From positions 1,934,884-1,998,883 of the forward strand of contig JBFWNU010000001.1 of NCBI GenBank assembly GCA_050250895.1: a stretch of DNA of 64,000 bases, read 5' to 3'. This document shows positions 1-64,000 of the stretch, in pieces. The translations under genes were made by a program, and so were the position numbers. Positions within the stretch are counted from its first letter, which is position 1; each line of letters begins with the position of its first letter. The notes below the pieces were generated by a model that saw only the letters and a list, made by a program, of their open reading frames with translations, was not told where the DNA came from and ran no database searches. This DNA comes from Vulcanimicrobiota bacterium. GTDB taxonomy: Bacteria; Vulcanimicrobiota; Xenobia; Xenobiales; JADMJV01.

Positions 1-2402
1 TGGGTCACGGCGGTAGGATCCTTTTTGTTGGCCAGCATCCGCAGGAAGAGTTCGCGCGCCGGCTGGCGGTCGGGCGTGAGCAAGTTCTCTTGATAGAACT
101 CGCAGGCGGGTCGCAAGGTGAGTCGCCAATGGTCCGAGTCGCTTTGATAGCGTCGGCCCTCTTCACCTGCCACCGAGAACGCGCGGGTCAGCTCTTTGGC
201 CTGCTCGAGAGTGGCCCCTTTGGCCATCGCCGCCGTGGTCAGGTCATACATCGGGTTGGCATACTTGTGTTGCTGCAACTCACCGAAGAGTTGAATGCGG
301 GCGTCAAGGTCGAGTCCGGCCACCTCTGGCAGCACGTGACTCACCGACAGCGCGTCTTTCTTGTCGGCCAACAGCTGCAAGAAGAGCTTGCGAGCCGACT
401 CTCGGCTTGGAGCCAGCAGTTCATCCCGATAAAATTGGTGGGCCTGGCTCACGGTGAGCCGCCAGTGATCGGATTGCCCCTGATAGCGGCGACCGCTTTC
501 GGCCGCGCTGGCGAATTCAGAGGTCCTGGCCTCGGCCTGCTCGAGACTGGCCCCCGTTTTGAACGCAGCCACCACGAGCTCATACATTGGGCCAGGGAAC
601 GGGCTGCGCTGGAGTCGTTCCAGGACGCCGGTCCGTTGCTCCAGGCTCAAGCCCTGGACTGGCTCGAGGATGTCCGCCACCGAGGTCGCCTCTTTCTTGT
701 CAGCCAGAAGCTTCAGAAAGAGTACTCTGGCGGGTTCGTTGCCAGGCTTGAGCAAGTTCTTCTGGTAGAATTCGTAGGCGTCTCGCAAGGTAAGGCGCCA
801 ATGGTCCGAGTCACTCTGATATCGTCGAGCCTTTTCCGCTGCCCGGGCAAATTCCAGGGTGCGGTCCGCCGCCTGCTGGGGGGTTCGTCCGCCAGCCACC
901 TCATCTAGTGTCAGTCTCAGCCAGTGGCCGGCGAACGCTTTATTGGTCAGCTTCTCGGCCAGCTCGACGCGTTCGGCCAGAGTTGTGCCCGCGATCGGCT
1001 CGAAGGTGTCGGTGATGTAGCTGGCGTCGCGCCCGGCCGCCATCTGTTCGAGATAGAAGCTGCGAGCCGGAGCCTTCTCGGGCTCCATCAGGTAGTCACG
1101 CACGAAGCCCCTGACTTTGTTGGTGTTGGGGCTCTTCTCGGCTTTGAGCATCCTCTCCAGGGTAGCTTTCGCCTGGTCGTGACTGTTGCCGGCCTCGATG
1201 AGCTGTGTGTTGAGCTCGTACAGATCCTCGGGGGCCCGGCCAAATCTTACCGTTCTCAGGACTTCGAGCCGCTCAGCCAGGTTGCCGCCGCCCCCGTCGA
1301 GGCAATGGCTCAGCTCGGAGAGTTCGGCCAGAGAGGCGACGCCTTGCACCGCCGCGTTGAGTTCACTGGTGGCGAACAGCTCGTTGACTCGAGCCTGTTC
1401 CTCGGGTAGGGCCGCCAGGCACGCAGCCTTCGGGTCCTCAGAGAAATGGCTGTAAAAGTGATTGGGATCATTGCTGGCCAAGGTGGCCAGACAAGCGAAG
1501 GTCTCGGGATCTTGCCCTTCAAGGCGAGACAAGGCCTGGCGGGCGCTGGTCAGCAGGTTGAGGTTCGCCTGTGGCTCTGTCAATCCCAACGGAGTAAGTG
1601 CTCTGATAGCCTGCTCGGGCTCATCGCCGAGCAATCGTAGTCGGGCCGCCAGGCTGGCGGGTGCTAGCTCAGCGGGCATGCGTTCTATGACACGACGAAA
1701 GGGAGAAGCGATTGGATATAGCCGGGCCGCTTCGATCTTGCCGAGATCGGCCCCGAGCGCCTCCACCAACAAAGCTGCGGCCTCGGCCGGCTGGTCCTGG
1801 AGAGCCGTCTCGAAAGTCCCATAATCGCGCAGGCTCGCAGGCTCGGGCCCGTTCAGTCGCGCCAGTGGGTAACCCCTCTCGAAGACGACCACGGGACTGT
1901 GGGCTTCGACTTGCAGATAGGCATCGTACAGTCCGAGGTTCGCAAGTTTTTCGGGGTCCAGCAACTGGTGGCCGACCATGGCCTGGGCCGAAGCGGGGAG
2001 CGGTCGGGTGGTTTGCCCGCTCAGGGTGTGCTCGAGCACGGCCAGATCGCGAGGCCCCTTGAGGGGGCGGGTCTGGCCGTCAAACTCCACCCTCAATCGA
2101 CCGTCGTCGAGGTTGAGCGCTTTAGCGGCTTGCTCGGCCGACAGGGGACGATGGGCGTCCGTCCAGGGCAGGTGGAAGAGCTTCTGGTGCAAGAAGCGGC
2201 AGGGCAACCGGCTGAGTTCGTCGGCCAGCACCGGACCGAGCGGGCCGGTCGCCTGGGCCACCACCGCCTGCTCTACGGGGGGCACGGCAACTCGAGCTGA
2301 CTGGTTAGTCAGCTCGACCTGATCGAGAGGTTGATTTTGTTCCTTGATCTCTGACGGGGCGCGGAAAACCGTCGGGACGAAGGTCAGAGATTGTATCCGC
2401 AT
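1..2402 (-). CDS. Large hypothetical protein with tandem 112-aa repeats (runs off left edge)
   Basis: Manual translation from ATG at 2402 (MRIQSLTFVP...DQVELT); frame appears open to position 1; motif RRYQxxSDHWRLT recurs every 336 nt (about 126, 462, 798). Confidence 0.8.
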   Translation of the reverse strand, partial: MRIQSLTFVPTVFRAPSEIKEQNQPLDQVELTNQSARVAVPPVEQAVVAQATGPLGPVLADELSRLPCRFLHQKLFHLPWTDAHRPLSAEQAAKALNLDDGRLRVEFDGQTRPLKGPRDLAVLEHTLSGQTTRPLPASAQAMVGHQLLDPEKLANLGLYDAYLQVEAHSPVVVFERGYPLARLNGPEPASLRDYGTFETALQDQPAEAAALLVEALGADLGKIEAARLYPIASPFRRVIERMPAELAPASLAARLRLLGDEPEQAIRALTPLGLTEPQANLNLLTSARQALSRLEGQDPETFACLATLASNDPNHFYSHFSEDPKAACLAALPEEQARVNELFATSELNAAVQGVASLAELSELSHCLDGGGGNLAERLEVLRTVRFGRAPEDLYELNTQLIEAGNSHDQAKATLERMLKAEKSPNTNKVRGFVRDYLMEPEKAPARSFYLEQMAAGRDASYITDTFEPIAGTTLAERVELAEKLTNKAFAGHWLRLTLDEVAGGRTPQQAADRTLEFARAAEKARRYQSDSDHWRLTLRDAYEFYQKNLLKPGNEPARVLFLKLLADKKEATSVADILEPVQGLSLEQRTGVLERLQRSPFPGPMYELVVAAFKTGASLEQAEARTSEFASAAESGRRYQGQSDHWRLTVSQAHQFYRDELLAPSRESARKLFLQLLADKKDALSVSHVLPEVAGLDLDARIQLFGELQQHKYANPMYDLTTAAMAKGATLEQAKELTRAFSVAGEEGRRYQSDSDHWRLTLRPACEFYQENLLTPDRQPARELFLRMLANKKDPTAVT

Positions 2403-2447
2403 GTCAGGACCAGCTTATCTCGCCGGCCCGAAAGATTCATGAAAGAG

Positions 2448-2936
2448 TCATTGCTGGACCAAAAGCAGCTCTCTTGCCTCCTGGCGTAGAGCCTCCGTGG
2501 CATTGCTGTCCTGGTGGCAACCATCCCCGTAGCGGGTGGTAACTTGTTGTTCTTCGAGGATGTCCTTGTCGAGTTCTTCGGCCTGGATACGGCCAAACTG
2601 CTCACCGTCGACGGTGATCCAGTAGCGATTCTGCTGACTGGCCCGCTCCAGTTCGAGTATTCCGGCCGGCATACGCGCATAGACGCGTTTGCCCGAGTCT
2701 AGCTCATCCAGACCGATCTGACGGTCGTCGTAGAACAGGAGGTTATCCAGGGGGACGTCCATCTCCACGCCATTGGGAGTGATGATGGTAACCAGCTGTT
2801 CGGCCGGCAAGACCTCATCCACGCGTCCACTCACCGTGAGGGCATCCTTTAACACGTGGTCGGCTCGGTCATGGTCGTGAGCTGCGGCCGGGGTGAAGAG
2901 GGCCGCAAAGATTAGCAAAGTAAATAGTCGTCTCAT
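2448..2936 (-). CDS. Hypothetical secreted protein
   Basis: Signal peptide MRRLFTLLIFAALFTPAAA; GGAAAGG upstream. Confidence 0.7.
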   Translation of the reverse strand: MRRLFTLLIFAALFTPAAAHDHDRADHVLKDALTVSGRVDEVLPAEQLVTIITPNGVEMDVPLDNLLFYDDRQIGLDELDSGKRVYARMPAGILELERASQQNRYWITVDGEQFGRIQAEELDKDILEEQQVTTRYGDGCHQDSNATEALRQEARELLLVQQ

Positions 2937-3022
2937 GGTCTGTCCTTTCCCTACCAGCCTGAGGGCAGGCCGACGATGGAGCTAGACTCGCGCGGATGGC
3001 GCGGTCGCATCCGCAAGTGCCA

Positions 3023-3925
3023 CTACCCCAGTTTCAACCGCTCGCGCCAGCCGGCCACCTCGCCCTCAGCCAGCCAGTTCTCTACCCGGACCTGCGGCGG
3101 TGCGGCCTCTAGATAAGGGCCAAAGAAGCCCGTGTTCCAGCTTCTACTTCCCAGGATCGCAGGCCACAACAGCATCACCTGGTGGTCGTCTATCCAGCTG
3201 ATCGAATCCGGAGCCGCCTCGGCCCAGACGCTGGCGCCGAGTTCTGCCGTGGGGCAGTCGGCCTGGCCGAAATGCCACCAGGCCGTGTCCATTAGTTCGG
3301 AGTCTCGCGATTCTCCGCGGGCCACGGCGACGATGTGGGGGTCGGTTGTCCGGGCTCCCGGCATACGTTGCTCGAGTGCAGCCTGCAAAAGGGTGAACAG
3401 GTGAGCACAGTTGGTCAGGTTGTGATAGCTGAGCATGGCTGCTACCGGCTTCTGGCCATGCAAAACCAGCAAACGGCCGCTCTGTTGACGCAGCAAATGC
3501 CCGACCCAGATCGCTCCCACGGTGTGCTGCTCGAGTTCTGCTAGCCTCTCGAGCAGGCCCGGACGTTGGGAGAGTTGCTGCTTCACGTTCTCGGCGCGGG
3601 CTAAATGGGCCACCAGGGCCTGGCCCAGATAGCGCAATCCCAGCCCCAGCCGTTCGTCGACCCGGCTTTCGTCGGTCAGGTCGCGGGTCCAGGCGAGAAA
3701 GCATTGCATGATGGCCTCGATCGACCGCTCGGGTGGCTCGCCCTGTTCCACCAGGGCTCCCAGCCAAACGGCCACCAGGCCCGCTCCGGCCGGCTCTTCA
3801 ATGGCCGCCAGAGCCTCGTGAATCCGGGCCGGGTCGCAGCCTCTGAGCGCCTCGCGCAGCTCGGGGCTGAAGGCCTCTTCGCGCTGGGTGTTGGCCGCCT
3901 GGATCACGGCCTGCAGGTCACTCAT
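3023..3925 (-). CDS. Hypothetical protein
   Basis: ATG 3925 overlaps stop of upstream ORF (ATGA). Confidence 0.7.
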   Translation of the reverse strand: MSDLQAVIQAANTQREEAFSPELREALRGCDPARIHEALAAIEEPAGAGLVAVWLGALVEQGEPPERSIEAIMQCFLAWTRDLTDESRVDERLGLGLRYLGQALVAHLARAENVKQQLSQRPGLLERLAELEQHTVGAIWVGHLLRQQSGRLLVLHGQKPVAAMLSYHNLTNCAHLFTLLQAALEQRMPGARTTDPHIVAVARGESRDSELMDTAWWHFGQADCPTAELGASVWAEAAPDSISWIDDHQVMLLWPAILGSRSWNTGFFGPYLEAAPPQVRVENWLAEGEVAGWRERLKLG

Positions 3926-4635
3926 GAGCCGTCGTTCGCGACCGGCGTCCACGCGCCTTCGGCATGGCGGCGTTCGAGATAGTAGCCCTCAAGGTCGTAG
4001 CCGCCGCCTCCCAGGTCGACCTCGAGTTGGCCCAGATCGGCCTTCGGGGGTCCACAAGCGTCACGAAGCCATTTCTTGAGAGTGACAAAGTCGAGATTCA
4101 TCATGCAGATCACTCCCGAGCTTTCTGCGCTCGAATCCGGTAAGTAAAGAGCCTCGTCGGCGCCAAATAGCTCCGCCAGCGAACGCCCCAGCTTTAGGTG
4201 GTCTTGACGAAATCTTGGGTCGGTCACATTGATTTTGCGCCCGAAGGACGAGACGCTCAGAAGGCATGTCCAAAACTCGAGATAGAATTCGAGCGGGGTG
4301 TCGAGCATCAACACCGGGAAATACTCATCGTTTGACCCCATACAGCTTTCGACGCGCCACTCCCAGGGCTGCCGCCACTTGGATTCGAGTTCAGGAGGCA
4401 GATCGACCCTCGGAGGGTGCTCGGGGTCAACCCGATGGCTGAGGGCCGTGAGTTCGCGGTCCTCCTCGGGGAAATGAGCTAGCCGGCAGCGTCGTCTCTG
4501 GAGAAAAGCCTGATAGGGGCTCAGACGGAATGCCTCACAGGCTGGCAATAATTGAATTGCCTCGAGGAGCTTTTTCCGGTCTTGGAGCGGCGGGATCCCG
4601 ACCGGCAGAATAATCTCCAGGTAGATGCCCACCAA
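3922..4635 (-). CDS. Hypothetical protein
   Basis: 237-aa ORF coupled to 3023-3925. Confidence 0.6.
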   Translation of the reverse strand: MVGIYLEIILPVGIPPLQDRKKLLEAIQLLPACEAFRLSPYQAFLQRRRCRLAHFPEEDRELTALSHRVDPEHPPRVDLPPELESKWRQPWEWRVESCMGSNDEYFPVLMLDTPLEFYLEFWTCLLSVSSFGRKINVTDPRFRQDHLKLGRSLAELFGADEALYLPDSSAESSGVICMMNLDFVTLKKWLRDACGPPKADLGQLEVDLGGGGYDLEGYYLERRHAEGAWTPVANDGS

Positions 4636-4741
4636 ATGAGGTTCGCGACCCCCATGAAGGTTCCCCCGGTGGAGCGACGCGACCTCGGCGTGCGGGTTCG
4701 GGGAACCTCAAGACCTACTCTAACAGGGACAGGTTGCGTGG

Positions 4742-5593
4742 TCAGTGACTTTTTCCCGCTTCGGAGTGGTCGGTGAGCACAGGCGCGGCCCGGTCCCAAT
4801 CGGGGGCTTCCTCGAGGCCTCTACAGTAGTCGAGGAGAGGATAGGCGGTAGCAATCTCGCCGGCTCGCCTGAGCAATTCTTCGCGGCGGAGCGGCTGTTG
4901 CGAATTGTAGCCGACCACCACCCGTTGGGCGGCGCTCTCGAAGCCGTAGGTCTGGGGAAAGGCCTGGGCCATAGTGTTGCGGTCGCTAGCGTAGAGCGGC
5001 GAACGCAGGTGGAGGTTGGCCACCACCGCCCCGTCGGGCTGCAAACGGCTGCCCAACAGTTGGTAGAATTCCACCGTGCGCAGATGGTCCGGCACGTCGA
5101 GGCCGTCGAAGGCATCGAGCAGAATCAGATCGTAGCGTTCTGTCGAGTTCTCGAGATGATGGCGGGCGTCGTCGACGAAGGTCCGCAGGCGAGGGCCTTC
5201 TTGATACAAGAAGAACTTGCGCGCCGCCTCGACCACGACCGGGTCGATCTCGATACTGTCGATTTGAGTCTCGGGCAAGAGGTGGGCCAGGGCCCGAGTC
5301 AGCGAGGCGCCACCCAGACCGACCACCAGCACTTTGCGGGGGCGGGGCACGAAGACCAGTCCCAGCAATTGCTTGCGCGTGTACTCATAGGAGAGATATT
5401 CGGGCCGGCGCAGGTCGAGACGCGATTGCTCGATATCTCCCTCGGGGCGCTTGAACTTGAGGGCGCGCAGCGAGCCTTCCTGGGTCACCAGCACCGTTCC
5501 GAAGGGGCCCTTCTTCTCGAAGAGCAGTTCCTCGGCCCAGGCCGGGCCAAGGACTATCAGCAGCAGTAGGATGAGTGCGCGCCCGTTTGGCAT
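4742..5593 (-). CDS. Spermidine-synthase-like SAM-binding methyltransferase with signal peptide
   Basis: VLVVGLGGAS, IEIDPVVVEAARKFF, DLILLDAF motifs. Confidence 0.85.
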   Translation of the reverse strand: MPNGRALILLLLIVLGPAWAEELLFEKKGPFGTVLVTQEGSLRALKFKRPEGDIEQSRLDLRRPEYLSYEYTRKQLLGLVFVPRPRKVLVVGLGGASLTRALAHLLPETQIDSIEIDPVVVEAARKFFLYQEGPRLRTFVDDARHHLENSTERYDLILLDAFDGLDVPDHLRTVEFYQLLGSRLQPDGAVVANLHLRSPLYASDRNTMAQAFPQTYGFESAAQRVVVGYNSQQPLRREELLRRAGEIATAYPLLDYCRGLEEAPDWDRAAPVLTDHSEAGKSH

Positions 5594-5675
5594 CGCCAGG
5601 ACATTCAAGCCGAGAGGCGCGGCTCCTGGGGCAGTGCGCCAGGGGGCCGGTAACGCCCCGCCGAACGCGGCGCGC

Positions 5676-5957
5676 GTGAAACACAGAATGCTTCTTCTTC
5701 TTTTGCTTACGGTATTTGCCCTGGCTGACACCCACGTCATCGAAGGCTCCAGCGTGGTCAAGCGCGTGGGGGTCAAGCCTGGGGACACCGTCAAGCTCGA
5801 GGCGGTCGACACCCAGGTGACCATTGTCGGTAATGGCGATGTCTTCCACATCGACGGCTCGGGCAACAAGACAGTCTGGGTGCGCCAGCCGGGTGCAAAG
5901 CCGCCGCGGGTCGAGCGAGAAGGTTGGGATAACCTCTCCGAGGTCGCCGAGCCCTAG
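5676..5957 (+). CDS. Small hypothetical secreted protein
   Basis: Signal peptide followed by beta-rich repeats. Confidence 0.55.
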   Translation: MKHRMLLLLLLTVFALADTHVIEGSSVVKRVGVKPGDTVKLEAVDTQVTIVGNGDVFHIDGSGNKTVWVRQPGAKPPRVEREGWDNLSEVAEP

Positions 5958-6108
5958 TCGGACTTCTCCAGCCCATTCTTGCCCGAGTATCTCAACCACC
6001 GACCGCCCGGACGCGCCGAAAGATAGCACTTTCCCCCTTACTTCCGAGAAGTACCGGCGGTTCACTTCTGACGAAGGCCGGCATGCCTGCCCGCGCGAAG
6101 TAATCTGG

Positions 6109-6300
6109 ATGCACCCCGCTCTGGCAGCTACCGTGGGTTGCCTGCTGGCTACCCTGGTGATCTTCCTGGCCAGCGACCCTCTACGAAGCCTGATCGAAAG
6201 GCGAGGCCTTACGGCCGACGTCAAGCTCTGGACGACGCTCTTGATGGGTTTGTTCGAAGTAGCGACCGTGGGCTGCTTGATCTGGTTCTGGGCGAGCTAG
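6109..6300 (+). CDS. Small two-TM membrane protein
   Basis: Two hydrophobic segments. Confidence 0.5.
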   Translation: MHPALAATVGCLLATLVIFLASDPLRSLIERRGLTADVKLWTTLLMGLFEVATVGCLIWFWAS

Positions 6301-6389
6301 CCCTGATGAGCCGCTGAGTGCACCACCAACGCGGAAAAAGGCTTGAACACTAGCTTGTCTTGAAGAGTGCGAACTGGTAGCCTGAGACT

Positions 6390-7166
6390 ATGCAAAGGTT
6401 GCGCCGAAGGAGGTTGGCATCGCTGGCGATAGCCGCCCTCTCGCTAATCCTGGCCGCGACCGTGGGCGCGGGCCTCGAGGCAATCGTCAGGACCCGAGCG
6501 ACGGTCGATTTCACTATTCACTATGCCCTGGTGGGTCTCGACGGGGGGCACGTCTCCAGTCGCGTTTGGGCCAGCCTGGCCGACCAGGCCGAGAGATCGT
6601 GGTATCGACGCGGAGACGCCCGATGGGTGGATCACATGGTGGGTGACTATTTTGTGCCCAACGCCTGGTATGAAGAGCTCCACCCAACCAGGCGCAGCGT
6701 GCGAACGGGCACCAGACTCAATGGCGTGCGACTGGGAGCCGATTGCAACGAAGTCCGGTCCGTACTCGGTGACCCGGCCCAATGGAGCCCCGAACCCAGC
6801 TTTGCAGCATCAGCTTTGCCAGAGGGGTGCCGTTTCGCGGTCTACGGAGGGACCGTCGAGGTGGCCGGTCTTTCAGGACCGGAGGTGATCGTGGCCTTTC
6901 GCGAAGAGAAAGTGGCGGCAGTCTGGGGAACGCGACTCGAGCGGCCCAGCGGGCCGGCGGTGGCCTCCGGCCTCCCGATTGAGCAGCTCTACCGGGTGCT
7001 GGGCCGACCGGATTGGGTAGACTACGTCGATTCTTTCGGCTACGCCGAGCACTTTGCTCGCGGCGCCCGCTTCGAGTCCCTGCAATTGACGGCCGAGGTC
7101 TACCGTGGGCAGGTCGGGCTTTTCCAGCTTGCTGGCGAGCAGTTTTACTATCCCTCACAGCCCTGA
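6390..7166 (+). CDS. Hypothetical membrane-anchored protein
   Basis: Basic N-terminus plus TM; two LGxP repeats. Confidence 0.6.
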   Translation: MQRLRRRRLASLAIAALSLILAATVGAGLEAIVRTRATVDFTIHYALVGLDGGHVSSRVWASLADQAERSWYRRGDARWVDHMVGDYFVPNAWYEELHPTRRSVRTGTRLNGVRLGADCNEVRSVLGDPAQWSPEPSFAASALPEGCRFAVYGGTVEVAGLSGPEVIVAFREEKVAAVWGTRLERPSGPAVASGLPIEQLYRVLGRPDWVDYVDSFGYAEHFARGARFESLQLTAEVYRGQVGLFQLAGEQFYYPSQP

Positions 7167-7209
7167 GTCCCTCTGCGGGGAATAGGATGTCGAGGGCGAA
7201 GGCGGGCTC

Positions 7210-8583
7210 ATGCTCTCGCTTGCCCTCGGCTGCCTTCTAACGCCTATCCTTTTCGTCTTCTTTGCTGCGGTGTTGCCCGAGGGCACGGCCCGGCGCGGGC
7301 TCGGGCCCTACCTTTGTCTGGGCCTGGTGGGTTGGGCGCTGGTCTGGGGTCCACAACTGAGCCCGGCCGCGCGGCTGCTCGTCTGTAGTTTGTGGCTGCT
7401 CTACTGTCTCAAAGGATGGAGTCTGCTCAAGCTGCCAAGAGAAGCCGTGCGAGGCTTTTCTCCCCTCGGGTTGCTGCTCTACTCCTACCCCTGGCCGGGG
7501 GTCGACCCCAGACCCTTCCAAAAGCGTACAGAACCCGACCAGGGCGCGGCCCGCTGGTTCGTGTTCGGCTTTCCCACGATGTGCCTGGGAATCCTCGCCG
7601 TGCTACTATTGGCGCTGCAGGCCGAAGCTCTGGCGCCAAGCGCGCTGGGCCTAGCCGGCACGACAGCCCTGTTGGTGACCGTCCATCTCGGCTACAGCGA
7701 TATCCTGAGCAGCCTGGTTCGTCTGCTCGGATTTCGCGCCTCGCGGCTGTTCGTCCATCCTCTGGCCAGCCGCTCCCTCAACGAATTCTGGAGCCGTCGC
7801 TGGAACGGTCCCTTCGTCGAGATGAACCGGCTGCTCTTCCGGCCGTTGCTGAAAGGCCGTTTCTCGGCGGGCACCGTGGTGGTGCTGCTCTTCTTGCTCT
7901 CGGGCCTGCTCCACGAGATGGCGCTTAGCTTTCCGGCTCAGGCCGGGTGGGGTGGACCATTGGCCTATTTCGGGGTCCAGGGCGGCCTCATGTTGATCGA
8001 GAAGCGCTGGCGAGTCAAGCATTGGAACGGCCTGACGGCCCGGCTCTGGACCTGGTTCTGGCTGCTGGCCCCGGCGCCGCTGCTGTTTCACGGGCCGTTC
8101 CGCGAGACTCTGGTGTTGCCGCTCTATGCGGCGCTGCATAGTCTGCCTCCGCTCTCCAACCCATTGGCCTTCGCAAGGGCCGCCCTCACAGCCGTCGGCT
8201 GCGGCCATTTTTTGGTGTTGGTGGCGAGCTTTCAGGTTCCCCATCGTCTGGGCTGGAAAGAGGAACTCGCTCGTCTGCGCCCCCTCAATCGCAAGCTGCT
8301 CTGGACCTACGGCGCCTACATCGTCGGCATGATCACCACCTGGGGAGTCCTGACCCTGAACCTGCTTCCCGAATTACTGGCCGGCGAGAAGAGCGCCCTG
8401 GCCCTGGCCATCGTGATCGCCGTCTTCTGGTGGTCGCGCATCGTGGTCGACACCTTTTACTTCGAGCATTCCGACTGGCCCGAAGGGGTCGAGTTCATCC
8501 TCGGCCACACCATGCTGACCAGCCTCTTCGTCACCATCGCCTCCACCTACACCACGCTGCTGGTCTGGCATTGGTGGCACTGA
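7210..8583 (+). CDS. MBOAT (wax-synthase-like) acyltransferase fused to a C-terminal multi-TM domain
   Basis: SLNEFWSRRWN and FLLSGLLHE MBOAT motifs. Confidence 0.8.
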   Translation: MLSLALGCLLTPILFVFFAAVLPEGTARRGLGPYLCLGLVGWALVWGPQLSPAARLLVCSLWLLYCLKGWSLLKLPREAVRGFSPLGLLLYSYPWPGVDPRPFQKRTEPDQGAARWFVFGFPTMCLGILAVLLLALQAEALAPSALGLAGTTALLVTVHLGYSDILSSLVRLLGFRASRLFVHPLASRSLNEFWSRRWNGPFVEMNRLLFRPLLKGRFSAGTVVVLLFLLSGLLHEMALSFPAQAGWGGPLAYFGVQGGLMLIEKRWRVKHWNGLTARLWTWFWLLAPAPLLFHGPFRETLVLPLYAALHSLPPLSNPLAFARAALTAVGCGHFLVLVASFQVPHRLGWKEELARLRPLNRKLLWTYGAYIVGMITTWGVLTLNLLPELLAGEKSALALAIVIAVFWWSRIVVDTFYFEHSDWPEGVEFILGHTMLTSLFVTIASTYTTLLVWHWWH

Positions 8584-8585
8584 CC

Positions 8586-9083
8586 GTGCTGGTGATTCAG
8601 AGAATCACGCTGAAGTGGACCAAGAAGTCGCGCGGGCAACCCGGTGCGGGCAGGCGGACCCAGGTCCCAGACACTCTCATCGTCCCTCACCCGCAGGTGC
8701 CTGACGCTGGTGACTGGATCGTTCATGACGTGCTTTCTCTTGAATGGCAGGGGTTTGAGCTCGCCGAGACCGTCCGCCGACTTGATGCCTACTCTGTTCC
8801 ACCCCTAGAAGTCACACTCGACAACGACCTGGTCATCGTAACCTACTCGCGCGAGAGTATGGGAGCACCAGCCACACCGGCGAGCTGCCAGCCACGCCGA
8901 GTGCTGCGCTTGAGCAGGGGCGAAGTGGGTCAGGTCAAAGCTTGGGGACGCAAGAGCGGTGAGGACCTCTGGGAATATCGACAGGTGGTTGCCAACCTTT
9001 GCTTGCTCTCTCGTTGGAACCCGCGAATCTTTCGTGAGCGCCGGCCGGACCAGAGGTTTGAGGATTTGCCAACCTTGCGCTAG
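8586..9083 (+). CDS. Hypothetical protein
   Basis: GTG immediately after MBOAT stop. Confidence 0.6.
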   Translation: MLVIQRITLKWTKKSRGQPGAGRRTQVPDTLIVPHPQVPDAGDWIVHDVLSLEWQGFELAETVRRLDAYSVPPLEVTLDNDLVIVTYSRESMGAPATPASCQPRRVLRLSRGEVGQVKAWGRKSGEDLWEYRQVVANLCLLSRWNPRIFRERRPDQRFEDLPTLR

Positions 9084-9156
9084 CCGCTCGAGGAGTGTCT
9101 GCGACCGGTCATCCTGGGGCGAAGGCGTAGCCCGAGTTAGCCCGAATCTGGCGGCC

Positions 9157-9537
9157 ATGAAAAAGTATCTGCTCGCTCTGATGGTTCTCTTCTTCCTTCC
9201 CCTCTCGGCCCCGGCCCAGGAACGAGAGGAAGAACTCCATTTCAAGCCCGGCGCCTCCAGCATCCAGATTAACCGCGGCATCGCTCGGGGCGAGACCATG
9301 CGGTTTCTGCTCGGCGCCCGCGGTGGCCAGACCATGAAAGTGGTGGTTCAATCGGTCGAGAGCAACGCCGTCTTCGAAGTCATCGGCAACGGCGGTAGCC
9401 TGGGTCAATCGGCCCCCGCCAACGGCAAGCAGAAATGGAGCGGGGTCATTCCCGGCTACGGCGACGACACCATCGCCATCGTAGTCGGATCGGAACGGGG
9501 CGGCTCGGACTTCAATCTCTACGTCGAGATCCGCTAG
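9157..9537 (+). CDS. Secreted small beta-sandwich protein (PliG/PPC-like)
   Basis: Signal peptide; LHFKPGASS...FLLGARGGQTMKV pattern. Confidence 0.6.
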   Translation: MKKYLLALMVLFFLPLSAPAQEREEELHFKPGASSIQINRGIARGETMRFLLGARGGQTMKVVVQSVESNAVFEVIGNGGSLGQSAPANGKQKWSGVIPGYGDDTIAIVVGSERGGSDFNLYVEIR

Positions 9538-9577
9538 CTCGTAACCGCTTGCGCCTGCCGCGGCTTCGCTCCCGCGG

Positions 9578-10095
9578 AATCCCGGAGCACGCTCCCACAA
9601 AGCCCGGGAGCTGACCGTCTCGAGCGTTAGCTCCGACGGAATCCCGGAGCATGCTCCCACAAAACCCGGGAGCCAACCGGCTCGGGCGTTGGCTCCGACA
9701 GAATCCCGGAGCATGCTCCCACAAAACCCGGGAGCCAGCGCCACCCGCGGAGCCAAGCCGCCGCCGGCTAGGTCAGCCCCGCCCGCGACCACCCGCGAAG
9801 CCCGGGGGGCGACCGTCTCGGGCGTCAGTTGCGACGGATTCCCCGAGCGTGCTCCCACGAACCCGGGAGCCAACCGGCTCGGGCGTTGGCTCCGACAGAA
9901 TCCCGGAGCACGCTCCCATAAAACCCGGGAGCCAACGCCACCCGCGGAGCCAGGCCGCCGCCAGCTAGGTCACCCGCCCGCGACCACCCGCGAAGCCGGG
10001 GCCGACCGTCTTGGGCGTTAGCTCCGACGGAATCCCGGAGCATGCTCCCACAAAACCCGGGAGCCAGCGCCGCCCGCGGAGCCCAGGCCGCCGCC
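9578..10095. repeat. REP/BIME-like composite repeat array
   Basis: Six copies of ~35-bp AATCCCGGAGCATGCTCCCACAAAACCCGGGAGCC (9578, 9640, 9702, 9838, 9899, 10031) with repeated linkers; palindrome GGAGCATGCTCC. Confidence 0.85.
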
Positions 10096-10191
10096 CGCTC
10101 GGCCAGCGTCCGGCCGCCCTTTAATCTCCTGTTCACAACCCGCCGCAGCGCGGGCGTTAAAGTGCCCCCAGCAGGAAACAGGAGGGGAACC

Positions 10192-11199
10192 ATGCACGTC
10201 ACTCACTCATTGAACCCGGCCCGGGTGCCGACCCACGATCCGCTTGTCGGCCGGGTGGTCGGACACATGATGGCCGGCCAGGCCCAGTGGAACAAGCCCG
10301 AAGAAGTCCATCTCTCGGGCCACAGCGACAGCGGCCAGATCAAGCTCACTTTCAAACGCCAGGACGACGGCAGCGTCAGCGCCGACGGCTATTGCGGCTC
10401 GGTCGAGATCCACGAGAGCTATAGCGGCGTGAACACCGAGGCTTTCGGTACCTCAGACAAAAGCCGCCTCTTCGGCGTGGCGGGTAATGCTTTGCAGAAC
10501 GTGGTGGCCAGGGTCTCGGGCACGGTCGGCGGAGAAGCGGTGGACATCGCCGTCACGGGCCAGCGCAGTGAGCGTCCAATCCAGCTGACCGAGGAGCTGA
10601 AGGCCAAGAGCCCCCCGGCGGGATTTTCGATGGGCAGCAAGATCCATCAAAGCCCAGCCTTTGGCGGCGCGTCGGTGACGACCTACACCACGCCGAATCC
10701 GTTTCCCACCGAAACCACACCCATCGAGACCACCGACAACCTGGCCGTGCGCGGTAAGGTCGGCAAGCTCGAGTTCGCCAACTTTCTAGAGTGGAAAACC
10801 ACCAGCTGGACCACCGTCTGGAACACCACCGACGGTTGGAACTGGCAGCAGTTTCACACCGTCGATTCGGGCAAGCTACGCGAGCAGTGCAAGCTCGGCG
10901 AGCAAGAGACTCGCACCGGTCAGGCCATCGCCTTCGAGGTCACGCCAGGGCCGTTCGCCAGCGGCCAGGGCTCGCTGGTGACCACCGACGCCAACGGCAA
11001 TGCTCAGAGCACGCCGCTGGAGAAGAGTTATCAGACCCTGCGCGAGAAGGGTGGCGTGGTGCATGTCGAGCAGCGTTACGGGGATCACAACATGGAGTTC
11101 GACATCTACACCCTCGACTCCAACGGCGCCCGAGTGGGCATGGTCACTGAGCCGCAGCGCGAAGAGCAAAGGATTGACCAAGGGCCTGTCGGGCAATAG
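10192..11199 (+). CDS. Hypothetical beta-rich protein
   Basis: RBS AGGAGG before ATG 10192. Confidence 0.75.
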   Translation: MHVTHSLNPARVPTHDPLVGRVVGHMMAGQAQWNKPEEVHLSGHSDSGQIKLTFKRQDDGSVSADGYCGSVEIHESYSGVNTEAFGTSDKSRLFGVAGNALQNVVARVSGTVGGEAVDIAVTGQRSERPIQLTEELKAKSPPAGFSMGSKIHQSPAFGGASVTTYTTPNPFPTETTPIETTDNLAVRGKVGKLEFANFLEWKTTSWTTVWNTTDGWNWQQFHTVDSGKLREQCKLGEQETRTGQAIAFEVTPGPFASGQGSLVTTDANGNAQSTPLEKSYQTLREKGGVVHVEQRYGDHNMEFDIYTLDSNGARVGMVTEPQREEQRIDQGPVGQ

Positions 11200-11304
11200 C
11201 CACTAACCTCCAGAACGCGCTGGTTAAGGCTTCCTCTCTTTTTCTATAAAATTTTAGTGCAGATGTGTACATTTAAGCCACATCAATGTCTGGAGGGTTC
11301 TCGC

Positions 11305-11946
11305 ATGCGCGCTCTATGTGCAAATGGAGGCTATCCAGCCAACGCTCATCACCAGAACGTCCGAAGAGGAGTCAACCAGCAGCAGCCGCTCGGCGACCGC
11401 GTCACCTTCTCTTCTTTGACTAAAGCTGAACAGGACAGCGCCGTTCAGAAGCTGATCGAACTCGATTCCAAAGGGCGGCTATTCCTGGCCAATCAAGATG
11501 GCAAGCTTCGCCGGGTCGGCCCAGAAGAGGCGGCCTCGGCCCTCGACAGCGGCCCGACGGTTTTTCTAGCCCGTGAGGTGGCCGAACTCGGCCGCAACCA
11601 GTCCTCGTCGGGCACCTGGAACAAGCGAGGCTGGTCCGGCCCGGTGCTTTATAGCGAATCGGGCGCGGCCGCCGGAAGCTATGCGAGTCGCACCGTCAAC
11701 TTCGCCACCAGCCAGCTCAATAGCTGGCCCCAACTCCGATTTGTCAACGCAGCTACCAACGGCGTTCCTGGAACGCCCGAATTGCCGGGCCCTGCCGGTT
11801 CGGTCAAAGTGAGTGAAAGCTGGGAAAGCTGGCGCAGCGTCCAGACCCAGGGCGTCAGAATCGGACACTGGGGCGGGTTGGCCGTCGGCGACGGAAGCAG
11901 CCACCAGACCGAACTGGACTCGGGCTTCCTTTCGCCCAGAGGCTAA
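11305..11946 (+). CDS. Hypothetical protein
   Basis: RBS GGAGG before ATG 11305. Confidence 0.65.
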   Translation: MRALCANGGYPANAHHQNVRRGVNQQQPLGDRVTFSSLTKAEQDSAVQKLIELDSKGRLFLANQDGKLRRVGPEEAASALDSGPTVFLAREVAELGRNQSSSGTWNKRGWSGPVLYSESGAAAGSYASRTVNFATSQLNSWPQLRFVNAATNGVPGTPELPGPAGSVKVSESWESWRSVQTQGVRIGHWGGLAVGDGSSHQTELDSGFLSPRG

Positions 11947-11948
11947 CC

Positions 11949-12992
11949 GTGCAAATCAACCACTACCGACCATCCCCCCTGGCTCGATTGGACCGCCAGT
12001 TGGCCCAGGGGGAGGTGCCCCACGATCTAGAGACGATCGTCAAGCGGGACAGCGGTCTGGACCGCTTCGCGTCCACCGATCTGGTGGCCAGCCGACCGGG
12101 CATCTGGCGCTCGCTCAAAGCCGACGTGAGAGGTCACGCTCAGGAACGCTCGCGCTACCTGACCTGGATGAGGGCGGATAGCCTTTGTCAAGCCGTTCTG
12201 TTCGGCGCTGTGGGGGTGGCCGCTTATGGTCTCTTCACCCATGGACCGGTCTGGGGTAGCGCCGTCGCCTTTGGCCTGGGCGCCCTCGTGGGGGCGGCCA
12301 CTGCTTCCAAGCAGTGCGCAGCCGCGAAAACGGGCCAGGTCAAGATTCTCGTAGACGGGCAGACCAGTAGCCGGCAGCCCTATTACAGTCATCCCAACAG
12401 TTACAAGAGAACTCCTCAGGAGTTGCGTTCTCTGCTGATGGCCGTCGGAGCTTTAGGTGACGAGATTACCCCGGGCGCCCAACCTTCGCTGACGCCCAAC
12501 CCGACGGCCTCGGCCAGTTGGAATGCGAGCGCCGACCGTTTGGCCGAGCTGGATTCGGCCCGCCGGTTGGTGGCCGACCTGGGCCATCAATCCCGTTACG
12601 GCAAGCCCACCTTAAGCCTGGTCGACCCCCACGTGGCCGTCGAGGTCTTAGCCAGCGGTGGGCGGGTGGCGGCGGTGCGAGTGGAGTCGGTCGCGGACCG
12701 TGCCCACAGCTATCAAGCCCACGCCGAGAGCGGTGACGGCAGCCGCATCCAGCTTGAGGATCATCACTATACCACCCGTTCCATCAGCTATCGCCTCGAC
12801 CCGATTCGTGAGCCTGACGACCTGACCAGATTGGCCGAGGGCGAAGGGCTGCCGCCGGGATTCTGTGGAGTCTATGCCGACGGTTCACCCTGTGAACTGC
12901 AAGTTCGCAACGAAGAAACGCACACCAGCCGGGTGCGCACCCCCGACCGGCAATCCGATGGCTATCTTCATGGTCGCCTGACGGTGAACTAG
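11949..12992 (+). CDS. Hypothetical protein with two TM helices
   Basis: Starts 2 nt after upstream stop; hydrophobic hairpin. Confidence 0.65.
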   Translation: MQINHYRPSPLARLDRQLAQGEVPHDLETIVKRDSGLDRFASTDLVASRPGIWRSLKADVRGHAQERSRYLTWMRADSLCQAVLFGAVGVAAYGLFTHGPVWGSAVAFGLGALVGAATASKQCAAAKTGQVKILVDGQTSSRQPYYSHPNSYKRTPQELRSLLMAVGALGDEITPGAQPSLTPNPTASASWNASADRLAELDSARRLVADLGHQSRYGKPTLSLVDPHVAVEVLASGGRVAAVRVESVADRAHSYQAHAESGDGSRIQLEDHHYTTRSISYRLDPIREPDDLTRLAEGEGLPPGFCGVYADGSPCELQVRNEETHTSRVRTPDRQSDGYLHGRLTVN

Positions 12993-13016
12993 TCGGAACC
13001 GTTTCCGCCTGCGGAC

Positions 13017-13793
13017 CTAAGAATTGACGGCCTCACTGGCCTCATATCCATCCTTATCCTCGAGCGGCTTGAACAGCTCGCTGTCATAAGGGGAAAAAAT
13101 GCGTGAGTTGACTCTGAGTAGGCAGAAGCAGCGGTACTGAATTGGCGCGTCTTTCGTCACTCCTTTGACTGATACTTCCGGCGGTTCTCCGGCCGAGTTT
13201 CGCAAAGCAGCCAAAATGGCGCTACTGAGGTAACGAGGGACATAGCCCACAATGTGTTTGTCTTCGGTACGCAGGCCGACAGCCTCTGCGTCGACATCGT
13301 TCTGCACGTCCCAGAACAGTCGCAGGCGTTCCCCACTTTCGAGGGTCCAAGCCCGTCGTTGGGAACTATCCGGCAGATATCTAAGTCCCCGGAGGGGGAA
13401 GACAAGATGATAGAGGTCATTACTCGGCTCTGGCTGTGGAAAAATTTCCAGGTGATCAGTCATTCGGCGACTTTCTCGCGAGAGGATTAGGAAGGGGTCT
13501 GAGTTCAAAGGAAGCAGCAGCCAGCCTAAATAGCTGTCAAATTCCGGTCGTGAGTGTGGCATGATTCTGTTCTTAAAGGGAGGAAACAACTCTCGCGACC
13601 TGTATACGCGGTGCCTATCTGGAAAGGCTAGGAAAGGTCTGAATCCGTGCTCCACGGCGATTTCAGAGCCTTGAACATACTCAAAGACAAAGTCAACTCC
13701 GTCTCTCGACAGTTTCCCAACGGGGATCCACCTCCTAGCATCGGAAGCCAGCCAGCCAACGAATAGTGCTTTAATCCTCTGAGGGTCTTCCAC
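13017..13793 (-). CDS. HipS-like N-terminal domain + HIRAN domain protein
   Basis: PVGKLS..FVFEY..LFPPFKNRIM (HipA N-terminal/HipS-like); RGLRY..LESGERLRL..QNDVDAEAV..IVGYVPRY (HIRAN). Confidence 0.8.
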   Translation of the reverse strand: MEDPQRIKALFVGWLASDARRWIPVGKLSRDGVDFVFEYVQGSEIAVEHGFRPFLAFPDRHRVYRSRELFPPFKNRIMPHSRPEFDSYLGWLLLPLNSDPFLILSRESRRMTDHLEIFPQPEPSNDLYHLVFPLRGLRYLPDSSQRRAWTLESGERLRLFWDVQNDVDAEAVGLRTEDKHIVGYVPRYLSSAILAALRNSAGEPPEVSVKGVTKDAPIQYRCFCLLRVNSRIFSPYDSELFKPLEDKDGYEASEAVNS

Positions 13794-14688
13794 GGCAAAT
13801 CTCGTCCTTGTTCCTTTGCAGTAAGCGAATCACGAACTCTCGATGGCACGTAGCTATTCGTGAGGACGGAATCTGATTTACTATCGACGTGAATTTTTCG
13901 GTGCTCACATCACCGATGCAACCGCGCCAATGCCGAACGTCCTCGGGCCAAAGCCCCTTCGCCTCGGCAAGCGCTGCGATCGGCGAGATGGGTTTTTGAC
14001 TTCCGCTCGCAGCGTAGAAAGCCGACTTCGCTCGCGTGGCGTAACCCTCAGGGGTGCGATTCTGGTCGTTTGTTGCGAGCCTTTCCCTCACTGCTTCCTC
14101 CTGAAGCTCACGGCCCAAGCTTGACGCATGATCGTAGCTTGGGGCCAGCAGGTAGCTCCCATCTGAAAGCTCTATTACTCCCCAGTTTTCGTGGTGCCGA
14201 TCCGTGTTACCGATCCAGGCATCCAAAGCGAGTATTCCTGTGAAAGCGCGGCTCCAGGACATTTCTCCCCATCCACGGAGGCTGGCCACTTTAGCAAGTG
14301 CTTTGCCGGCAGCTTCCACGGTATGTTCGTGGACTCCCCGGAGCTGGGCCCTTGGATAGGCCGGGTCAATGCCGAATAGCAGCTCATTGCCGTGGTGAAG
14401 ATGTCCGTGGCGCGGGACAAAGCTGGTGGAGATGGTCCCTTTCTTTCCTTTGAACTCGGCCAAGTCAATATGGGCGTGACTAACCCCGAGCAGCCCGCCG
14501 AGCTCCGCTCCGAGCTTTTCGGACCAGTCTTCTCCGGTGTTTGGCCGTGCGTATTTGAACAGCACTTGTCTCCTTTTCTGGTTCGGCTCCTCGATATAAT
14601 ACCAGAACTTTGACTTGGTCCCGAGATGCTCACTGAAGATCTCTACATTAGGTGGGACAATTTCTATCCCGAATTTCGACTCAGGCAC
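13771..14688 (-). CDS. HipA/CtkA-family Ser/Thr kinase
   Basis: GTKSK, LFK..GEDWSE, DAWIGNTDRHHENWG, LAPSYDHASSL. Confidence 0.85.
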   Translation of the reverse strand: MPESKFGIEIVPPNVEIFSEHLGTKSKFWYYIEEPNQKRRQVLFKYARPNTGEDWSEKLGAELGGLLGVSHAHIDLAEFKGKKGTISTSFVPRHGHLHHGNELLFGIDPAYPRAQLRGVHEHTVEAAGKALAKVASLRGWGEMSWSRAFTGILALDAWIGNTDRHHENWGVIELSDGSYLLAPSYDHASSLGRELQEEAVRERLATNDQNRTPEGYATRAKSAFYAASGSQKPISPIAALAEAKGLWPEDVRHWRGCIGDVSTEKFTSIVNQIPSSRIATCHREFVIRLLQRNKDEICRGRPSED

Positions 14689-14736
14689 GCTGCGTGTGAA
14701 TTTCTTGAATCAGCTTGAGCGACCTGCCCGTCGTTA

Positions 14737-14822
14737 AAAAGAAGAGAGAACCGCACGGCTGCGCGGTTCTCTCTTGGTGGGTCGTGTAGGATTTGAACCT
14801 ACGACCACCTGATTAAAAGTCA
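14737..14822 (-). repeat. att site: displaced 3' 48 nt of tRNA-Lys plus terminator hairpin
   Basis: Matches 32692-32777 except GGCT vs GACT in hairpin loop. Confidence 0.95.
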
Positions 14823-14924
14823 CACTCGGTCTGTGACGCTAGATGCCGACCCGTGTCGAGAAGTGCCATTTGACGCCGTTTCGATGTCGCTCTGTCTGGT
14901 CTCGTTCCGGGTCGTGTCGGCTTG

Positions 14925-14965
14925 TTGGTCCCCAGCCGGTCCCCAGGAGGCATTCTTAGGGACCA
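14925..14965. promoter_or_regulatory. Putative integrase arm-type sites (left)
   Basis: GGTCCCCA at 14927 and 14938 (11-bp period) plus inverted variant at 14957-14965; same doublet at 32640/32651. Confidence 0.75.
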
Positions 14966-14980
14966 GACGAAGCGCCGCCC

Positions 14981-15955
14981 GTGCGATTGATATTTCCCGC
15001 TACCCTTCAACCAGTCCCGAACCTGAAAACCCGCGATGATAGTTTCGTCTTTCCTGATTTCCTAGAGATCGGGGCCGGAATCGCGTTGCACCGCCACCGC
15101 AAAGGCGACTTGCTACAGGAAGCGGCCCAGAACTATCACCAGCCCCCCGCGAATTTCTTTCTCCTACTCGAATCCGAACGGCTACTCAGCGACCTCAAGA
15201 CTCAGTGGCCGCGCGGAGTCGAGTTTCCGACCAACGAAAGAGTTCTGCACAAAGCCGCGATGAATTCGATGATGCGTCTACTCGTTTCACTCGTCCTGGC
15301 CGGCTACGTTTTCAATGGCAACCCTGCGCAACGCTTCTTTATCCAGGAGTCAGACACTGGGGGTTGGGGGATCGGTAGCTTCTTCACCAACCTTCCAGGG
15401 TATCGAGCGGTAAACATCAGCCTAGCGGAAAGCCCAGAGAGGTGGTGCGAGGAGACATTTCGACGCTGGTTCGACCTCCTGGCGCCGTACTATCGTCCAG
15501 AAATCGAATGCGAAGACCGTATTGGTATTGCGCTGAACTCATTCTGGCACGGGATGACGACACTCAAGTCAGACCAACAGGTTCTGTCCTACACGGTGGT
15601 CCTCGAAGCCCTCCTGGCCACCGGCTCGAACGAGATAACCCACCAGCTCGCTGAACGCGTAGCCTGCCTCTTGGCTACGGATGCGAGGGAGCGGCTTGCT
15701 CTCTACCACCGCACCAAAGGGCACTACAGGACCAGGAGCAACCTCGTTCATGGGAACCTCGCCAAGACCGGTCTGAAGGCTAGCGGTGCTAGGTGGGACC
15801 CGGCGGCCGTTCATGACCTGTTTACCCTGGCGCGCGGGGTTTTGCGAAAGGCCCTGGCCGACCCACCTTACTGCCAGCTTGTCAAAGCCAAGGACGACAA
15901 GCAACTGAACGAGTTCTTTCTAGAGCTGCTCTTCGGTGTTCGCGGACGCCAATAG
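14981..15955 (+). CDS. ApeA-like HEPN domain protein (putative RNase)
   Basis: LEALL...EITHQLAERVA...YRTRSNLVHG (Rx4H). Confidence 0.75.
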   Translation: MRLIFPATLQPVPNLKTRDDSFVFPDFLEIGAGIALHRHRKGDLLQEAAQNYHQPPANFFLLLESERLLSDLKTQWPRGVEFPTNERVLHKAAMNSMMRLLVSLVLAGYVFNGNPAQRFFIQESDTGGWGIGSFFTNLPGYRAVNISLAESPERWCEETFRRWFDLLAPYYRPEIECEDRIGIALNSFWHGMTTLKSDQQVLSYTVVLEALLATGSNEITHQLAERVACLLATDARERLALYHRTKGHYRTRSNLVHGNLAKTGLKASGARWDPAAVHDLFTLARGVLRKALADPPYCQLVKAKDDKQLNEFFLELLFGVRGRQ

Positions 15956-15996
15956 CCGCACGAAGACCGGAATGTATCATTACGGAGGTCCTGAGA

Positions 15997-16491
15997 ATGG
16001 ATGAAGTCAGCAAGATTCTAATAACTGCGATTGTCACCGCGATTTTTTCTGGGCTCTCGGCCGGCATAATGGTGCCACTTCTATCCGGCTGGTTCAACAA
16101 AACGTTCGATTTCTTCGGCTACAGACAGCAACAACTGTGGGACGCTCGCCAGAAGCTCTACGCCGAGATTGTCGGGTCTTTCACTAAAGCCAGACAGAAT
16201 CTTGACGTGTTCGAAGCCTCACAAACCGGGACGGAACAGCGTAACAAGGCCGTCAGACATTTCCGCAGAGCGGTGGAGTCAATGCGAACTGAACGTGACT
16301 CTTTAGCTTTACTCGCACCCTCGTCGGTGCGGGACGCATTTGCGGAGTTGCGCCGGACCGCCGAGCTGATATACGGAGGTTTAAAAGAGGTGCCAGACGG
16401 GTTCGAGTTGGACGAGCTGACCCGGAGCTTCTCGGAGGCTTACGACCCACTGCTCAGAGCAATGAGGGTCGATCTGGGTTTCGGAGAATGA
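15997..16491 (+). CDS. Hypothetical protein with N-terminal TM helix
   Basis: RBS GGAGG; hydrophobic N-terminus then helical domain. Confidence 0.7.
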   Translation: MDEVSKILITAIVTAIFSGLSAGIMVPLLSGWFNKTFDFFGYRQQQLWDARQKLYAEIVGSFTKARQNLDVFEASQTGTEQRNKAVRHFRRAVESMRTERDSLALLAPSSVRDAFAELRRTAELIYGGLKEVPDGFELDELTRSFSEAYDPLLRAMRVDLGFGE

Positions 16492-16500
16492 ACAAGCCGC

Positions 16501-17013
16501 TCACAGCGTTGAAGCCGTTATCCACCACTTCTTGTGGAAGTCGTTGAAGTCTTCCATCTGGCGGGTCGACACGCCCAGCCAGCCGCCCTCCCACTTTTCG
16601 TAGGCCGGCTTGCCCGTGGGGGTCTTTAGTTTCTCGGGCAGCGTGCGAATCAGGTAGACCGGGTTTTCGCCGGCCTCGAAGTCCTTGCCGAGCTGGTAGA
16701 AGTCCTGGCCAGACAGCTTGAAGCAAGCGCCCTTGCGGTATTCGAGGACAACCTCTTGATACGGCTCGGGGTGCTCTTTGACGACCAGGGCGGCCGCGGT
16801 GAAGAGCACGCGGGTCACGTCGGCGGGGCTCCGCTCGCCAGAAACAGACAGCAGGTCGACCACCAGCATTTCGCCTTTGGCCCGGAGCGAGACCTCGATG
16901 CCAGCGTTCCGCAGGTCATCGGCCAGCTCGGTGGCCAACTTCTTGCTGTAATCGTCGGCACAGCCGGTCAGCAGTATGGCCGCCAGCAGCAGCCCCTTCA
17001 TCCAGGTCTTCAA
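16501..17013 (-). CDS. Putative lipoprotein
   Basis: Lipobox LLTG|C; RBS GAGGGGG before TTG. Confidence 0.75.
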   Translation of the reverse strand: MKTWMKGLLLAAILLTGCADDYSKKLATELADDLRNAGIEVSLRAKGEMLVVDLLSVSGERSPADVTRVLFTAAALVVKEHPEPYQEVVLEYRKGACFKLSGQDFYQLGKDFEAGENPVYLIRTLPEKLKTPTGKPAYEKWEGGWLGVSTRQMEDFNDFHKKWWITASTL

Positions 17014-17078
17014 GCTTGGTTCCCCCTCTTGGCATTGAATCGTAGAGGGAGCTTATACGTAACCCGTCTGGAGGCCTG

Positions 17079-17273
17079 CTATTCCGACTGGTTGGGCATT
17101 TCTGCCCGCGCCCACGCTTCGATTTTCTGCCGAGCGCCATCGGGATGAGTCGTCAGCCAATCGTAAACGTCAGGGTCGAGCCTGGTTCGTAGAATGGGCG
17201 CCCCTTGCTGCGTGCCGGGATAGCCGCGGGGGTATTGTGGGTCAGGTCCGGGTTTTCCTCGTTGCTTTGTCAT
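17079..17273 (-). CDS. Small putative DNA-binding protein (ribbon-helix-helix-like)
   Basis: ILRTRLDPDVYDWL..ARQKIEAWARAE; divergent from operator-bearing promoter. Confidence 0.55.
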   Translation of the reverse strand: MTKQRGKPGPDPQYPRGYPGTQQGAPILRTRLDPDVYDWLTTHPDGARQKIEAWARAEMPNQSE

Positions 17274-17286
17274 GAAGACATCATAA

Positions 17287-17330
17287 CCTGTGTCACAGGG
17301 ATTGACAACACTGTGTCACAGTGTTAGGAT
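17287..17330 (+). promoter_or_regulatory. sigma70-type promoter with two palindromic operators
   Basis: TTGACA 17302-17307, 17 bp, TAGGAT 17325-17330; CTGTGTCACAG at 17288 and 17311. Confidence 0.8.
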
Positions 17331-17366
17331 GTGTATGCAAGAGAGATTCCACGGAGGTCAAACAGA

Positions 17367-17720
17367 ATGCGCGAAACCGTCACCCAGAAAGCTCACCGTC
17401 TCGTCGACAACTTCCGGGTCGTCCTGTTGGACAACCAGCCCGGCCTGGTCACCGCTGAGGTCATCGGCGACCACAGCACCTACACGGTGCGGTTTCGCCC
17501 CCACGGCGCCTTCTGCGGCTGCAAGTGGTTCCAGATGAAGGGCCACATCAAGCCCTGCAGCCACATCCTGGCCACCCGTCGGGCGATGGACGAGCCCGAG
17601 AGCCAGGAGCCGGTCAAGCGGCTGGCCGAGGCCCTACGGGCCAACCTGCCGGCCAAGAAGCCGCCCGTCGCGGTCACCGAGACGGAAGCCGACCTGCAGG
17701 CGCTCTTCAACTTCCGCTAG
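17367..17720 (+). CDS. SWIM zinc-finger protein
   Basis: TYTV...FCGC...PCSHILA (CxC-x-CxH); RBS GGAGG. Confidence 0.8.
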   Translation: MRETVTQKAHRLVDNFRVVLLDNQPGLVTAEVIGDHSTYTVRFRPHGAFCGCKWFQMKGHIKPCSHILATRRAMDEPESQEPVKRLAEALRANLPAKKPPVAVTETEADLQALFNFR

Positions 17721-17821
17721 CGACCGGGCCCGCAAGGGCCCAACCCCCTCGAGCCTCCTGTTTTCGAACCGTGAGGGCCCCGGCCCGGGTGGAGGCTCGT
17801 TTCTATTTCAGGAGGATTGCT

Positions 17822-18412
17822 ATGCTGCTCACCACCGCTCGCAAGCGTGAAATCGAAGCCACCGTCGAGGCCCTGCAGGCCCGTCACGGTGACCCGTCGG
17901 CCATCCCCGCCACCTACCTGGAGGAGGTGGTTAGAGCGGTGGGTTACCAGCTGGTCGACGCCGACCTGCCCGCGGGGGTGGCCGGCTGCTGCTACCCGCG
18001 GAGCCAGCGCATCTTGCTGAACCGCGACCTGGGCTCCATCCTGACCTACGACCGGGCCCCTCAGTTCCGCCTGGCCACACTGGCCCACGAGCTGGGTCAC
18101 GCGGTTCTGCACGAGCAGCTCATTTTGACCGGCCAGGCTCCAGCTGCAGTTATCGAGCCCGAGGCCCAGCACTTCGCGGCCGCGTTCCTGGTGCCCCGTC
18201 ACCTGGTCCTGGCGCGGCCCGAGGGGGCTCAGCTACTTCGAGCTCGTCGCGCGCGGTTCCGGTGGTCGTCGGGGCGTGTCTGGCGGAGCGTCCACCGACT
18301 GGCCGAGGTGTTTCAGGTGACCTCAACGCTGATGGCGTGGCGCCTCGCTGAACTTGGGGTGGTCGATGCTTGCGAGAAGCGGCCCTGTCGCTTGGTGCTT
18401 GCGGTTTGCTAA
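17822..18412 (+). CDS. ImmA/IrrE (M78) metallo-endopeptidase
   Basis: TLAHELGH and EPEAQHFAAAFLVP; RBS AGGAGG. Confidence 0.85.
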   Translation: MLLTTARKREIEATVEALQARHGDPSAIPATYLEEVVRAVGYQLVDADLPAGVAGCCYPRSQRILLNRDLGSILTYDRAPQFRLATLAHELGHAVLHEQLILTGQAPAAVIEPEAQHFAAAFLVPRHLVLARPEGAQLLRARRARFRWSSGRVWRSVHRLAEVFQVTSTLMAWRLAELGVVDACEKRPCRLVLAVC

Positions 18413-18472
18413 GAGCCGACCGGAACATCAGACTGGTGGAATGAGAATGGGTAAGTCGTTTCGAAGTTCCGC

Positions 18473-19732
18473 GTGATGAACATACGAGACATCGAGAATG
18501 CGTTCCAACCGGCAATAGAGGTCAAGGACCCGAAACGTTTCGCGGGTAGGAAGTCCTACGTGCAAGACGCATATCGGGCGCTTCTCTCTGAGGGAACGAA
18601 TATTGCGGTAGTTGGAAACAGAGGAATCGGAAAGTCTTCCCTTGCCCGCCAAATCGTGAGTATGGCGTCTGGACATGACGACCTTCTCAAAAAGCTGTCG
18701 ATTGACACAGACGCCCAGGCACCTGACTTCCTGGCAACCTATTTCGCGTGTGGCAACAGCGTTAGAACACTCGGCGATCTCCTAAACAGCTTATTGACGG
18801 ATAGCGACGCGTTGGGATCTTGGATCTATGACATTCCCAGCACAAAGACCATCATCGAGAAATACGCCCCAAAATTCAACGCCGGTTTCGCTTCCTTGGG
18901 GGGTGAGAAGTCTACGTCGACGACTTCCTCGAAGGCCATTCAACAACACGACGTCGAGTCGGTTTTTACCAATGTCGTTCGAGCCCTAGTCCAAGAATGT
19001 GTCGCTACCGACGGCCTGATAATCGTGGTCGATGAATTTGACCAAATCAAAGACCCGACTGGATTCGCATCCTTCCTAAAGTCCCTGGCGACGAACGTGC
19101 CTAAGGTTCGGTTTTGCATCGTTGGCGTGGCCCAGGACATTCAACAGCTGATGAAGGAACATGCCTCCGCCGACCGACTATTTTCGGGCTCGGTGCTGAC
19201 ACTTCCGCCGATGAATCCTGAGGAACTCACCGAGATTATCGAAATCGCCGAGTCCTCGATCAAGGGTAGCATTGTGTTCGACGAGAGTGCACGCCGAACG
19301 TTGGTCAAATTAGCCCAAGGACACCCTTACATGATTCACCTGATCGGAAAGGATGCTCTCAAGCAAGCTTTCCTAAAGAAAGACGAGACAATCACGCAGG
19401 CAGACATAGAAAGTGCGCTCCGAGGCATAGCCGAGAGGGGGACAGACCCAGTCTTAGAGGGTCGATACAAGAAGGCTGTCGCGTCATCACAGCATAGAGA
19501 GATAGTTCTTCGAGCGATGGCAAACTCCGTTTCTGGAGACGACGGGGAGATTCAGACCACCGCGGCATATCAACAGGCGTTGACTGAAGGAGTAGAAAAT
19601 TCCAGTCAATACGTAGGGCACTTGACGACTGAACAGTTCGGAGAGGAACTCGTGAAAGTCAGGGAGCGCTACTATCGTTTTCGGGATTCGCTCTTTCGAA
19701 CATACGTAACGCTTCGCCCACCGATCTTTTAA
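18473..19732 (+). CDS. Stand-alone AAA+/STAND-like ATPase
   Basis: FAGR, Walker A GNRGIGKS, Walker B IIVVDEFD, GHP motif; lower GC. Confidence 0.8.
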   Translation: MMNIRDIENAFQPAIEVKDPKRFAGRKSYVQDAYRALLSEGTNIAVVGNRGIGKSSLARQIVSMASGHDDLLKKLSIDTDAQAPDFLATYFACGNSVRTLGDLLNSLLTDSDALGSWIYDIPSTKTIIEKYAPKFNAGFASLGGEKSTSTTSSKAIQQHDVESVFTNVVRALVQECVATDGLIIVVDEFDQIKDPTGFASFLKSLATNVPKVRFCIVGVAQDIQQLMKEHASADRLFSGSVLTLPPMNPEELTEIIEIAESSIKGSIVFDESARRTLVKLAQGHPYMIHLIGKDALKQAFLKKDETITQADIESALRGIAERGTDPVLEGRYKKAVASSQHREIVLRAMANSVSGDDGEIQTTAAYQQALTEGVENSSQYVGHLTTEQFGEELVKVRERYYRFRDSLFRTYVTLRPPIF

Positions 19733-19802
19733 GCGAACCTCGACGCTGATGGCCTGAACTTGACGTGGTTTAAGCCTAGGAGAAGGTGCACAACGTGCTT
19801 TC

Positions 19803-21569
19803 TTAGCCCTCGGAGAATAGACGGCCTTGTTGATGTCGAGGCGCTTTCACCTGTAGCGGTGGCTTTTTGCTCCACCTCGGTAGTTTCAACGGTGCCTGAA
19901 CTTCCTTGCCTGAGAGCAGGTCGGCCACCGTCAGTATCTGTAGAGTAGGATAGCGGTCATTCCCCACGGGTGTGTAAAACCCCGCGGATGCTGCCTCTTT
20001 TACCATCGGCTTAGATGGTTCTTGGAGTGTTATCAGGACCCCGATTGGGGTCTTGCCGCGTTTGTTTTCGCGCTCGATCACACCGCGCAGGTCGCGCACG
20101 TCGCGTGAGGTCACCTTGCCGCTCTTGACCGAATACACAATGGCTTTGTCATCACCGGTTCCAGGCTCTTTGAAGAAGCCTCGTCCGTCGATTCCCTGGT
20201 CTGCACCCTTCTTTTGTTGGTCCCGGGTGACTTTGGCGCCCACCAGGCCTAACGCCCACCATTGGAACTGGTAACGATCTTCGGCGGCGAGAACCTTTGC
20301 GCTCTCCAGGTCTTTGGGTTCACCCAAAACTTTGTAGGGAGCCAGTGAGTCGGGGAAAGCCTCCTCGATACGATGCCGAATCAGGCTCACCGCCAGGTGG
20401 GTGATGTCAATTCCTATCCACCTGCGCTCCAAGTGCTCGGCAGCGGCTACTGCGGTGCCGCAGCCACAAAACGGGTCTAGCACGATGCCTTCGGGTGGGC
20501 AAGCCGAGGTGATAATGCGGGCGAGCAGTCCGAGGGGCTTCTGAGTCGGATAGCCGAGCCGCTCACCAGACGTTGGCCCTAGCCACGACACGTCTTCGTC
20601 GATTCCGTGCTCCAAGTCCCCGTAGTAGTAGCCTTTCGTGTATGGCTGATACGCCCAAATGTCCTGATATGGGGTTCCAAGGTCAGAGTCTTCTTCGAGA
20701 TAGACCTTGATCATCGGAATGCCGCCAGGCTTGGCCGGTAGCTTGATGTAACCGGCATCGAGCAAGGCATCAAGCTTCTTTCTGGTTGGCAAACTGTTGT
20801 CTATCCCAAGACGCTCGCAAACCTTTCGAGGAGGCGCCCACGCTCGATTGCGCTCGGTGGGATTGAAGCCCTTCCATGGCTTACCTGAGTCGCCGTAACG
20901 CGGGCCCGGTCCGCAGGGGTCGTTAAGTTTATACTGGCCATACTCGTCACGATACTTGAACCGTTCATCCACGTGAGCTTGAGGGAGGGGCATCTTCTGG
21001 GGCTCAAAGTAGCAATTGTCTGACTTGGCGTAGAAGAATATCGTGTCGTGAATCTGCCCGAAACGCTTGGTGTCGTTGTGGGTGTTGGTCCGCCGCCAGA
21101 TAATCTCGTTGCGGAAGTTCTGTGGGCCGAAGATGGCATCCAAGAGGAGCTTCAAGTAATGACTCGATGTGGGATCGCAGTGCAAAAATAGGCTTCCACG
21201 GGCTTTCAGGACTCTGTGCATCTCCACCAGTCGCGGCGCCATCATCGTTAGATAGGCCATGGCATCGCTTCGACCTAGATAATCTAGCAATGCTGAGAGC
21301 AACTGTCTGAGCTTCGACTCGCTCTGATCCATCATCTCTTCAAACGCGTGCTCGGCCTCCACCCCCCAACGCCAGGTATCTTCGAAAGCGGTTATTTGAG
21401 CGGTCGAAGTCTCGCCGCTGTGCTCCCGAAACAGCACATTGAAATCTGCCTTCTTGTTGAATGGCGGGTCGAGATAGATGAGGTCTATTGATTCAGCGTC
21501 TACATACTCGCGAAGAATGACGAGGTTATCGCCGATATACAGCTGATTGCACCAGTTTTGAAAAAGCAT
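19803..21569 (-). CDS. Beta-class N6/N4 DNA methyltransferase fused to C-terminal Mrr-like PD-(D/E)xK domain
   Basis: IYLDPPFN, YPTQKP, DPFCGCGT; C-terminal ADQGIDG..YSVKSG..VRDLRG. Confidence 0.85.
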   Translation of the reverse strand: MLFQNWCNQLYIGDNLVILREYVDAESIDLIYLDPPFNKKADFNVLFREHSGETSTAQITAFEDTWRWGVEAEHAFEEMMDQSESKLRQLLSALLDYLGRSDAMAYLTMMAPRLVEMHRVLKARGSLFLHCDPTSSHYLKLLLDAIFGPQNFRNEIIWRRTNTHNDTKRFGQIHDTIFFYAKSDNCYFEPQKMPLPQAHVDERFKYRDEYGQYKLNDPCGPGPRYGDSGKPWKGFNPTERNRAWAPPRKVCERLGIDNSLPTRKKLDALLDAGYIKLPAKPGGIPMIKVYLEEDSDLGTPYQDIWAYQPYTKGYYYGDLEHGIDEDVSWLGPTSGERLGYPTQKPLGLLARIITSACPPEGIVLDPFCGCGTAVAAAEHLERRWIGIDITHLAVSLIRHRIEEAFPDSLAPYKVLGEPKDLESAKVLAAEDRYQFQWWALGLVGAKVTRDQQKKGADQGIDGRGFFKEPGTGDDKAIVYSVKSGKVTSRDVRDLRGVIERENKRGKTPIGVLITLQEPSKPMVKEAASAGFYTPVGNDRYPTLQILTVADLLSGKEVQAPLKLPRWSKKPPLQVKAPRHQQGRLFSEG

Positions 21570-22007
21570 CAAACCCCCTGGGCGAAAACATGTTCGATGC
21601 CTTCGCAGTAGTCCCTCCTGGCGGTCTGGGCAGAGGGGCTTACTTTGGAAACGGGGGCGGTTTTGGGTAAACGTCGGCCCAGAAGCCCGCAATCAAAAGG
21701 CGCTTCCATCTCGGCTAACAGAAAAAGGTGGTTATTTATGTGCAGAAATTGCAGAAAAAGGGCCCGAGGATGCCGAGAAATACTCCAAGAAACCGTCACT
21801 TTTGCGCGATATTCGGCCAAAATCGTCGGAGAATGCTCCCAGTATCCACCGCTGTGCGAAACGGCCGGCGGCCCGGGAAGCACAAAGCCACCGTCACGAG
21901 CCATTAGGGGGTGGCGTGCTTCGTTCGGGTGGCCGACAACCGTTCGGTCAGGTCCCAGACCATCCCTGTCCCGGACCGTCACCGGGAAGGCGTCCAGTTA
22001 GCGAGCT

Positions 22008-22667
22008 TCACAAAGTGCCGGGGAACTTGATTCCCTCGGGGGTCAGGTTGCGGGCGCGGTAGGCGGTCTTGAAGGCGTTCCATTCGTCTTCGTCGACCTC
22101 AACGAACTCATCCAGCTCCCATATGGGCTCCGTGCCGGGCTTGACCCCCTGGAGGGCCGCCAGGAAGGTTTGGTGGTGCCACCGGTCCCGCTGGGCCATC
22201 TTGAAGTAGCGGACCAGCAGACGGGCCGGCCAGGCCGTCAGGAGCGTGCCCGGGTCGGGCCCGTGATAGGTGGCGCTCACCAGGGCTGCCATCTCCAGCC
22301 AGGCGGCCTCCTCGTGGTCAGCGTGGCGCGGCCGTCGTGACTTCGACACTTTGCCCCGCTGGTAGGTCTGAAACAGCTCGGCCAGGCCGTTCAGCTGGTC
22401 CTGCAGGTCGAACAGCTGGGTCGTCTGGTCGAGGTCGAGTTCAGCGGCCAGCTGGCGGGCGTCCGGGCTTGCGCGCAGGATGAAAGCGACCAGCTGGCGG
22501 CGGGCCAGTTCCTCTCTGCCGGCCGTCAGGGCGTCTCGATAGCGGCCCCGGAGCTGCAAGAACTCCCTTAGCTCCATGGCCGTGGGTTCGCGGAGCGTGG
22601 CCACCACGTGGCCGGCGGCCAGCGGCAGAACGACTTCTTCGGACCGGAATAGCTCGAATGGCCTCAT
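22008..22667 (-). CDS. Tail assembly chaperone, fused gpGT-like
   Basis: N-half resembles 26293-26823; GK junction; C-half GPDPGTLLTAWP..FLAALQGVK resembles T-domain; ATGA-coupled to TMP. Confidence 0.6.
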   Translation of the reverse strand: MRPFELFRSEEVVLPLAAGHVVATLREPTAMELREFLQLRGRYRDALTAGREELARRQLVAFILRASPDARQLAAELDLDQTTQLFDLQDQLNGLAELFQTYQRGKVSKSRRPRHADHEEAAWLEMAALVSATYHGPDPGTLLTAWPARLLVRYFKMAQRDRWHHQTFLAALQGVKPGTEPIWELDEFVEVDEDEWNAFKTAYRARNLTPEGIKFPGTL

Positions 22668-25600
22668 GAACCCAGCCTCCCGGCTCCGCCGTCGCGCAGG
22701 CTGCCCCGCTTGACCTGCTTGGCAATCTCTTGGGCCACCTGGTTGACCAGCTCTTCAATCTTCGGCGTAACGGTGACGTGAGGGCCGAAGGTGGTGTGAA
22801 ACGTCTGGTTGATGGTGGTCGGAGCCGACTTCGGTGCGCCACCCGAGTCCAATGGCGACCCCTTTGGCGTGGCGGCCTTCCGCTGGGCCTGGCCGATGTC
22901 CTCGAAGGTGGGCACCTGCGGAGCCGTCTGAGCGGCGGCCGCCCGCAGACTGTCGACCACGCCGGCGCGGTCAAGCTTGTCACTGAGTCGCTCCCGAAAC
23001 AGCTCCTGCGCCCTCTGCAGCCGCGGCGTGTCCCGCTCGACGGCCGCGGTGCGTCGGCTCTCGTCGATTTGGGAGACCAACTCCAGGCCCAGCTGGTTCG
23101 AGCGCCGGAAAGAATCGGCCCGGCGGGCCCGGTCGTCAGTTGCCTTCGCCCGCAGGTCGGCCAAGCTCGGGGCTGTGCTGCCGCCGGTCAGGGCCTGGTC
23201 AGGTGTCAGCCGCGGGTCGGCCGTCGGGGTTGGCCCTTCAGGCGCTCCTGCAGGAGGTTGCAGGCTTGCAGTTGCTGTTTGCAGGCCGGTTTGCGCGTTC
23301 TGCCGGGCTACGCCTGCGGCCTGGTCCTTCTCCTGCTCCGCGAGCTCACGCTTCCGGTTGATGGTCCCCTCGCGCAGGATGGCTTCGCGCTTGAGGCGTG
23401 CCTTCTGCTCGGCCAGCTCGCGGTCTTTGCCGGCGGCCAGGTCGGCTTGCAGCTCCCGGTCGATGGCCTCGAGGCGAACCTTCTGCAGCTCGAGCCGCTT
23501 GGCCATCAGCTGGTCTTCGACGGCTTCGCCGGCTTGCAGGCGGGTTTGAAGGAGGTCGATTTCTTGTTGAACGGCTTGAATCTGCAGGGCGGCCACCTCA
23601 TCGGCCTGCGCCCGCCGCTCGTTGGTGATTTGCTGTTCGAGGCCCAGCCGCTCGCGGGCCAGGCCACGAAGTTCCTGGTCGGCCGTCGCGGTGTCGATGC
23701 TGCCACGGCGCTGGGCGGACTTGATGAGGGCTATGGCCCGGGCGTTCGCCTCAAGGCGCTGGGTGGCGTTGGTGGCCCCGGCAGAGAAGTCGGCAACCTG
23801 CTGTTTGAGCTGGTTGAAGTTGTCGGCCAGGGCCTTCGTGGCCTGCTGGCCCCGCTCACCGGTCAGCCGGTCTGTGAACTCCTTCAGCTGCTCGCTCAAC
23901 TCGGGGTAGTCGTCCAGCAGCTGGCGGTTCTTGTCTCGCCACTTCTGCAGGCTGGTCAAGACGAGGTCGATTTGGTCGACCACCTCGGCGGCCGTCGCGC
24001 CCTGCTGGTTCTTGACCTCGGTCACCGCTTGTGTGGCGGCTTTGAGCTGGCCTTCCACCAGCTTCTTGGCCGTTTCCTCGGCGTCTTTGGCCTCTTGGGC
24101 CCTGACGGCCTTGATTTTCTCGCGAATCTGAATCGCATCATCGAGGCCGGCCTGGCCGAGACGCTTGGCGGCCGCCAGGGCGCGCTCTAGCTCGGCGATC
24201 TCTTCCGAGGTCGACACTTCGCGCAGGGACTTCTGCTCCCGAAGGCTCCGCTCGACGGCGTCGACCTCTTCTTTGGCCTTCTGCTGGGTCTTGTCCGTGA
24301 TAGAGGACTGCAGCTGTTCCCGGGTCTTGAGCAGGCCGAGCTGCTCCTGAATGACAGCGCGTTGCTGCTCGGTCACCTGGTCGGCACCTTCCAACAGGGC
24401 GCGCTGCAAGCCCTCGAAGGAGGTCGGGAGGGCGGCCTTCTTCAGCTTTTCGTTGTTCCGGGCTAGCTGGGCATCGAGTTCGGAGAGGGCCCCCTTCAGG
24501 TTGTCCACCGAACCGGTGGCGCCAGCGAAGTTGAGGTAGTCTTTGAGCCGGGCCGTCTCCTCTGTCAGGGCCTTCAGGTCCGGGCTGATGGCCGCGACCT
24601 TCTGCTGAGCCTGGCGCAGAGCCGTCGCCTCCTGGCCCAGGTCGCTGAACTCCTGCTGGAGGAGCTGTAAAGCTTCGTTTGCTTCGTCTACGCTCACATA
24701 CCAGCTGTCAGGGAACAGCGTCTTCAGCTCGTCGGTGACTTGGATGGTGGAATCCGTGATGGGCGGGGCTTTGGCGATGGCCTCTTGCAGGGCCTGAATC
24801 TGCCTGCGGCGCTCGTCGGCAGCTTCCCGGTTCTCGGCCAGCTTTTTCTTCAGCTCGTCGAGCGTATAGCCGAGGGCCACCAGCCGGGCCGCGAGCCTGC
24901 CGGCGGGGATGTTGTCAAGCGCCTTGCCGAACTGCTCGGCGAACTTGCTGGCGTCGTTGGTGCGCTCCACGAAGACGCCCTGCTCTTTGGCCAGGTCGTT
25001 GACCACCGAGGTGATTGACCGAAGGGTCGCGCGGGAATCCTGGATGGTCCGGGCCTGCTCGCCAATCGCCTGGCCGAGCCGCTCCTGGGTTCGAGCATAG
25101 TTCAGGGTGGCCAGGTTGGCGATGGCCAAGGCAGCGACCAGCGGCCCGGCGATGGTGGTGGTCAAGATGGTCATGACCCCGCCCACCGTGCCGGCCACCG
25201 CACCGAGGCCCTTCAGGGCGCTGCCGGTCACGACGGCCGCCCGGCCAGCTGCTGGGAAGCCGTTGACCGCGGCAAGGGCCAACTGCTGGTTCATCGCGGC
25301 CAGGCCGGCGGTGGCAGTGACGGCGCCCCCGCCGAGCACCAGCAGACCGGCGGTGGCCACCGCTCCGAAGGTGGCTATCTGCCGGAAGGTGTCGGGCACG
25401 GAACCGGCAACCTCAACCATCTTCGTGAAGATTTGCGCACCGACTTGGACCGCCGGCGCCAGGTCGTCGCCGAACTTCGCGGCGAAGTTCGTGACGGCAT
25501 CGGCCGCGTTCGAGAGGCTGCCTTGCAGGGTCTTGGCTTGACGGTCGATAGCCCCCCCGAAACGAACTTGGATGAGCCGCAGGAGGGCCTGCCGGGCCTT

Positions 25601-26293
25601 CTCGAGGTCCTCGCCGGCCACGGTCGCGACGCTGCCCGTCTTGGTGAGGACGGCGCCGTATTTCTTCAGGTCCTGGCTCGACACTCCGTAGGTGTTGCGG
25701 AGTGACTCGAAGCCCTCGAGGCTGCCGGACAGCGCCTTCCCTACGACAAGGGCCGTCTCGTTGAGGTTGCGGCCCATCCCCGCGGCCAGGTCGGCCACGC
25801 GGGGAAGGACTTCCTGGCTCCGCTGCCCGTAGACCTCGAGTTGAACAGTGGCTTCGACAATGCCCCGCACATCAAACGGTGTACGAGCTGCCAGCTGCTT
25901 GGCTGCCTCGAGGGTCTTTTGGGCCCTGGCCGACGAACCCTGAACGGTCTCGAGTCTGCCCTGCAGTTGCTCGAACTCGCTGGAGATGCGAACGGCGTTG
26001 GCCAGGATGAGGGCCAGCCCGGCACCGGCCGCAGCGGCGGCCACGCCGAAGCCCTTGCCCAGCTCGGTGACCTGGCCTTGGAGCTCCCGATGGTCGTTCT
26101 TGACATGTTCCAGCTCGTTGCTGAGTCCGCGGAAGCGCTCGGTCGCGCCCCTTCCGACCTGGTCCAATTGGACGTTCGCCTCTCGGGCTGCGCGTCCCAC
26201 CCTGTCGATGCCCTTCTCGAGGTCATCAAGGGTCTTCCTGAAAGAGGGGTCTGTCCGAGCGAGAACCTTGAAGATAAGAGCGGTTTCTGGCAT
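22664..26293 (-). CDS. Phage tail tape measure protein (1209 aa)
   Basis: SEFEQLQGRLETVQGSSARAQKTL..AARTPFDVRGIVEATVQL..LPRVADLAAG; TLQGSLSNAAD; Ala/Gly TM-like stretch; long coiled coil; INQTF C-terminus. Confidence 0.9.
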   Translation of the reverse strand: MPETALIFKVLARTDPSFRKTLDDLEKGIDRVGRAAREANVQLDQVGRGATERFRGLSNELEHVKNDHRELQGQVTELGKGFGVAAAAAGAGLALILANAVRISSEFEQLQGRLETVQGSSARAQKTLEAAKQLAARTPFDVRGIVEATVQLEVYGQRSQEVLPRVADLAAGMGRNLNETALVVGKALSGSLEGFESLRNTYGVSSQDLKKYGAVLTKTGSVATVAGEDLEKARQALLRLIQVRFGGAIDRQAKTLQGSLSNAADAVTNFAAKFGDDLAPAVQVGAQIFTKMVEVAGSVPDTFRQIATFGAVATAGLLVLGGGAVTATAGLAAMNQQLALAAVNGFPAAGRAAVVTGSALKGLGAVAGTVGGVMTILTTTIAGPLVAALAIANLATLNYARTQERLGQAIGEQARTIQDSRATLRSITSVVNDLAKEQGVFVERTNDASKFAEQFGKALDNIPAGRLAARLVALGYTLDELKKKLAENREAADERRRQIQALQEAIAKAPPITDSTIQVTDELKTLFPDSWYVSVDEANEALQLLQQEFSDLGQEATALRQAQQKVAAISPDLKALTEETARLKDYLNFAGATGSVDNLKGALSELDAQLARNNEKLKKAALPTSFEGLQRALLEGADQVTEQQRAVIQEQLGLLKTREQLQSSITDKTQQKAKEEVDAVERSLREQKSLREVSTSEEIAELERALAAAKRLGQAGLDDAIQIREKIKAVRAQEAKDAEETAKKLVEGQLKAATQAVTEVKNQQGATAAEVVDQIDLVLTSLQKWRDKNRQLLDDYPELSEQLKEFTDRLTGERGQQATKALADNFNQLKQQVADFSAGATNATQRLEANARAIALIKSAQRRGSIDTATADQELRGLARERLGLEQQITNERRAQADEVAALQIQAVQQEIDLLQTRLQAGEAVEDQLMAKRLELQKVRLEAIDRELQADLAAGKDRELAEQKARLKREAILREGTINRKRELAEQEKDQAAGVARQNAQTGLQTATASLQPPAGAPEGPTPTADPRLTPDQALTGGSTAPSLADLRAKATDDRARRADSFRRSNQLGLELVSQIDESRRTAAVERDTPRLQRAQELFRERLSDKLDRAGVVDSLRAAAAQTAPQVPTFEDIGQAQRKAATPKGSPLDSGGAPKSAPTTINQTFHTTFGPHVTVTPKIEELVNQVAQEIAKQVKRGSLRDGGAGRLGS

Positions 26294-26823
26294 CAGTCCT
26301 CCTGCATGATGCGGTCGGTCGCCTGCTTGACCGCGGCTTGCTCGTAGAGTCGAAGGCCGTGCTCGAAGATCTCGTCGATCTGGTTGACCCGGTCTTGAAG
26401 GGCCAGCACAGCTTGAACGGTCTCCAGGCTACACTGGCGCAGCAGGTCGGGGTCGGCCGGTGGCCCGCCGTCGGTCGGGTGGCGGAGCGCCTGCAGCAGC
26501 AATCCGGTCAGGTTCGACAGCATCCTTTCGACGGCGTCGGCCATCGTCGGGGCCTCGGTGCCCATGTCCTGGATGTCAGCCAGAGCAGATCGAGCTGCAT
26601 CCTCCTGGGCCTGCAGGTAGACCGGCAGCTGGTCGAGCGGCCAGGCCGTCACGGCGAAGGTCCGGCTCGAGCCGTCGGTCAGCTCGAGCACGAACTCTTC
26701 TCGGCGAGGGCGCAGGATGAGGCGCCCTTCCTCGTCGCGGGGTAGGTCCAACTCGGGCCGCGGCCGGGCCTGCACGGCGAAGTTGGCAAAGAGGCCAACG
26801 AGGGGGGAGAGGGAGGTATTCAT
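26293..26823 (-). CDS. Tail assembly chaperone, gpG-like
   Basis: Directly upstream of TMP (TGATG overlap); acidic 176-aa protein; paralogous to 22008-22667. Confidence 0.6.
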   Translation of the reverse strand: MNTSLSPLVGLFANFAVQARPRPELDLPRDEEGRLILRPRREEFVLELTDGSSRTFAVTAWPLDQLPVYLQAQEDAARSALADIQDMGTEAPTMADAVERMLSNLTGLLLQALRHPTDGGPPADPDLLRQCSLETVQAVLALQDRVNQIDEIFEHGLRLYEQAAVKQATDRIMQED

Positions 26824-27125
26824 CTGTTCTTCTTCCTTTCGGGTTTGGTTGAGACGCGAAGCGCCTCCGTAAAGGCCAGGGTGAGGCCGAGAACAAAGGC
26901 GTCCCAGCTTTCGGGCGTGTAGGCCCAGGGCTTGCCAGCTCCGCCGTGAGCCGACTTCCCAGCCTGGTGAGTGACCTTTTCGAAATCGCCTTCCGTCCAC
27001 CAACAGCCCTCCGCTTCGCACTGGTCGAGGATGCCGACAAACTTCTCTTTGCCGTCGACGTGAAGGGCGATGGTTTCCCGTTGGTTGTCGGGGTTGCGGT
27101 CCCACTTGAAAACGATCTGGTTCAC
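26820..27125 (-). CDS. Hypothetical protein
   Basis: RBS AGGAGG; ATGA overlap with next gene. Confidence 0.7.
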   Translation of the reverse strand: MNQIVFKWDRNPDNQRETIALHVDGKEKFVGILDQCEAEGCWWTEGDFEKVTHQAGKSAHGGAGKPWAYTPESWDAFVLGLTLAFTEALRVSTKPERKKNR

Positions 27126-27133
27126 GGGTCCTC

Positions 27134-27523
27134 CTAGAACGGGATGTCGTCAATCCCGAGGCCGTCGCTTTGCCTCGGTGGTTGGGGCTGCCGGCGAGGT
27201 TCCTGGGCCGGCGGGGCCTGCTGGGGTGGCGCCGCCTGCAGGTAGACCTGCAAGTCCGGGTCGCGGTCGTCGTTCTTCTGCTGGTTGGCGAAGACCAGCA
27301 CGCGAGCGCCGCCGAGGCGGCCAACGTAGTAGCGGGTTCCGTTCTTGGATTCGCGGGCCCAGAGGCCGCAGAGCGGGACCTTCGCGGGATAGGATTCGCT
27401 CATCGAGTTGCCTTTCTGCCCGCTTGGCACGGGCTTGGGTTTGGTGGGTGGAGTGGGGGTGGGTTGATTTAGTGGTCGGTAGAAGTCGATAGCAGCCTGA
27501 CGGGCCGCTCGTGAACGGTTCAT
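27134..27523 (-). CDS. Small SSB-like/DUF736-like protein with DDIPF tail (alternative start 27403)
   Basis: GLWARESKNGTRYYVGRL..DDRDPDLQVY; Q/P linker; C-terminal DDIPF. Confidence 0.65.
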   Translation of the reverse strand: MNRSRAARQAAIDFYRPLNQPTPTPPTKPKPVPSGQKGNSMSESYPAKVPLCGLWARESKNGTRYYVGRLGGARVLVFANQQKNDDRDPDLQVYLQAAPPQQAPPAQEPRRQPQPPRQSDGLGIDDIPF

Positions 27524-27771
27524 AGTTCCTCCAGGTGGGGTAGGATGGCCCGGCTGGCCGCCAGGTTCCACGGCGCGGGCTTCAGGGCGCAGGGCTTGGC
27601 CACGAAGTACTCGCGACCGCCGTAGGTGAAGGTCTCACCCCAAAAAGCTAGCTCGACATCCTCCACCAGCCTGGCCCGCCCGATGAGCTGGCCTTCAACG
27701 ACAAGGTCGACCAGGGCGACCACGGGCGGGGCTGGGATTTCTGGATACCAGCAAACAAAAGACACCTTCAT
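27520..27771 (-). CDS. Hypothetical protein
   Basis: ATGA overlaps on both sides. Confidence 0.6.
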   Translation of the reverse strand: MKVSFVCWYPEIPAPPVVALVDLVVEGQLIGRARLVEDVELAFWGETFTYGGREYFVAKPCALKPAPWNLAASRAILPHLEEL

Positions 27772-28619
27772 GCCGCCCCCCAACAGTCGACCGAAAGCGC
27801 CTGGTCGGCGAGGTCGAAGAGTCGCTTCAGGGGGCAGCACCTGCCTAGCGAGCCAGTTTCCATCTCCTCCTGGACGCGAGCGAAGGCTTCTCTGATAGCT
27901 TGCTGGAGTTTGTGGGGTGGTAGGGGGAGGTCTAGGAAGTCTTGTTTTCGCTTTTGCACATACCGCGGGGCCCGGCTCATCTTGCTGGGGGCCAGACGGG
28001 TAAGCAGCTTCTGAAGCCAGGAATCGAAGAGAATCTTCCCACCTCCCCCCTCTTGGGGGGTAAGGGGGGTACTGTCTTTATGTCTTTCCTTGTCTTTAGA
28101 CCCCTCGGAAAGGCTTTTGCCAGAAGGCTCAGACGGGGGTGAAAGGGGGGCCTGGAGGGAACCCTTTGTGGGGGCCTGGAGGGTACCCTTTCTGTGCCCT
28201 CCGGTATCCCCTTTCTCATGCGAAAGGGTTCCCGGAGCTACCCCCTTTTCTTGGTCTGAAAGGGGTCCCTCCGGTATCCCCTTTTCATCGGGTCGGGCCG
28301 TACGACTCGAACCCTTGGGGGTGTTGGGTGGTGGTGGCCAGTTCAAGCTGAGTTCACTCTTGGCGCCGCGGTGGGTGCCTTGAGCGTGTCGGTGAAGTAG
28401 GCCGGCGCTTGTCAGGCTCCGAAGAGCTGTGCGAATCACCTTCTTGGTGTGGCCCGTCAATGTCATCAGCTCAGCGACAGTGATACGCACCCGCTCAACC
28501 CTCCATCCCCAGGTTTCGCGCTCGATGATGTCCAGAACGTCGCGCTCTGAGCCACGCAGGCCCTGTTTCGCAAGGTGCCGCGGCCAATCGTTCGGCCGTT
28601 GATACCAACCGTGACTCAT
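27768..28619 (-). CDS. Phage replication initiator (lambda O-like N-terminal wHTH)
   Basis: LRGSERDVLDIIERETWGW...ITVAELMTLTG..VIRTALRSLTSAGLL; internal iteron-like repeats; coupled to DnaB. Confidence 0.8.
   Translation of the reverse strand: MSHGWYQRPNDWPRHLAKQGLRGSERDVLDIIERETWGWRVERVRITVAELMTLTGHTKKVIRTALRSLTSAGLLHRHAQGTHRGAKSELSLNWPPPPNTPKGSSRTARPDEKGIPEGPLSDQEKGVAPGTLSHEKGDTGGHRKGTLQAPTKGSLQAPLSPPSEPSGKSLSEGSKDKERHKDSTPLTPQEGGGGKILFDSWLQKLLTRLAPSKMSRAPRYVQKRKQDFLDLPLPPHKLQQAIREAFARVQEEMETGSLGRCCPLKRLFDLADQALSVDCWGAA
28141..28316. repeat. Iteron-like repeats; putative replication origin
   Basis: About six imperfect units ending in CCCTT(T), several of form AAAGGG-Nx-CCCTTT; GGGGCCTGGAGGGWACCCTTT x2; CCCTCCGGTATCCCCTTT x2. 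Confidence 0.65.
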
Positions 28620-30010
28620 TGGAGGTCGCCTCCGAAGTCAAGACTGTCCCAGCTCTCGTCTGGGACGGATTCGCAAACCTGCCGGGGCACAAGAGCCGGC
28701 TCAAACCGGGTGAGTCGTCCCACCCATCGAAGCCGGATGTTGACGAGCTCGCCGTTTCGGCGCTTGCGCACGTAGAGCCACGCCTCTTCTGGGTCGGCGT
28801 TCTTGCTGAACATCACCGGCCGATGGAGCATCAAGACCAGGTCGGCATCCTGTTCCAGGTGGCCCGACTCGCGAAGGTCGCTCAGCTGAGGGGTCTTGTC
28901 TGGGCGCCTTGTCACGTCGCGGCTCAGCTGACACAGCACGATGACGGCCAGGCCGGTGCGCCGAGATAAGGCCTGCAGGACCCTGCTCGCCTCGCTGGTC
29001 TGCTCATAGTCGCGCCGGCCGAGGTGGCCCAGGTGGTCGATGACCACCGCCTTGGCGTCGGGGTGCCGAATCACGAATCGCTCGATTTGACCCAGCACCG
29101 TGGCCAGCTCCTGGCCCGCGGGGCCCAGCTGGTCGAGGATGTAGAGCGGGCACCGGTCGCGCAGGCGCTCTTCCAGCTCGAGCGCCACGCCCGCTGAAGG
29201 CACGACCTCGCGGAGCTGGGCGACGTAGCGGCCGGCCAGTTCAGCGCCGGGCATCTCGCCGGACACGTAGAGCGTTGGCCCATGTTGGCCCGCGATGTGC
29301 TTTGCAAGAGCGCCCGTCAAAGCCGACTTGCCCATCGAGGGGCGTCCGGCGATGATGGTCATCGCGCCCAGCGGCAGGCCGCCGTTCTCATCGAGCGCCG
29401 GGAGCCCGGTAGTCAGGCCCGTCTTTGTGTCGGCGTTCTCCTGCAGTTCTCGGGCAAGCTCGGCCATGGCGTCGGCAATATGAACCGGCTCATGCCGAAG
29501 ACCGCGCCCTGTGGCCCTGACCAGGTCGTCAGCGACCCTAATGGCCAGGGCCGTCGCGTCAGCGTCAGGCGACCGCAGTTCGCTCAGCAAGTGCCGGGCA
29601 GCGCGCTCTATCTCGCGCCGCTGGGCCTGCTTGACCACCAGGTCGACCAGGGCGAAGGCCGCCGAGTCGGTTGAGTCTACATCGGTGGCCAGTACGGCCT
29701 GAAGCGCCTCTGGGTCGAGGTGCTCGGCCAGCAGGTGAGGGTGAACCCGGTGGCCTCGCTTGACCAGCTCCCGCAGGCCGCGATAGCCGCGCCTGGCGGC
29801 CAGGTCCGCGAAGTCTGATTCTACGGCGACCCGCAGAAGGTAGGCGGTCCGGTTCTCCGACTCGAGGGCGCAACGGATGGCGCGCCGTTCGGTGAGGGCG
29901 GCCGGGGACGTTTGCGCGTTGTCTTTGGATGGCGTAGTATGGTGGTGACGCCGTTTGTCACCCTTGCCCCCCTGGTCGCCAGCCTTCGGGGCTCTTTCAT
30001 TTTCGGGCAT
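28616..30010 (-). CDS. DnaB-like replicative helicase
   Basis: IIAGRPSMGKS, VIDHL, LCQLSR, LSDLRESGHLEQDAD, KRRNG. Confidence 0.9.
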   Translation of the reverse strand: MPENERAPKAGDQGGKGDKRRHHHTTPSKDNAQTSPAALTERRAIRCALESENRTAYLLRVAVESDFADLAARRGYRGLRELVKRGHRVHPHLLAEHLDPEALQAVLATDVDSTDSAAFALVDLVVKQAQRREIERAARHLLSELRSPDADATALAIRVADDLVRATGRGLRHEPVHIADAMAELARELQENADTKTGLTTGLPALDENGGLPLGAMTIIAGRPSMGKSALTGALAKHIAGQHGPTLYVSGEMPGAELAGRYVAQLREVVPSAGVALELEERLRDRCPLYILDQLGPAGQELATVLGQIERFVIRHPDAKAVVIDHLGHLGRRDYEQTSEASRVLQALSRRTGLAVIVLCQLSRDVTRRPDKTPQLSDLRESGHLEQDADLVLMLHRPVMFSKNADPEEAWLYVRKRRNGELVNIRLRWVGRLTRFEPALVPRQVCESVPDESWDSLDFGGDLQ

Positions 30011-30102
30011 CTTTCGTCCTTATGGCGGTGGAATCTGTAACTCCATCGTGTGATACCTCCTCACTGTCTTGACAGAAATTCAATCCGTCGGTCAAAAAAA
30101 AA

Positions 30103-30285
30103 TCAATCGCCTTCGAGTAGCCGCCGCAACCGACACAAAGGCACCAGCAGGCGCCGTCCAACTCGGATTGTGGGGATGTCCCCCCGACGGGCTGCAGCAT
30201 AGCTAGACTGGCGGCCTAGACCAAGCATTCGGCCGGCCTTTGGCACAGAAATGGCCAGGGGCTTCTCTTCGGGCTTGGCATTCAC
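30103..30285 (-). CDS. Excisionase/AlpA-like HTH
   Basis: ISVPKAGRMLGLGRQSSYAAARRGDIPTIRVGRRLLVP; GTGA overlap with cro. Confidence 0.85.
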   Translation of the reverse strand: MNAKPEEKPLAISVPKAGRMLGLGRQSSYAAARRGDIPTIRVGRRLLVPLCRLRRLLEGD

Positions 30286-30509
30286 GCCGAGGCCGCTTCC
30301 TGCTCGGTGGCCACCACCAGGGTTTCTACGGGTATGCCGGTGACCTTCGAAAGTCGCATGAGCACTCCCACGCTCACACCGATCACGCCCCCCATCTGCT
30401 GGTAAAAGGTGTCTTTGGTCACCCCGATTTTGTTGGCAAGCCAAACAAAGGTTCGACCTTCTCGCGCCTTCCAGCGCCGAAGCTCGCTCTGGTTGAGGCG
30501 ATACTGCAT
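30282..30509 (-). CDS. Cro-like XRE HTH regulator
   Basis: LANKIGVTKDTFYQ..LMRLSKVTGIPVETL; AGGAGG upstream (start may be TTG 30515). Confidence 0.75.
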   Translation of the reverse strand: MQYRLNQSELRRWKAREGRTFVWLANKIGVTKDTFYQQMGGVIGVSVGVLMRLSKVTGIPVETLVVATEQEAASA

Positions 30510-30545
30510 GTCCAAAGCTTCAAGCCTCCTCTCTCTTGATTTAAA

Positions 30546-30631
30546 AAGTTTCAAACTTAGTTTACCATTGTCTGGAGGTTTGTCAATCTGATATGGTAAA
30601 CTTGTTTGTATCATAAGTTTGGAACTTAGTT
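30546..30631. promoter_or_regulatory. Divergent promoter/operator switch
   Basis: AAGTTT(CA/GG)AACTTAGTT at 30546 and 30615; inverted AGTTTACCAT/ATGGTAAACT; minus-strand TTGACA-16-TAAACT. Confidence 0.7.
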
Positions 30632-30635
30632 AGAT

Positions 30636-31229
30636 ATGAACTTCAAACAAAGTTTTGGGCGGCGTTTACGCTCTGCCCGCAATGAGCGCGGGCTTTCGCA
30701 ACGCGAATTAGCCGAGCTTCTGGGGGTGAGTGCGGCCGTGGTTTCGGATTGGGAGGTCGCCAAGTCGAGTCCTCAGCTCGAACGGCTGGAGCAAATAGCT
30801 TCTCACCTGCAGAAGTCACCGGCCTGGTTTTTTGTCGAGGAGGACGCCGGTTCAAGGGGTGTTGAGGTCGCGGCAAGCTCGCCAGAGATGGTCGACCTTT
30901 TGAACAGCGCAGCAGATTTCTGTGAACGCGAAGGTCAACGGGCGAAACTCCACGCCGAGGCTTTCGCCTGCTTTCAAAGATACTTCGAAGCCGTCGGTTC
31001 GATGACTCTTGCAAGCCTGTCGCAGGAGCAAAAGGAGGCTTTGAGTTTCACGACCACCCAGAGGCTATTCGACGCGGGTCAAATGGAACCGGAGGTGATG
31101 GAGTTCGCCGACGATGGCCCGGGAGTGGTGATTACTGGGAGTGACCTGCTAAACACTATTGAGGCGCACCTTGCGGGCTCATTGAGGGAGTTGCGTCGTC
31201 TTGACGCAGGCCGTGGGGGTCAAGCATGA
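30636..31229 (+). CDS. XRE-family repressor (Stl/ImmR-like, no S24 domain evident)
   Basis: FGRRLRSARNERGLSQRELAELLGVSAAVVSDWE HTH. Confidence 0.85.
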   Translation: MNFKQSFGRRLRSARNERGLSQRELAELLGVSAAVVSDWEVAKSSPQLERLEQIASHLQKSPAWFFVEEDAGSRGVEVAASSPEMVDLLNSAADFCEREGQRAKLHAEAFACFQRYFEAVGSMTLASLSQEQKEALSFTTTQRLFDAGQMEPEVMEFADDGPGVVITGSDLLNTIEAHLAGSLRELRRLDAGRGGQA

Positions 31230-32413
31230 GAGGGCACATCCAGAAGCGGGGCAACGGTTACCGGGTCGAGATTCACATCGGCTACGACGAGCAAGGCAAG
31301 CGGATTCGCCACCGCCAGACACTCTCGACCAAGAAGGCGGCCGAGAAGTACATGCGTGCCAAGCTCGACGAGCTGGAGACCGAAGGCGGCATCCGCGCGA
31401 AGAGCCTCGAGACACTGGAAGCCTATCTCAAGCGGTGGCTAGAGGTGTCGGCCGCGCCCCGCGTCAGGCAGCGCACGCTGGAGGACTACACCGAGAAGCT
31501 TCGTGGCTACGTCTTCGAAACGCCGCTCGGCCGCAAGCCGCTCGCCACGGTCACGCCGAGCGACATCCAGGAGCTTTACGCATCGGTGCAGGCCCGAGTA
31601 AAGGCGTCAGGCCGTGGCAACGGCGTGACCTCGGTGAAGCGCCTTCACGCGGTGCTGAGGAGCGCCATTAACCAGGCGGTGAAGTGGCGTCTGCTCACTC
31701 AGAACGTCTGCCTGTTTGTCGACCTACCGAAACAAAATCGGGCCGATGACCCGTATGGCCGCCAGCACAAAAAGGAGGTCCTTCAGACAGAGGATTTCCC
31801 GGCCTTCATCCAGGCCGCCCTACAGGAAGAGCGCCTCGGGGCAATGTGGGTTCTGGCGCTGCAGACCGGCCTGCGCCCTGGTGAGTATCTGGGTCTTCAG
31901 TGGGCCGACTTCGGACCGAACCTTCGCCAGTTCACCGTCAACCGCGCCCTGGTCCGGGTGCGCACCGAGGACGGACAGGGTTGGCGGTTCGAGGAGCCCA
32001 AGACCCGCCGGAGCCGGCGAACGGTGGTGCTCGACACCGAGGTCATCTTCTTGCTCAAGCAGCATCGAACCCAGCAGAACGAGGAGCGTTTGGCCGCGGG
32101 TTCGGCCTACGAGGACCACGACCTGGTGTTCTGCAACGAGATCGGCGGGCCGCTCCACCAGCACAACCTATCTCAGAGGGTTTTCCCTCGCATCATCGAG
32201 CGGGCCGGCCTGTCGGGCAAGCTCACGCCTTACAGTTTGCGCCACAGCACGGCGACCCACTTGCTCCGGGCTCGCGAGAACCTCAAGATCGTTTCCGAGC
32301 TGCTCGGCCATAGCTCCATCAGCCTAACGGCCGATGTATACTCCCACGTGGCCCCGGACATGCTGGAAGGGGCAGCCAGCAAAATGGGAAGCGCGATGTT
32401 CGGCATGCAGTGA
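31226..32413 (+). CDS. int: Tyrosine integrase with N-terminal arm-binding domain
   Basis: TGLRPGE, PKT, YSLRHS, LGHS, DVYSH; adjacent to tRNA att. Confidence 0.95.
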   Translation: MRGHIQKRGNGYRVEIHIGYDEQGKRIRHRQTLSTKKAAEKYMRAKLDELETEGGIRAKSLETLEAYLKRWLEVSAAPRVRQRTLEDYTEKLRGYVFETPLGRKPLATVTPSDIQELYASVQARVKASGRGNGVTSVKRLHAVLRSAINQAVKWRLLTQNVCLFVDLPKQNRADDPYGRQHKKEVLQTEDFPAFIQAALQEERLGAMWVLALQTGLRPGEYLGLQWADFGPNLRQFTVNRALVRVRTEDGQGWRFEEPKTRRSRRTVVLDTEVIFLLKQHRTQQNEERLAAGSAYEDHDLVFCNEIGGPLHQHNLSQRVFPRIIERAGLSGKLTPYSLRHSTATHLLRARENLKIVSELLGHSSISLTADVYSHVAPDMLEGAASKMGSAMFGMQ

Positions 32414-32595
32414 AGGCGAGTTCATGCGCGGAAATGGTCCATATGAAATCGTTCAAGGCCCGACTCAAACTAGCTCAGCCAATCTGCCTCCACTGTCAGC
32501 AACCCCATCTTGACCCCGAGTTCAAGCCGGTGTCGTCGAATCTCTGTGGGTACTGTGCGATTGCCGTCTGGGAGGGGCCTCCCGAGAAAGACTAG
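32410..32595 (+). CDS. Small CxxC/CxxC protein
   Basis: CLHC...CGYC; GTGA overlap with integrase. Confidence 0.4.
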   Translation: MKASSCAEMVHMKSFKARLKLAQPICLHCQQPHLDPEFKPVSSNLCGYCAIAVWEGPPEKD

Positions 32596-32637
32596 AGCTG
32601 GCCCTGGATTGAGGGGGCCGTGGCCGGGATAGCCAAT

Positions 32638-32660
32638 TTGGTCCCCAATAGGTCCCCAGG
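32638..32660. promoter_or_regulatory. Putative integrase arm-type sites (right)
   Basis: TTGGTCCCCAATAGGTCCCCAGG vs TTGGTCCCCAGCCGGTCCCCAGG at 14925. Confidence 0.75.
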
Positions 32661-32691
32661 CCGGCCATCCTGGCCATGGTCTCCCCTCGCC

Positions 32692-32730
32692 AAAAGAAGA
32701 GAGAACCGCACGACTGCGCGGTTCTCTCTT
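32692..32730 (-). terminator. Intrinsic terminator after tRNA operon (duplicated at 14736-14775)
   Basis: AAGAGAGAACCGC...GCGGTTCTCTCTT hairpin followed by U-run on minus strand. Confidence 0.8.
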
Positions 32731-32804
32731 GGTGGGTCGTGTAGGATTTGAACCTACGACCACCTGATTAAAAGTCAGATGCTCTACCCCTGAGCTAACG
32801 ACCC
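32730..32804 (-). tRNA. tRNA-Lys (UUU), integration target
   Basis: GGGTCGTTAGCTCAG...CTGA CT TTT AA TCAG...GGTTCAAATCC..ACCA. Confidence 0.95.
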
Positions 32805-32810
32805 AGAAAG

Positions 32811-32883
32811 CACGCCCGGAGGGACTCGAACCCCCAACCTACAGATCCGAAGTCTGTTGCTCTATCCATTGAGCTACGGACGC
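32811..32883 (-). tRNA. tRNA-Arg (UCG), CCA not encoded
   Basis: ACAGA CT TCG GA TCTGT; intact cloverleaf. Confidence 0.9.
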
Positions 32884-32924
32884 TCGACGGAACTAGGCTG
32901 GGGTGACCCATCCAGGTCCCAAGT

Positions 32925-33002
32925 TGGGGTGAGTGAGGGGACTTGAACCCCCGACCTCTGGTTCCACAGACCAGCGCTCTAACCGACTGAGCTACACTCA
33001 CC
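32925..33002 (-). tRNA. tRNA-His (GUG)
   Basis: CTGGT CT GTG GA ACCAG; G-1:C73. Confidence 0.95.
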
Positions 33003-33009
33003 ACGTCTT

Positions 33010-33085
33010 TGGCACGCCCAGGAGGACTCGAACCTCCGACCTACTGCTTAGAAGGCAGTTGCTCTATCCGCTGAGCTATGGGCGC
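33010..33085 (-). tRNA. tRNA-Arg (UCU)
   Basis: ACTGC CT TCT AA GCAGT; CCA end. Confidence 0.95.
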
Positions 33086-33116
33086 AGTTTATGTCTCGAG
33101 TTTACCCGAGGCCCGC

Positions 33117-33194
33117 TGGTCGGAGCGGCCGGATTCGAACCGGCGACCCCTTGCTCCCAAAGCAAGTGCGCTGACCAGACTGCGCCACGCTCCG
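33117..33194 (-). tRNA. tRNA-Pro (UGG)
   Basis: CTTGC TT TGG GA GCAAG; CCA end. Confidence 0.95.
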
Positions 33195-33214
33195 TCTAAG
33201 CTGCGGGCCCACAC

Positions 33215-33243
33215 AGTATACTAGCAGAGCAAGGGTTCGTCAA
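33215..33243 (-). promoter_or_regulatory. tRNA operon promoter
   Basis: TTGACG-17 bp-TATACT on minus strand. Confidence 0.75.
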
Positions 33244-33854
33244 TAACTGTTCGAGACCGATTGGGGAGCGATGCCGAGGGCCTCCATCAGGCCTAGAAAA
33301 GCCCGCGCCCGATGGCTGATCTTGTTCTTCTCCTCGGCCGCAAGTTCGGCCATGGTGCAACCTCGCCGGGGCAGCTCGAAGATCGGATCATAGCCAAAGC
33401 CGCCCTCGCCGCTGGGTTGCTGGGCGATGCGTCCTTCACACACCCCTTCCACCGACTCTTCGCGGCCGTCGGGATAGACCAACGCGGCGACGCACCGAAA
33501 GCGAGCCCCGCGTTGCTCGGCGGGAAGGTCGGCAAGCCGCTCGAGCACCTTGAGGATCTTCTGGGAGTGAGGAGTGTCGGCACCGGCGAAACGGGCTGAG
33601 TGCAGGCCGGGTTGGCCGCCCAGGGCGTCGACCTCGAGCCCCGAGTCGTCGGCCAGGCAGGCGGCCCCGGTATGGCGGGCATAAGCGCGCGCTTTGATGA
33701 GTGCGTTCTCGAGATAGGTCGCGCCGTTTTCGACAGGCTCGGGAGTAGGGTCGAAGTCGGCCAGGCTCTTGAGTTCGACGGGATACTCCTTGAGGATGGC
33801 CCGGATCTCTTCGATTTTATGGGGGTTGCCGGTGGCAACGACAAACGAATGCAT
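33240..33854 (-). CDS. rdgB: Non-canonical purine NTP pyrophosphatase (RdgB/HAM1)
   Basis: ATGNPHK, ADDSGL, GFGYDPIF, KISHR. Confidence 0.95.
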   Translation of the reverse strand: MHSFVVATGNPHKIEEIRAILKEYPVELKSLADFDPTPEPVENGATYLENALIKARAYARHTGAACLADDSGLEVDALGGQPGLHSARFAGADTPHSQKILKVLERLADLPAEQRGARFRCVAALVYPDGREESVEGVCEGRIAQQPSGEGGFGYDPIFELPRRGCTMAELAAEEKNKISHRARAFLGLMEALGIAPQSVSNSY

Positions 33855-34159
33855 CAAGACTTGTTTAAGTGGTTGATCTCGGTCCAACTCTCGTCGATCT
33901 GCCACTGCAAGGTCTTGACATCCTGGCACATCGCCAACAGTTCGGGGTCGGTCAGCTTGTTCTTGGCATACAGCTCGTAGACTTTGTGAGCCAGAGCCTG
34001 CATCTTGCGCTCTTTCTCTTCGCGCTTCTCTTGCACGTCCATCTTGAGTCGCTGGATGCGCAACATCTTCTCAGAGCTACGAATGGCCGCTTCTTTACTC
34101 TTTTGGACGCTTTTCGAGGCGCCCTTGAACGAGTCGCCCAGCATGTCAAATAGTCCCAT
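33854..34159 (-). CDS. Hypothetical coiled-coil protein
   Basis: 101 aa; coupled to rdgB. Confidence 0.7.
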   Translation of the reverse strand: MGLFDMLGDSFKGASKSVQKSKEAAIRSSEKMLRIQRLKMDVQEKREEKERKMQALAHKVYELYAKNKLTDPELLAMCQDVKTLQWQIDESWTEINHLNKS

Positions 34160-34173
34160 ATGGCGTGAATTCT

Positions 34174-35469
34174 TTACCGTGCCTGCTTAGTCCTTTGAAC
34201 CGCGGCGTTCCAGGCGTTAGCTGCTCGTTCGAGCACTTCGTCGAGGTCGGCCTCGGTATGGGCCCAGGAGACGCAAGCGGCATCCCAGGTCGACGGAGGA
34301 AGATAGATACCGGCCGCCAGCAGCGCGTGAAAGAACTGGCCGAAGAGCCGGGCGTCTAAGCGGCGGGCATCGCGATGGTCGCGAAGGCGCGAGGGGCCGA
34401 AGCCCACCGAGAACATCGAACCCACCCTCTGCACCACCATCCGCTGGTCGATTTCGGCCAGCCCCTGGCAGAGGCGCTCCCCCAGCCGGTCGAGGCGTTG
34501 GTAGAAGCCCGGCTTGAGATACTCGGTGAGAGCGGCGATGCCGGCCCGCATGGTGACGGGGTTGCCGCAGAAGGTGCCGGCCTGATAGACCGGCCCCAGG
34601 GGGGCCAACCGTTGCATCAGGTCGGGCCGGCCGCCGTAGGCTCCTACGGGCAGACCGCCGCCCAGGGCTTTGCCAAGACAGGTCAGATCAGGGCGTACGT
34701 CATAGAGTTGCTGGGCTCCGCCAGCGGCCACCCGAAAGCCCGTCAAGACCTCGTCGAAAATTAACAGGGCTCCGTGTTGATCGCAGAGTTGGCGCAGGCC
34801 GGGCAGAAAGTCGGGCTCGGGGGGGATGACGCCCATGCTGCCGGTGACCGGTTCGACAATGACGGCCGCAACGTCATGTTGGGTCAACAGAGCCTCGACC
34901 GAGGTCAGATCGTTGAAAATGGCCAGGAGGGTGTCGGCCACGAGGGAGGGCGACGAGCCCATGGCCAGCGACCCGCCCGCTTCTTCGGCCTCCAGCCCAA
35001 CGGCGTCAAGACACGCTACATGGCCGTGGTAGCAGCCCTCGAACTTGACGATCTTGGAGCGGCCGGTGGCCGCCCGGGCCACCCGCAGGGCGCTCATCAC
35101 CGCCTCGGCCCCCGAGTTGACAAAGCGCAGCATCTCCAGGCTGGGAACGGCCCGGCGCACCAACTCCGCCAGTTCGAGTTCCCAGGGGGTGGGAGCGCCG
35201 AAGATGGCCCCGTCGAGTAGCGCCTGCGAGGCGGCCTCGATCACCGCCGGGTGGGCGTGGCCCAGCACCAGGGGGCCCCAGGCCCCACAAAGGTCGATGT
35301 ACTCGCGGCCTTCGACATCCCAGACCCGGCTGCCCAACCCCCGCCGCAGCACTCGAGCCGTGCCCCCCACCAGATGAAAAGAGCGAAACGGGCTATTGAC
35401 CCCGCCCGGGATCAGCTCGCTCAATCGCGTGTAGGTCTTGTCAGAGCTAATGAAATCAGGGATACTCAT
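34174..35469 (-). CDS. hemL: Glutamate-1-semialdehyde 2,1-aminomutase
   Basis: IPGGVNSP, FEGCYHGH, FDEVLTGFR, LGKALGGGLPVG, YQAGTF. Confidence 0.92.
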   Translation of the reverse strand: MSIPDFISSDKTYTRLSELIPGGVNSPFRSFHLVGGTARVLRRGLGSRVWDVEGREYIDLCGAWGPLVLGHAHPAVIEAASQALLDGAIFGAPTPWELELAELVRRAVPSLEMLRFVNSGAEAVMSALRVARAATGRSKIVKFEGCYHGHVACLDAVGLEAEEAGGSLAMGSSPSLVADTLLAIFNDLTSVEALLTQHDVAAVIVEPVTGSMGVIPPEPDFLPGLRQLCDQHGALLIFDEVLTGFRVAAGGAQQLYDVRPDLTCLGKALGGGLPVGAYGGRPDLMQRLAPLGPVYQAGTFCGNPVTMRAGIAALTEYLKPGFYQRLDRLGERLCQGLAEIDQRMVVQRVGSMFSVGFGPSRLRDHRDARRLDARLFGQFFHALLAAGIYLPPSTWDAACVSWAHTEADLDEVLERAANAWNAAVQRTKQAR

Positions 35470-35563
35470 GGGTGGGCACCGTTCCACGAGCGGGACTACC
35501 CACCTGCAGGACCGGTTTTAGGGGCCGCGAACTTCTACCTTTCAAGGAGGTTATGCTTCCCGC

Positions 35564-36781
35564 ATGCCCAGATTCGTCTACGACGCGCTGGACTACAAGG
35601 GTCGCGCCATCCAGGGCGAAGTCACCGCACCCGACATCGATACCGTCGTAGCCGATCTCCAGAAGATCCGCTATACGGTCACCAATGTTCGGGAGAAGAG
35701 CGAGGTGGTGGCCAAACTGGGCAACGTGCTGGGCAGTTTCCAGCGCGTCTCTTTCTATGCCCTGGCGGTGTTCACGCGGCAGCTGGCTACGCTGCTCGAC
35801 TCGGGTATTCCCATGCTGCGGGCCGTGCAGGGTCTCACTCAGCAGAACCTCAACGACCGGCTGACCCGGGCCGTAGTGTCGCTTCACAAGGACCTCAAGG
35901 AAGGGTTCGCCCTCTCCAGGGCTCTCTCGCGCCAGCCCGACGTCTTTAGCCCCATCTATGTGGCCATGGTGCGTGCCGGCGAGATGTCGGGCGCCATGGA
36001 CGAGATGCTGACCCGCCTGGCCAATCTGCTCGAACGCGAGTTTCGCCTGCGCAAGAAGGTGCAAGCAGCCACCACCTATCCCCTGGTGGTGTTCAGTATC
36101 TGCATGCTGGTCACGTTCTTTCTGGTCAACCACATCTTTCCGACCTTCATCAACCTCTTCCGAGGGCTGTCGGTCGAGCTGCCGCCCACCACCAGGGCTT
36201 TGATCACCATCACCGAGACCATGAACAACCCGATGGTGGTCATTCCCACTTTGCTCGGGCTCGTGGCCGCTCTGTTCTTGCTGAGCAAGTATTTCAAGAC
36301 TCCCATCGGCCGCCGGCAGTGGAGCTGGCTGATGCTCGAGCTACCCTGGCTCGGCGATGTCAATCGCAAGGTCGCGATGACTCGCATGTGCCGTACTCTG
36401 GGTACTCTCATCGATAGCGGCATTCCCATGCTCCATTCGCTGCAGATCGTGGCTTTTTCGGTGGGCAACGCCGTGCTCTCAGACATTCTCGAAGAGATCC
36501 AGGGCAGCATGAAGACGGGCATGCATCTCTCCTTGCGCATGGCCGATTATCGCATCTTTCCGCCTATGTTGGTCCATATGACCAAGGTCGGCGAAGAGAC
36601 CGGCAACATGTCGAAGATGCTCAGCAAATTGGCGGGCTTCTTCGATGAAGAGGTGGAGTACTCGCTGCAAGCCTTTACTTCGCTGATTGAACCCGTTATG
36701 ATCGTTTGTATGGGCACGCTGGTGCTTTTTGTGCTGGTAGCGGTGTTCCAGCCGATTTATAGTCTGATGGGGCAGTTTTAA
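35564..36781 (+). CDS. pilC: Type IV pilus/T2SS inner membrane platform protein (PilC/GspF)
   Basis: FTRQLATLLDSGIP, AGEMSG, VGEETG, IEP. Confidence 0.9.
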   Translation: MPRFVYDALDYKGRAIQGEVTAPDIDTVVADLQKIRYTVTNVREKSEVVAKLGNVLGSFQRVSFYALAVFTRQLATLLDSGIPMLRAVQGLTQQNLNDRLTRAVVSLHKDLKEGFALSRALSRQPDVFSPIYVAMVRAGEMSGAMDEMLTRLANLLEREFRLRKKVQAATTYPLVVFSICMLVTFFLVNHIFPTFINLFRGLSVELPPTTRALITITETMNNPMVVIPTLLGLVAALFLLSKYFKTPIGRRQWSWLMLELPWLGDVNRKVAMTRMCRTLGTLIDSGIPMLHSLQIVAFSVGNAVLSDILEEIQGSMKTGMHLSLRMADYRIFPPMLVHMTKVGEETGNMSKMLSKLAGFFDEEVEYSLQAFTSLIEPVMIVCMGTLVLFVLVAVFQPIYSLMGQF

Positions 36782-37200
36782 TGAAAAGATATCTCACCAT
36801 TTGTTTGCTGGTCCTGTTGACGGGGCTTCCCGGGTTGGCCGGCGTGGCTGGCGACAGCGAGGTTGTCCCCCACGACCCTGACGGACCGCCGGTGGTGAGC
36901 GAGTCACAGAGTCATCAGCAAGGCACCCCTGGCTCGGGCAGTTTGCGCTCGGCGGCCGAGTTCAACTCTGAAGTGCACGACACCGCTCTCTCGCGCCGCA
37001 CCGATGAGACCGCGGCCGCGGCCAACGGCACGGCCGTCAGGCCCGAGGACGGGGCTACTCCCGGAGCGCCGGGCGAGGCCGGCACTTACCCGCTGGTTCC
37101 CGGGGGCAACAGCACCTGGCCCATGCTGGCGATCGCCATCTTGCTGCTGCTGTTTGCCGGCGGAGGCGGCTATTATTTCTACGCCCGCAAGGAAGAGTGA
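36781..37200 (+). CDS. Hypothetical exported protein with C-terminal TM anchor
   Basis: Signal peptide; C-terminal TM plus basic tail. Confidence 0.65.
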   Translation: MKRYLTICLLVLLTGLPGLAGVAGDSEVVPHDPDGPPVVSESQSHQQGTPGSGSLRSAAEFNSEVHDTALSRRTDETAAAANGTAVRPEDGATPGAPGEAGTYPLVPGGNSTWPMLAIAILLLLFAGGGGYYFYARKEE

Positions 37201-37716
37201 GTGGGCTACTGCCCCGAGTGTCTACAAGAACGGGTTGACGAACTGGCGCGGTGCCCTCTGGACCGCGCTTTTTACGTCGAGGTCCATTGTGGGTCATGCG
37301 GGGCTGAAGGCTGGCCGCGCGAGAGATTCTGCGGGGCCTGCGGTCAGCCGATCGAACAGGCTGCGCTGACCAGCCCTCTCGAGCCCGCGTCGCTGGGGCG
37401 GCGGGTGGTGGCCGCCCTGGTCGACGGTCTGGCCCTGTTCATCATCTTCACGTCGTTGGTCGAATCTCGTCTGCCGGCCGGCCTGTTGCCGTTAGCCTGG
37501 CTCGGTTACTACGTCGTCTTTCAGGCCGGCGGGCGGCGCACGGTGGGCCAGGCCCTGGTGGGCACCCTGGTTCTGAGCGAGAAGTTCCAGCTTCTGGGGT
37601 GGGGCACGAGCACGCTGCGTAGCCTCGCTTCGCTGCTGGGATGGCTGGCTCTGTTCGGGCTGGACCTGCCGGCCCGCTGGACCAAGACCTGCGAATGGCG
37701 GGTTCCTGAGCTTTGA
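37201..37716 (+). CDS. RDD-family protein with zinc ribbon
   Basis: CxxC pairs; ASLGRRVVAALVD; RTVGQ. Confidence 0.75.
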   Translation: MGYCPECLQERVDELARCPLDRAFYVEVHCGSCGAEGWPRERFCGACGQPIEQAALTSPLEPASLGRRVVAALVDGLALFIIFTSLVESRLPAGLLPLAWLGYYVVFQAGGRRTVGQALVGTLVLSEKFQLLGWGTSTLRSLASLLGWLALFGLDLPARWTKTCEWRVPEL

Positions 37717-38510
37717 CGGGAGTGGCCCTGAGCCTTGTTCCGGCGGCTTTTTGGCTGTGGTATCTCGCCGGCCTGGGCTCGAAGCAGCCCGGCTCGGGAC
37801 GAGCTTGTCTGGCCGCCTTCGGGCTTGGCTTGTTGTCTCCGTTGGTGGTGCTGGCCCTGCCGGCCCCCGCCATGCCCAACCAGGTGTTGAGCTTGCTGGT
37901 TTTCTTCGTGGTCGCGGTGGGCCTGGTGGAGGAGACCAGCAAGATGTTGGTGGGGTTGCTGGCGGTCAAGCTATTGAAGCGCCGGGACACCATCGACGCC
38001 TTGCTGCTGGGTGGGTGCGTCGCCCTGGGCTTTGCCACCACCGAGAACGTGGTCTATGTGCACAGGTTTGGCGAGACGGTCATTCTCGGGCGCGCCATGA
38101 TGAGCACTTTCGGGCACGTGCTGATGTCGGCGTTTTGGGCGTTTGCTCTGACCGCCGGGGCCAGGCGACTGGTCGGTGGTCTGGTGGCTGCGGCCGTGGT
38201 GCACGGCCTCTATGATTGGCTGCTGATGATCGGCTGGGGATGGGCGGCGGTGGGCTTTTTGCTACTGCTGTGGTCGATCTTTCGGGTCAGGGTGGTAACC
38301 GGCCATCTCGAGGCGAGCCATCGCGTCTTCGTCACCCGCAAGGTGGTCGAGTGTCGGGCTTGCCACACTCTGGTTCGGGCCGAGGTGGCCTACTGCACCC
38401 AGTGCGGCAAAGCCCGCGCGGGCGATGAGAAGATCGCTTGTCGCAATTGTTTGGTGACGGTCGACCCGGATGCCCCCAGTTGCCCGGGCTGCGAATGCCG
38501 CTTCGCCTAG
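37713..38510 (+). CDS. PrsW-family intramembrane protease with zinc ribbons
   Basis: VEETSK, GFATTEN, HGLYD; C-terminal CxxC. Confidence 0.85.
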   Translation: MTGVALSLVPAAFWLWYLAGLGSKQPGSGRACLAAFGLGLLSPLVVLALPAPAMPNQVLSLLVFFVVAVGLVEETSKMLVGLLAVKLLKRRDTIDALLLGGCVALGFATTENVVYVHRFGETVILGRAMMSTFGHVLMSAFWAFALTAGARRLVGGLVAAAVVHGLYDWLLMIGWGWAAVGFLLLLWSIFRVRVVTGHLEASHRVFVTRKVVECRACHTLVRAEVAYCTQCGKARAGDEKIACRNCLVTVDPDAPSCPGCECRFA

Positions 38511-40921
38511 CGCGGTAGGATTTCTTGGACGATGTCTTCGCGCTCTTCGAGCGGCGGTGAGGCCGTGACCCGGTTGCGGCCGCCGCGCTTGGAGACATAA
38601 AGGGCGTCGTCGGCGGCCTTGGCCAGGTCTTTCTTGGTGACCGCGTCGGTAGGGAAGCAGGCCATGCCGATGGAGGCCGTGACCACCACTTTGTTGCCGC
38701 CGAAGCGCAGTTGGAACGCCTCGCGGATGCGCTCGCACATCTTGAGGGCGTCGTCCTTGAGCGTCTCGCGCAGGAGCAGGGCGAACTCGTCACCACCATA
38801 GCGGCAGACGATGTCGGTGCTACGCACTTTGTCCTTGAGCAATACCGCGATCTCTTTGAGCAGGGCGTCGCCCTGAGGGTGGCCCAGGGTGTCGTTGTAA
38901 GTCTTGAAGTTGTCGGTGTCGACCATGACCAGGCAGAAGGGACGATTGTGGCGTTCGCTCCACTCGATCTCGTCCGAGAGCTTCTCTTGGAAGAGGCGGT
39001 GGGTGTAGAGGCCGGTCAAGCCGTCGGTCAGCGCCATCTGCTGGGTCTGTTCGTAGAGGCGAGCGTTCTTGAGGGCCATCGCGGTTTGGTAGGATACCGT
39101 CTCGATCAGGTTGCGATGCTCTTCGGTAAAGGCGTTTTCGCGCGAGGCCCCGACATAGAGGCAACCCAGCACTTCGTCTTCTTTATTGCCGGTCTCGGTG
39201 GGCGCCAGCAAAGGAGCCACCACTACCGAACGTTCGCCCTCGAGCAGGTTTTGAATCTCGTAGTGTTGGGTGTCTTGAATCAGCACCGTGCTGCGATTCT
39301 TTTTGGCCGTGCCCAGCAGGCCCTCGTCGTCACGCAGGGCCAGGTTCTTGACGAAGTGAGCGTAAGGAGTCAGCGAGAATTCGGCCTTCATAGCGTGCTT
39401 GTCCTTGCGATCCTGGGTGAACATGATGACGCTCTGCGAGTCGGGAATCATCTGCTTGAGGCTGTTGGCCACGACCTTCATGGTCTTGGCGGGGTTGAGG
39501 GTCTCGCCCATCTGCTGACCCATCTTTTGCAGCCCCGCCAGTTGGCGGTTCTTGGCTTCGACGGCTTCGCGGATCTTGCGCTCGCGGTCGACCTCGTCTT
39601 CTTTCTCTTCGAACAGCATCGCGGTCTTCACCGAGGGAGCGGCGAAGGCGGCCAGCATCTTGAGCGTGGCCAGATGCTCTTCTTTGTGGGTGCCGGCGCG
39701 GATCGAACCGACATAGATGACCCCCACGCTCTCGGAGCCCAGCGAGAGGGGCACACACAAAACCGACTTTTCGTCTTTGAAGATTCGCCCCTCCGAGGAC
39801 GAACTCATGTCGCTCACCAGCTTGGGCTTCTGCTGCTCGACCACCTCTTGGATGAGGTCCTCTTCGAGTTTGAGCAGATGCGACATGGCAAGCAGTTCGC
39901 GATAGGGCGTCTCGGCCAGGGCCGGCGAGAGCTGTCCGTCGCGGTTGAGCAAAATTACGCAAGACTGGTAGGGGATTCGCAGGCGGCGGATCATCGAGTG
40001 GATGACCTGCATCGTCTCCTCGAGCTTGGTCGAGGCGCCCAGGTTGGAGGCCATCTGGTACACCGACTCGAGTTCCTTGCCTTTGACCTCGGCCTCCTGG
40101 CTGAGACGGTCGATGGTTTGCTGAGCCATCTTGGACTGATACTCGGCGCTCTTGAGCTTGGTCTCGAGGGCTTGCTGGTCTTTGACCACCACTTCGTCGA
40201 TCGAGTATCGGAGGGCGCCTTTGATGGCCAGGCCCAGTAGGGAGGCCAGGCTGATGCCGATCACCCCGGCCAGAGCGGTGAAACTAAAACCGGCGCCCAA
40301 CAGCGCCAGCACGACCGGCAGGGGCAGAAGAAACCGGTTTTGCGAGAGTACATTCTGCCAGGAATGAACGTCGGCGGGTTCTTCGACGGCCGAGGTGATG
40401 GGGTTGACCAACAGCTGGTCGATGGCTAGCCAAACGCCGATACCGGCCAGGGCGCCCACCAGCAGAGCCAGGGTGTCCGAGCCAAGGGCTTCGAGCAAGA
40501 CCACTTTGACGGCCACCGATACGCCGCCGACCGCCGCCACTCGCAAAGCGTTGATGCCCAAATAGGCGATGCGCGTCTCGATGCTGGCCGGCGGCATGAC
40601 CAGCCGGATCAGGAAGGGGACGATAGCCACCACCAATCCCACGGCGATGGCGCCGACCGGTGAGCCGCTGTGGTGAAAGACTGCGTAGAGATAGGTCGGC
40701 AGCGCCAGGGAAAGGTAGCCGTAGTGGATCAGGGGGGTCGAGAGCAATTCGAAGACCACGGCCAGAACCACCAGTGGAGCCAGGCCCATCAGCAAAGCGC
40801 CAGCGGACCCGGCCTGGGTGAGACCAATGAACTTGACTACTGCAAAAAGCAGCAGTAGAGCCCCCAGCAGACCTATTCCGCCGGCGGCTGCTCTGGCGTT
40901 TGAGTTTTCTTGTTGGCTCAA
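38507..40921 (-). CDS. Membrane GAF-GAF-GGDEF diguanylate cyclase
   Basis: TDGLTGL, DNFKTYNDTLGH, RYGGDEF. Confidence 0.9.
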   Translation of the reverse strand: MSQQENSNARAAAGGIGLLGALLLLFAVVKFIGLTQAGSAGALLMGLAPLVVLAVVFELLSTPLIHYGYLSLALPTYLYAVFHHSGSPVGAIAVGLVVAIVPFLIRLVMPPASIETRIAYLGINALRVAAVGGVSVAVKVVLLEALGSDTLALLVGALAGIGVWLAIDQLLVNPITSAVEEPADVHSWQNVLSQNRFLLPLPVVLALLGAGFSFTALAGVIGISLASLLGLAIKGALRYSIDEVVVKDQQALETKLKSAEYQSKMAQQTIDRLSQEAEVKGKELESVYQMASNLGASTKLEETMQVIHSMIRRLRIPYQSCVILLNRDGQLSPALAETPYRELLAMSHLLKLEEDLIQEVVEQQKPKLVSDMSSSSEGRIFKDEKSVLCVPLSLGSESVGVIYVGSIRAGTHKEEHLATLKMLAAFAAPSVKTAMLFEEKEDEVDRERKIREAVEAKNRQLAGLQKMGQQMGETLNPAKTMKVVANSLKQMIPDSQSVIMFTQDRKDKHAMKAEFSLTPYAHFVKNLALRDDEGLLGTAKKNRSTVLIQDTQHYEIQNLLEGERSVVVAPLLAPTETGNKEDEVLGCLYVGASRENAFTEEHRNLIETVSYQTAMALKNARLYEQTQQMALTDGLTGLYTHRLFQEKLSDEIEWSERHNRPFCLVMVDTDNFKTYNDTLGHPQGDALLKEIAVLLKDKVRSTDIVCRYGGDEFALLLRETLKDDALKMCERIREAFQLRFGGNKVVVTASIGMACFPTDAVTKKDLAKAADDALYVSKRGGRNRVTASPPLEEREDIVQEILPR

Positions 40922-40925
40922 CGGT

Positions 40926-41990
40926 TCACCACGTAACTGACCGAATGTCAGGCTCCCTAATAGAGTTCCCTAGCTCGCTGGCACTTCCCTTCCGGGTTGC
41001 GTTACCCGACGAAAAATGTTGGGTTACTCCCTCGGCAGAAGTGGTGACGACGAGGCGCACCGGGTAGCTGGAGGCTCCTTCAGGCAGAGTCAGCAGCTCC
41101 AGGGTCGACTCACCGGGTGGCACGATCCACTCTCCTAGTAGGGCGAGTTTGTGGGCCAGGGTGTTGGCTACCTCCAGCAAGCGAGTCCCGTCCCAAAACG
41201 TGGCCGTGGCTTCGCCTCCACGGGGATTGACCTCGATGCGCAGCCGGGCTGGCCGCGAGGTGTCGTTCTGGAGGTGGAGCCGGATGCGATAGAGCACTCC
41301 GTAGTCGCCGCGTAGTTCGGTGGTTTCCCACAGGTTGGCCTGGCGCACAGCCCCAAAGGCTATGTTGAGGGCGGGGTCACCCAGCCGATAGCCTCGCTCG
41401 ATACGCTGGTCGGCTACGGGATAGATACCGCGGGCGTGCACGTCTTTAGGGTCGCTTTGCAGGCTCATGCCGACCTGTTCGCCCGGATGGGACAGGGCGA
41501 ACAGCCCGAAGATCAACGGAGGCCCGTCAAGCTGCAAGAGTTGGGCCGTCCCGCTGACAACCTTTTCGCTAGGGAAAGGGTGGTCGGCCAGTTCCAGCCA
41601 GCTTCCCGGCTCGATTTGCCGAGGCTCCAGGTAGCCGGTGGCCAGGTTGGTCAAGAAGCGGACGTTGTTGCGGTGGCCAGCCAGGAAATAGTCCTCGGAG
41701 GGTCCGCCCGAGCCGCTTACCAGACTCAGGCTCGCTTGGCCCGGGCCCGGGTTGTAGACCCGCAGGCTCAGGCGTGCCGGCTCCGGCATCTTGCTCAGGT
41801 GATAGTATTGAAAGCGGAGCGGCTTGAGGGGGACCAGTCCGCCGCTGTAAAGCTGGCCGGCCTGGTGGACCGTCTCGGGATGATCGCTGAAGGCCAACGC
41901 CTGGACAGGAAGACGAGGCAGCTCCTGGGCCTCCACCATGGTCGCCAGGGCGACCAGCCAGAGCAGGCTAAGACTTAGGAGCCAGCGCAT
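40926..41990 (-). CDS. Hypothetical secreted protein
   Basis: Signal peptide; FSDHPE..GDYGVLY..NPRGG. Confidence 0.7.
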   Translation of the reverse strand: MRWLLSLSLLWLVALATMVEAQELPRLPVQALAFSDHPETVHQAGQLYSGGLVPLKPLRFQYYHLSKMPEPARLSLRVYNPGPGQASLSLVSGSGGPSEDYFLAGHRNNVRFLTNLATGYLEPRQIEPGSWLELADHPFPSEKVVSGTAQLLQLDGPPLIFGLFALSHPGEQVGMSLQSDPKDVHARGIYPVADQRIERGYRLGDPALNIAFGAVRQANLWETTELRGDYGVLYRIRLHLQNDTSRPARLRIEVNPRGGEATATFWDGTRLLEVANTLAHKLALLGEWIVPPGESTLELLTLPEGASSYPVRLVVTTSAEGVTQHFSSGNATRKGSASELGNSIREPDIRSVTW

Positions 41991-42960
41991 CGAGCGTCTT
42001 CACGACCTGGGACATGCTTTTAGCCTCGATAATCTCGATCGGCAGCTGCACCGAGCGCGCCTCGACCAGGTTCTCGCTAGGGCAAAGAAAGTGGGTGGCC
42101 CCGGCCCGATGAGCGGCGACCACCTTGAGGTCGACCCCGCTGACCGGACCGATCTGGCCGCGGGGGCCGATGGTGCCTGTGCCCGCGATGCGATAGCCGC
42201 GGGTCAGGTCTTCTTTCGTGAGCTGGTTATAGATTTCCAGCGAGAACATCAGGCCGGCCGACGCTCCGCTGATATTGCCTGGCTTGATTTCGATGTCGAC
42301 CGGCAGGCGGGGGGCGTCGAGTTCGGTCTTGATCTGGACTCCGATCAGCCGCCTCCCGCCCTTCTGATAGGTCGGCACCTCGGTCGCCGCCTGCTCGCCG
42401 TCACGCACGAATTGGACCGGCAGGTTACTGGACGTATCGGACTGTAAGGCCTGCACGAGTTCCTCGGCGGTGCGGACCTGCTTGCCTCCGGCCGAGGTGA
42501 TGATGTCGCCCGCCTCGAGCTTGCCCTGGGCGGGACTTTCGGGCAGGACCGAGAGAATTCTGGCCCCGCTGGGCCGAGGGGACACGCTGTACCCAGCCAT
42601 TTCGAGGGCGGCCCACTTGGCCAGAAACTGGCTGACCTCCATTTGCTGGTCGCCAGCGTCAGCGCTCTCGCGGGCTTCGCCGCTGGGCACCAGTTCGGCG
42701 AAAGGGTCGATGGCCGCGTAGAGACAGTAAAGCAGATTGGCGCGGTCGTAAATGACGGTCGTGAGCAAGAACTGGCCCTGGGCGGGATAGGTTGTGGCCT
42801 GACGAATGGAGACCATCGAGTGGACTTCGCTGGCTCGACCTGGGGCTCTCAAGACATAGGGCGTGTCGATGAAATGCGCCGCCAGTCCTAACAGGGTAGC
42901 CAGTAGCACCCCGTGGAAGACCCTCGTCAACAAGCTGCGTTGTTTGAGAAATTCGGTCAA
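41968..42960 (-). CDS. PDZ + Lon-like (S16) protease, YlbL-like
   Basis: SPA..LEAGDII PDZ; GASAGLMFSL; IAGTGTI..GVDLK. Confidence 0.85.
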   Translation of the reverse strand: MTEFLKQRSLLTRVFHGVLLATLLGLAAHFIDTPYVLRAPGRASEVHSMVSIRQATTYPAQGQFLLTTVIYDRANLLYCLYAAIDPFAELVPSGEARESADAGDQQMEVSQFLAKWAALEMAGYSVSPRPSGARILSVLPESPAQGKLEAGDIITSAGGKQVRTAEELVQALQSDTSSNLPVQFVRDGEQAATEVPTYQKGGRRLIGVQIKTELDAPRLPVDIEIKPGNISGASAGLMFSLEIYNQLTKEDLTRGYRIAGTGTIGPRGQIGPVSGVDLKVVAAHRAGATHFLCPSENLVEARSVQLPIEIIEAKSMSQVVKTLDALAPKS

Positions 42961-43023
42961 TCAGCCTCGCGTAGGACGCGCTACACCCCTGCGATGCTTC
43001 GACGATGACGAAGCGAAACCCCT

Positions 43024-43608
43024 CTAGGCGGGGGTGTCGCCGAGCGATTCCTGACCCTGCTTGACGATGGAAAGAATCTTGGAGAGTTCGTTTTCCATCC
43101 CGCCCAGAATCTTCATCGCGTAGCGGTCCGCCTCTTCCCGGGTCCGGCGGGCGAAACGTTCTGCTTCGTTACGAGTTCTGGAGGCATATTCGTCGGCCTC
43201 ACGACGGACTTTATCAGCTTCGGTTTCGGCCAGGGTCATGATTTGTTCGGCTTCTCGCTGAGCCTTGATAAGGATCTCTTCTTTTTGGACCCGTCGCATC
43301 GTCTCGGCTTCAGCCTCTTTGAGGATGTCGCGAGCTTTGGTCTGAGCCTCACGCATGACGCGCTCGGCCTTACTGGTAGACTCAACGGCGATGCGCTTTG
43401 TTTCTCGCGAAATCCAGCGGGCCTGGTGGACCTCTTCAGGAATCGTTTCACGGGTGCGTTCGAGTAGTCGTAGCAACTTTTCTTTGTTGATCAAAGAGCG
43501 GTTCTGCATGGGCCAGGGTAGAGGTTTGCTCTCGGAGACGGCCTCTTCGAGGCTATCTAGGACTGCAAAAACGCTGGTGAGTTGTTCTTGGGTGCGGGGG
43601 TCAGTCAC
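43024..43608 (-). CDS. DivIVA-like coiled-coil protein
   Basis: IPEEVHQA..EADRYA; position after coaD. Confidence 0.7.
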   Translation of the reverse strand: MTDPRTQEQLTSVFAVLDSLEEAVSESKPLPWPMQNRSLINKEKLLRLLERTRETIPEEVHQARWISRETKRIAVESTSKAERVMREAQTKARDILKEAEAETMRRVQKEEILIKAQREAEQIMTLAETEADKVRREADEYASRTRNEAERFARRTREEADRYAMKILGGMENELSKILSIVKQGQESLGDTPA

Positions 43609-44134
43609 GGTCGACCTTCTGTCCTCTCTCTGGTTTGGTGGAGAAACCGTATTTCTCTTGTAGGCGGCGGTGGACGCAGGGGGGGACCATCGTCTGGACC
43701 TGGCCACCCAGGGATGCGATCTCTTTGACCGAGCTGGAACTCAAGAAGGCGTGCTGGACCGACGTCATCAGAAACACGGTATCGACATCGGGTGCCATGT
43801 CTCGGTTAAGCATCGCCATCTGGAATTCGAATTCGAAGTCGGAAAGGGCTCTCAGGCCCTTGACGATGAGCTGGGCTTGACTCTGGTGGACGAAGTCCAC
43901 CAACAGCCCGGTGAAGGAGTCGGTTCTGACCCCGTCGAGATTGCCCAGCGATTGCTCGATCATCACCTGGCGCTCTTCGATGGTGAAGAGCGGCTCTTTG
44001 TTGGGATTGCGAACGACGGCCACGATCAACTCGTCGACCAGGGGGCGGGCCCGCTGGATGACATCGATATGACCGTTGGTGACAGGGTCGAAGCTGCCGG
44101 GGTAGACTGCCCTTCGCAATTGAAAATCCCTCAA
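43601..44134 (-). CDS. coaD: Phosphopantetheine adenylyltransferase
   Basis: YPGSFDPVTNGH, GLR..DFEFE, SSSSVKE. Confidence 0.95.
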   Translation of the reverse strand: MRDFQLRRAVYPGSFDPVTNGHIDVIQRARPLVDELIVAVVRNPNKEPLFTIEERQVMIEQSLGNLDGVRTDSFTGLLVDFVHQSQAQLIVKGLRALSDFEFEFQMAMLNRDMAPDVDTVFLMTSVQHAFLSSSSVKEIASLGGQVQTMVPPCVHRRLQEKYGFSTKPERGQKVDRD

Positions 44135-44153
44135 TGTGATCTAGAAAAAAATT

Positions 44154-45473
44154 CTACACGCTGAGGGAAGTTCCTTCTCGTAGGAGGGAGCCATCGGGCA
44201 CGAGCCTCGGCTCGGAGGTGGGGTTGTCCAGCTCGACCCGGCCTTCCACGGTGACCTGGCGCCCGAAGCGAAAGGGTCCGTTGATGGTGAGTTGGCGACA
44301 ATTGAGCAGCGACGGTGGATGAGGAATGAGCTCTTCGAGCTGGGCGATGGTCTGATAATGACGGGGGTCGAGCGCCACTTCGGGCAGTTCGGCAGAACTC
44401 GCTTCAAAGTGAGAATCGTCGCCGAGGTGATAAGCATCGGAGCGCACCACCAACAGGTCGGCGGTGGTCTTGACCGGGGCGAAGCGAGTGCGCGGCACCT
44501 CGAGGGCCAGGGCGCCGGCAAGGCTGCCGATGGCGGCCCCCATGGCGGTTTCGAGTTGAATGACCATCTCCGAGTCGGGTTCGTCCGGCTTGACCGGTTT
44601 GCGATTGACGATCAAAGGCAGGGTCGGGGTCGTGTGGGCGATGGCTTCCAGGTCGAGCCAGAGATTGTTGGTGTTGAAGTAGCGGTGGCGACGGATGTCT
44701 TGAAAGGACTGGCGGTCCTGGTCGGGGCACTGGGCCAGCTCTCTTAGGATGAGCGACCCCTGGCGGCGGGCCAGGTGGCCGCCTTTGCGGTCCGACGGCG
44801 TGCGGCGAGTCACCTCCATGAGAAAAGGAGCGCCGGTGGCCACGAACCAGGCCAGGATGCGGGCGTCGAGGGTGGCGCCGAGGTTGTCGATATTAGAGAC
44901 GAAAGCGTAGCGGCGCCCGGCCGCCAGCAGTTGCTCAAGCAGGCCCGAATCTTTCAGCGACGGATACAGGTCGCCGTGGCCCGGGGGGCACCACTCGTAG
45001 TGCGATTCGGGGTGCTCGGCCGGGGTCAGGTCGGGTCGAATCTTGGGGGTCTGGGATTGCAGAAACTCGAGCGGCAGGTCCTGCTCGAGCTGGTGCCTCT
45101 CTAATCGGGCCAAGCTCTCCTGGCTGGTGTTGAAGCTGTTCATCAGCACCAGGGGGACGCCCACAGGTTGCACCTGTTTGACCACGATGTCGAGAAAGCT
45201 CAGGCCCGGACGAACCTCGATCAGGCTCTTCGGCCCGTTGAGGCCCATGCTGGTACCGAGTCCTCCGTTGAGCTTGATCACTACCGCCTGCCCCAGAGGG
45301 GCGGTGTCGGCGGGCAGCTCTTCTAAGGAGGGAACACTCTCCACCGGCTCGATGTCGGACTCGGCCAACCAGCCTTGTTCGCCCTGTTCAAATCGCTTGA
45401 GGTTGGCCAGAAAACGAGCTATCTGAGCGGGGGTCGAGCCCGCTCTCTCCATCTTTTCTCGAAAGGCTTGCAA
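44154..45473 (-). CDS. UTP--glucose-1-phosphate uridylyltransferase (UDPGP family, eukaryote-like)
   Basis: KLNGGLGTSMG..PKS, LMNSFNT, WCPPGHGD, SNIDNLGA, QLETAMG, RFAPVK. Confidence 0.9.
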   Translation of the reverse strand: MQAFREKMERAGSTPAQIARFLANLKRFEQGEQGWLAESDIEPVESVPSLEELPADTAPLGQAVVIKLNGGLGTSMGLNGPKSLIEVRPGLSFLDIVVKQVQPVGVPLVLMNSFNTSQESLARLERHQLEQDLPLEFLQSQTPKIRPDLTPAEHPESHYEWCPPGHGDLYPSLKDSGLLEQLLAAGRRYAFVSNIDNLGATLDARILAWFVATGAPFLMEVTRRTPSDRKGGHLARRQGSLILRELAQCPDQDRQSFQDIRRHRYFNTNNLWLDLEAIAHTTPTLPLIVNRKPVKPDEPDSEMVIQLETAMGAAIGSLAGALALEVPRTRFAPVKTTADLLVVRSDAYHLGDDSHFEASSAELPEVALDPRHYQTIAQLEELIPHPPSLLNCRQLTINGPFRFGRQVTVEGRVELDNPTSEPRLVPDGSLLREGTSLSV

Positions 45474-45475
45474 CT

Positions 45476-46135
45476 TTAGTTGTAGTTGAACTTCAGCTCG
45501 TAAGAGATGCGAGTCCACTGGCCATCCAGCAAGATCTCTCCGCGGCTGCCAACGCCGTTGACGATGGGAGCGCCATAGCCATAGCCGGCATAACCCGGGT
45601 AGTTATAGTTGGGGGCGGCGGCCTCGTTTTCGAAAAGCTTGAACTCGACGGTGCGACTCTGGCCCGGAGCCAATGACCCCACCGGACGTGCCACGGCCGA
45701 GACTTCCTGCAGGGTCGAGTCTTTGAAGATGCAGATCGCTTCGACATCGTTGGCCTGGGTGCTACCCCGGTTGATAACCGTGGCCAGGACCCGAGCGTTG
45801 GTGCCGGTGGTGTATTTCTTTTCCCAGACGACCTTGAGGTAGGGGCGATCGGCCTGGGGGGGCAAGACCTGACTGGGGCTGGCTGCCGAGGGGTCGGGGG
45901 CGCCCACCACCACCGACGCGGTGCGGTTGGCTTCGTCGTAACGGTACTGGCCGTTGGTTGCGCTGGCCACATCTTCCAGGGGAACATAGATGCGACCTTT
46001 GTACCACAAGGCTTTGCCCGTGACCCGATAGCCGTTGACGAAGACCGTCAGAGCCTCGGGCGCTTTGGCCAGGACCGGCAGGGCGGCCACCATGAAGACG
46101 GCCAGCAGCAAGCCGATGCGAGTCTTTCTGTTCAC
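45476..46135 (-). CDS. Secreted protein (stalk-like N-domain + Ig-like domain)
   Basis: Signal peptide; GRIYVPLEDVA; LAPGQSRTVEF. Confidence 0.65.
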   Translation of the reverse strand: MNRKTRIGLLLAVFMVAALPVLAKAPEALTVFVNGYRVTGKALWYKGRIYVPLEDVASATNGQYRYDEANRTASVVVGAPDPSAASPSQVLPPQADRPYLKVVWEKKYTTGTNARVLATVINRGSTQANDVEAICIFKDSTLQEVSAVARPVGSLAPGQSRTVEFKLFENEAAAPNYNYPGYAGYGYGAPIVNGVGSRGEILLDGQWTRISYELKFNYN

Positions 46136-46295
46136 GATCTCAACTCCTTAAAGGCTTTGTCTATATTATATTGAGCGATCGCCAGAAAGATCAAACGCGC
46201 AATGTTAAAAGCCTGCGTTTAACTTACCGATTTCTTAGGGGGCACAGAGGAAAACTTGAAGGATATTCTATTTCTTGGACGAAGCCAAATCTGCT

Positions 46296-47753
46296 ATGTC
46301 GAAAAAGGTCTTGGGCGGACGATTCCAACTAGAAGGTAAGCTCGGCGAAGGGGGCATGGGCTCGGTATACCGCGCCCTCGATCTTGTCTCGCGGAAGTCG
46401 GTGGCTATTAAGATCCTCAGGCGTGACCTCAGCGAGTCGCGCCACGCCAGGCGGCGCTTTGCCCGCGAAGCGCGGGCGGCACGAATGTTGAACCATCCTG
46501 GCATCGTCAAAGTTCTGAAGTTCTGCGACGAAAGTCGCCCTTATATCGTGATGGAACTCGTCGACGGCGTCTCTATGCGTCGCTTTGTGCGGCGCGAGAA
46601 GCCCGACGCGGTTCGCCTGCTCGGGCTGGTCGAAGACCTATGCGACGCGCTGGCCCATGCTCACGACCGCGGGGTCGTACATCGCGACATGAAGCCCGAC
46701 AATATCGTGGTGGCCAAAGACGACAACGTAAAAGTGCTCGATTTTGGTCTGGCCCGGGTTCGCCTGCCCGAGATTTCGCACCTTACGCGTTCTGGTTCGG
46801 CCCTGGGCACCTGTAGTTACATGGCTCCCGAGCAGGCTTCGGGCCGGCCGGCGGATGAACGTAGCGACCTCTACTCGATGGGGGTCATTCTCTATGAGGC
46901 GTTGTGCGGACGCACGCCCTTCACTGCCGACGACCCGGCCTCGATTCTTTACATGCATGTGCACGAAGAACCCAAGCCGCCGCGTATGCACAATCCGGAT
47001 ATTCATCCGGAGGTCGAACGCTTGATCCTCGACCTGATGTCGAAAGATCCTGACAACCGACCGGCCAACGCCCGCGCCCTGAAGCAGCGGGTTGTTTCGT
47101 TACGCAAGACTTTGCGCGGCGAGTCGGACGGGTCCGAGCCGGCGCGGGTGGAAGAGCCGGTGGTTCGGGGTGGAGTTGGTTTGCCGCAGGCTCTACCAGA
47201 CGCAATTCCGTTCGAGCCGTCCGATGGCGATCCGGTGAGCGTGTTGGCTGCCGATGTGCCCGGCTTTGCCATGTTGACTCGAGGGCGCAACCCCCTCGAG
47301 GCTACCGAACTCGAGTCTCAGCTGGTCGAAGAACTGGAGGGATCGATTCGTTCCTTTGACGGGCGCGTGCTCGATCGCTACGGCACGCGGGTGGTGGCGG
47401 CGTTCTGCGGCCAGGGGCACGGCACCCGGGCGGTCAACTCGGTGCAAGCGATGCGGACGCGGATCATGGCGGTGATGAGCCGCTATAGCTTCCAGGCCAC
47501 TCCGGTGGTGTCGGCTGGCGTCTTTGCTGGCGAGATTCCCAACCGGGCTCCCGGCGACTCGTGGGAAGAGGTGGCCAAGCAAGAGTTGATGCACGGAGCC
47601 TCTCGTCTCGAGCGTTTGTCGCGCAAGTTGCCCGACGACACTCTGGTCAGTGAAGATTGCGTGGCCGATGGGGTGCCTGTCGAGCCTTTGCGCTCGCTGT
47701 TCGTGCGCGGGCGACGAGAGCCTATCAAGGTTTTTCGCGTGCTGTCGGCCTAG
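46296..47753 (+). CDS. Ser/Thr kinase with C-terminal degenerate class III cyclase domain
   Basis: LGEGGMG, VAIK, HRDMKPDN, DFG, APE; ADVPGF..ASRLE..VRGRREP. Confidence 0.88.
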   Translation: MSKKVLGGRFQLEGKLGEGGMGSVYRALDLVSRKSVAIKILRRDLSESRHARRRFAREARAARMLNHPGIVKVLKFCDESRPYIVMELVDGVSMRRFVRREKPDAVRLLGLVEDLCDALAHAHDRGVVHRDMKPDNIVVAKDDNVKVLDFGLARVRLPEISHLTRSGSALGTCSYMAPEQASGRPADERSDLYSMGVILYEALCGRTPFTADDPASILYMHVHEEPKPPRMHNPDIHPEVERLILDLMSKDPDNRPANARALKQRVVSLRKTLRGESDGSEPARVEEPVVRGGVGLPQALPDAIPFEPSDGDPVSVLAADVPGFAMLTRGRNPLEATELESQLVEELEGSIRSFDGRVLDRYGTRVVAAFCGQGHGTRAVNSVQAMRTRIMAVMSRYSFQATPVVSAGVFAGEIPNRAPGDSWEEVAKQELMHGASRLERLSRKLPDDTLVSEDCVADGVPVEPLRSLFVRGRREPIKVFRVLSA

Positions 47754-47803
47754 TCGCCATGGGCCGCGTTGACAAGGCTGTTCGAGCCGGGTAACCTGTT
47801 CTT

Positions 47804-48241
47804 GTGGAAGTCTTCTTGTTGCGGATTTTTCCCGTTCTTCTTTTTTTGGGGGGGGTCGTCTTCGTTCCCGTCGAGATCCGCAACTTCGCCCGCGAGAAGG
47901 CTCAAGGCCAAGCCCGCCCGGTCAAACTGATTCGTCGTCTACTGGGGGCCGTGGTGCTGGCCGGTCTGGCAGCCATGGTCTTTTTCGGCGAACTGCCCAA
48001 AGACGCCCACCAGGATGCGGCCGCCACCATGGCCCAGTTTCAGTATTGGTTGAGCGTGTTGGGTCTGGCCATCTTCCTGGGTTGCCTGGCCGTCTGGGAT
48101 GCCCTCGACGGCTTTCGCCACCTGCGCGGCTACCTGGCTCGGGTCGAGTCGGAGGAGATCGAGCAACTACACCGCCAACTCGGAAAGTCAGGAGCCCAGC
48201 TCAAGGCCCAGGCCAACGGCAAGCCCAGTGACTCGGATTAA
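47804..48241 (+). CDS. Hypothetical 3-TM protein
   Basis: Hydrophobic segments; overlaps trpF start. Confidence 0.65.
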   Translation: MEVFLLRIFPVLLFLGGVVFVPVEIRNFAREKAQGQARPVKLIRRLLGAVVLAGLAAMVFFGELPKDAHQDAAATMAQFQYWLSVLGLAIFLGCLAVWDALDGFRHLRGYLARVESEEIEQLHRQLGKSGAQLKAQANGKPSDSD

Positions 48242-48854
48242 GATCTGTGGCTTGACCCGTCCCCAAGATGTGGATCGGGCTGTCGATTTGGGAGCGGATT
48301 GCATCGGGTTTGTGCTGGCCGAGAGTTCGCGCCAGATAGACCTGCCAACCCTGGCCGCTTTGACCCGGCGAATCCCACCGCCGATTGCCCGCATCGCGGT
48401 CATGGTCGACCCCAGCCCGGCAGAGGTGCAAAAGGCTCTGGAGTTGGTCGACTGGGTTCAGCTTCACGGCCGCGAGACTCCTGAATTTTGCGGGCGTTTT
48501 CCTGGTCGGTTGCTCAAGGCGTTTCGGGTGCGTCAGCCCGACGACCTCGAGGTGGGCGAATATGCCGAAGTGGTCTCGGCCTATCTTTTTGACGCCTATC
48601 ACCCGCGCCTGGCCGGAGGAACCGGCGAGCGCTTCAACTGGGAGTGGCTGCAGGGCCGCCAGTTCGCCAGGCGTTTCTTTCTGTCGGGCGGATTGACCCC
48701 GGCCAACGTGGGTCAGGCCATCGAAGAGGTGTGTCCGTGGGGAGTCGACGTCTCGAGCGGAGTGGAGAGCGACCGCGGCATCAAAGACCCGAGCTTTATG
48801 GCCGACTTTATCAACCAGGCCAGGCTGGCCGCGGGTTTCTCGCCCCGTTCCTGA
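48228..48854 (+). CDS. trpF: Phosphoribosylanthranilate isomerase
   Basis: KICGLT, VQLHG, GGTG, SGGL, DVSSGVE. Confidence 0.93.
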   Translation: MTRIKICGLTRPQDVDRAVDLGADCIGFVLAESSRQIDLPTLAALTRRIPPPIARIAVMVDPSPAEVQKALELVDWVQLHGRETPEFCGRFPGRLLKAFRVRQPDDLEVGEYAEVVSAYLFDAYHPRLAGGTGERFNWEWLQGRQFARRFFLSGGLTPANVGQAIEEVCPWGVDVSSGVESDRGIKDPSFMADFINQARLAAGFSPRS

Positions 48855-48928
48855 GTAACTGACCGACTCTCTCAAGTCTCAGCAGGCTGCCGGCCAGGTC
48901 GAGTCGCAGGGTTGCTTCCCTCCGCACC

Positions 48929-48957
48929 TTGACCACACATGCAATATTGGTTATGAT
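48929..48957 (+). promoter_or_regulatory. sigma70-type promoter of leader-peptide/tRNA unit
   Basis: TTGACC-17 bp-TATGAT; CAATATTG palindrome in spacer. Confidence 0.75.
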
Positions 48958-48987
48958 GTTGGCACATTCTTCCCCAGGAGGTCCCCT

Positions 48988-49053
48988 ATGAAGCGCAAGT
49001 TCCGAAAACGTAACTTCTTTCGATTTACGAGGACCTGTAGTGTCAACGGTTAG
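48988..49053 (+). CDS. Putative leader peptide MKRKFRKRNFFRFTRTCSVNG (21 aa)
   Basis: AGGAGG 6 nt upstream of ATG; TAG stop in the D-arm of the following tRNA. Confidence 0.6.
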   Translation: MKRKFRKRNFFRFTRTCSVNG

Positions 49054-49106
49054 CACACGCGCCTTTTAAGCTTGGAGTCGGGGTTCGAATCCCTGCGGGT
49101 CCACCA
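49031..49106 (+). tRNA. Atypical tRNA-Lys (UUU)
   Basis: GGACCTG/CGGGTCC acceptor; GTGT/GCAC D-stem; CGCGC CT TTT AA GCTTG (one mismatch); ACCA. Confidence 0.8.
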
Positions 49107-49110
49107 GTCC

Positions 49111-49187
49111 GGTCTCTTAGTGTAGCCGGTGTCGCACGCGGGATTGAAGATCCCGAAGTCTCGGTTCGAGTCCGAGAGAGACCACCA
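49111..49187 (+). tRNA. Atypical tRNA-Phe (GAA)
   Basis: GGTCTCT/AGAGACC acceptor; GTGT/GCAC D-stem; CGGGA TT GAA GA TCCCG; ACCA. Confidence 0.85.
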
Positions 49188-49188
49188 G

Positions 49189-50463
49189 TCATTCCAATTT
49201 CAGCCAGTTGGCTCTTGCCGTGTGCACCACGTCGTCGGTGCGTTTGCGCAGGTGGCGGTGCGGATTGAGGGACGAGGCGAGAAAGCCCGTGATGCCCAGC
49301 GAGGGCACAACGATACCCATCACGGGGCCAAATCCGATGCCGGCGAGTGGACCCTGGGGTCCCGTGAAAAATTGGACGCCGAAACTTGCCAGGATGCCCG
49401 ACGCCAGCAAGGCATATACTGCCTGTTCCAGGTTGAAGTCTGGGTGAATCAGGCTGGCCATGATTCCCCGCGCTCGCAAAGTCTCGATGCGCGGGGCGAG
49501 GGCCTCGAGTTGCTGCTGCCAGGTCAAGTCGCACGTCTTTCTCAGCTGGGCTACTTCGGGATTGTCCAGCACAGTGCCCTCGTTGAGGTGGTGGGTGAGA
49601 TTCTGGCCGGCCACCAGGGCCCGGGCTCCGACTTGAGGGCCGGGCAGGTCGAGGCTGGCTCGCACGACCCCCCGCACCACCACCTGCATCTGGTTGGGGC
49701 CAGTCAAATCGAGGGGGAGAAGAAAGGCCCTCGAGGCCCCGCAATCGCCCGAACTGCCGGTCGGTCGCACCAGCAGCAGTTCCTGTTCGTTCTCGGGGAC
49801 GCGAATCTTGAAGGGCGGGTTGCTGGCAGCCGTGACCAGGTCCAGGCTCAGCAGCCGGCGGTTGGGGGCCGGCCAGGCCATGGCCTCCTGGCCGTCCCAA
49901 AAGCAGCGCAGGGGTGCAAAGCGACACTTTGCCTCGAAGGTAGCTCTCAGGTCGCGGGCAAAGCCTGCCCAGTCAGACTTCTCGGGGCCGCTTAGAATCA
50001 AACCCTGGGCGTGTGACTCTCCATCCAGGGCCGGGCACTCCCCGGGGCACCAGGCATCGTCTTCGACAAAGAGCGAGTAACCGCCGGTAAAATCCACAAA
50101 GACGGGCCGGATGTCTTCGGCGAACAGGGCTCCGTTGAGGCATAGCGACAGGTCCTGGTAGAGGTCGCTGTCGGTGGCGAAAGGGTTGGCCAGGGCCTGT
50201 TGCAGCCTGGCCAGGTCGAGTTGCCGTCGAGGGGGATCGAGCCAGAATGCCAGCCCCTGGCTCGAGGTTTGCACGCGAACTTCTTCGATCTCGAGGCCGT
50301 AGCAGAATTGGACGAACTTGAGCAGAAAGGCGTGGCGGTCGCCCTCGAGGTGTCGGGCCAGCTTTTCGCGAGCCGATTGGGCCGAGATGGTGAAGCGACC
50401 GGTCGATACAAAGCGCCCGCTTTCCCGCAGCTGGTCTAAGACGTGGTTTAGCCCCCCGCTCAT
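49189..50463 (-). CDS. Hypothetical protein with C-terminal TM pair
   Basis: 424-aa ORF; GRFTIS..AREKL N-terminus. Confidence 0.7.
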   Translation of the reverse strand: MSGGLNHVLDQLRESGRFVSTGRFTISAQSAREKLARHLEGDRHAFLLKFVQFCYGLEIEEVRVQTSSQGLAFWLDPPRRQLDLARLQQALANPFATDSDLYQDLSLCLNGALFAEDIRPVFVDFTGGYSLFVEDDAWCPGECPALDGESHAQGLILSGPEKSDWAGFARDLRATFEAKCRFAPLRCFWDGQEAMAWPAPNRRLLSLDLVTAASNPPFKIRVPENEQELLLVRPTGSSGDCGASRAFLLPLDLTGPNQMQVVVRGVVRASLDLPGPQVGARALVAGQNLTHHLNEGTVLDNPEVAQLRKTCDLTWQQQLEALAPRIETLRARGIMASLIHPDFNLEQAVYALLASGILASFGVQFFTGPQGPLAGIGFGPVMGIVVPSLGITGFLASSLNPHRHLRKRTDDVVHTARANWLKLE

Positions 50464-51400
50464 CGGGATAGGCTTCGCGATGGGTCCTTCGGGCCCCTCG
50501 GCAGACGCACGGTGAAGGTCGTGCCCACCCCAAACTCGCTCTTGACCTCGAGGCTGCCACCCAGAAGTTGGCAGAAGTTGCGGGTCAGGGTCAGGCCGAG
50601 ACCGGTGCCGCCAAAGCGGCGGGCGATGGTGGCATCGGCCTGGGTGAAGGGCTCGAACACTCTGCCCGGCTGCTCGGGAGTCATCCCGATGCCGGTATCC
50701 TCGACCACTCCTCGCGGCAGATCTTGGCCCCTCCGGCTTCCAGCTTGCCAGGCTCGAGGATGCCTTCGATCAATTTGAGCAGGTGCTTGGCGTTGCGATC
50801 GATGGTCTCGAGGCAGTCACGGTCGCGCTCGGGCAGGTCGACCAGCAGCATCTCGGTGAAGCCGAGGGTCGAGCTCATCGGGGTGCGCAGCTCGTGGGTG
50901 ACGTGGGCTAGAAATCCGGTCCGGGCTCGCGTAGTGGCCTCGAGGGCCTTTTTTTCGTGCTCGAGCTGGCTCAGGCGACGCCGTTCGGTCAGGTCGCGCG
51001 AGTTGAGCACCAGTCCCCCCTGGACGTCGGCGCTGACCACAGCCTGCAGAAATCGGTCTCCCAGGCGAAAGTCGAGGCTGAAAGTCTGGTCGGGGTTCTC
51101 GCGGGCTCGGGCCAGACTAAGCCGCAGGCTTTCCGTATCATCGCGGTCGACCTGCTCGGGTAACGGCTGGCCGCGCAACCACTCGGCGGTGAGCCCGAGC
51201 CGGTCGATGGCGGGGCTGACATAGGTCACGCGATCCTTCGGGTCGAGCACCAGGGTGGTGTCCGACGAACACTCTCGGAGGTCAACTCGTAGACGGTGGA
51301 CCGGTTCTCGAGCAGCATGACCAGGGTCAAAAGCAGGGCCACCAGCACTACCGGCGCGGTCATCAGTAGCGGGACCCGGACACGTATGGGAAGTCGGCCT
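50460..51400 (-). pseudogene. Fragmented PAS sensor histidine kinase
   Basis: TM, PAS + HELRTP H-box, and DTGIG/GGTGLGL fragments in different frames; N-box region missing. Confidence 0.75.
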
Positions 51401-51477
51401 AGAATGGGCCCCCATTCTGCGCGGCCGGCCCCGCCAGGCTGGCAGGCGCCCCCCTGGGCAGGAACGAACCGACGGCC

Positions 51478-52677
51478 ATGACCATGTCCGTTCCGGTGGG
51501 GCCCGAAGCCCTGGCCGTGCCCGACGCTCGCGGTCGCTTCGGCGAGTTTGGCGGGCGCTTCGTTCCTGAAACCCTGATGGCGGCCCTGGCCGAGCTCGAG
51601 GCCAACTATGACGAGGCTCGCGACGACGACCTGTTCTGGCTGGAGCTGGCCACGATCAGCGCCAGCTTCTCGGGGCGGCCCACTCCGCTCTATCCCGCTC
51701 CGAGGCTGTCCGAGAGCTGGGGAGTCGAAGTCTTTCTCAAGCGAGAGGACCTCAATCATACCGGTTCCCACAAGCTCAACAACTGTCTTGGCCAGGCACT
51801 TCTCGCCCAACGGCTGGGCAAGAAACGCATCATTGCCGAGACGGGCGCGGGCCAGCACGGGGTGGCCACGGCCACGGTCTGTGCTCGTTTCGGCCTCGAG
51901 TGCGTCATCTACATGGGGGCCGAAGATGTGCGCAGGCAGGCCCTGAATGTCTATCGCATGGAGCTGATGGGAGCGACCGTGGTGCCCGTCGAGTCAGGCT
52001 CGAAGACGCTCAAAGACGCTACCAACGAGGCCTTGCGCGATTGGGTAACCAACGTCGAGACCACTCACTACATCATCGGCTCGGTGGTGGGGCCTCACCC
52101 CTTTCCTCGCATGGTGAGGGACTTCCAGTCGGTCATCGGCCGCGAGATTCGCCAGCAACTCGGCGCCGACCCCGATCTGGTGGTGGCTTGCGTGGGGGGC
52201 GGCTCGAACGCGGCCGGCGCCTTTGCTCCCTTTGTCACCAATCCGGCCGTGCGGCTGGTGGGGGTCGAGGCCGGCGGTCACGGCCAGGCCAGCGGCCAGC
52301 ACTGTCGCTCGCTCACCCTGGGCCAACCAGGCATTCTGCATGGAGCCCGCACCTATCTGTTGCAAGACCAGGGCCAGGTCCAGCTCACCCATTCGGTGTC
52401 GGCGGGCCTGGATTATCCGGGAGTGGGCCCCGAGCACAGCTTCTGGAAGGACACCGGCCGGGTCGAGTATCACTCGAGCACCGACGCCGAGGCGCTCGAG
52501 GCATTCCAATTCCTGTGTCGTCGCGAGGGCATCCTGCCGGCCCTCGAGACCTCGCACGCCCTGGCCTGGTGCGCCCGCAACCTGCCGACGCTGGAGGCCT
52601 CGACCCGCGCCGTGGTCTGCCTGTCGGGACGCGGCGACAAAGACGTGGTGGAAGTCAAGAGGTTGCTCGCACAATGA
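51478..52677 (+). CDS. trpB: Tryptophan synthase beta chain
   Basis: [33 protein letters not shown]. Confidence 0.97.
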
Positions 52678-53438
52678 AGTTCCAAGCGCCCACGCTGATT
52701 CCGTATCTGACGGCTGGCTGGCCCGACGAGGAAGGCTTTCTGGCGGCCGTGCGCGGGGTCAAGCAAGCCGGTTGCGAGCTGTTCGAAGTGGGCTTTCCGT
52801 TTTCTGATCCGGTGGCCGACGGGCCCACGGTGCAAAAGACCTCCAGCCAGGCCCTGGCCCGGGGCGTCGGGCTTGAGGAGAGTCTAGCCCTGACCGCCAA
52901 AGCCACTCGCGAGACCGGCCTGCCGGCGGTGGTCATGACCTATGCCAACCTCGTGTTCTTTCTGGGAGCCGAGGTCTTTTGTCGCCGGCTCGCCGAGGCT
53001 GGCGCCCAGGGGCTGATCGTACCCGACCTTCCCCTGGAAGAAGCCGAAGAGCTAGAAGCTTGCTGTGTCAAAGCCCGGATCGATCTGGTGCACCTGTGCG
53101 CCCCCACCACTCCCCCCGAGCGCGTTCGCCAGCTTGGCCAGCGCACGCGAGGTTTTCTTTATCTGGTCCCGGTTCTGGGGGTGACCGGCGCTCGCCACGA
53201 GTTGCCACCCCAACTCGAACAGTTGGTCAAAGGCGTGAAGGCCGAGTGCCCGGCCCCGGTGTGTGTGGGCTTTGGTATCTCTACGCCGGCGCAGGCGGCC
53301 ACCGTGGCCGGATTGGCCGATGGGGTCATTGTGGGCAGCGCCTTACTGCGCCATATCGAAAGCCTGGATCCGAACGGCATCGAGGCCGGAGTAGCCGACT
53401 TTCTGGGCCAGATGCGTCAGGCGATGGTGACCGTATAG
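52674..53438 (+). CDS. trpA: Tryptophan synthase alpha chain
   Basis: [32 protein letters not shown]. Confidence 0.95.
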
Positions 53439-54724
53439 TGGAGGTCGCCCTCGGCTAAGGAACTCACAGCCAGCACCCGATCACCGGCCCCGAAGAGGTC
53501 GGCCCGCCCACCTTCGAGGGCCAGGCGAGTCAGGCGAGGCCCCTCGAACTCGAGCACTTCGGCCTTGAGGCCCGGCCCGTCGGCCTCTACCCGCAGCGAT
53601 ACATCCTTGCCTTCGGGCAGGCGATAGTAGCGAACCCCGGTGGGGACCAGCTTGTTGCTCTCGGAGAAGGGCTCGGGACCGACCACCGTCTCGGCCGGCG
53701 CGGGCACGTCCAGCGTCGAGTAGTGCAGTCCCGGTGTGGCCACCTTGCGCGAGTCGGCATAGTTGGCCACCACCCAGTCTTGGAACAGCCCCTCGAAGCG
53801 TTGGCTCTGACCCAGGCGTTCCAGGCTGTCGTCGATCGAGGCGGTGCCGTGCAACGGATTGCGGGTCAGGTCCTCGATGAAGCCCTGACCGAAGCGCTCG
53901 GTCAGATAGGTGCCAAACAACATGCAGGCGCCGTAGTCGACATAGGTCTGGCTCACTAGCGGGCGGTCCGGGCGGGTCTGGTGCCGGGCCACGTGCCCCA
54001 TATCGGTATGGTAGCCATTGATCTGCATGGCGATCTCGCCCAGGGTCTCGCCCAGCCACGACTCTTCTTCGCCGTCATACTGATGCTGCAATAGGTGCGA
54101 ATACTCGTGGGCCAAGACGGCCTGCATGTAATCCGAATCGATGCGCCGCGACCCGGCGTTGAGATAGACGATCTCTTTTTCGTTGGAGCGCTGGCCGTAT
54201 TGCTGGGCCTCGCCATCGGTGATGGTGTCGAACGGGTTGAAATAGCCGTCGAGGGTGGTGCCTTTGAAACTTGCGATCTCGGTCAGCAGCACATAGGAAC
54301 GGGGGTCGCCGTCCAGGCCCAGGGGAGGGTTGCCGAAATAGGCGTGATCGTTGGCGGCCACACCCTGGCGGGGATCGACCGCGCCGGCCGGAGCCTCGCG
54401 ATGGAAGCGACGGTCGACCTCGAAAACATCGCGCTCCGTGACCAGACGGTTCCAGCACGAGTCGTCGACGAAGATATAGGCGTCGTCGCCCACCGCTCGG
54501 CAGGTGGCCGTGATTTCTTTCTGGCCGGGCGGCATGACCGACATGTCCCAGGTGAAGAAGGTCTTCTTCTCGCCCACCTTGGGCGGGTCGGGAGCCTCGA
54601 CAGGGGCGGCGACCGGGGCCGAGGGCTGGAAGCGGTCAAGCTTCGGTAGCTCGATGGGTCTTGAGTCGGGCGGTTGGTGGGCGGCGGCCCGGGTCATCAG
54701 TGGCGTGGAACTGGCGATTTTCAT
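53417..54724 (-). CDS. Zinc metallopeptidase (M30/immune-inhibitor-like)
   Basis: LAHEYSHL..WLGE..DYG. Confidence 0.75.
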   Translation of the reverse strand: MKIASSTPLMTRAAAHQPPDSRPIELPKLDRFQPSAPVAAPVEAPDPPKVGEKKTFFTWDMSVMPPGQKEITATCRAVGDDAYIFVDDSCWNRLVTERDVFEVDRRFHREAPAGAVDPRQGVAANDHAYFGNPPLGLDGDPRSYVLLTEIASFKGTTLDGYFNPFDTITDGEAQQYGQRSNEKEIVYLNAGSRRIDSDYMQAVLAHEYSHLLQHQYDGEEESWLGETLGEIAMQINGYHTDMGHVARHQTRPDRPLVSQTYVDYGACMLFGTYLTERFGQGFIEDLTRNPLHGTASIDDSLERLGQSQRFEGLFQDWVVANYADSRKVATPGLHYSTLDVPAPAETVVGPEPFSESNKLVPTGVRYYRLPEGKDVSLRVEADGPGLKAEVLEFEGPRLTRLALEGGRADLFGAGDRVLAVSSLAEGDLHYTVTIA

Positions 54725-56250
54725 GTTACTACCTCGAAGATGGCCGCTTGGAGCGGGTCGAGCTCGACGTTCAGGCGGCCCTGACTGACCCGGACCTCGC
54801 GTCCGCTGATCTGGTCGCGCAACAGGGTGCCTTCTTTGAGAGGGCTCTCGGCGCGGAGCGGGATAGAGCGGCTGGTCTGGTGATCCCCGTTATGAAACAC
54901 GGCGATCACTTCTTCTTGTTCGTGAGTGCGCGAGAAGGCATAGACCTTATCGTCGCGCCACATTTCGCGCTGAGCCCCCCGGCGCAGTGCGTCGGAGTGA
55001 TTGCGCAAGTCGGTGAGCTGGCTAAAGTATTGGCGCAGGTCGGGGTCGCGGTCGAAGTCCATCATGCGGCGGTTGTCGGGATCGTGGCCGCCCTCCAGGC
55101 CCACTTCCGTGCCGTAATACACCGAGGGCACTCCGCGCACGGTCATCAGGAAGGCCATGGCCTGCTTGAGGCGATCACGGCCGTGGTCACCGGCGCTGTG
55201 CAAGAAGCGGGGCAGGTCGTGATTGTCGAGCACCGTCACCAGTTTGGAGGCGTCAGGATAAAGGCCGTCCTGGTCCAGGCGCTCGCCCAGGCGGGCCATG
55301 CTCTGGCCCTGGCCGAACACCTCACGAATGGTGTAGTAGAGCGGCAAATCGAAGAGGTAGTCGATGCCCGCCCGCTGATAGTCGGCTACTACGTTAGGGT
55401 CGCCGTGAAAGACCTCGCCCATGACGAACAGGTCGTCGCCAAGCTTGGCTTTGAGGTCGGGCACGAAGCGCTGCCAGACCTCTTTCTGGATGTGCTTGAC
55501 GGCGTCCAGGCGAACGCCGTCGACGCCAAGCTTGCGCACCCAGTCGACCGTGTTGTTGAGCAGGTAGTCATAGGTGGCCGGGTTCTCCTGAGCCAGATCG
55601 GGCAGGCCGCCCAGGTCGCCATAGACGGTCTCGTAAGGGTCTTCCCAATCCTTGATCTCGCCGTGGTGATGGAACCAGTCGTGTTTGCCGGGATCGGCCA
55701 CGAAGGGATGGGTGGGAGCGACCTGGTTGAGGACCACATCGAGGACCACCTTCAGGCCGCGCTTGTGGGCCTCTTCCACCAGGCGCTGGGCCGTGTCGAG
55801 GGTGCCCTGGTGCTCTTCAACCTTTTCGTGGTCAGCGATCCAATAGCCGTGGTGGCCATAGCCGTGATAGTCGCCGATGGTCAACTCGTTGGCGTTGTCG
55901 GCAACCGGCGAAAGCCAGATGGTGGTGGCGCCGAGACTCTTGATGTAGTCGAGCTTCTGGGTCAGGCCGGCCAGATCGCCGCCCCAGAAACCGGTGGGGT
56001 CGTCGCGTCGTACCAGGTAGTTGTTGGTGGGGTCCCCGTCCTGAAAACGATCGGTCATGGGGAAGTAGATGATCTGATCTTTATGCCAGCGGGGCTCGGG
56101 CCTGGTCGTCGGGGTCGGGTCGGCTGGCAAGGCCGCCAGGCTCGAAGCTTCAAAGCGGTCGGCCGAGGGCGAGTCGGCAAAGCGAGGAATTAGGGCGAGA
56201 GCCCGTCGAGGGGGTGCGAAAGCGTGAGTTGAACCGATGGCCGAGATCAT
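54721..56250 (-). CDS. GH13 alpha-amylase family glycosyl hydrolase
   Basis: DRFQDGD, GGDL, HGYW, DGVRLDAVKH, GEV, NHD, YYGTE. Confidence 0.92.
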   Translation of the reverse strand: MISAIGSTHAFAPPRRALALIPRFADSPSADRFEASSLAALPADPTPTTRPEPRWHKDQIIYFPMTDRFQDGDPTNNYLVRRDDPTGFWGGDLAGLTQKLDYIKSLGATTIWLSPVADNANELTIGDYHGYGHHGYWIADHEKVEEHQGTLDTAQRLVEEAHKRGLKVVLDVVLNQVAPTHPFVADPGKHDWFHHHGEIKDWEDPYETVYGDLGGLPDLAQENPATYDYLLNNTVDWVRKLGVDGVRLDAVKHIQKEVWQRFVPDLKAKLGDDLFVMGEVFHGDPNVVADYQRAGIDYLFDLPLYYTIREVFGQGQSMARLGERLDQDGLYPDASKLVTVLDNHDLPRFLHSAGDHGRDRLKQAMAFLMTVRGVPSVYYGTEVGLEGGHDPDNRRMMDFDRDPDLRQYFSQLTDLRNHSDALRRGAQREMWRDDKVYAFSRTHEQEEVIAVFHNGDHQTSRSIPLRAESPLKEGTLLRDQISGREVRVSQGRLNVELDPLQAAIFEVVT

Positions 56251-56329
56251 GGCAAGGCGACTCTAATCCGGGCGGTGGTGGGGGTTGTGAACTCCAGGTA
56301 AACCCTCGGAGAGCGTAGAACTTCGGGGG

Positions 56330-57349
56330 GTGTTAATCGTGGTGATGGAGCAGGAGGCTTCGGTTCGACAGATCGGAGCGGTCCTCAAGAAGATCGAAGA
56401 CCAGGGGTTGCAACCCCACCTTTCGAGAGGCGAGCAGTTTACCCAGATCGGCTGCCTCGACTCGCCCGACGAGAACGGCCTGGCCGAAGCCCTGGGCGGG
56501 CTCGACGGCGTGGCCCGCTCCTTTGTGAGCAAGGGCCCCTACAAACTGGCCAGTCGCGAGTTTCACCCCGAGTCGTCGGTGGTGCGGGTGGGCGGCTTGC
56601 CCATCGGAGGCAAGAAGCTAGCCCTGATCGCCGGGCCGTGCGCGGTCGAGTCGCACGAGCAACTCGCTCAGGTGGCTTCGCTGCTCAAAGAGATGAACGT
56701 GCCCTTCATGCGCGGGGGGGCTTTCAAGCCGCGGACTTCTCCTTATAGCTTCCAGGGTATGGGCAAGGAGGGACTCGAGTTGCTGGCCGAGGCGCGAGCC
56801 CGGTATGGCGTGCGCATCGTGACCGAATGCATCGCTCCGGGCGACGTGGCCCTGGTGGCCGAGTACGCCGACATGATTCAAGTCGGGGCCCGCAACATGC
56901 AGAACTTCGCGCTGTTGCAAGAGCTAGGGATGGCCCGCATTCCGGTGTTGCTCAAGCGTGGCATGATGAGTTCGCTCAACGAGTTCTTGCTGTCGGCGGA
57001 GTACATCCTGAGCAACGGCAACAACCAGGTGATGCTGTGCGAACGAGGCATCCGCACCTTCGAGACCATGACTCGCAACACCCTCGATATCGCCGCCGTG
57101 CCCATCCTCAAACGCTTGTCGCACCTGCCAGTCATCGTCGACCCTTCGCACGCCGCCGGCGACCGCGGATTGGTTCCGGCCCTGGCCATGGCCGGGGTGG
57201 CAGCCGGGGCTGACGGCCTCATTGTCGAGGTGCATCCGGTGCCCGAGAAATCGGTCTCGGACGCCGACCAGGCCATGAGTTTCGAGGGTTTTCAACAAAT
57301 GGTGGTGAGCTTGCGTGAAGTTGCCCGGGCCGTCGGGCGCGAATTTTAG
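56330..57349 (+). CDS. aroF: DAHP synthase type I-beta
   Basis: IAGPCAVES, KPRTSPYSFQG, GARNMQNF, CERGIRTFE, DPSH. Confidence 0.93.
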   Translation: MLIVVMEQEASVRQIGAVLKKIEDQGLQPHLSRGEQFTQIGCLDSPDENGLAEALGGLDGVARSFVSKGPYKLASREFHPESSVVRVGGLPIGGKKLALIAGPCAVESHEQLAQVASLLKEMNVPFMRGGAFKPRTSPYSFQGMGKEGLELLAEARARYGVRIVTECIAPGDVALVAEYADMIQVGARNMQNFALLQELGMARIPVLLKRGMMSSLNEFLLSAEYILSNGNNQVMLCERGIRTFETMTRNTLDIAAVPILKRLSHLPVIVDPSHAAGDRGLVPALAMAGVAAGADGLIVEVHPVPEKSVSDADQAMSFEGFQQMVVSLREVARAVGREF

Positions 57350-57417
57350 CATTCTTTCAGAGCGGTAGCGTATTAAACCACAGGGGACCCAAACACACAA
57401 AACAAGAGGGAACCGCA

Positions 57418-58353
57418 GTGGACGTTAAATTACAGAAATATAGTCCCGTCTTTTCCACGCCCGCCAGCTCGCGGCCCGACCCGCCCGAGCCCTACACCCA
57501 GGATATGCGCGAGATGGTGGAACGGGTCACCCGTGGCCCCAGCGGCCTGTCTGGCCCGATCTTTCCCCGGCTGAGCCCGCCGGGCTCCAACTCCAAGCCC
57601 CACCATGGGCATCACGCGCACGAGCATCACAAGCACGGGATGATGGCGGCCCACCTCAAGACCGAGGCGGCCGAGCTGATCGCTCATAAACTGGCCCACG
57701 CCGGAGCTGAAGTGGCCGAGGCGGCCACCAGCCAGGCGGCCGAGACGGTGGTTTCGCACCACCGCAACCTGCTCATGCCGCGCCTTCGCTTTCAACTATC
57801 ACGTCCCGAGACGGTGACGGATGTGCTCGAGACCACCGAGTCGAGCAAACTGGTCGAATCCGCGGCCCACGTCAGCCACGTGACCCACGGTTTGGCCGTG
57901 GCTCTGGGGGTGGGAGCGGCGGTTTCCGGCGCCATTACCGGCCCGATGATCTACATCGGGGTCAAGGAGATTCGCGAGGGTATGGCCGAGAAAGATCTCG
58001 ACAAGACCCTCGAGGGCATCGGCGGCGTGACCGTCGGAGTGCGCAGCGGCATGGCCGCGGCCACCCTGGCCAGCATGGCCTTCGGGGGACCGGAACTGGC
58101 GGCCGTGGCCGGAGTGACCTCGAAGTGCCTGGCTCCGCTGGGGATTCTCCACGGTAGCCTCGACATGGTGTTGGGAGCCCGTCACCTGGCTCGTGGTGAT
58201 TGGGTCAAAGGCGGTCTCGACCTGACCTTCGGGGGAGCGGTCATCGCCACCGCCGTCAGCGGCGACCTGTTGCCGCTGGCCGTGGCCGGGGCGGCCTTGA
58301 CGGGCAAGGTGGTCAACGGCGTCATCGAACGCCGCAAGCTCAGCGAGTCATAA
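57418..58353 (+). CDS. Hypothetical His-rich protein with Gly/Ala hydrophobic helices
   Basis: HHGHHAHEHHKH; RBS GAGGG. Confidence 0.7.
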   Translation: MDVKLQKYSPVFSTPASSRPDPPEPYTQDMREMVERVTRGPSGLSGPIFPRLSPPGSNSKPHHGHHAHEHHKHGMMAAHLKTEAAELIAHKLAHAGAEVAEAATSQAAETVVSHHRNLLMPRLRFQLSRPETVTDVLETTESSKLVESAAHVSHVTHGLAVALGVGAAVSGAITGPMIYIGVKEIREGMAEKDLDKTLEGIGGVTVGVRSGMAAATLASMAFGGPELAAVAGVTSKCLAPLGILHGSLDMVLGARHLARGDWVKGGLDLTFGGAVIATAVSGDLLPLAVAGAALTGKVVNGVIERRKLSES

Positions 58354-58813
58354 GGAAATCGGCCAGGGCCAGACCCACGCCGGCCCCGGTCAGTCCGCCG
58401 GCCGAGTAAGCCAGCACGTTGTGCAGGCCCGTGCCCAGTTGATAGCCACCATAGGCTCCCAAGCCCAGGCCCACGGCCGCGCCCAAGGAGGCGCCAGTAA
58501 TGATCAAAGCCGCCTCTTGCCAGCTGTCGCTCTTGGCGGCCAGGCGGGCGCCTAGATAGCCTCCGGCCAGGGCCAGGGCGGCGCCGGCCACCAGACCTCC
58601 GCTGATGGCCCCGGTGCGAGCCGCCGCCAGTCCGACGAAGCCGGCCGTGGTGCGTCCTACCAATACCGAGCCCAGTCCGGCGCCGGCCAGGGCCGCGCCT
58701 CCGCGAACAAAAAGGTCTTTTCCTGTCATCTGGGGTTGAACAGGTGGAAGTTGGTGCGCCCCCGCCCGCGGGGGTGCCGTCGGTCTGCTAACCCCTGCCG
58801 CTACAACTCTCAT
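58340..58813 (-). CDS. Glycine-zipper membrane protein
   Basis: GxxxG-rich helices. Confidence 0.6.
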   Translation of the reverse strand: MRVVAAGVSRPTAPPRAGAHQLPPVQPQMTGKDLFVRGGAALAGAGLGSVLVGRTTAGFVGLAAARTGAISGGLVAGAALALAGGYLGARLAAKSDSWQEAALIITGASLGAAVGLGLGAYGGYQLGTGLHNVLAYSAGGLTGAGVGLALADFLMTR

Positions 58814-58902
58814 CGCCCCACTCTAGCCTGGCGAGTTTAGGGGATTTTGAACAATTCGTTACCAAAAGGGTAATGGTCTCCAAGCCAGAGAAATGATGGA
58901 CG

Positions 58903-59256
58903 GTGGAATATCAAGAGCTGGTGCGAGATGAACTGGTGACCGATTTCGTCACCCATCAGTCACTCTACGTGATTCGCCTCGAGACGGGTGCTCGCATCGA
59001 GGTGACCCGCTGCTTCACTCGCCAGCCCCCCATCGAAGACGAACACAATTACGCCACCTTCATGTGGGTCAAGTCGCTGCAGGGTCTCTTCTTGCTGCGC
59101 CAGCAGTTCTACCAGGGTCGAGCCCTGGGCTGGCAGCTGGTGCGCGAGGTCACGCCAGTCGATGGCGGTTTGCATTTCTTTGAAGAGTTCGACGACCAGA
59201 TACTCGACTACATCACCTCACGCCAGCTCCACCGGCTCGACCCGCCGGTCGATTAG
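58903..59256 (+). CDS. Hypothetical protein
   Basis: 117-aa ORF with coding-like codon usage. Confidence 0.65.
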   Translation: MEYQELVRDELVTDFVTHQSLYVIRLETGARIEVTRCFTRQPPIEDEHNYATFMWVKSLQGLFLLRQQFYQGRALGWQLVREVTPVDGGLHFFEEFDDQILDYITSRQLHRLDPPVD

Positions 59257-62200
59257 CCGGCCACTTCGAGTTCGAAGTCACCCACTCGCACCCGCTCTTC
59301 GCCCACCTCGAGGTCGGCCGTGCTGCCTCGCTCAGAGAGTGAGGCTAACAGGGCCTGGGTGAGGTCTTGACTGGCCAGGAGATCGGCCTGAACAGCGTAG
59401 CGCAGCAGTTGGGCAAGCCCCAGGCGAGGGAAACGCCCGCTTGCCTGGACCTGCTGCACGGCCTGCAGGGTCGAGAAGGCTTTGGCGCCATCGCCCTGGT
59501 GAAGCTTGTGCAAGCCCTCATACGCTCGCACCAGGTCCTCGAAGCGGTTGGCCGGATCCCGACTCGACTCGAGCCGTTGCCAACTGGCCAGAGCCTTGGC
59601 CGGTTGAGCCTCGAGCTTGACCAGCCCTTCGAACAATCTCACCCGGGTGGCCTGGTCCTCGTCGCCCTGGGGCACGCGAATCTCTTTCCAGACGGCGTCG
59701 GCGGTGGCCGCGTCCGACAATTCCTGGCAACGGGCCAAGAGAGCGAAGGTCGAGTCGAGCTTGTCCGCATCGACCGTCTCTTCTTTCACCTGGGTCAGAA
59801 ACGGGGCTAGCTCCGGCCGGCCGGCAGACAGACGGGCCCGGTCGAAAATCGAGACCTGGCTGTCGCTCTGGTCGAGGGCCTCGAACTGCTTGCGGCCCTT
59901 CTCTTCGCCTAGCTTGTTGATCAGATAGCTCAGGGCCTCCACTCGCTCAGGCCCGGCCTGAGGTCCCAGGCTCGACCAGAGGTTGACGGCCTCCTCCAGG
60001 CTGGTCTTCTCGGCCATGGCGTCCAGCCGGGTCAAAAACCGGGTCGGGTCGGGGTTGTCGGGAGCATAGGCCAGTTCTAGTAGCTTCTGGCTGGCCCCAG
60101 CGCCGGGCAGGGTCGACAGCGTGGTGGGGTTGGCCACCTGGCGCCGCAGCACGATGTCGGTGCAGCGCAGGGAAGCGCTCAGATATTGGGCCGGAGTGAG
60201 CTTGAACCGCAATTTGATGACCTTATTGGCGTAATTGGCCAAAGAGACTGTTTCATCGACCGCCGTGTAGCCTTGATAGCTGCGAATGGCGTCCATCTTA
60301 TTGTAGTCGCCCGCTTCCAAGAAAAGATAGGCTCCCGTAGGCACGTCCGGGGTGAGCCTGAAGATGGCCTGGGCGTCGGGTGGAATGGAAAGGTAGTTGC
60401 TAGAATAGATGGTGTCTCGACCCTCGGTGGTACGATTGCTAAAGATTTCGTTGATGGAGACGGTCTGATCGGGGAAGGCCGTGCCCACCTCGACCCGCAG
60501 CTTGGACAGGTCGACGCTCTGGGGGTCGTCGGCCCTCAGACGAAGGCGGGCCTGCTTGCCCGGGGCGGTGACCGGGGCGTAGCCGTCCGAACGAGGGGTC
60601 AGCCGTTGCCAATCGCCGCCGTCAACCGAAGCCTCGAGCCAAACCTTGTCCGACCCGGTTAGGGCCACGGCCAGCTGTCCCTCGGAGGGCAGTGCGGTGG
60701 GCTTGCCGAGCTGCAACACGAGCCCTCGCTCCTGGTTGCCCCCGACGTTCAGGCCGTAGTATTTTTCGAAAAGGTGCTGCAGCTTCTGGACTCCCGCGCC
60801 CGAAAGGGGTTGCTCGAGCTGTTTGCGGTTGAGGGTGGCTATCTGGTCGAGGTCGAGCAGGTTGCGCAGCTGTCGGGAGAGAGGAGCCAGCGCCTCGAGG
60901 TCGGCCTGGCGCTCAGGGTGCTCAGCCAGGCCCTTGGCCAGCGCCTTGCCATGGCGGAAGCTGCCGGTGGCTTCGAGCCCGGTGGCCAGCGCCGCGAATT
61001 GATCGGGCTGCTGCTCGTAAGCCACGAAGGCCAGCCGGGCCTGATCGGAATCACTGGCCTGAATCAGGCGGGCCAGGCGTGGACCTGCCTCGGCCAACGG
61101 GGCCGAGCGGGCAGCCAGAAAGTCGTAGTCGGCCAGGGCTTGTGCGGACTGACCCTGATTCGCCTCGAGCAGCGCAGCCAGGGCGCAACGGCGGGCTTCG
61201 AGGGGCTGTTGAGAGCCGGGAATGTCCCGTCGGCACAGGTGCGAGGTCAGCTGTACGGCTGCCTCAGCAGTCCCGGCCAGGTGATAGAACCCGCAGGCCG
61301 TCTCTAGATCGGGACTGGCCTTGAGCCGGTTCCAGACCTGCTCGGCCTGCTCGCCCGCCTTGTTGGCCACTTCGGGATAGTAGCTCAATACTTCGGTCTT
61401 GCCTTCGCTCAGCAGCCGGGTGGCCAGGGCGGCGTCGCCGTCGAGCCGAGCGACCAGATCATTCCAGCTCTGGCGCAATTGGGGATGCGCTGTGAGGAGC
61501 TGGTTCGTCTGAGTATACGACCCCAGGTCCGCGTGCTGGGCGAGTAAGTCGCGGTCGCCGCCCCCGGCGAGTAGCTGATAGGCCCGTCCCAACTCGTCGA
61601 GCGGTCGATTTTTGGCTAACCAGTTCACCGTGTCCAGGTCGGGGCTGAGGTGGTTGGCCGTCAATTCGTCGACCAGCTGGATGGCCTGCTCAGGCTCGCA
61701 TTCCTTTAGCGCTTCCATCAGTTGGCCAAGCTTTTGGACCTGCTCTGGCTTTTGGTCGTAGCGCCCCACCATGGCGCTGGCCTGCTGGCTGGAAGCGCCT
61801 GAGGCGACGAGGTCGGCGAAGGCTTGGGTCTGGTTTTCACCCCACCTGTGAGCGCGCAGGCAGGCATACGCCTCGCGCACCTGGTCGCCGACCGCGCTCA
61901 GCCGCTCGAGGGGCGCGGCTGCCTGGGCCAGGCTTTCCTCGGGACGGCGACTGTCGATGACGGTGGCCAGCAGCTTGAGCGGCTCGGGATACTTTGGGTT
62001 GAAGCTATCGAGCAAAGCCAGGCCGGCCTCGAAGTCGGTCCGGTTGAGCAGTTGCCAGGTGGCCTGATCGGCGGCTTTGCCCAGGGTCTGATGCATGAGG
62101 TCGGCCCGCTCCCGAGCGGGGGCCAGTTGCTCGAGACCGGCGCTGGCCGCCAACTGAGTGTCGAGTTGCCCCAGGTCCAGCCCGCGATAGCGCACCGCCA

Positions 62201-62897
62201 CCTCGGCGTGTTGTTGGCGCCAAACCTTGAAAGGACTGGCCGGGAGTTCATATCCGTTCGCGCTCAGTTCGGTCAGTAGAGCGGCCCGCGGCGGGGCTTC
62301 GCCAAAGCCTTTGCTGAAGAAGGCAGCGGCCACCCAGGTGTCGGCGTGTTGGCTTTTGATGGTCTCGCCATCGACGACCATTTCCAGGGATTGGCCGGCT
62401 TTGAGGGACTGATAGGCTCGATAGCCCTCCTCGCCGGCCAGGCTCAGCAGGGCACCGGCTAACAGCGGCGAGTCGAGTTTGCTGGTGTCGTGGCCGCCAT
62501 AGAAGGCATCGAGTTCGGTCAAGGTCTCGGTCTGGGTGAGGTGCTGGCGACCGAGCTTGGGGTGGTCGAATTCGACGGCCTTGCCTTGCTCGAGTTCCTG
62601 GGCGACCTCGGCCGGGCTGGCCTGGACCCATTTCTCGCGACCCCAGAAACTGGTCGCCTGCCGCTGAAAGCCAAAGCCCGCTCGGGCCAGCCGCTCGGCG
62701 CTGCTTTCTGCCTCTTGAAGCGCCACCTGGCCGGCCAGGTGAAGCATGGGACCGGCCACCGCGGCTGCGGGCAGCCCCGACGGCAGGGCTGCTCGCCTCG
62801 ATAGGGCGACGCTGTCAGCCAAAGACGCGGCCGCGGCCGACCGGGCGGCCCGGGCAGGCCGCGAAGTAGGAGCATGGTTGAGACCCGAGATTTTCAC
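59253..62897 (-). CDS. Large hypothetical helical protein with central beta domains
   Basis: 1214-aa ORF; MKISG...DSVALS N-terminus. Confidence 0.8.
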   Translation of the reverse strand: MKISGLNHAPTSRPARAARSAAAASLADSVALSRRAALPSGLPAAAVAGPMLHLAGQVALQEAESSAERLARAGFGFQRQATSFWGREKWVQASPAEVAQELEQGKAVEFDHPKLGRQHLTQTETLTELDAFYGGHDTSKLDSPLLAGALLSLAGEEGYRAYQSLKAGQSLEMVVDGETIKSQHADTWVAAAFFSKGFGEAPPRAALLTELSANGYELPASPFKVWRQQHAEVAVRYRGLDLGQLDTQLAASAGLEQLAPARERADLMHQTLGKAADQATWQLLNRTDFEAGLALLDSFNPKYPEPLKLLATVIDSRRPEESLAQAAAPLERLSAVGDQVREAYACLRAHRWGENQTQAFADLVASGASSQQASAMVGRYDQKPEQVQKLGQLMEALKECEPEQAIQLVDELTANHLSPDLDTVNWLAKNRPLDELGRAYQLLAGGGDRDLLAQHADLGSYTQTNQLLTAHPQLRQSWNDLVARLDGDAALATRLLSEGKTEVLSYYPEVANKAGEQAEQVWNRLKASPDLETACGFYHLAGTAEAAVQLTSHLCRRDIPGSQQPLEARRCALAALLEANQGQSAQALADYDFLAARSAPLAEAGPRLARLIQASDSDQARLAFVAYEQQPDQFAALATGLEATGSFRHGKALAKGLAEHPERQADLEALAPLSRQLRNLLDLDQIATLNRKQLEQPLSGAGVQKLQHLFEKYYGLNVGGNQERGLVLQLGKPTALPSEGQLAVALTGSDKVWLEASVDGGDWQRLTPRSDGYAPVTAPGKQARLRLRADDPQSVDLSKLRVEVGTAFPDQTVSINEIFSNRTTEGRDTIYSSNYLSIPPDAQAIFRLTPDVPTGAYLFLEAGDYNKMDAIRSYQGYTAVDETVSLANYANKVIKLRFKLTPAQYLSASLRCTDIVLRRQVANPTTLSTLPGAGASQKLLELAYAPDNPDPTRFLTRLDAMAEKTSLEEAVNLWSSLGPQAGPERVEALSYLINKLGEEKGRKQFEALDQSDSQVSIFDRARLSAGRPELAPFLTQVKEETVDADKLDSTFALLARCQELSDAATADAVWKEIRVPQGDEDQATRVRLFEGLVKLEAQPAKALASWQRLESSRDPANRFEDLVRAYEGLHKLHQGDGAKAFSTLQAVQQVQASGRFPRLGLAQLLRYAVQADLLASQDLTQALLASLSERGSTADLEVGEERVRVGDFELEVAG

Positions 62898-63113
62898 ACC
62901 TTCAACTTAGGAGAAGATGCTCAAAACAGGCTGAAAGGCTTTGGAGAGTTGTTTGAAGGAGCGAGCGAGCCGGCAAAGATCTGGTAGCATTCCGGCAATA
63001 ATCTTTACACTTTTGCAACAACGGCTCCCCCGCAGAACGGCCGCCCCACGGTAACCTGTGAGCATACCTGCAAGCGTTGCGCCAATCCCCAGTCCCCTCG
63101 AGAGGAGTTCGTC

Positions 63114-63620
63114 ATGCCTGGTGTTAGACCGTCTGGACCTCAACCTGCCAAGGTGCGCCAAAAGAAGCAACTTGGAAAGACCGGTGGGGCTCGTCGCCGA
63201 CCCTCCAACCCACCCGACCAGCCGCGCCCTATCGGCAGTCAGGGAAAGCCCACTCCACCGAAGGCGGAAAAGCCCAGCGACTCGATTCAGAGTCTCGTGG
63301 ATCAGTTCAAGAAGCTCTATCCCCAGGCTCCCGAGACGCCACCGTCAACTCCGGGGAAGACGCCCCCCTCCGATCCTGAGGATGGTGCCCCGACTCCTCC
63401 CTCCGCTCCGCCCGAGAGCACTCCGCCCAACTTCAATGACCCGTTCAATCCACCCCAAATGTGGTGTCCGCCAGCCAACTGGACGCCGCCCAAGCCCGAA
63501 GACCCTTTCAAGATCGATCCTGAGATGCTCAAACGGATTCAAGAGAATCCTATCGATTGGAACGATTTCGACCCGCTCAAACCGCCCAAGGACCTGCCCC
63601 CGGGAACGTTGTGGTGTTAG
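63114..63620 (+). CDS. Proline-rich hypothetical protein
   Basis: RBS GAGGAG; Pro-rich low-complexity sequence. Confidence 0.55.
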   Translation: MPGVRPSGPQPAKVRQKKQLGKTGGARRRPSNPPDQPRPIGSQGKPTPPKAEKPSDSIQSLVDQFKKLYPQAPETPPSTPGKTPPSDPEDGAPTPPSAPPESTPPNFNDPFNPPQMWCPPANWTPPKPEDPFKIDPEMLKRIQENPIDWNDFDPLKPPKDLPPGTLWC

Positions 63621-64000
63621 CTTCCCAGCGATAAACGGGCTCGGACCACGAAGTCGCTGAGTTCGCGCCGAGTGGTAGGCTCCATGGGAAGCCGACTGTC
63701 TTCAAAGGCACAGGCCAGCGCTTCCTCCAGCTTGTCCATTACGTGGAAGTGGCTGCCCTTGTCCTGGGTGGAGAGAAGCCCTTTCTCTCCACCTTTGACT
63801 TTGCGCTCGATGAGTTCCTCGATGCCCTTGAGGGGTAGCCGGCCGAGCAAGCTGGGCAGATGGGCTTCGATCTCGCCGGTGTCGAGCACATGGACGCCGG
63901 TCAAGGCCACGCGATAGGCGTAGAGAAGATCTTTCACGGTGGCCCCCTCGAGTTCGAGCCGCTTGCGCTGGTTGTGAAAAAAGCCGCGATAGTGATAGTA
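63617..64000 (-). CDS. Predicted nucleotidyltransferase (pol-beta superfamily), C-terminal part
   Basis: HYRGF..Q...VKDLLYAYRVALTG..G; extends past right edge. Confidence 0.65.
   Translation of the reverse strand, partial: YYHYRGFFHNQRKRLELEGATVKDLLYAYRVALTGVHVLDTGEIEAHLPSLLGRLPLKGIEELIERKVKGGEKGLLSTQDKGSHFHVMDKLEEALACAFEDSRLPMEPTTRRELSDFVVRARLSLGS

Follow-up and report, generated by a model that had tools for sequence, protein, structure and literature searches.

In Vibrio cholerae, the PLEs encode a tape measure protein (TMP), a tail assembly chaperone (TAC) and a baseplate hub that, according to passages of the report describing them, replace those of the helper phage ICP1 in chimeric tails, as shown experimentally (PMC12987554). 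The same source attributes tail-assembly interference to Rta of PLE11, and the legend of its Extended Data Fig. 10 refers to cf-PICIs with a predicted tmp, satellites found outside Vibrio. The EPIPs of Mycolicibacterium aichiense, as portrayed in sections of PMC12822802, carry a TMP, have tails of altered length, and encode a small terminase, a head-tail adaptor and stopper, a scaffold, a major capsid protein and a serine integrase. Spread by means of an own TMP on a borrowed helper has so far been shown only for the cholera-phage satellites. The original prediction for the locus analysed here had named PLEs and EPIPs as TMP-carrying satellites, and both precedents are real as far as these sections go; satellite-encoded TMPs and chimeric tails are already published, and the novelty of the locus had been over-rated. 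In the SatelliteFinder models for PICIs and cfPICIs, as set out in part of PMC10085698, tail genes are forbidden components, so that the element described below would be rejected by them.

The window, a 64,000-nucleotide stretch from the genome of an uncultivated bacterium of the soil phylum Vulcanimicrobiota, contains a 17,955-bp element, E1, at positions 14737-32777, in the 3' end of a tRNA-Lys gene. As originally claimed, it is intact and bounded by direct repeats of 86 nt each (spacing 17,955 bp, one mismatch), and it carries an integrase and a repressor. The right repeat overlaps tRNA-Lys(ttt) (32730-32804, minus strand), the first of five tRNAs. In a genome of the same genus, G001, homology extends across the tRNA cluster and att core, ends at window position 32693 and gives way to ordinary host genes, so that this site is unoccupied in G001. 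A single joint that goes back, from 32169 to 14732, with 41 letters on its short side, may be a misplaced repeated att; no excised E1 was seen among contigs that held a small share of the element. The features of E1 are as follows.

14737-14822, no strand: attL, 86-nt direct repeat, one mismatch to attR
14981-15955, plus: cargo ORF, 324 aa; no Pfam or padloc match, one weak PHROG of unknown function
15997-16491, plus: cargo ORF, 164 aa; no matches
16501-17013, minus: cargo ORF, 170 aa; no matches, GC3 0.85
17367-17720, plus: 117-aa ORF with a weak SWIM zinc-finger signal (Pfam SWIM 17.2 bits, below the cut-off of 19.6; padloc SWIM_XIII 4.8e-5); homolog G005_13
17771-18412, plus: M78 (ImmA/IrrE-type) metallopeptidase, CapP/RmrA-like (PF06114 5e-10; padloc capP 1e-10)
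18473-19732, plus: STAND-type P-loop NTPase (PF20703 nSTAND1 1e-12; phrog_6841 7e-30)
19803-21572, minus: N6/N4 DNA methyltransferase (PF01555 1e-39; padloc MTase_II 3e-55) with a C-terminal Mrr-like nuclease domain (Mrr_cat 19.8 bits, below the cut-off of 21)
22008-22667, minus: G-T fusion chaperone (E1_10), 219 aa; TAC-like N-domain and T domain in one frame, after the TMP
22664-26293, minus: TMP, 1209 aa (PF20155 29 bits, cut-off 41; nine TMP PHROGs)
26293-26823, minus: tail assembly chaperone of G type (E1_12), 176 aa (blastp 8e-8 to G032_04; HMM family with pre-TMP genes)
26820-27125, minus: 101-aa ORF; no match in Pfam, PHROG or padloc
27134-27430, minus: 98-aa ORF ending in DDIPF; no family match in Pfam, PHROG or padloc
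27520-27783, minus: 87-aa ORF; no match in Pfam, PHROG or padloc
27768-28619, minus: RepO-like replication initiator (28.3 bits against a cut-off of 28.7; phrog_678 2.6e-7)
28616-30010, minus: DnaB-type replicative helicase (PF03796, DnaB_C, 3e-47; phrog_19 1e-56)
29997-30200, minus: 67-aa ORF, earlier called xis; no family match, name unsupported
30282-30515, minus: cro-like HTH regulator (weak, 24.8 bits against a cut-off of 27)
30636-31229, plus: cI-like HTH repressor (HTH_3 1.5e-16; no peptidase domain found)
31226-32413, plus: tyrosine integrase (PF00589 8e-24)
32692-32777, no strand: attR, 86-nt direct repeat overlapping the 3' part of tRNA-Lys

The leftward genes form the near-continuous, mostly overlapping run that had been predicted, with gaps of -16 to +8 nt except for the +89 nt between the 87-aa and 98-aa ORFs (67-aa ORF/DnaB -14, DnaB/RepO -4, RepO/87-aa ORF -16, 98-aa/101-aa ORF +8, 101-aa ORF/TAC -4, TAC/TMP -1, TMP/G-T -4). 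A promoter-like site (30586-30559) lies beside the cro-like gene, whose product is 41% identical to its counterpart in a second element, E2 (see below), and iteron-like repeats (28146-28288) lie inside the RepO-like gene. The DDIPF C-terminus of the 98-aa ORF resembles the tail motif of SSB proteins. The xis placed in this run by the original prediction found no backing: its ORF matched no Pfam or PHROG family and has flat codon-position GC (0.51/0.50/0.59). At the other end of the element, 7 kb of cargo (14981-21572), absent from the earlier description, is defence-like in its family matches.

In phage lambda, chaperone G, the T domain and the TMP (gpG/gpGT and gpH) act as one unit, and full prophages related to E1 likewise show, between G and TMP, the canonical -1-frame T ORF. 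The predicted chaperone-TMP-chaperone arrangement of E1 stands, the two flanking genes being homologous to those that occupy the chaperone and T positions in these prophages; both chaperones are genuine. Judged by its sequence, so is the TMP, which matches the nine TMP PHROGs at E-values of 2.7e-9 to 8e-5 and aligns, at 27-35% identity over some 900-1000 aa, with proteins that occupy the TMP position in full prophages; one locus with a TMP homolog, G007:C57, has PHROG-confirmed terminase, portal, MuF, protease, decoration and major head genes. The gene preceding the TMP can now be assigned to the family of G chaperones encoded by related full prophages, since E1_12 groups with their pre-TMP genes in an HMM family. 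In a Foldseek search of its predicted model (pLDDT 80) against BFVD, 11 of the 50 matches listed were annotated as tail assembly chaperone/protein or pre-tape-measure protein G, in the main tail assembly chaperones (best E-values among those listed, 9.7e-4 and 1.1e-3); against the PDB nothing was significant, with the HK97 chaperone 2ob9 ranking fifth at E 0.54.

The gene after the TMP is also newly assigned, as an in-frame G-T fusion; related prophages use a -1 frameshift before the TMP. Residues 142-206 of E1_10 match -1-frame T ORFs of prophages G036 and G037 (E 5e-8 and 2e-8), and the C-domain matches the -1-frame pre-TMP T ORF in 14 full-phage loci and, at E 0.01, in a fifteenth, L053; the N-part matches a TAC HMM at E 0.016, and the C-part is found by a T-domain HMM. 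The same architecture occurs in G018a_31. Unlike in lambda, the T domain of E1 and of two compact relatives, G018:C67 and L082, thus lies in one frame with a second G-like domain, in a fused gene after the TMP, so that their G:GT ratio cannot be set by frameshifting. This form is confined to these three compact elements and occurs in none of the full-phage loci; a T-domain search matched 11 of 401 genomes of the phylum, two of which have the post-TMP fused form (E1 in G000, and G018). By these sequence comparisons, the G/TMP/G-T order is derived.

The TMP was the only structural-family match when the 18 ORFs of E1 were scanned against Pfam and PHROG; families of capsid, portal, terminase, tube, baseplate and lysis proteins were absent, in agreement with the gene absences reported initially, and a tail-tip gene is missing too. 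A small terminase, a cos or pac site and a capsid-remodelling gene were not recognisable in E1. In the host genome, which is 99.6% complete, neither a large terminase nor an HK97 capsid or portal turned up convincingly, no full prophage was detected, and the two TMPs were all that tblastn with prophage proteins of its relatives recovered. Neither a helper nor a packaging signal or particle was seen for E1. There are no head genes, yet an intact TMP and two chaperones are present, forming on one leftward operon a complete set for the initiation of tail assembly, and the spread of E1 therefore most likely depends on a borrowed helper virus. That E1 is a helper-dependent phage satellite with a lambdoid/PICI-like backbone, building tails on its own TMP, has in our judgement slightly better than an even chance of being right. 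The original tail-hijacking satellite reading thus keeps its anatomy, its tail cassette and its precedents, and loses the xis and part of its claim to novelty.

Under the satellite reading, infection by, or induction of, a helper siphovirus related to G036/L081-type prophages would lead to derepression, excision and replication of E1. The E1 TMP, covered with the element's own G and G-T, would be loaded onto the helper tail tip, and the T domain would recruit helper tube protein. The resulting tails would measure about 180 nm, a length that is arithmetic only (1209 residues x 0.15 nm). The helper terminase would package E1 DNA into helper heads via a putative cos or pac site. The benefit might lie in evading TMP-directed exclusion or defence, in a changed delivery of DNA, or in the spoiling of helper tails.

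An account that we consider unlikely makes E1 a defective prophage remnant, in which deletions took the head and tube genes and left the TMP cassette as a functionless leftover that moves, if at all, by the integrase. Against simple decay, support comes from a second, diverged element of nearly equal size in this genome, six more att-bounded relatives, purifying selection and the derived gene order, to which the intact att sites and the tight joining of the replication genes with TAC, TMP and G-T (overlaps of 1-4 nt) can be added. E2 (17,782 bp, contig C8) has the same layout at protein identities of 27-45%. Across 40 genomes of the order there were 18 TMP loci, seven of them att-bounded compact elements and one a compact element with one end unknown; an eighth att-bounded element came from a metagenome. 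Five of the eight bounded elements measure 17,655-18,340 bp (mean 17,990 bp, SD 287) and have little in common beyond integrase and TMP; two others measure 13.2-13.4 kb and the last 26.3 kb, a spread that is in keeping with decay. All compact elements were found by TMP search, so that their all keeping a TMP is ascertainment and not evidence. In IMG/VR, none of 11 loci was a compact element, and L045, L047 and L050 were full-phage contigs.

The TMP is full-length in eight of nine compact elements, which speaks against a remnant, and split over two frames in G004, which speaks for one; the T domain was not detectable in six of the nine. No tube or tip gene fragments flank the TMP in the compact elements scanned, whereas G016:C192, a true remnant in which decay looks different, retains 423 aa of a TMP next to broken capsid fragments. 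Two compact elements, G018:C67 and L082, have a small terminase (phrog_51, 2e-12 and 2e-15), and two a head-protease/scaffold-like gene; in L082 the small terminase directly adjoins the TMP, as a single deletion from the large terminase through the chaperone would give. Also in favour of a remnant, replication and regulator modules are of ordinary temperate-phage type, some (G013_30 and G013_31) common to compact elements and full prophages.

Between G018:C67 and L082, a pair that excludes E1, TMP, G-T and TerS are under purifying selection, with dN/dS of 0.20 for the TMP (1051 codons, dS 0.32), 0.15 for G-T and 0.195 for TerS (integrase, 0.23), values that argue against functionless leftovers. 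Where E1 was compared with related-strain contigs, 29 differences are listed within its TMP and G-T genes, and 19 of them fall on third codon positions, an excess pointing the same way (a further 275 differences lie beyond those listed). A tree built from the N-terminal 480 residues of the TMPs shows those of compact elements interspersed with those of full phages (8 changes, against a mean of 7.8 on shuffling). The E1 TMP is sister to two of full-phage type, G036 and L081 (SH-aLRT 96), and each compact-element TMP has a full-phage one, not another compact one, as its closest relative. This pattern, which a remnant would show, is compatible both with recurrent origin from prophages and with recurrent capture from helpers.

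It is also improbable, in our estimation, that E1 is a defence island that is itself not packaged and whose TMP, G and G-T are decoys poisoning siphovirus tail assembly. Its M78 CapP-like peptidase, STAND NTPase and methyltransferase fused to an Mrr-like domain suit such a role, as do the lack of a packaging gene or recognised packaging site in E1 and of a helper in the genome, and tail-assembly interference is a known defence theme (abstract of PMC11364771; for PLE11 Rta, PMC12987554). However, the small terminase adjoining the TMP cassette in close relatives points to packaging; an own replicon, an excision-type integrase and size clustering are traits of transmissible elements; and a complete, co-adapted set of G, TMP and G-T exceeds what a decoy needs. 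Defence is, moreover, compatible with the satellite reading, PLE doing both. Recruitment of the 1209-aa protein outside tails (for example, in a membrane or DNA-transfer role of a non-viral mobile element), or E1 as an autonomous minimal virus whose structural genes escape recognition, could draw on the long hydrophobic Gly/Ala-rich stretches of the TMP and on six ORFs without family assignment (324, 164, 170, 101, 98 and 87 aa) but is very improbable, given homologs at the canonical TMP position of real phage modules, a retained T domain, unassigned ORFs that at about 2.8 kb together are too little for capsid, portal and terminase, and no conjugation ATPase or relaxase in Pfam and PHROG scans of the ORFs.

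As a satellite, E1 would resemble PICIs and SaPIs in its order of integrase, divergent repressor/cro and replication genes, with cargo at the far end, and in being an island at a tRNA or att site (10-18 kb in that group), a small terminase being present in its relatives G018:C67 and L082. It differs in having no TerS, capsid-morphogenesis gene or supported AlpA/Xis, and in replicating with DnaB and RepO, where PICIs usually have a primase-replicase. With the EPIPs and the tmp-bearing cf-PICIs, as the sources excerpted above describe them, E1 shares a TMP of its own, in the latter case outside Vibrio. Unlike E1, cf-PICIs build capsids for themselves (capsid, portal, terminase, connectors), and the TerS, adaptor, stopper, scaffold, capsid and serine integrase of EPIPs have no counterpart in it. 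PLEs (PLE1, PLE4 and PLE11), whose chimeric tails were demonstrated by experiment and whose published description is the basis of comparison here, are like E1 integrative elements of ~18 kb without capsid genes and with their own TMP and chaperone. In contrast to PLEs, E1 has no detected baseplate-hub homolog, its backbone is lambdoid (cI/cro, DnaB, RepO) and not built of PLE core genes, its chaperone is split into a G and an in-frame G-T protein flanking the TMP, and its helper would presumably be a siphovirus, that of PLEs being a myovirus. The host phyla are unrelated, and, if the satellite reading is true, E1 would represent a variant of TMP-carrying satellites in Eremiobacterota/Vulcanimicrobiota.

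The element E1 is real and intact. It is bounded by 86-nt direct repeats that differ by one mismatch and are spaced 17,955 bp apart, the right one overlapping the 3' part of tRNA-Lys(ttt), with which a Lys-Arg-His-Arg-Pro tRNA cluster begins. In G001, a genome of the same genus, homology to the window spans the tRNA cluster and the att core, ends at window position 32693 and is followed by ordinary host genes, indicating that the G001 site is unoccupied and that the E1 repeat is a true boundary. The repeats and this empty site confirm the intact 17,955-bp element of the original prediction. The features of E1 considered here are:

14737-14822, left direct repeat
32692-32777, right direct repeat
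21573-22007, non-coding gap of 435 nt between the G-T gene and the methyltransferase gene
27134-27430, minus strand, 98-aa ORF ending in ...GLGIDDIPF
28146-28288, iteron-like repeats (24 nt x 1.9 and 36 nt x 2.7) within the RepO-like gene
29997-30200, ORF originally called xis
30103-30270, minus strand, frame within ORF 30103-30444 that overlaps the supposed xis and encodes ...RRGDIPTIRVGRRLLVP...

The tRNA-Lys 3' end used by E1 also carries a full prophage in a related genome (G008:C5, ~71,414-109,506; loci L023, L024, L089 and L091), which measures 38,009 bp and has 87-nt repeats. Its integrase is just 27% identical to that of E1, and the site therefore serves two integrase types. Among activated-sludge contigs (coded runs X1 and X2) compared with window positions 14000-33500, one joins 32169 back to 14732, with a short side of 41 letters; this joint may reflect a circular or tandem form or a misplacement of the repeated att, and the two contig-only runs of one sample (element shares 0.13 and 0.06) gave no usable evidence of excised E1.

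The 18 ORFs of E1, with starts of the small ones guided by GC3, were scanned against Pfam and PHROGs. As in PICIs, the integrase, here a tyrosine recombinase, lies at one end with the att sites; it is accompanied by a cI-like HTH protein (HTH_3, 1.5e-16) and by a divergent cro-like HTH, the match of the latter being weak. The cro-like gene opens a leftward series comprising a 67-aa ORF, DnaB, a RepO-like initiator, ORFs of 87, 98 and 101 aa and, finally, ORFs of 176 aa (E1_12, the chaperone preceding the TMP), 1209 aa (the TMP) and 219 aa (E1_10, the chaperone following it). From DnaB to the last gene the junctions measure -4, -16, +89, +8, -4, -1 and -4 nt; with five of the seven negative, the near-continuous run of mostly overlapping genes described originally is borne out by measurement. 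The original description passed over the left 7 kb of cargo, which comprises three unknown ORFs, a SWIM-like small ORF, an M78 (CapP/RmrA-like) peptidase, a STAND NTPase and a methyltransferase with an Mrr-like domain. The non-coding gap beside the methyltransferase gene is skipped or replaced in a related strain's contig (joint 21675 to 22010).

E1 has its own replication module and origin, as do PICIs, with DnaB and a RepO-like initiator in place of the usual primase-replicase type. In lambda the replication origin lies inside gene O, of which the position of the iteron-like repeats is reminiscent. The end of the 98-aa ORF resembles the C-terminal tip of bacterial SSB, and the protein may be a recruiter of SSB-binding proteins. 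The xis assignment is unsupported, the ORF at 29997-30200 having no family match in Pfam or PHROG. The overlapping frame looks excisionase/AlpA-like by eye; the enclosing ORF 30103-30444 had no PHROG match, and codon-position GC does not favour the full ORF. With Pfam and PHROG, none of the 18 ORFs could be assigned to a capsid, portal, terminase, tube, baseplate or lysis family, in agreement with the predicted lack of recognisable head and packaging genes. E1 is accordingly without the head, packaging, complete tail and lysis modules of an intact temperate prophage, in contrast to the 38,009-bp G008 prophage at the same tRNA-Lys site. What E1 does combine is integration at tRNA-Lys, a cI/cro-type switch, its own replicon and one operon linking the replication genes to G, TMP and G-T.

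Model matches of the TMP are weak by themselves (PF20155, 29 bits, under the gathering score of 41; nine TMP PHROGs, E 2.7e-9 to 8e-5; 135 phage records annotated as TMP in tblastn, covering only aa ~100-300); the decisive evidence is comparative. Over ~900-1000 aa the protein is 27-35% identical to proteins of G007, G008, G013 and G036 that occupy, in complete tail modules, the TMP position between chaperone and tip genes. The homolog on G007:C57 (32% identity, residues 61-996), for example, is found at the expected place, downstream of terminase, portal, MuF-like, protease, decoration and major head genes (PHROG-confirmed) and two small genes, and upstream of tip-like genes. Comparable full modules are present in G008 (two loci), G012, G013, G036, G037, G032 and the IMG/VR contigs examined. 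TMP homologs occur in 7 of the 15 other genomes of the family and in 15 of the 40 genomes of the order, that of E1 (G000) included.

E1_12 adjoins the TMP and matches the pre-TMP gene of G032 (E 8e-8). The pre-TMP genes of G036, G037 and G008 belong to its HMM family, as do the two genes flanking the TMP in the compact element G018:C67. The AlphaFold model of E1_12 (pLDDT 80) consists of a beta-hairpin followed by helices. In a Foldseek search of BFVD, 11 of the 50 matches listed were named tail assembly chaperone/protein or pre-tape-measure protein G; the named matches were mainly chaperones, with probabilities up to 1.0 and E-values of ~1e-3 at best, and only one among those listed reached E <= 0.001. 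Against the PDB nothing was found at E <= 0.001, the HK97 chaperone 2ob9 ranking fifth (E 0.54).

The N-domain of E1_10 has a similar hairpin-plus-helices fold (TAC HMM, E 0.016), and its C-domain matches the small -1-frame ORF that prophages G036 and G037 carry between their chaperone and TMP genes (E 2e-8 to 5e-8). With an HMM of the T domain, the same kind of ORF, upstream and overlapping, was recovered from 14 full-phage loci and, at E 0.01, from a further one, which identifies the C-domain as the T component of the classic G/GT pair. The related full phages produce this domain by -1 frameshift upstream of the TMP, whereas in E1, G018:C67 and the metagenomic locus L082 it is fused in frame to a G-like domain in a separate gene directly after the TMP; the 1-nt overlap of E1_12 and the TMP leaves no room for a T frame between them. 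The T-domain profile matched 11 of 401 genomes of the phylum, with the post-TMP fused form in E1 and G018 only. The order chaperone, TMP, chaperone was thus read correctly and is, more exactly, a frameshift-free G, TMP, G-T cassette with homology to the G and T of full prophages. Several searches were negative: the two-domain model of E1_10 (pLDDT 70, pTM 0.45) had no Foldseek match in BFVD, a protein homology search with E1_10 returned itself only, tblastn of both chaperones against 50,697 phage records gave no match, and pairwise BLAST among E1_12, E1_10 and the G007 chaperone was not significant (E 0.027-0.34). The predicted complex of the E1 T domain (aa 110-219) with the putative G036 tube protein scored 0.00, giving no verdict on the pair. 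The putative tube proteins owe their name to gene position and an Atlas look-alike search (0.95-0.97 to clusters named tail tube); their profile had no match among PDB sequences.

The genome of E1 carries a second element of the same layout, E2 (G000:C8:242431-260260; loci L003/L004), with 17,782 bp between 48-nt repeats at tRNA-Arg(cct). Its gene order repeats that of E1 (int, cI, cro, xis-like, DnaB, RepO-like, small ORFs, a 1208-aa TMP, cargo) at only 27-45% protein identity, and none of its 17 ORFs scanned is a head or packaging gene. The E2 interior also contains a second integrase-like gene and a tRNA-Glu.

We sorted 18 TMP loci of the order by repeats, tRNAs and gene content. Seven are att-bounded compact elements (E1, E2, G004, G005, G009, G017 and G018:C67); G018:C38 is compact with one end at the contig start, eight have full structural modules, G016 is a remnant and the G019 contig is too short to judge. 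A metagenome scan added an eighth bounded compact element, L082. Five of the eight measure 17,655, 17,782, 17,955, 18,216 and 18,340 bp (mean 17,990, SD 287), the others 13,202, 13,435 and 26,256 bp, and the eight use eight different tRNA genes. Some compact elements carry accessory genes: TerS in G018:C67 and L082 (phrog_51, 2e-12 and 2e-15; Pfam Terminase_2, 24.6 bits, just below the cut-off of 26.1) and a head-protease/scaffold-like gene in G018:C38 and G009. For G005 and G017 the check relied chiefly on blastp with the full-prophage proteins, together with terminase and capsid family searches of the whole genomes, in which nothing on their contigs matched; the portal profile phrog_113 was uninformative, matching nothing even in control genomes. 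All counts exclude a short G098 contig and the distant TMP matches of the low-GC family f13 (G047, G053, G062 and G065), for which the GC3-based gene caller is unsuitable. Among viral contigs (IMG/VR), a single-protein scan found no relative and an alignment scan found 11 loci, the three examined being full-phage contigs and the one of 18,099 bp a low-GC phage fragment.

The TMP at G004:C69:57875-60658 (L020/L021), which belongs to the 17,655-bp compact element, is divided between two overlapping frames (695 and 244 aa), a split that could be due to frameshift, assembly error or inactivation. The remnant on G016:C192 (~57,900-64,100; L036/L037), with a 423-aa TMP fragment, a protease, a decoration gene and broken capsid pieces, gives a picture of decay. 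At G036:C6:16210-41684 (L030/L031), 88-nt repeats enclose head and tail genes in just 25.4 kb; the second repeat coincides exactly with the contig end, and the terminase-like product, at 286 aa, is short. A small phage, a defective phage or an assembly effect could account for this locus.

The TMPs of G018:C67 and L082 are 92% identical while the replication modules and sizes differ, and the ancestor of the two was thus probably already compact. Between them, Nei-Gojobori dN/dS is 0.20 for the TMP (1051 codons, dS 0.32), 0.15 for G-T, 0.195 for TerS and 0.23 for the integrase; two full-phage-type TMP pairs gave 0.12 and 0.42. One activated-sludge sample contained contigs ~90-97% similar to pieces over most of E1. 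In the TMP and G-T genes, 19 of the 29 differences listed fall in third codon positions (p ~4e-4 versus one third); a further 275 differences lie outside those listed.

E1 is most likely a satellite, and on balance we favour, with moderate confidence, a helper-dependent one that mounts its own TMP on helper tails. A siphovirus resembling G036/L081 would derepress E1; the E1 TMP, with its own chaperones, would be mounted on the helper tip complex, and the T domain would recruit helper tube subunits. The resulting tails would be ~180 nm long (1209 x 0.15 nm, helical rise), and E1 would be packaged by helper heads. Several findings count against the satellite reading. In a quick ML tree of the first 480 TMP residues (27 rows), the E1 TMP is sister to those of G036 and L081, which belong to full-phage-type modules (SH-aLRT 96), and the TMPs of compact elements are interspersed among those of full phages (8 changes versus a shuffled mean of 7.8), suggesting either that satellites repeatedly take helper TMP cassettes or that compact elements repeatedly arise from prophages. 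The constant presence of a TMP in compact elements reflects ascertainment, since they were found with the TMP as query.

The helper prophage sought in the genome of E1 itself did not turn up: phrog_2 gave only ~21-bit matches, PF05065 and PF04860 none, and tblastn of the relatives' prophage proteins recovered only the two TMPs. Neither TerS nor a recognised packaging site is present in E1. A cassette acting purely as a defensive decoy is conceivable, if unlikely. That E1 is inert prophage debris we consider improbable as well, given that its layout recurs in the diverged E2 at nearly equal size in the same genome. Any other reading is very improbable. A broader proposal, doubtful when taken as a whole, extends the satellite reading to a class of capsid-less 'tape-measure satellites', so far unrecognised and excluded by the rules of current satellite finders. 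Its members would track helpers by swapping TAC-TMP cassettes, would have replaced the frameshift-controlled G/GT with two genes flanking the ruler, and would have unit lengths quantised at ~13.3, 18.0 and 26.3 kb (4x, 3x and 2x giving 52.5-55.0 kb) through packaging of multimers in unmodified helper heads and not through capsid shrinking. The integer-multiple reading of sizes is post hoc and speculation only, since the 38-kb full prophage that shares the E1 site would point to 2 x 18 kb instead.

Should these elements prove to be satellites, the manipulation of tail assembly would not be peculiar to Vibrio PLEs and would extend, on a PICI-like backbone, to a barely cultivated soil and sludge phylum. 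They are probably under-counted, because standard detection models forbid tail genes and reject them. The in-frame G-T after the TMP offers a natural test of the reasons for which the G/GT frameshift is retained in nearly all long-tailed phages, and the narrow size classes offer a testable handle on the packaging of capsid-less satellites.

By analogy, PLE is the closest functional precedent for E1. According to a 2026 Nature paper (PMC12987554), the TMP, TAC and baseplate hub of PLE replace those of ICP1 in chimeric tails, and other putative satellites have predicted tmp genes. E1 encodes a TMP and TAC, no baseplate hub was recognised in it (Pfam/PHROG), and by Pfam/PHROG annotation its backbone appears different from one of PLE core genes (capR, repA, nixI and others). 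EPIPs (PMC12822802) encode a TMP alongside TerS, adaptor, stopper, scaffold, capsid protein and a serine integrase; the TMP is the sole feature in common, the E1 integrase being a tyrosine recombinase. The capsid, portal, large terminase and head-tail connectors that cf-PICIs encode are all missing from E1. Its backbone is similar to that of PICIs, although their TerS or capsid-morphogenesis gene is not found in E1, TerS being present in its relatives G018:C67 and L082. The SatelliteFinder PICI and cfPICI models forbid tail genes (PMC10085698), and E1 has a TMP and two chaperones; with tail genes forbidden and TerS and capsid-morphogenesis genes absent, E1 lies outside every defined family. 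A literature search at the level of abstracts found no satellites in Eremiobacterota. Satellites with their own TMP were already published in 2025-2026; what is new in E1 is the phylum, the capsid-less PICI-like backbone, the frameshift-free G/TMP/G-T cassette and the recurrent size of ~18 kb.

Follow-up and report, generated by a model that had tools for sequence, protein, structure and literature searches.

Separate genes for tail chaperone G and an in-frame GT flank the tape measure gene of a satellite-like element in a Vulcanimicrobiota bacterium

In the genome of a Vulcanimicrobiota bacterium we found an 18-kb, att-bounded element, integrated at a tRNA-Lys gene, with separate genes for the tail assembly chaperone (TAC) forms G and GT on either side of the gene for the tape measure protein (TMP). 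The G/GT frameshift is among the most conserved decoding tricks of tailed phages, and comparison of the genes supports its replacement here by a separate G gene and an in-frame GT gene. We give a probability of roughly 60% to the reading that the element is a satellite with neither capsid nor tail-tube genes, whose G would coat the element's own TMP while the scarcer GT would recruit the tail tube of a helper siphophage, producing a chimeric tail. The whole stretch of DNA analysed, called the window, comprises 64,000 nt (GCA_050250895.1, contig JBFWNU010000001.1, 1,934,884-1,998,883), and its features are listed in Table 1.

Table 1. Features of the integrated element, in window coordinates.
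Feature	Position	Strand	Basis or remark
att left end	14737..14822	.	direct repeat of 86 bp that holds the tRNA-Lys 3' part and a terminator-like hairpin
cargo: ImmA/IrrE-type metallopeptidase	17525..18412	+	PF06114 5e-10; real start probably further in
cargo: STAND-type NTPase	18473..19732	+	PF20703 1e-12
cargo: N6/N4 DNA methyltransferase fused to Mrr-like domain	19803..21692	-	PF01555 1e-39; PF04471 9e-4
in-frame GT chaperone, P0002, 219 aa	22008..22667	-	G ~1-104; linker 105-118, low-confidence; T ~116-190
GGGGCAAAG (R-G-K) in the G-T linker	22349..22357	-	slippery-site-like with one extra base; not conserved
tape measure protein (TMP), P0003, 1209 aa, full length	22664..26293	-	PF20155 1e-6, under curated cut-off
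tail assembly chaperone G, P0001, 176 aa	26293..26823	-	profile, fold, context
lambda-O-like replication initiator (RepO)	27768..28619	-	PF04492 2.5e-6; phrog_678 2.6e-7
DnaB-like replicative helicase	28616..30010	-	PF03796 2.8e-47
excisionase-like HTH_17 protein	30103..30444	-	PF12728 1.7e-4; phrog_66 0.019; real start probably further in
Cro-like HTH regulator, divergent	30282..30614	-	PF13560 2.7e-5
CI-like HTH repressor	30636..31229	+	PF01381 1.5e-16
tyrosine integrase	31226..32413	+	PF00589 8e-24; phrog_1 2e-68
att right end	32692..32777	.	overlaps tRNA-Lys(TTT) 32730-32804, minus strand

The two att copies are 99% identical at a spacing of 17,955. Three traits of PICI-like satellites are present: an element of 10-20 kb whose tyrosine integrase is accompanied by att repeats at a tRNA, the element's own regulation and replication genes (repressor/Cro pair, xis-like gene, DnaB, RepO), and a gene content without capsid, portal, large terminase or tail-tube genes. 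Pfam and PHROGs gave zero matches to capsid, portal, terminase or tail tube in the element (21 and 17 ORFs scanned), a tail-tube profile matched nothing in the element or the whole genome, no baseplate-hub gene was seen in the element, and neither TerS nor a capsid-size gene was recognised in the window with Pfam or PHROGs. This capsid-less element probably parasitises a phage, using helper parts to build tails on its own ruler. Internal repeats of 18-24 nt (D7, D13) inside the RepO gene, at 28146-28284, are likely origin iterons, and a sigma70-like promoter consensus lies by the Cro-like gene at 30586-30559 on the minus strand (1 found against 0.7 expected by chance). Three small unannotated ORFs lie upstream of the G gene. 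A joint 32169 -> 14732 was dropped as evidence for a circle, because the att repeat fits in two places.

As judged by profile, fold and context, the upstream gene product P0001 is a chaperone G. It matched the G profile A1, made solely from prophages of relatives, in hhalign with a probability of 95.6% (E 1.3e-8), at 37.9 bits versus 9.6 for the best shuffle, with 0 of 1000 shuffles reaching the real score, and had no match to the prophage-only T profile A2. A six-frame search of the whole genome with the G profile returned P0001 only (1.2e-7; next best E 0.29). In the fold ranking of its predicted model the top match was 3fgx (Z 5.2, rmsd 4.8, 89 aligned) and the next the HK97 TAC 2ob9 (Z 5.1, rmsd 5.8, 92 aligned), with 3klu in sixth place, and the P0002 model again had 3fgx at the top (Z 6.0, rmsd 4.0, 88 aligned), with 2ob9 in third place (Z 4.9); we take 3fgx and 3klu to be TAC structures as well, and the Z values of 5-6 are within the range reached by unrelated helical chains. 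Foldseek against the PDB gave nothing at E<=0.001, with the HK97 TAC at rank 8 (E 0.51). Taken singly, P0001 and P0002 had no significant match in Pfam or PHROGs, while in alignment A3 two rows out of ten matched the TAC family phrog_344 (best 3.8e-5). Word-index homologue searches with P0001 and P0002 returned the queries themselves only, and the GT alignment as query returned three proteins.

The downstream gene product P0002 is, on profile evidence, a G domain fused in frame to a T domain. Its residues 116-189 matched the prophage T profile A2 with a probability of 97.2% (E 4.3e-11), its C-terminal half scored 56.1 bits against 8.7 for the best shuffle (0 of 1000 reaching the real score), and a six-frame search of the whole genome with the T profile found P0002 only (1.2e-13). 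The protein carries the C-terminal motif PxGxKFPG(T/M)L, matched the phage N15 'Tail assembly protein GT' in BFVD (246 columns, E 5e-3, prob 0.99), and its model gave a weak fold match to 5ir0, PLE ORF19 (Z 3.9). The match of residues 23-100 to A1 is weak (prob 62%, E 7.5e-5), the N-terminal half scoring 12.9 bits with the best shuffle at 10.8, a thin margin that none of 1000 shuffles bridged. In the predicted model a folded G domain is kept. By sequence this domain is strongly diverged, with a helical hairpin about 20 residues shorter and the P-x-D-G motif gone, and it may no longer coat the TMP. The G-T junction is not an assembly slip, because a metagenome contig of a related variant (one sample, depth ~5) covers 22010-22392 with 17 substitutions and no gaps, and because the homologue P0012, 43-45% identical to P0002, is likewise in frame. 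Judged by the codons changed in the variant, of which 11 were synonymous and 4 non-synonymous (18 listed differences), with all 9 changes in codons 106-177 synonymous, GT and its T domain are under purifying selection. Further in-frame GT proteins are P0007, P0012, P0016, P0032, P0039, P0040, P0042, P0044, P0046 and P0047.

These results bear out what a sequence-only reading of the window had proposed: its three minus-strand ORFs and quoted peptide motifs are present, including R-G-K (GGGGCAAAG), the downstream copy continues in frame into an extra domain, and profiles A1 and A2 together with gene order place G and GT chaperones on both sides of a satellite TMP. Its remark that the two chaperone ORFs look paralogous is borne out as to homology, since both match the prophage G profile, but compared directly the two are not significantly similar (BLASTP E 0.027), so that the two motif pairs on which the remark was based prove little alone; a P0002+P0012 profile against P0001 gave a probability of 25% (E 8e-4). 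In the comparison with TAC families that it had suggested, the two predicted models placed TAC structures first or close to it (Z 5-6).

The order G-TMP-GT also occurs in the sister element G020:C67 (18.3 kb, 58-bp att repeat, integrase, primase), where TerS and a head-protease-like gene adjoin the trio, and in the metagenome locus L072 (primase, two integrases, resolvase). GT is thus accompanied by G and TMP in 3/3 satellite-like contexts, and pattern scans of viral_contigs and genome_contigs gave zero further G-TMP-GT elements. G and GT are closely related to each other in both other elements (Z 20.8 and 11.5), in keeping with a local duplication. P0001 and the P0002 G domain are not mutual nearest relatives (Z 2.4-3.4, versus 14.8 between P0001 and prophage G), and a common clade of the two was not rejected (AU p 0.48). 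A single origin for all satellite G and GT genes was rejected (AU p 0.003), and the trees indicate at least two origins of the layout. The GT of this element may have been picked up ready-made, since some phages carry a single in-frame GT gene; one of them, L087 from the viral_contigs scan, has no separate G beside its TMP. Among the satellite-like TMP elements found in a 41-genome search, 6/8 had no detectable G or GT, so the chaperone pair is dispensable for TMP carriage. None of our conclusions draws on the unpublished genome G237.

We consider it very unlikely that we are looking at a decayed and rearranged prophage in which chance has shuffled the tail module and the genes have ceased to cooperate; against it stands the recurrence of this order in three elements that differ in their TMPs, G lineages and replication genes. 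The replication module is lambda-like (O plus DnaB), resembling that of prophages, and degenerate prophage-like loci of the family with stray G/T or GT genes do exist (L063, L064), but here the two att sites and every core ORF are intact, no head or tail remnants turned up in the element, and selection on GT is of the purifying kind.

Related phages are predicted to make the short and the fused form from one gene via ribosomal slippage: a slippery heptamer at one homologous site is found in 7/7 prophage-type G ORFs versus 0/3 satellite G ORFs. The XXXYYYZ heptamer is absent from the P0001 gene, as the sequence-only reading had said of the upstream copy, and from the P0002 gene; no T region lies behind P0001, and the TMP start follows directly. 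That reading also proposed that a duplication plus a one-base fixation had replaced the frameshift; the replacement agrees with the heptamer counts, while the fossil site it pointed to is not supported. The pattern GGGCAAAG was rejected as a conserved slippery-site relic, being not kept in relatives and off the homologous site: it lies five codons past the position homologous to the L006-type prophage heptamer, a close variant of the GT gene has AAG, not AAA, at its Lys, P0012 has T-K where P0002 has G-K, and the pattern is absent from GT in both other elements. Counting in the relic's favour, such a pattern is uncommon, with a post hoc chance of 0.8-2.8% per 20-codon linker.

The gene between the two chaperones encodes a TMP that matches nine TMP PHROGs (best 2.7e-9) and shares 35.6% identity across 953 aa with the TMP of a prophage in a relative. 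The TGA of the G gene overlaps the TMP ATG (TGATG) and the GT ATG overlaps the TMP stop (ATGA), and in 3/3 elements G-TMP-GT are coupled via overlapping or abutting stop and start codons. In lambda, following the available parts of the source, G binds the TMP and T binds the tail protein at a ratio of ~30:1 (PMC5009743), and a TP901-1 mutant with fused GT only yields non-infectious particles (PMC4493119), for which reason a separate G would be kept. By analogy with these two phages, G would bind the satellite TMP and T the tube, with both forms needed and G in excess. Gene order together with translational coupling probably fixes the G:GT ratio: G comes first, the TMP starts on the G stop, and GT starts on the TMP stop in a structured region, so GT output would be tied to TMP output. 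Predicted folding is stronger at the GT start than at the G start in 3/3 elements (-21.8 vs -5.7, -24.1 vs -18.4 and -9.7 vs -7.3 kcal/mol), which is weak evidence, and the Shine-Dalgarno of GT is also stronger than that of G (-10.3 vs -5.6 in this window, -6.6 vs -5.2 in L072), a poor fit with low GT output from initiation strength alone. Given the single GT of L087 with no adjoining G, the G-excess rule may fail in this family. PLEs carry a tac and place their own TMP in chimeric tails, according to the available text (PMC12987554), and in the same way the satellite TMP would end in a transducing particle.

The stoichiometric role of GT has to be weighed against a rather unlikely alternative in which GT is mainly a weapon that, freed of frameshift control, would sequester the helper's tube or upset its G:GT balance, leaving G and the helper's GT to serve the satellite TMP. 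A folded G domain in GT, and a GT gene that closes the operon and is coupled with the TMP stop in 3/3 elements, suit stoichiometric use better than overproduction as a decoy, and G and TMP lie beside GT in all three satellite-like contexts. Consistent with a weapon are the well conserved T domain beside a drifted G domain, the non-infectious GT-only particles of TP901-1 (PMC4493119), the lower lambda yield with more frameshifting or GT (PMC3296357), and the common blocking of helper tail assembly by satellites, as with Tai (PMC11364771) and Rta (PMC12987554), each as given in the available parts of these papers. The weapon and tube-recruiting roles of GT could coexist.

We consider it very unlikely that the trio serves as an anti-phage defence, poisoning helper tails with a foreign ruler, and not the element's own transfer. 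The other defence-like cargo (methyltransferase-Mrr, STAND NTPase) and a window without a recognised TerS or capsid-size gene are compatible with such a role, but the TMP has its full length and resembles prophage TMPs in its hydrophobic segments and C-terminal pattern, its gene ends the replication operon, apart from the cargo, and TerS and a head-protease-like gene lie beside the sister element's trio; moreover, PLE transduction needs the TMP, as stated in the available text (PMC12987554).

Under the preferred reading, in which GT recruits a helper's tube, the helper probably belongs to the long-tailed phage family seen as prophages in relatives. The nearest tail relatives are prophages whose major tail protein is Ig-like (phrog_807) and in which no sheath was seen. 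No resident helper was found in the genome (99.6% complete) with Terminase_6N, TerL_ATPase, Phage_capsid or Phage_portal, all with responding controls, or with 164 ORFs from relatives' prophage loci as queries; Portal_Mu had no match in the genome either, though its controls were silent too.

As far as the available parts of the sources go, the pair resembles lambda gpG/gpGT in the G fold (beta-hairpin plus helices), the C-terminal T extension, the position of G directly 5' of the TMP gene and the existence of short and long forms (PMC5009743, PMC3296357, PMC4493119). It differs in having no slippery site and two genes, in belonging to an element without a tail-tube gene, and in the place of GT, 3' of the TMP: in the lambda type the chaperone genes are flanked by the major tail gene and that of the TMP. 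Some T4-like phages are described as encoding a short TAC and a fused long TAC in separate genes (Vladimirov, Gautam, Davidson 2022, per the available text of 10.1101/2023.04.10.536325, PMC10274946), and there too a short gene and a short-downstream fusion gene replace the frameshift. Those genes belong to a lytic myophage's own tail cluster, whereas here they flank a TMP in a tube-less satellite-like element with siphophage-like relatives and at least two origins; neither P0001 nor P0002 had a T4-like PHROG match at E<=1. The PLEs of Vibrio cholerae (tmp-tac(-bhuB)) likewise combine their own TMP and TAC without tube and capsid genes, but one tac gene is described per PLE, with the word 'frameshift' absent from the main text (PMC12987554), against a G and GT pair here. 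The PLE helper is the myophage ICP1; our element has lambda-O/DnaB replication, lacks the PLE core gene set and has no sequence relationship to PLE that we found. The EPIP satellites of Mycolicibacterium are also small and integrative, with a TMP and without tail-tube genes, but their genes include those for a serine integrase, TerS and head-tail connectors, and no TAC pair is reported in the available text (PMC12822802). Our literature search, in which subscription journals were thinly covered, found no account of a satellite TMP flanked by a G gene and a separate GT gene. As the ingredients are precedented (PLE tmp-tac, T4-like two-gene TACs), this is a new combination and not a new class.

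A wider proposal, which we put forward tentatively, is that siphophage tail-ruler satellites have repeatedly and independently dismantled the near-universal G/GT frameshift, setting G ahead of their own TMP gene and an in-frame GT behind it; coupling would then give ~1 GT per ruler, nucleating the helper tube whatever the host's frameshifting rates and starving the helper's tails. The uncultured host limits direct testing, and the separable G and GT genes offer a handle on the role of each and on GT inhibition of phage in trans. Having dropped the frameshift at least twice and converged on G-TMP-GT, the satellite-like elements are a natural experiment on frameshift substitutes. They would extend tail hijacking by a TMP plus chaperones, for which the experimental cases in the literature we found are PLEs on a myophage only, to siphophage-like tails.

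The two open reading frames flanking the tape measure protein (TMP, P0003), P0001 upstream and P0002 downstream, lie with their peptide motifs and GGGGCAAAG where the sequence-only reading had placed them, and the trio is held by a 17,955-bp element with an 86-bp direct repeat at both ends (see table). From its right end the element encodes a tyrosine integrase, a repressor, a divergent Cro-like gene, an excisionase-like gene, DnaB and a lambda-O-like initiator, followed by three small ORFs, P0001, the TMP, P0002 and a cargo of methyltransferase-Mrr, STAND NTPase and ImmA-like peptidase; a role of the trio in defence only is quite improbable. The element (21 ORFs against Pfam, 17 against PHROGs) yielded no gene for capsid, portal, terminase or tail tube, and neither did the 99.6% complete genome, searched with four Pfam families whose controls were detected, with a tube profile and with 164 ORFs of relatives' prophage loci. 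That this integrase-bearing element is merely a decayed prophage is hardly credible, and equivalent trios occur in two other elements.

Coordinates of the features discussed; the window is G000:C1:1934884-1998883
Feature	Position	Remark
Direct repeat, 86 bp	window 14737-14822 and 32692-32777	includes 3' part of tRNA-Lys(TTT)
HipA-like kinase (PF07804, 6e-7)	window 13017-14688 (minus)	immediately outside left att site; its neighbour presumably resembles HIRAN
P0001 N-terminus	window 26736-26823 (minus)	about 30 residues longer than in prophage G proteins
Small ORF	window 27134-27404 (minus)	ends in D-D-I-P-F, which we take to be an acidic tail of the kind usual in single-stranded DNA-binding proteins; no library match
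Head-maturation-protease-like gene (phrog_976, 3.7e-15) and TerS	L025:9662-10996 (G020:C67)	directly before G; capsid gene absent
Tandem tyrosine integrase genes	L072:3176-5322	between primase and G
Second satellite-like element of the window's genome (L001, L021)	G000:C8:243000-260300	TMP present, G and GT absent
In-frame GT, viral contig	L087:9998-10618	between tube and TMP in a phage structural cluster
In-frame GT, degenerate prophage-like locus	L063:7138-7764 (minus)	no TMP behind

Neither P0001 nor P0002 matched the Pfam or PHROGs libraries or found homologues by word-index search. Searching 41 genomes with the TMP gave relatives in 16, and six of the loci are prophage tail clusters with the order tube, G, T (-1 frame), TMP, from which exclusively we built G and T profiles (prophage loci L040, L041 and L043, with other chaperone families, were excluded from the profiles and from the heptamer count). 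With these profiles P0001 is a G protein (probability 95.6%, E 1.3e-8) in which the T profile found no T region, and P0002 matches G over residues 23-100 (62%, E 7.5e-5) and T over residues 116-189 (97.2%, E 4.3e-11), bearing out its description as a G part with an in-frame T domain. Real scores were reached by 0 of 1000 shuffles in all three positive comparisons, narrowly so in the P0002 G comparison (12.9 vs 10.8 bits); for the G part of P0012, an in-frame homologue 43-45% identical to P0002, 2 of 1000 shuffles equalled it. The homology of P0001 and P0002 thus stands through the relatives' profiles, weakly for P0002, and not through their direct match, which is minimal (E 0.027). AlphaFold2 models (mean pLDDT 88.5 for P0001 residues 30-176, 81.0 for P0002) have a beta-hairpin plus helices in both proteins; P0002 adds another helical domain after a low-confidence linker (105-118). 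Among 48,161 chains, 3fgx was the top match of both, the HK97 tail assembly chaperone (TAC) 2ob9 ranked second for P0001 and third for P0002, and 3klu, 5ir0 and 3d8l were also matched; 3fgx, 3klu and 3d8l we take to be TACs. The anticipated likeness to TACs holds in the profiles; the fold Z-scores (3.9-6.0) are low and by themselves fall short of significance. Against BFVD the P0002 model matched the GT frameshift product of N15 (246 columns, E 5e-3), along with several further TAC entries. P0001 may really start later.

Each of the 7 prophage-type G ORFs tested (two of them 94% identical, and one, L064, a remnant without adjacent TMP) has an in-frame XXXYYYZ heptamer (GGGAAAC, AAAAAAA or GGGAAAA) at one homologous position; from the open -1 frame and lambda we infer that the prophages slip there. 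The heptamer is present in 0 of 3 satellite G ORFs, so P0001 indeed lacks a slippery site; its stop codon also overlaps the start of the TMP gene, so that no T could fit behind it. The fused reading frame of P0002 is genuine, judging from sequence comparison: a variant contig (one sample, low depth) crosses the G-T junction without gaps. Of the codons changed by the 18 listed differences, 11 leave the amino acid unaltered and 4 replace it, and all 9 in codons 106 to 177 are synonymous. The supposed relic slippery site GGGCAAAG did not survive scrutiny. It is the expected product of one base inserted into GGGAAAG, and few codon positions show it (111 of 279,930, with 0.8% per 20 codons, or 2.8% for a wider form). 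But the homologous heptamer sits five codons before it, the variant destroys it through an AAA to AAG change, P0012 has T-K there, and the GT genes of G020:C67 and L072 lack it.

These last two carry the layout elsewhere. In G020:C67 the element measures 18.3 kb, has a 58-bp att repeat and encodes an integrase, a primase, TerS and a head-protease-like gene; its G (127 aa), TMP (1121 aa) and in-frame GT (218 aa) precede a resolvase. In the metagenomic locus L072, whose boundaries were not visible, a primase and two integrases accompany G (153 aa), TMP (1280 aa) and in-frame GT (237 aa), as well as a resolvase; none of the 17 ORFs scanned there matched a capsid or tube. A G-domain tree (22 rows, 134 columns) left 11 of 19 branches open. 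In it, G and GT of G020:C67 share a clade with a prophage G (91/92), those of L072 group together (88/83) as sister to P0001 (83/83), and the P0002 G domain pairs with P0012, apart from P0001 and L072. Single clades of all satellite GT domains (AU p 0.0056), of the three satellite G genes (p 0.0003) and of all satellite G plus GT (p 0.003) were rejected. In the T tree P0002, P0012, L072 GT and P0040 join (93/96) with a common C-terminal PxGxKFPG(T/M)L, and G020 GT is separate (p 0.0185); P0012, P0040 and P0006 are known as proteins alone. In the TMP tree those of satellites are interspersed with prophage TMPs, and the N-terminus of the L072 TMP is unrelated. Together with the rejected clades, this indicates that the layout evolved at least twice. 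In G020:C67 and L072 local duplication would fit; the window's GT may stem either from an old duplication or from capture of a ready-made GT. Of the earlier proposal that duplication and a one-base fixation replaced frameshifting, the replacement holds and the relic base does not, while a P0001 plus P0002 clade is compatible with the data (AU p 0.48), as is a window-plus-L072 family (p 0.37; a grouping named after seeing the tree).

In six of the eight satellite-like TMP elements from the TMP search (own C8, G002:C2, G006:C69, G009:C10, G018:C25 and G020:C38, classed by reading ORFs) neither G nor T was detectable. The G000:C8 TMP has 1208 aa, one residue fewer than P0003, with 45.6% identity over the first 383 aa; the gene preceding it carries short repeated acidic motifs, and its chaperones could come from the window's element or the helper. 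The five others lie in related genomes (L031/L032, L033, with a frameshifted TMP, L036, L038 and L039). The scatter of these TMPs among prophage TMPs suggests repeated capture of TMP in this lineage. Among 1.84 billion representatives, 46 proteins matched the T profile, 15 of them in-frame GTs (184-240 aa, T at the C-terminus), which also occur outside satellites. In L087 the single GT, 65% identical to P0049, has neither a separate G beside it nor a heptamer, in conflict with a rule of G in excess. The GT of L063 retains an in-frame AAAAAAA at the homologous site, where a -1 slip would reach a stop after 6 codons and yield a G-only product, the reverse of lambda logic; this run could be a homopolymer error.

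TMP-carrying satellites are already published, and both PLE (PMC12987554) and EPIP (PMC12822802) offer precedents for the window's TMP; the separate short and fused long TAC genes reported for some T4-like phages (Vladimirov 2022) are a precedent for separate G and GT. Our literature search, which covered mainly open-access papers, found no description of separate G and in-frame GT flanking a satellite TMP. In lambda, both G and GT bind the TMP, the latter through its G part, T binds the major tail protein, and G exceeds GT about 30:1 (PMC5009743); yield falls when GT is raised (PMC3296357), and a TP901-1 mutant with fused GT only makes non-infectious particles (PMC4493119). A satellite with hard-wired GT would thus still need free G, as seen. 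Overlaps in the window (TGATG at G/TMP, ATGA at TMP/GT) and overlapping or abutting stop and start codons in G020:C67 and L072 suggest that translational coupling may set the amounts of the trio's products. The GT start region is more structured than that of G in 3 of 3 elements, set against a stronger GT Shine-Dalgarno in 2 of 3. GT acting as a decoy against the helper, a role that the lambda yield effect would fit, is unlikely. PLEs carry tac and incorporate their own TMP in chimeric tails (PMC12987554). A relative's prophage has a TMP 35.6% identical to P0003 over 953 aa, and the helper is likely a siphophage of that family, whose tube is phrog_807. We hypothesise, as the most economical reading, that G would coat the satellite TMP and GT would connect it to the helper's tube, with tube, baseplate and head supplied by the helper.

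Follow-up and report, generated by a model that had tools for sequence, protein, structure and literature searches.

A supernumerary tRNA-Lys/tRNA-Phe pair with a Lys/Phe-rich leader ORF, inserted between trpF and trpB in a Vulcanimicrobiota bacterium

Attenuation leaders of the pheL, hisL and trpL type carry a short open reading frame (ORF) that is led by a Shine-Dalgarno (SD) sequence and is rich in codons cognate to the function encoded downstream. Several described systems with unusual tRNA genes or transcripts also bear on the locus reported here. A tRNA array unit has been defined as at least 20 tRNA genes at a density of at least 2 per kb (PMC4758250). In Anabaena sp. PCC 7120, the trn L-array is a silent tRNA operon of 23 tRNAs that is induced by translational stress, and its control through direct repeats of 9 nt that span the -10 box and the start site is ascribed to a hypothetical repressor (PMC8421152); the strings 'leader' and 'attenuat' are absent from the text of that paper. 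Phage T5 encodes a tRNA-Lys(UUU) variant which escapes the PARIS nuclease AriB (PMC11464382; PMC12409363). Finally, a small protamine-like ORF named tpr is located on the tyrT transcript of E. coli (PMC3141248).

Here we describe a tRNA-Lys/tRNA-Phe pair found in a window of 64,000 nucleotides (the whole stretch of DNA that was analysed, whose numbering is used throughout). An earlier sequence-only reading had reported at this place a promoter, an AGGAGG motif, a 21-codon ORF that overlaps the first tRNA by 23 nt and stops in its D-arm, and a gap of 4 nt between the two tRNAs, and all of these are present in the sequence:

48929–48957, + strand: sigma-70-type promoter TTGACC-17-TATGAT, 10/12 matches (-35 box TTGACC at 48929–48934, -10 box TATGAT at 48952–48957, spacer of 17 nt)
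48964–49030, + strand: predicted 5' leader (about 67 nt) of the tRNA precursor, its start placed from the -10 box
48976–48981, + strand: SD sequence AGGAGG, 6 nt 5' of the ATG (coordinates from the sequence)
48988–49053, + strand: leader ORF of 21 codons, MKRKFRKRNFFRFTRTCSVNG*, with its ATG at 48988 and its TAG stop (49051–49053) inside the D-arm of tRNA-Lys
49031–49106, + strand: supernumerary tRNA-Lys(UUU), CCA encoded, 50.8 bits with the Rfam tRNA model, rank 52 of 54
49111–49187, + strand: supernumerary tRNA-Phe(GAA), CCA encoded, 60.8 bits with the Rfam tRNA model, rank 37 of 54

The pair consists of divergent second copies that stand beside the housekeeping copies and have their own promoter. 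The canonical Lys(UUU) gene (32730–32804 in the window) scores 75.9 bits and the canonical Phe(GAA) gene 72.7 bits, and the next tRNA cluster, 16 kb away, is made of five canonical genes. At the sequence level, the spare tRNA-Lys is identical to its canonical counterpart at 46 of 73 positions and shares its anticodon loop (CUUUUAA); its oddities are a GUGU/GCAC D-stem, position 14 occupied by C where A is usual, an anticodon stem in which C29 and U41 are mismatched, and a variable loop of 4 nt. The spare tRNA-Phe has a GUGU/GCAC D-stem as well, a G at position 37, and a C at what we take, from standard tRNA numbering, to be position 21. Both genes encode a full cloverleaf, the anticodon, the A73 discriminator and the CCA end, and both score above the cut-off of the Rfam tRNA model (29 bits).

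The two tRNA genes lie within an insertion that separates two genes of tryptophan biosynthesis and that carries two further genes:

48855–51477, no strand assigned: lineage-specific insertion of 2.6 kb that splits trpF (48099–48854) from trpB (51478–52677)
49189–50463, - strand: gene of a 424-aa protein without family match, convergent on the tRNA pair, its stop codon starting 2 nt past tRNA-Phe
50460–51415, - strand: broken histidine kinase gene, with PAS and HisKA domains in one frame and, in a second frame, no more of the ATPase domain than its final ~70 residues

In relatives, trpF is directly followed by trpB at 10 of 21 trpF loci, including that of the same-genus genome, where the gap is 25 nt; the 11 others have no trpB within 1.5 kb, and a tRNA gene was found at none of the 21. 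The 424-aa protein gave no match in Pfam or NCBIfam, and PADLOC recognised neither this protein nor its neighbour in the insertion. The N-terminal 110–200 residues of the 424-aa protein have weak paralogues at 19 places in the same genome, and a match in 25 of 40 relatives. No integrase was seen flanking the insertion, nor were att repeats seen among the 20 largest of the 33 direct-repeat families of the region 48700–51700. Paralogues of native appearance exist for the other genes that the insertion carries, so a foreign origin of the entire 2.6 kb is not obvious. It also shows decay, as the kinase gene beside the pair is broken.

BLAST searches with the tRNA pair and its leader retrieved no counterpart from 40 relatives, 15 of which (a subset of the same 40) are family genomes, and the canonical Arg-Lys pair that served as positive control was recovered from all 40, with 94% identity in the same genus. 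Nine of 400 phylum genomes contain weak, partial matches to the tRNA-Lys region (76–91% identity over 31–73 nt), none of which covers more than 4 nt of the leader; with two candidates scored per genome, these 400 genomes gave no match to the promoter, the remaining leader or tRNA-Phe. Phage and plasmid records gave generic tRNA matches only, at no more than 78% identity. In viral contigs, neither loop-only and D-arm patterns nor a 20-nt stretch of the leader matched the pair, all of these being exact patterns that miss diverged copies. The same applies to the pattern scans of species genomes and metagenome contigs, one of each, in which tRNA clusters were found and the pair was not.

A pattern combining the D-arm, anticodon and T-loop of the tRNA-Lys occurs at 60 loci in viral contigs, each with 2–42 tRNAs (median 16), and at six loci in 185,579 species genomes, five of which are clusters of 3–11 tRNAs and the sixth has two tRNAs. 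A related pair-specific pattern was found in two metagenome contigs, both of them tRNA clusters, and one with a phage portal gene. The best phage-array match of the tRNA-Lys is identical at 61 of 73 positions, an identity that is partly imposed by the search pattern. In the arrays examined, the tRNA-Phe had no match with two patterns, and its best identity (54/74) was to a tRNA-Lys. A G follows the anticodon (G37) in 20 of 35 phage-array tRNA-Phe, and both C14 in Lys and G37 in Phe are deviations shared with phage-array tRNAs. Judged by its sequence, the spare tRNA-Lys appears to be of the phage-array type. The earlier description of the locus as a backup tRNA cassette is borne out by the divergent second copies, the promoter of their own, the lineage-specific insertion and the apparent phage-array type of the tRNA-Lys.

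Could both tRNA-like genes be decaying or non-translational copies, either decoys or pseudogenes, at a locus that is not under selection? The tRNA-Lys score is the third-lowest in the genome, this tRNA carries C14 and the C-U mismatch in its anticodon stem, the tRNA-Phe has G37 and presumably C21, and the adjacent kinase gene is broken. However, the two cloverleaves are complete and score well over the Rfam cut-off, the anticodon, A73 and CCA are kept, the promoter is good, and C14 and G37 are also encountered in phage-array tRNAs. We regard the pseudogene reading as very unlikely.

Our preferred explanation, which is fairly probable, is that the pair represents spare tRNAs derived from a phage or a mobile element, and that the leader ORF is a by-product and not a sensor that gates tRNA maturation. 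The tRNA-Lys/tRNA-Phe pair would have arrived on the 2.6-kb insertion that splits trpF and trpB, and its most likely source would be a phage tRNA cluster or another mobile element. Transcription from the sigma-70-type promoter would yield a precursor of about 225 nt, of which some 67 nt are leader, an unusual length. RNase P, cutting at 49030/49031, and trimming of the 3' ends would then set free two tRNAs whose CCA is encoded. The spare tRNAs could increase the capacity to decode AAA/AAG and UUU/UUC, or could serve as sequence-variant spares like those of phage arrays. The SD sequence and the ATG of the leader may be a real or once-real translation start that was carried along with the foreign DNA, the ORF originating either as a small ORF of the kind present in phage tRNA regions or as the stump of a gene, and ribosomes would probably load on some precursors ahead of processing.

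Several resemblances are consistent with such an origin. As in phage and mobile-element tRNA clusters (PMC4758250; PMC8421152), the pair supplements a set of housekeeping genes that is already present. Moreover, the pair is absent from relatives, the D-arm type of its tRNA-Lys is found mainly in viral multi-tRNA clusters, and its tRNA-Phe has G37. In contrast, there are two tRNAs here, where the array unit as defined counts at least 20 (PMC4758250). The pair further differs from phage tRNA clusters by its location between chromosomal trp genes, with no adjoining integrase or phage gene, and by a tRNA-Phe that has no close relative in the arrays examined. A phage origin, suggested by sequence kinship, is not pinned down: the tRNA-Phe lacks a close phage relative, the tRNA-Lys reaches 61/73 at best, the neighbours look native, and neither integrase nor att sites were seen. 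That a bacterium keeps foreign spare tRNA genes is ordinary; here they come with a clean insertion between trpF and trpB.

The two described systems of stress-related tRNAs compare as follows. The Anabaena trn L-array (PMC8421152) is alike in idea, being an inducible subset of spare tRNAs that aids impaired translation. Unlike that array, the locus has no such repeats over its promoter: among the 20 largest of the 33 direct-repeat families of 48700–51700, none has a copy within 48929–48965. The T5 case (PMC11464382; PMC12409363) likewise involves a phage-type, sequence-variant tRNA-Lys(UUU) alongside a host copy. It differs in that the gene reported here is chromosomal, that its genome has no DUF4435 (AriB-type) gene, and that its anticodon loop CUUUUAA is the same as in the canonical tRNA.

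The leader ORF is the interesting part of the locus. The promoter has the same form as those at other tRNA genes in this genome, and it is the sole promoter-like site between 48500 and 49600 (shuffle mean 0.2). The distance from its -10 box to the tRNA-Lys is 73 nt, the longest among the 24 promoter-proximal tRNAs of the genome, 18 of which start 8–15 nt from the -10 box. The leader fold is no more stable than that of shuffled sequences (z = 0.50), and in an Rfam scan up to E = 1 the leader was assigned to no family, the two tRNAs being the sole matches. The hexamer AGGTCC (48979–48984), which overlaps the SD sequence, is complementary to the 5' acceptor strand GGACCT of the tRNA-Lys and is paired with it in the centroid fold.

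With attenuation leaders, the locus shares a short ORF led by a ribosome-binding site (RBS), placed upstream of the tRNAs and enriched in their cognate codons. It departs from them in three respects. The site scan and the leader fold revealed no terminator-like site 3' of the leader ORF and no antiterminator, so that the leader lacks both the U-tract and the pair of competing hairpins of an attenuator; the genes downstream are tRNAs and not biosynthetic genes; and the ORF overlaps the candidate regulated RNA itself.

An ORF that runs into a tRNA is not beyond chance, as run-in ORFs are common. In this genome, 15 of 64 tRNAs are entered by an ATG-initiated ORF with 15 codons or more; for ORFs with 12 codons or more, the figures are 29 of 69 tRNAs at eight array loci and 341 of 1034 phage-array tRNAs. 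The outliers are the SD site, the leader length and the Lys+Phe content, each of them unusual against several hundred comparable ORFs. A run-in ATG ORF preceded by a 5-mer SD (GGAGG or AGGAG) occurs at a single one of the 64 tRNAs, the tRNA-Lys described here, which has the full AGGAGG; among the run-in ORFs of the 1034 phage-array tRNAs, AGGAGG is found at one and a 5-mer SD at four. The 3' end of the 16S rRNA contains the anti-SD sequence CCTCCT, and AGGAGG followed at 4–9 nt by ATG is strongly enriched at long ORFs genome-wide (313 cases). In front of ORFs of up to 30 codons the genome has 72 instances of the same arrangement, a number that matches the background rate.

Regarding composition, codons 2–13 of the leader ORF comprise three Lys, four Phe, four Arg and one Asn, and Lys and Phe together make up seven of codons 2–14 (7/13, or 0.54). 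This share exceeds those of all 522 other run-in ORFs compared, whose maxima are 0.22 for a set of 91 and 0.27 for a set of 431 from phage arrays, the latter with each nested ATG taken as an ORF of its own. In dinucleotide shuffles, at least three Lys together with at least four Phe occurred with P = 2.5e-4. Because the locus was chosen post hoc out of a very large scan, these local p-values overstate the surprise. The proposed match between Lys/Phe enrichment and the two encoded tRNAs is real as a count, at 7/13 codons, but Arg is as enriched as Phe: with four residues in codons 2–13 and 5/21 overall, it at least equals the enrichment of Phe or Lys, and the cassette encodes no tRNA-Arg. In its present form, the by-product reading leaves three independent oddities unexplained, namely the cognate share of 0.54, the perfect SD sequence and the longest leader.

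A structural origin of this composition was considered, as part of the ORF can fold upon itself:

48990–49021, + strand: weak A/T-rich hairpin of the leader fold, GAAG(CGC)AAGUU...AACUUCUUUC, within the leader ORF

The codons for Lys (AAG/AAA) are nearly the reverse complements of those for Phe (TTC/TTT), and both arms of such a hairpin therefore supply some of each. As the full cause of the Lys+Phe richness the hairpin was rejected, since dinucleotide shuffles seldom match the count.

These oddities are among the arguments for a sensor. In this proposal of the earlier reading, ribosomes translate the leader ORF and thereby gauge the capacity to decode Lys and Phe codons: free-running ribosomes would unfold the acceptor stem and D-arm of the tRNA-Lys and delay RNase P, and early stalls at Lys or Phe codons would let the tRNAs fold, so that the spare copies mature in response to a shortage of the cognate tRNAs or damage to them. 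The strong start signals (perfect SD, 6-nt spacing, anti-SD in the 16S rRNA), the 7/13 cognate codons that stand out from 522 run-in ORFs and from shuffles, the leader that is unusually long for this genome, and the ability of the SD-overlapping AGGTCC to pair with GGACCT of the tRNA-Lys are all consistent with it. Furthermore, spare tRNAs that matter only in translational stress or nuclease attack are known (PMC8421152; PMC11464382; PMC12409363).

Against the sensor, the locus is single and no orthologue that would speak for selection was found in the collections searched; the leader has no alternative-hairpin switch; and Arg reaches the same enrichment, with no tRNA-Arg in the pair to go with it. 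Judging from the typical ribosome footprint, the RNase P site would remain covered during a stall at Phe10–Phe13 (49015–49026). Ribosomes that terminate would be gone within seconds, which predicts a small effect on tRNA yield. The genome has no AriB-like (DUF4435) nuclease gene. A precedent was not found either: literature searches outside the subscription journals turned up no description of leader-peptide control of tRNA maturation. We consider the sensor quite unlikely. Very little probability attaches to its more specific form, in which the Lys/Phe-rich leader ORF couples the maturation of phage-type spare tRNAs to Lys/Phe decoding, with the tRNA fold as the switch; this could be of use, for instance, once the housekeeping copies have been put out of action by starvation or an anticodon nuclease.

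If true, gating by the ORF would give cells or phages a novel means of calling up spare tRNAs when needed, in which the logic of attenuation is applied to tRNA processing, and it would tie in with current studies of defence systems that target tRNAs and of the phage tRNAs counteracting them. With a single locus and no relatives found, the sensor is a candidate and not a finding.

The start signals would also suit a real small gene, whose 21-residue basic peptide shares the transcript of the tRNAs. The richness in Lys, Arg and Phe would then reflect the function of the peptide, such as RNA or membrane binding, and the match to the tRNAs would be coincidental. Besides the strong SD and ATG, eight of the 21 residues are Lys or Arg. 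In E. coli, the ORF tpr is located 3' of the tRNA genes and clear of any tRNA, whereas the ORF reported here sits in the leader and runs into one. The two are alike in being small, very basic and carried on a tRNA transcript, so that a protamine-like ORF in such a setting is on record (PMC3141248). On the other side, the leader ORF matched no family or homologue, the peptide being too short for large protein searches; RNase P would sever its last seven sense codons and the stop from the rest of the ORF; and about half of its third codon positions are A/T in a genome of 63% G+C. We find a small-peptide gene unlikely.

The basic residues had also led to the suggestion that the ORF is a macrolide arrest peptide, in which +x+ motifs stall drug-bound ribosomes and turn on the genes downstream. 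The motifs K-R-K, K-F-R and R-K-R are indeed there, but they are typical of any polybasic peptide. Unlike Erm-type macrolide leaders, the ORF is followed by no resistance gene with an RBS that stalling would free; there is no sequestered second RBS, and what comes next is the tRNAs and the convergent family-less gene. The macrolide sensor did not survive this comparison and is extremely improbable.

Two more origins of the leader ORF were considered. That its SD sequence and ATG were copied from the start of trpB was rejected, as the trpB start regions of this genome and of the same-genus genome have no such sequence. The segment KRNFFR fits a relaxed twin-arginine pattern, which would allow the ORF to be a stump of a gene with a Tat signal. 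A strict search returned 0 N-termini; the relaxed one returned 13, about nine of them resembling true RRxFLK signals, and the single Tat look-alike of the leader ORF is an internal Met within a larger protein.

The two tRNA genes under study lie beside trpF and are preceded by a promoter, a ribosome-binding site and a short open reading frame (ORF). These elements, the 23-nt overlap of the ORF with tRNA-Lys(UUU) and the order of the two tRNA genes are all present exactly as the sequence-only reading had described them. The locus and its neighbours are as follows:

46275-47753: Ser/Thr kinase
48099-48854: trpF, followed by the tRNA pair
48929-48957, plus strand: sigma-70-type promoter TTGACC-17-TATGAT, from sequence reading
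48976-48981, plus strand: AGGAGG Shine-Dalgarno site, then a 6-nt spacer and the ATG at 48988
48988-49053, plus strand: leader ORF, product MKRKFRKRNFFRFTRTCSVNG, with its TAG stop within the tRNA-Lys D-arm
49031-49106, plus strand: tRNA-Lys(UUU), 50.8 bits with the Rfam tRNA model
49111-49187, plus strand: tRNA-Phe(GAA), 60.8 bits with the same model, 4 nt after tRNA-Lys
49189-50463, minus strand: 424-aa protein of no known family, convergent on the tRNA pair
50460-51415, minus strand: broken histidine kinase
51478-52677: trpB, followed by trpA

Both tRNAs score well over the model cut-off of 29 bits, and no other RNA family was matched in the pair and leader region (Rfam, E up to 1). The promoter is the only promoter-like site in 48500-49600, against a shuffle average of 0.2. 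Part of the Shine-Dalgarno site falls within the hexamer AGGTCC (48979-48984), whose exact reverse complement, GGACCT, makes up the first six bases of tRNA-Lys (49031-49036); the two are paired in the centroid fold of the precursor.

The segment 48855-51477 is a 2.6-kb lineage-specific insertion, because trpB follows within a few tens of bases in 10 of the 21 trpF loci of relatives (the gap being 25 nt in a same-genus genome) and none of the 21 contains a tRNA; the remaining 11 have no trpB within the 1.5-kb flank. In the broken histidine kinase, the PAS and HisKA domains occupy one frame (51415-50681, minus strand), and the ATPase domain is reduced to its last ~70 residues, in another frame (50708-50460) that ends where the 424-aa ORF starts. 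The 424-aa protein has no match in Pfam, NCBIfam or PADLOC, and its C-terminus looks hydrophobic. Many ORFs of 350-700 aa show weak similarity to its N-terminal 110-200 residues, at 19 places of its own genome and with a match in 25 of 40 relatives; it may represent an unnamed, lineage-expanded domain.

The genome (9.5 Mb, 63% G+C, 17 contigs) yields 64 ARAGORN tRNA calls, of which 54 are matched by Rfam; the other ten or so look like false positives. Among the 54, the tRNA-Lys and tRNA-Phe of the pair rank 52nd and 37th by score. The proposal of a spare or backup tRNA cassette is borne out, the two being divergent second copies beside a canonical tRNA-Lys(UUU) within the window (32730-32804, 75.9 bits) and a canonical tRNA-Phe(GAA) elsewhere (72.7 bits); a tRNA-Lys(CUU) is also encoded. 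The tRNA-Lys of the pair is identical to its canonical copy at 46 of 73 positions. Its anticodon stem contains a C-U mismatch, and in the Rfam alignment it carries C where, by standard numbering, A14 is expected. The tRNA-Phe has G directly after the anticodon, a position normally occupied by A in bacterial tRNA-Phe. In both, the D-stem is GUGU/GCAC and the variable loop is 4 nt long, CCA is encoded and a GTC trailer follows. Further non-canonical extra tRNAs occur in the source genome, namely a tight Leu(CAG)-Tyr-Ser(UGA) cluster (contig C13:52651-52907), in which the 'Leu' measures just 78 nt and has no long variable arm, and two divergent tRNA-Pro(UGG) (C1:3194844-3194920 and C11:21512-21588).

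Close homologues of the locus were sought by BLAST. The pair with its leader was found in none of 40 relatives, including the family's 15 other genomes, while the canonical Arg-Lys pair of the window, used as a positive control, was found in all 40, with 94% identity within the genus. In a phylum sample of 400 genomes, nine aligned weakly with the region of tRNA-Lys (76-91% over 31-73 nt), reaching at most 4 nt into the leader; beyond that, neither the leader nor the promoter nor tRNA-Phe was matched. Phage and plasmid records returned generic tRNA matches only.

A pattern fixing the D-stem, anticodon loop and T-loop of tRNA-Lys, with the other stems free, retrieved six loci among 185,579 species (one genome each), five being clusters of 3-11 tRNAs and the sixth having two; four of the six come from Pirellulaceae metagenome-assembled genomes. 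The same pattern matched at least 60 loci in a viral-contig collection, with 2-42 tRNAs (median 16) in every locus listed. Two metagenome contigs, one with 8 tRNAs and one with 21, were retrieved by a related pattern, and the 21-tRNA contig has a phage portal gene. Among the matches listed, the best viral tRNA-Lys is identical at 61 of 73 positions, including the whole D-arm, an identity partly imposed by the pattern. Moreover, G follows the anticodon in 20 of 35 tRNA-Phe of the listed viral loci. No close relative of the pair's tRNA-Phe emerged from the viral-contig pattern searches or the comparison with phage-array tRNAs, and no listed viral locus has the Lys-then-Phe order. By its sequence, the tRNA-Lys appears to belong to a type mostly seen in phage tRNA clusters, and the pair would most likely be a fragment of one. 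This sharpens the cassette proposal: the evidence supports spare tRNAs, probably phage-type, on a lineage-specific insertion. The paralogues of both its protein genes look native, so the insertion as a whole is less clearly foreign. On contig L054 (844-2826) of a Pirellulaceae metagenome-assembled genome, tRNA-Lys and tRNA-Ile genes of the array type adjoin two enzyme genes, for an MT-A70 methyltransferase and for the RNA-repair-type Tpt1/KptA RNA 2'-phosphotransferase.

The leader ORF was compared with other frames that start before a tRNA gene and end inside it. Such run-in ORFs, beginning with ATG and of at least 15 codons, enter 15 of the 64 tRNAs of the genome, and with a minimum of 12 codons they enter 29 of the 69 tRNAs of eight array loci and 341 of the 1034 phage-array tRNAs; the overlap by itself is not beyond chance. 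The ribosome-binding site is rarer. CCTCCT is present at the 16S rRNA 3' end, and the organism uses Shine-Dalgarno sites, since AGGAGG-(4-9 nt)-ATG is strongly enriched before long ORFs (313 cases in the genome); before ORFs of up to 30 codons it occurs 72 times, the background rate. Only the studied locus, with its full AGGAGG, combines an ATG run-in ORF with a 5-mer Shine-Dalgarno motif among the 64 tRNAs, and among the 1034 phage-array tRNAs a run-in ORF has AGGAGG at one and a 5-mer motif at four. Of the 13 codons 2-14, seven are cognate to the overlapped or next tRNA, compared with a maximum share of 0.22 among 91 other run-in ORFs (the longest for each stop, with any start codon) and 0.27 among 431 phage-array ATG ORFs, in which nested starts are counted separately and are not independent; at least three Lys and four Phe arise in codons 2-14 in 2.5e-4 of dinucleotide shuffles. 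Of the 24 promoter-proximal tRNAs, 18 have a -10 box that ends 8-15 nt ahead of the mature 5' end, which would leave precursor leaders of ~1-8 nt; in four others the distance is 20-39 nt, in one 65 nt and in the studied tRNA-Lys 73 nt, and all these outlier figures overstate the surprise because the locus was picked afterwards from a very large scan. tRNA promoters across the genome (e.g. C1:505623, C1:1207161, C2:244111) are almost leaderless. For the Shine-Dalgarno site and ATG, a real or former translation start seems a likelier explanation than pure chance.

At L050 (3071-3199) and L051 (694-816), two array-type tRNA-Lys(UUU) genes likewise have ATG ORFs running into them, in the frame used in the window; these read ...CSVNGST(V/A)VF through the D-arm and have basic upstream parts like the window ORF, but lack the extra T that makes the TAG stop in the D-loop of the window tRNA-Lys.

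That translation of the leader senses Lys and Phe decoding and thereby gates maturation of the pair, as the sequence-only reading proposed, we consider rather improbable. It draws on the three outliers (Shine-Dalgarno site, Lys/Phe share and leader length), which lack an explanation, and on the complementarity of AGGTCC to the 5' acceptor strand of tRNA-Lys, through which a bound ribosome could, in principle, influence how the acceptor stem forms. However, Arg makes up four of codons 2-13 and is enriched as much as Phe, with no tRNA-Arg in the pair. Judging from footprint size, a ribosome stalled at the later Phe codons (49015-49026) would leave the RNase P site covered. A ribosome at the stop departs quickly, so that a small effect on tRNA yield is expected, and RNase P cleavage would sever the ORF from its stop codon. 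Classical leader-peptide attenuation is defined by hairpins, which this locus lacks: no terminator or alternative hairpin was found, and shuffled sequences fold as well as the leader does (z = 0.50).

We file the locus with foreign supernumerary tRNA genes, whose horizontal spread is well described; a tRNA array is defined as at least 20 genes (PMC4758250). An array in Anabaena stays silent as long as translation is unimpaired, and direct repeats lying over its promoter control it; the text of PMC8421152, which describes it, contains neither 'leader' nor 'attenuat'. A phage T5 tRNA-Lys(UUU) variant escapes the PARIS nuclease (PMC11464382 and PMC12409363); the genome studied here has no DUF4435 gene. 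For E. coli, the tyrT transcript is listed as including tpr, a small ORF of protamine-like type (PMC3141248, Table 2). In the open-access literature searched, no leader peptide controlling tRNA maturation was found described. The leader ORF is unusual enough to merit closer study.

The canonical tRNA-Lys(UUU) of the window is itself the site of a probable integrated element of ~18 kb (14775-32804), with a 48-nt exact copy of the tRNA 3' part at 14775-14822 and the following gene at its other end:

31226-32413: tyrosine integrase, adjoining the canonical tRNA-Lys

Its cargo includes a DnaB-like helicase, a phage replication-O-like protein, a tape-measure-like protein, an M78 (IrrE-like) peptidase, a STAND NTPase and a DNA methylase fused to a restriction-endonuclease-like domain.
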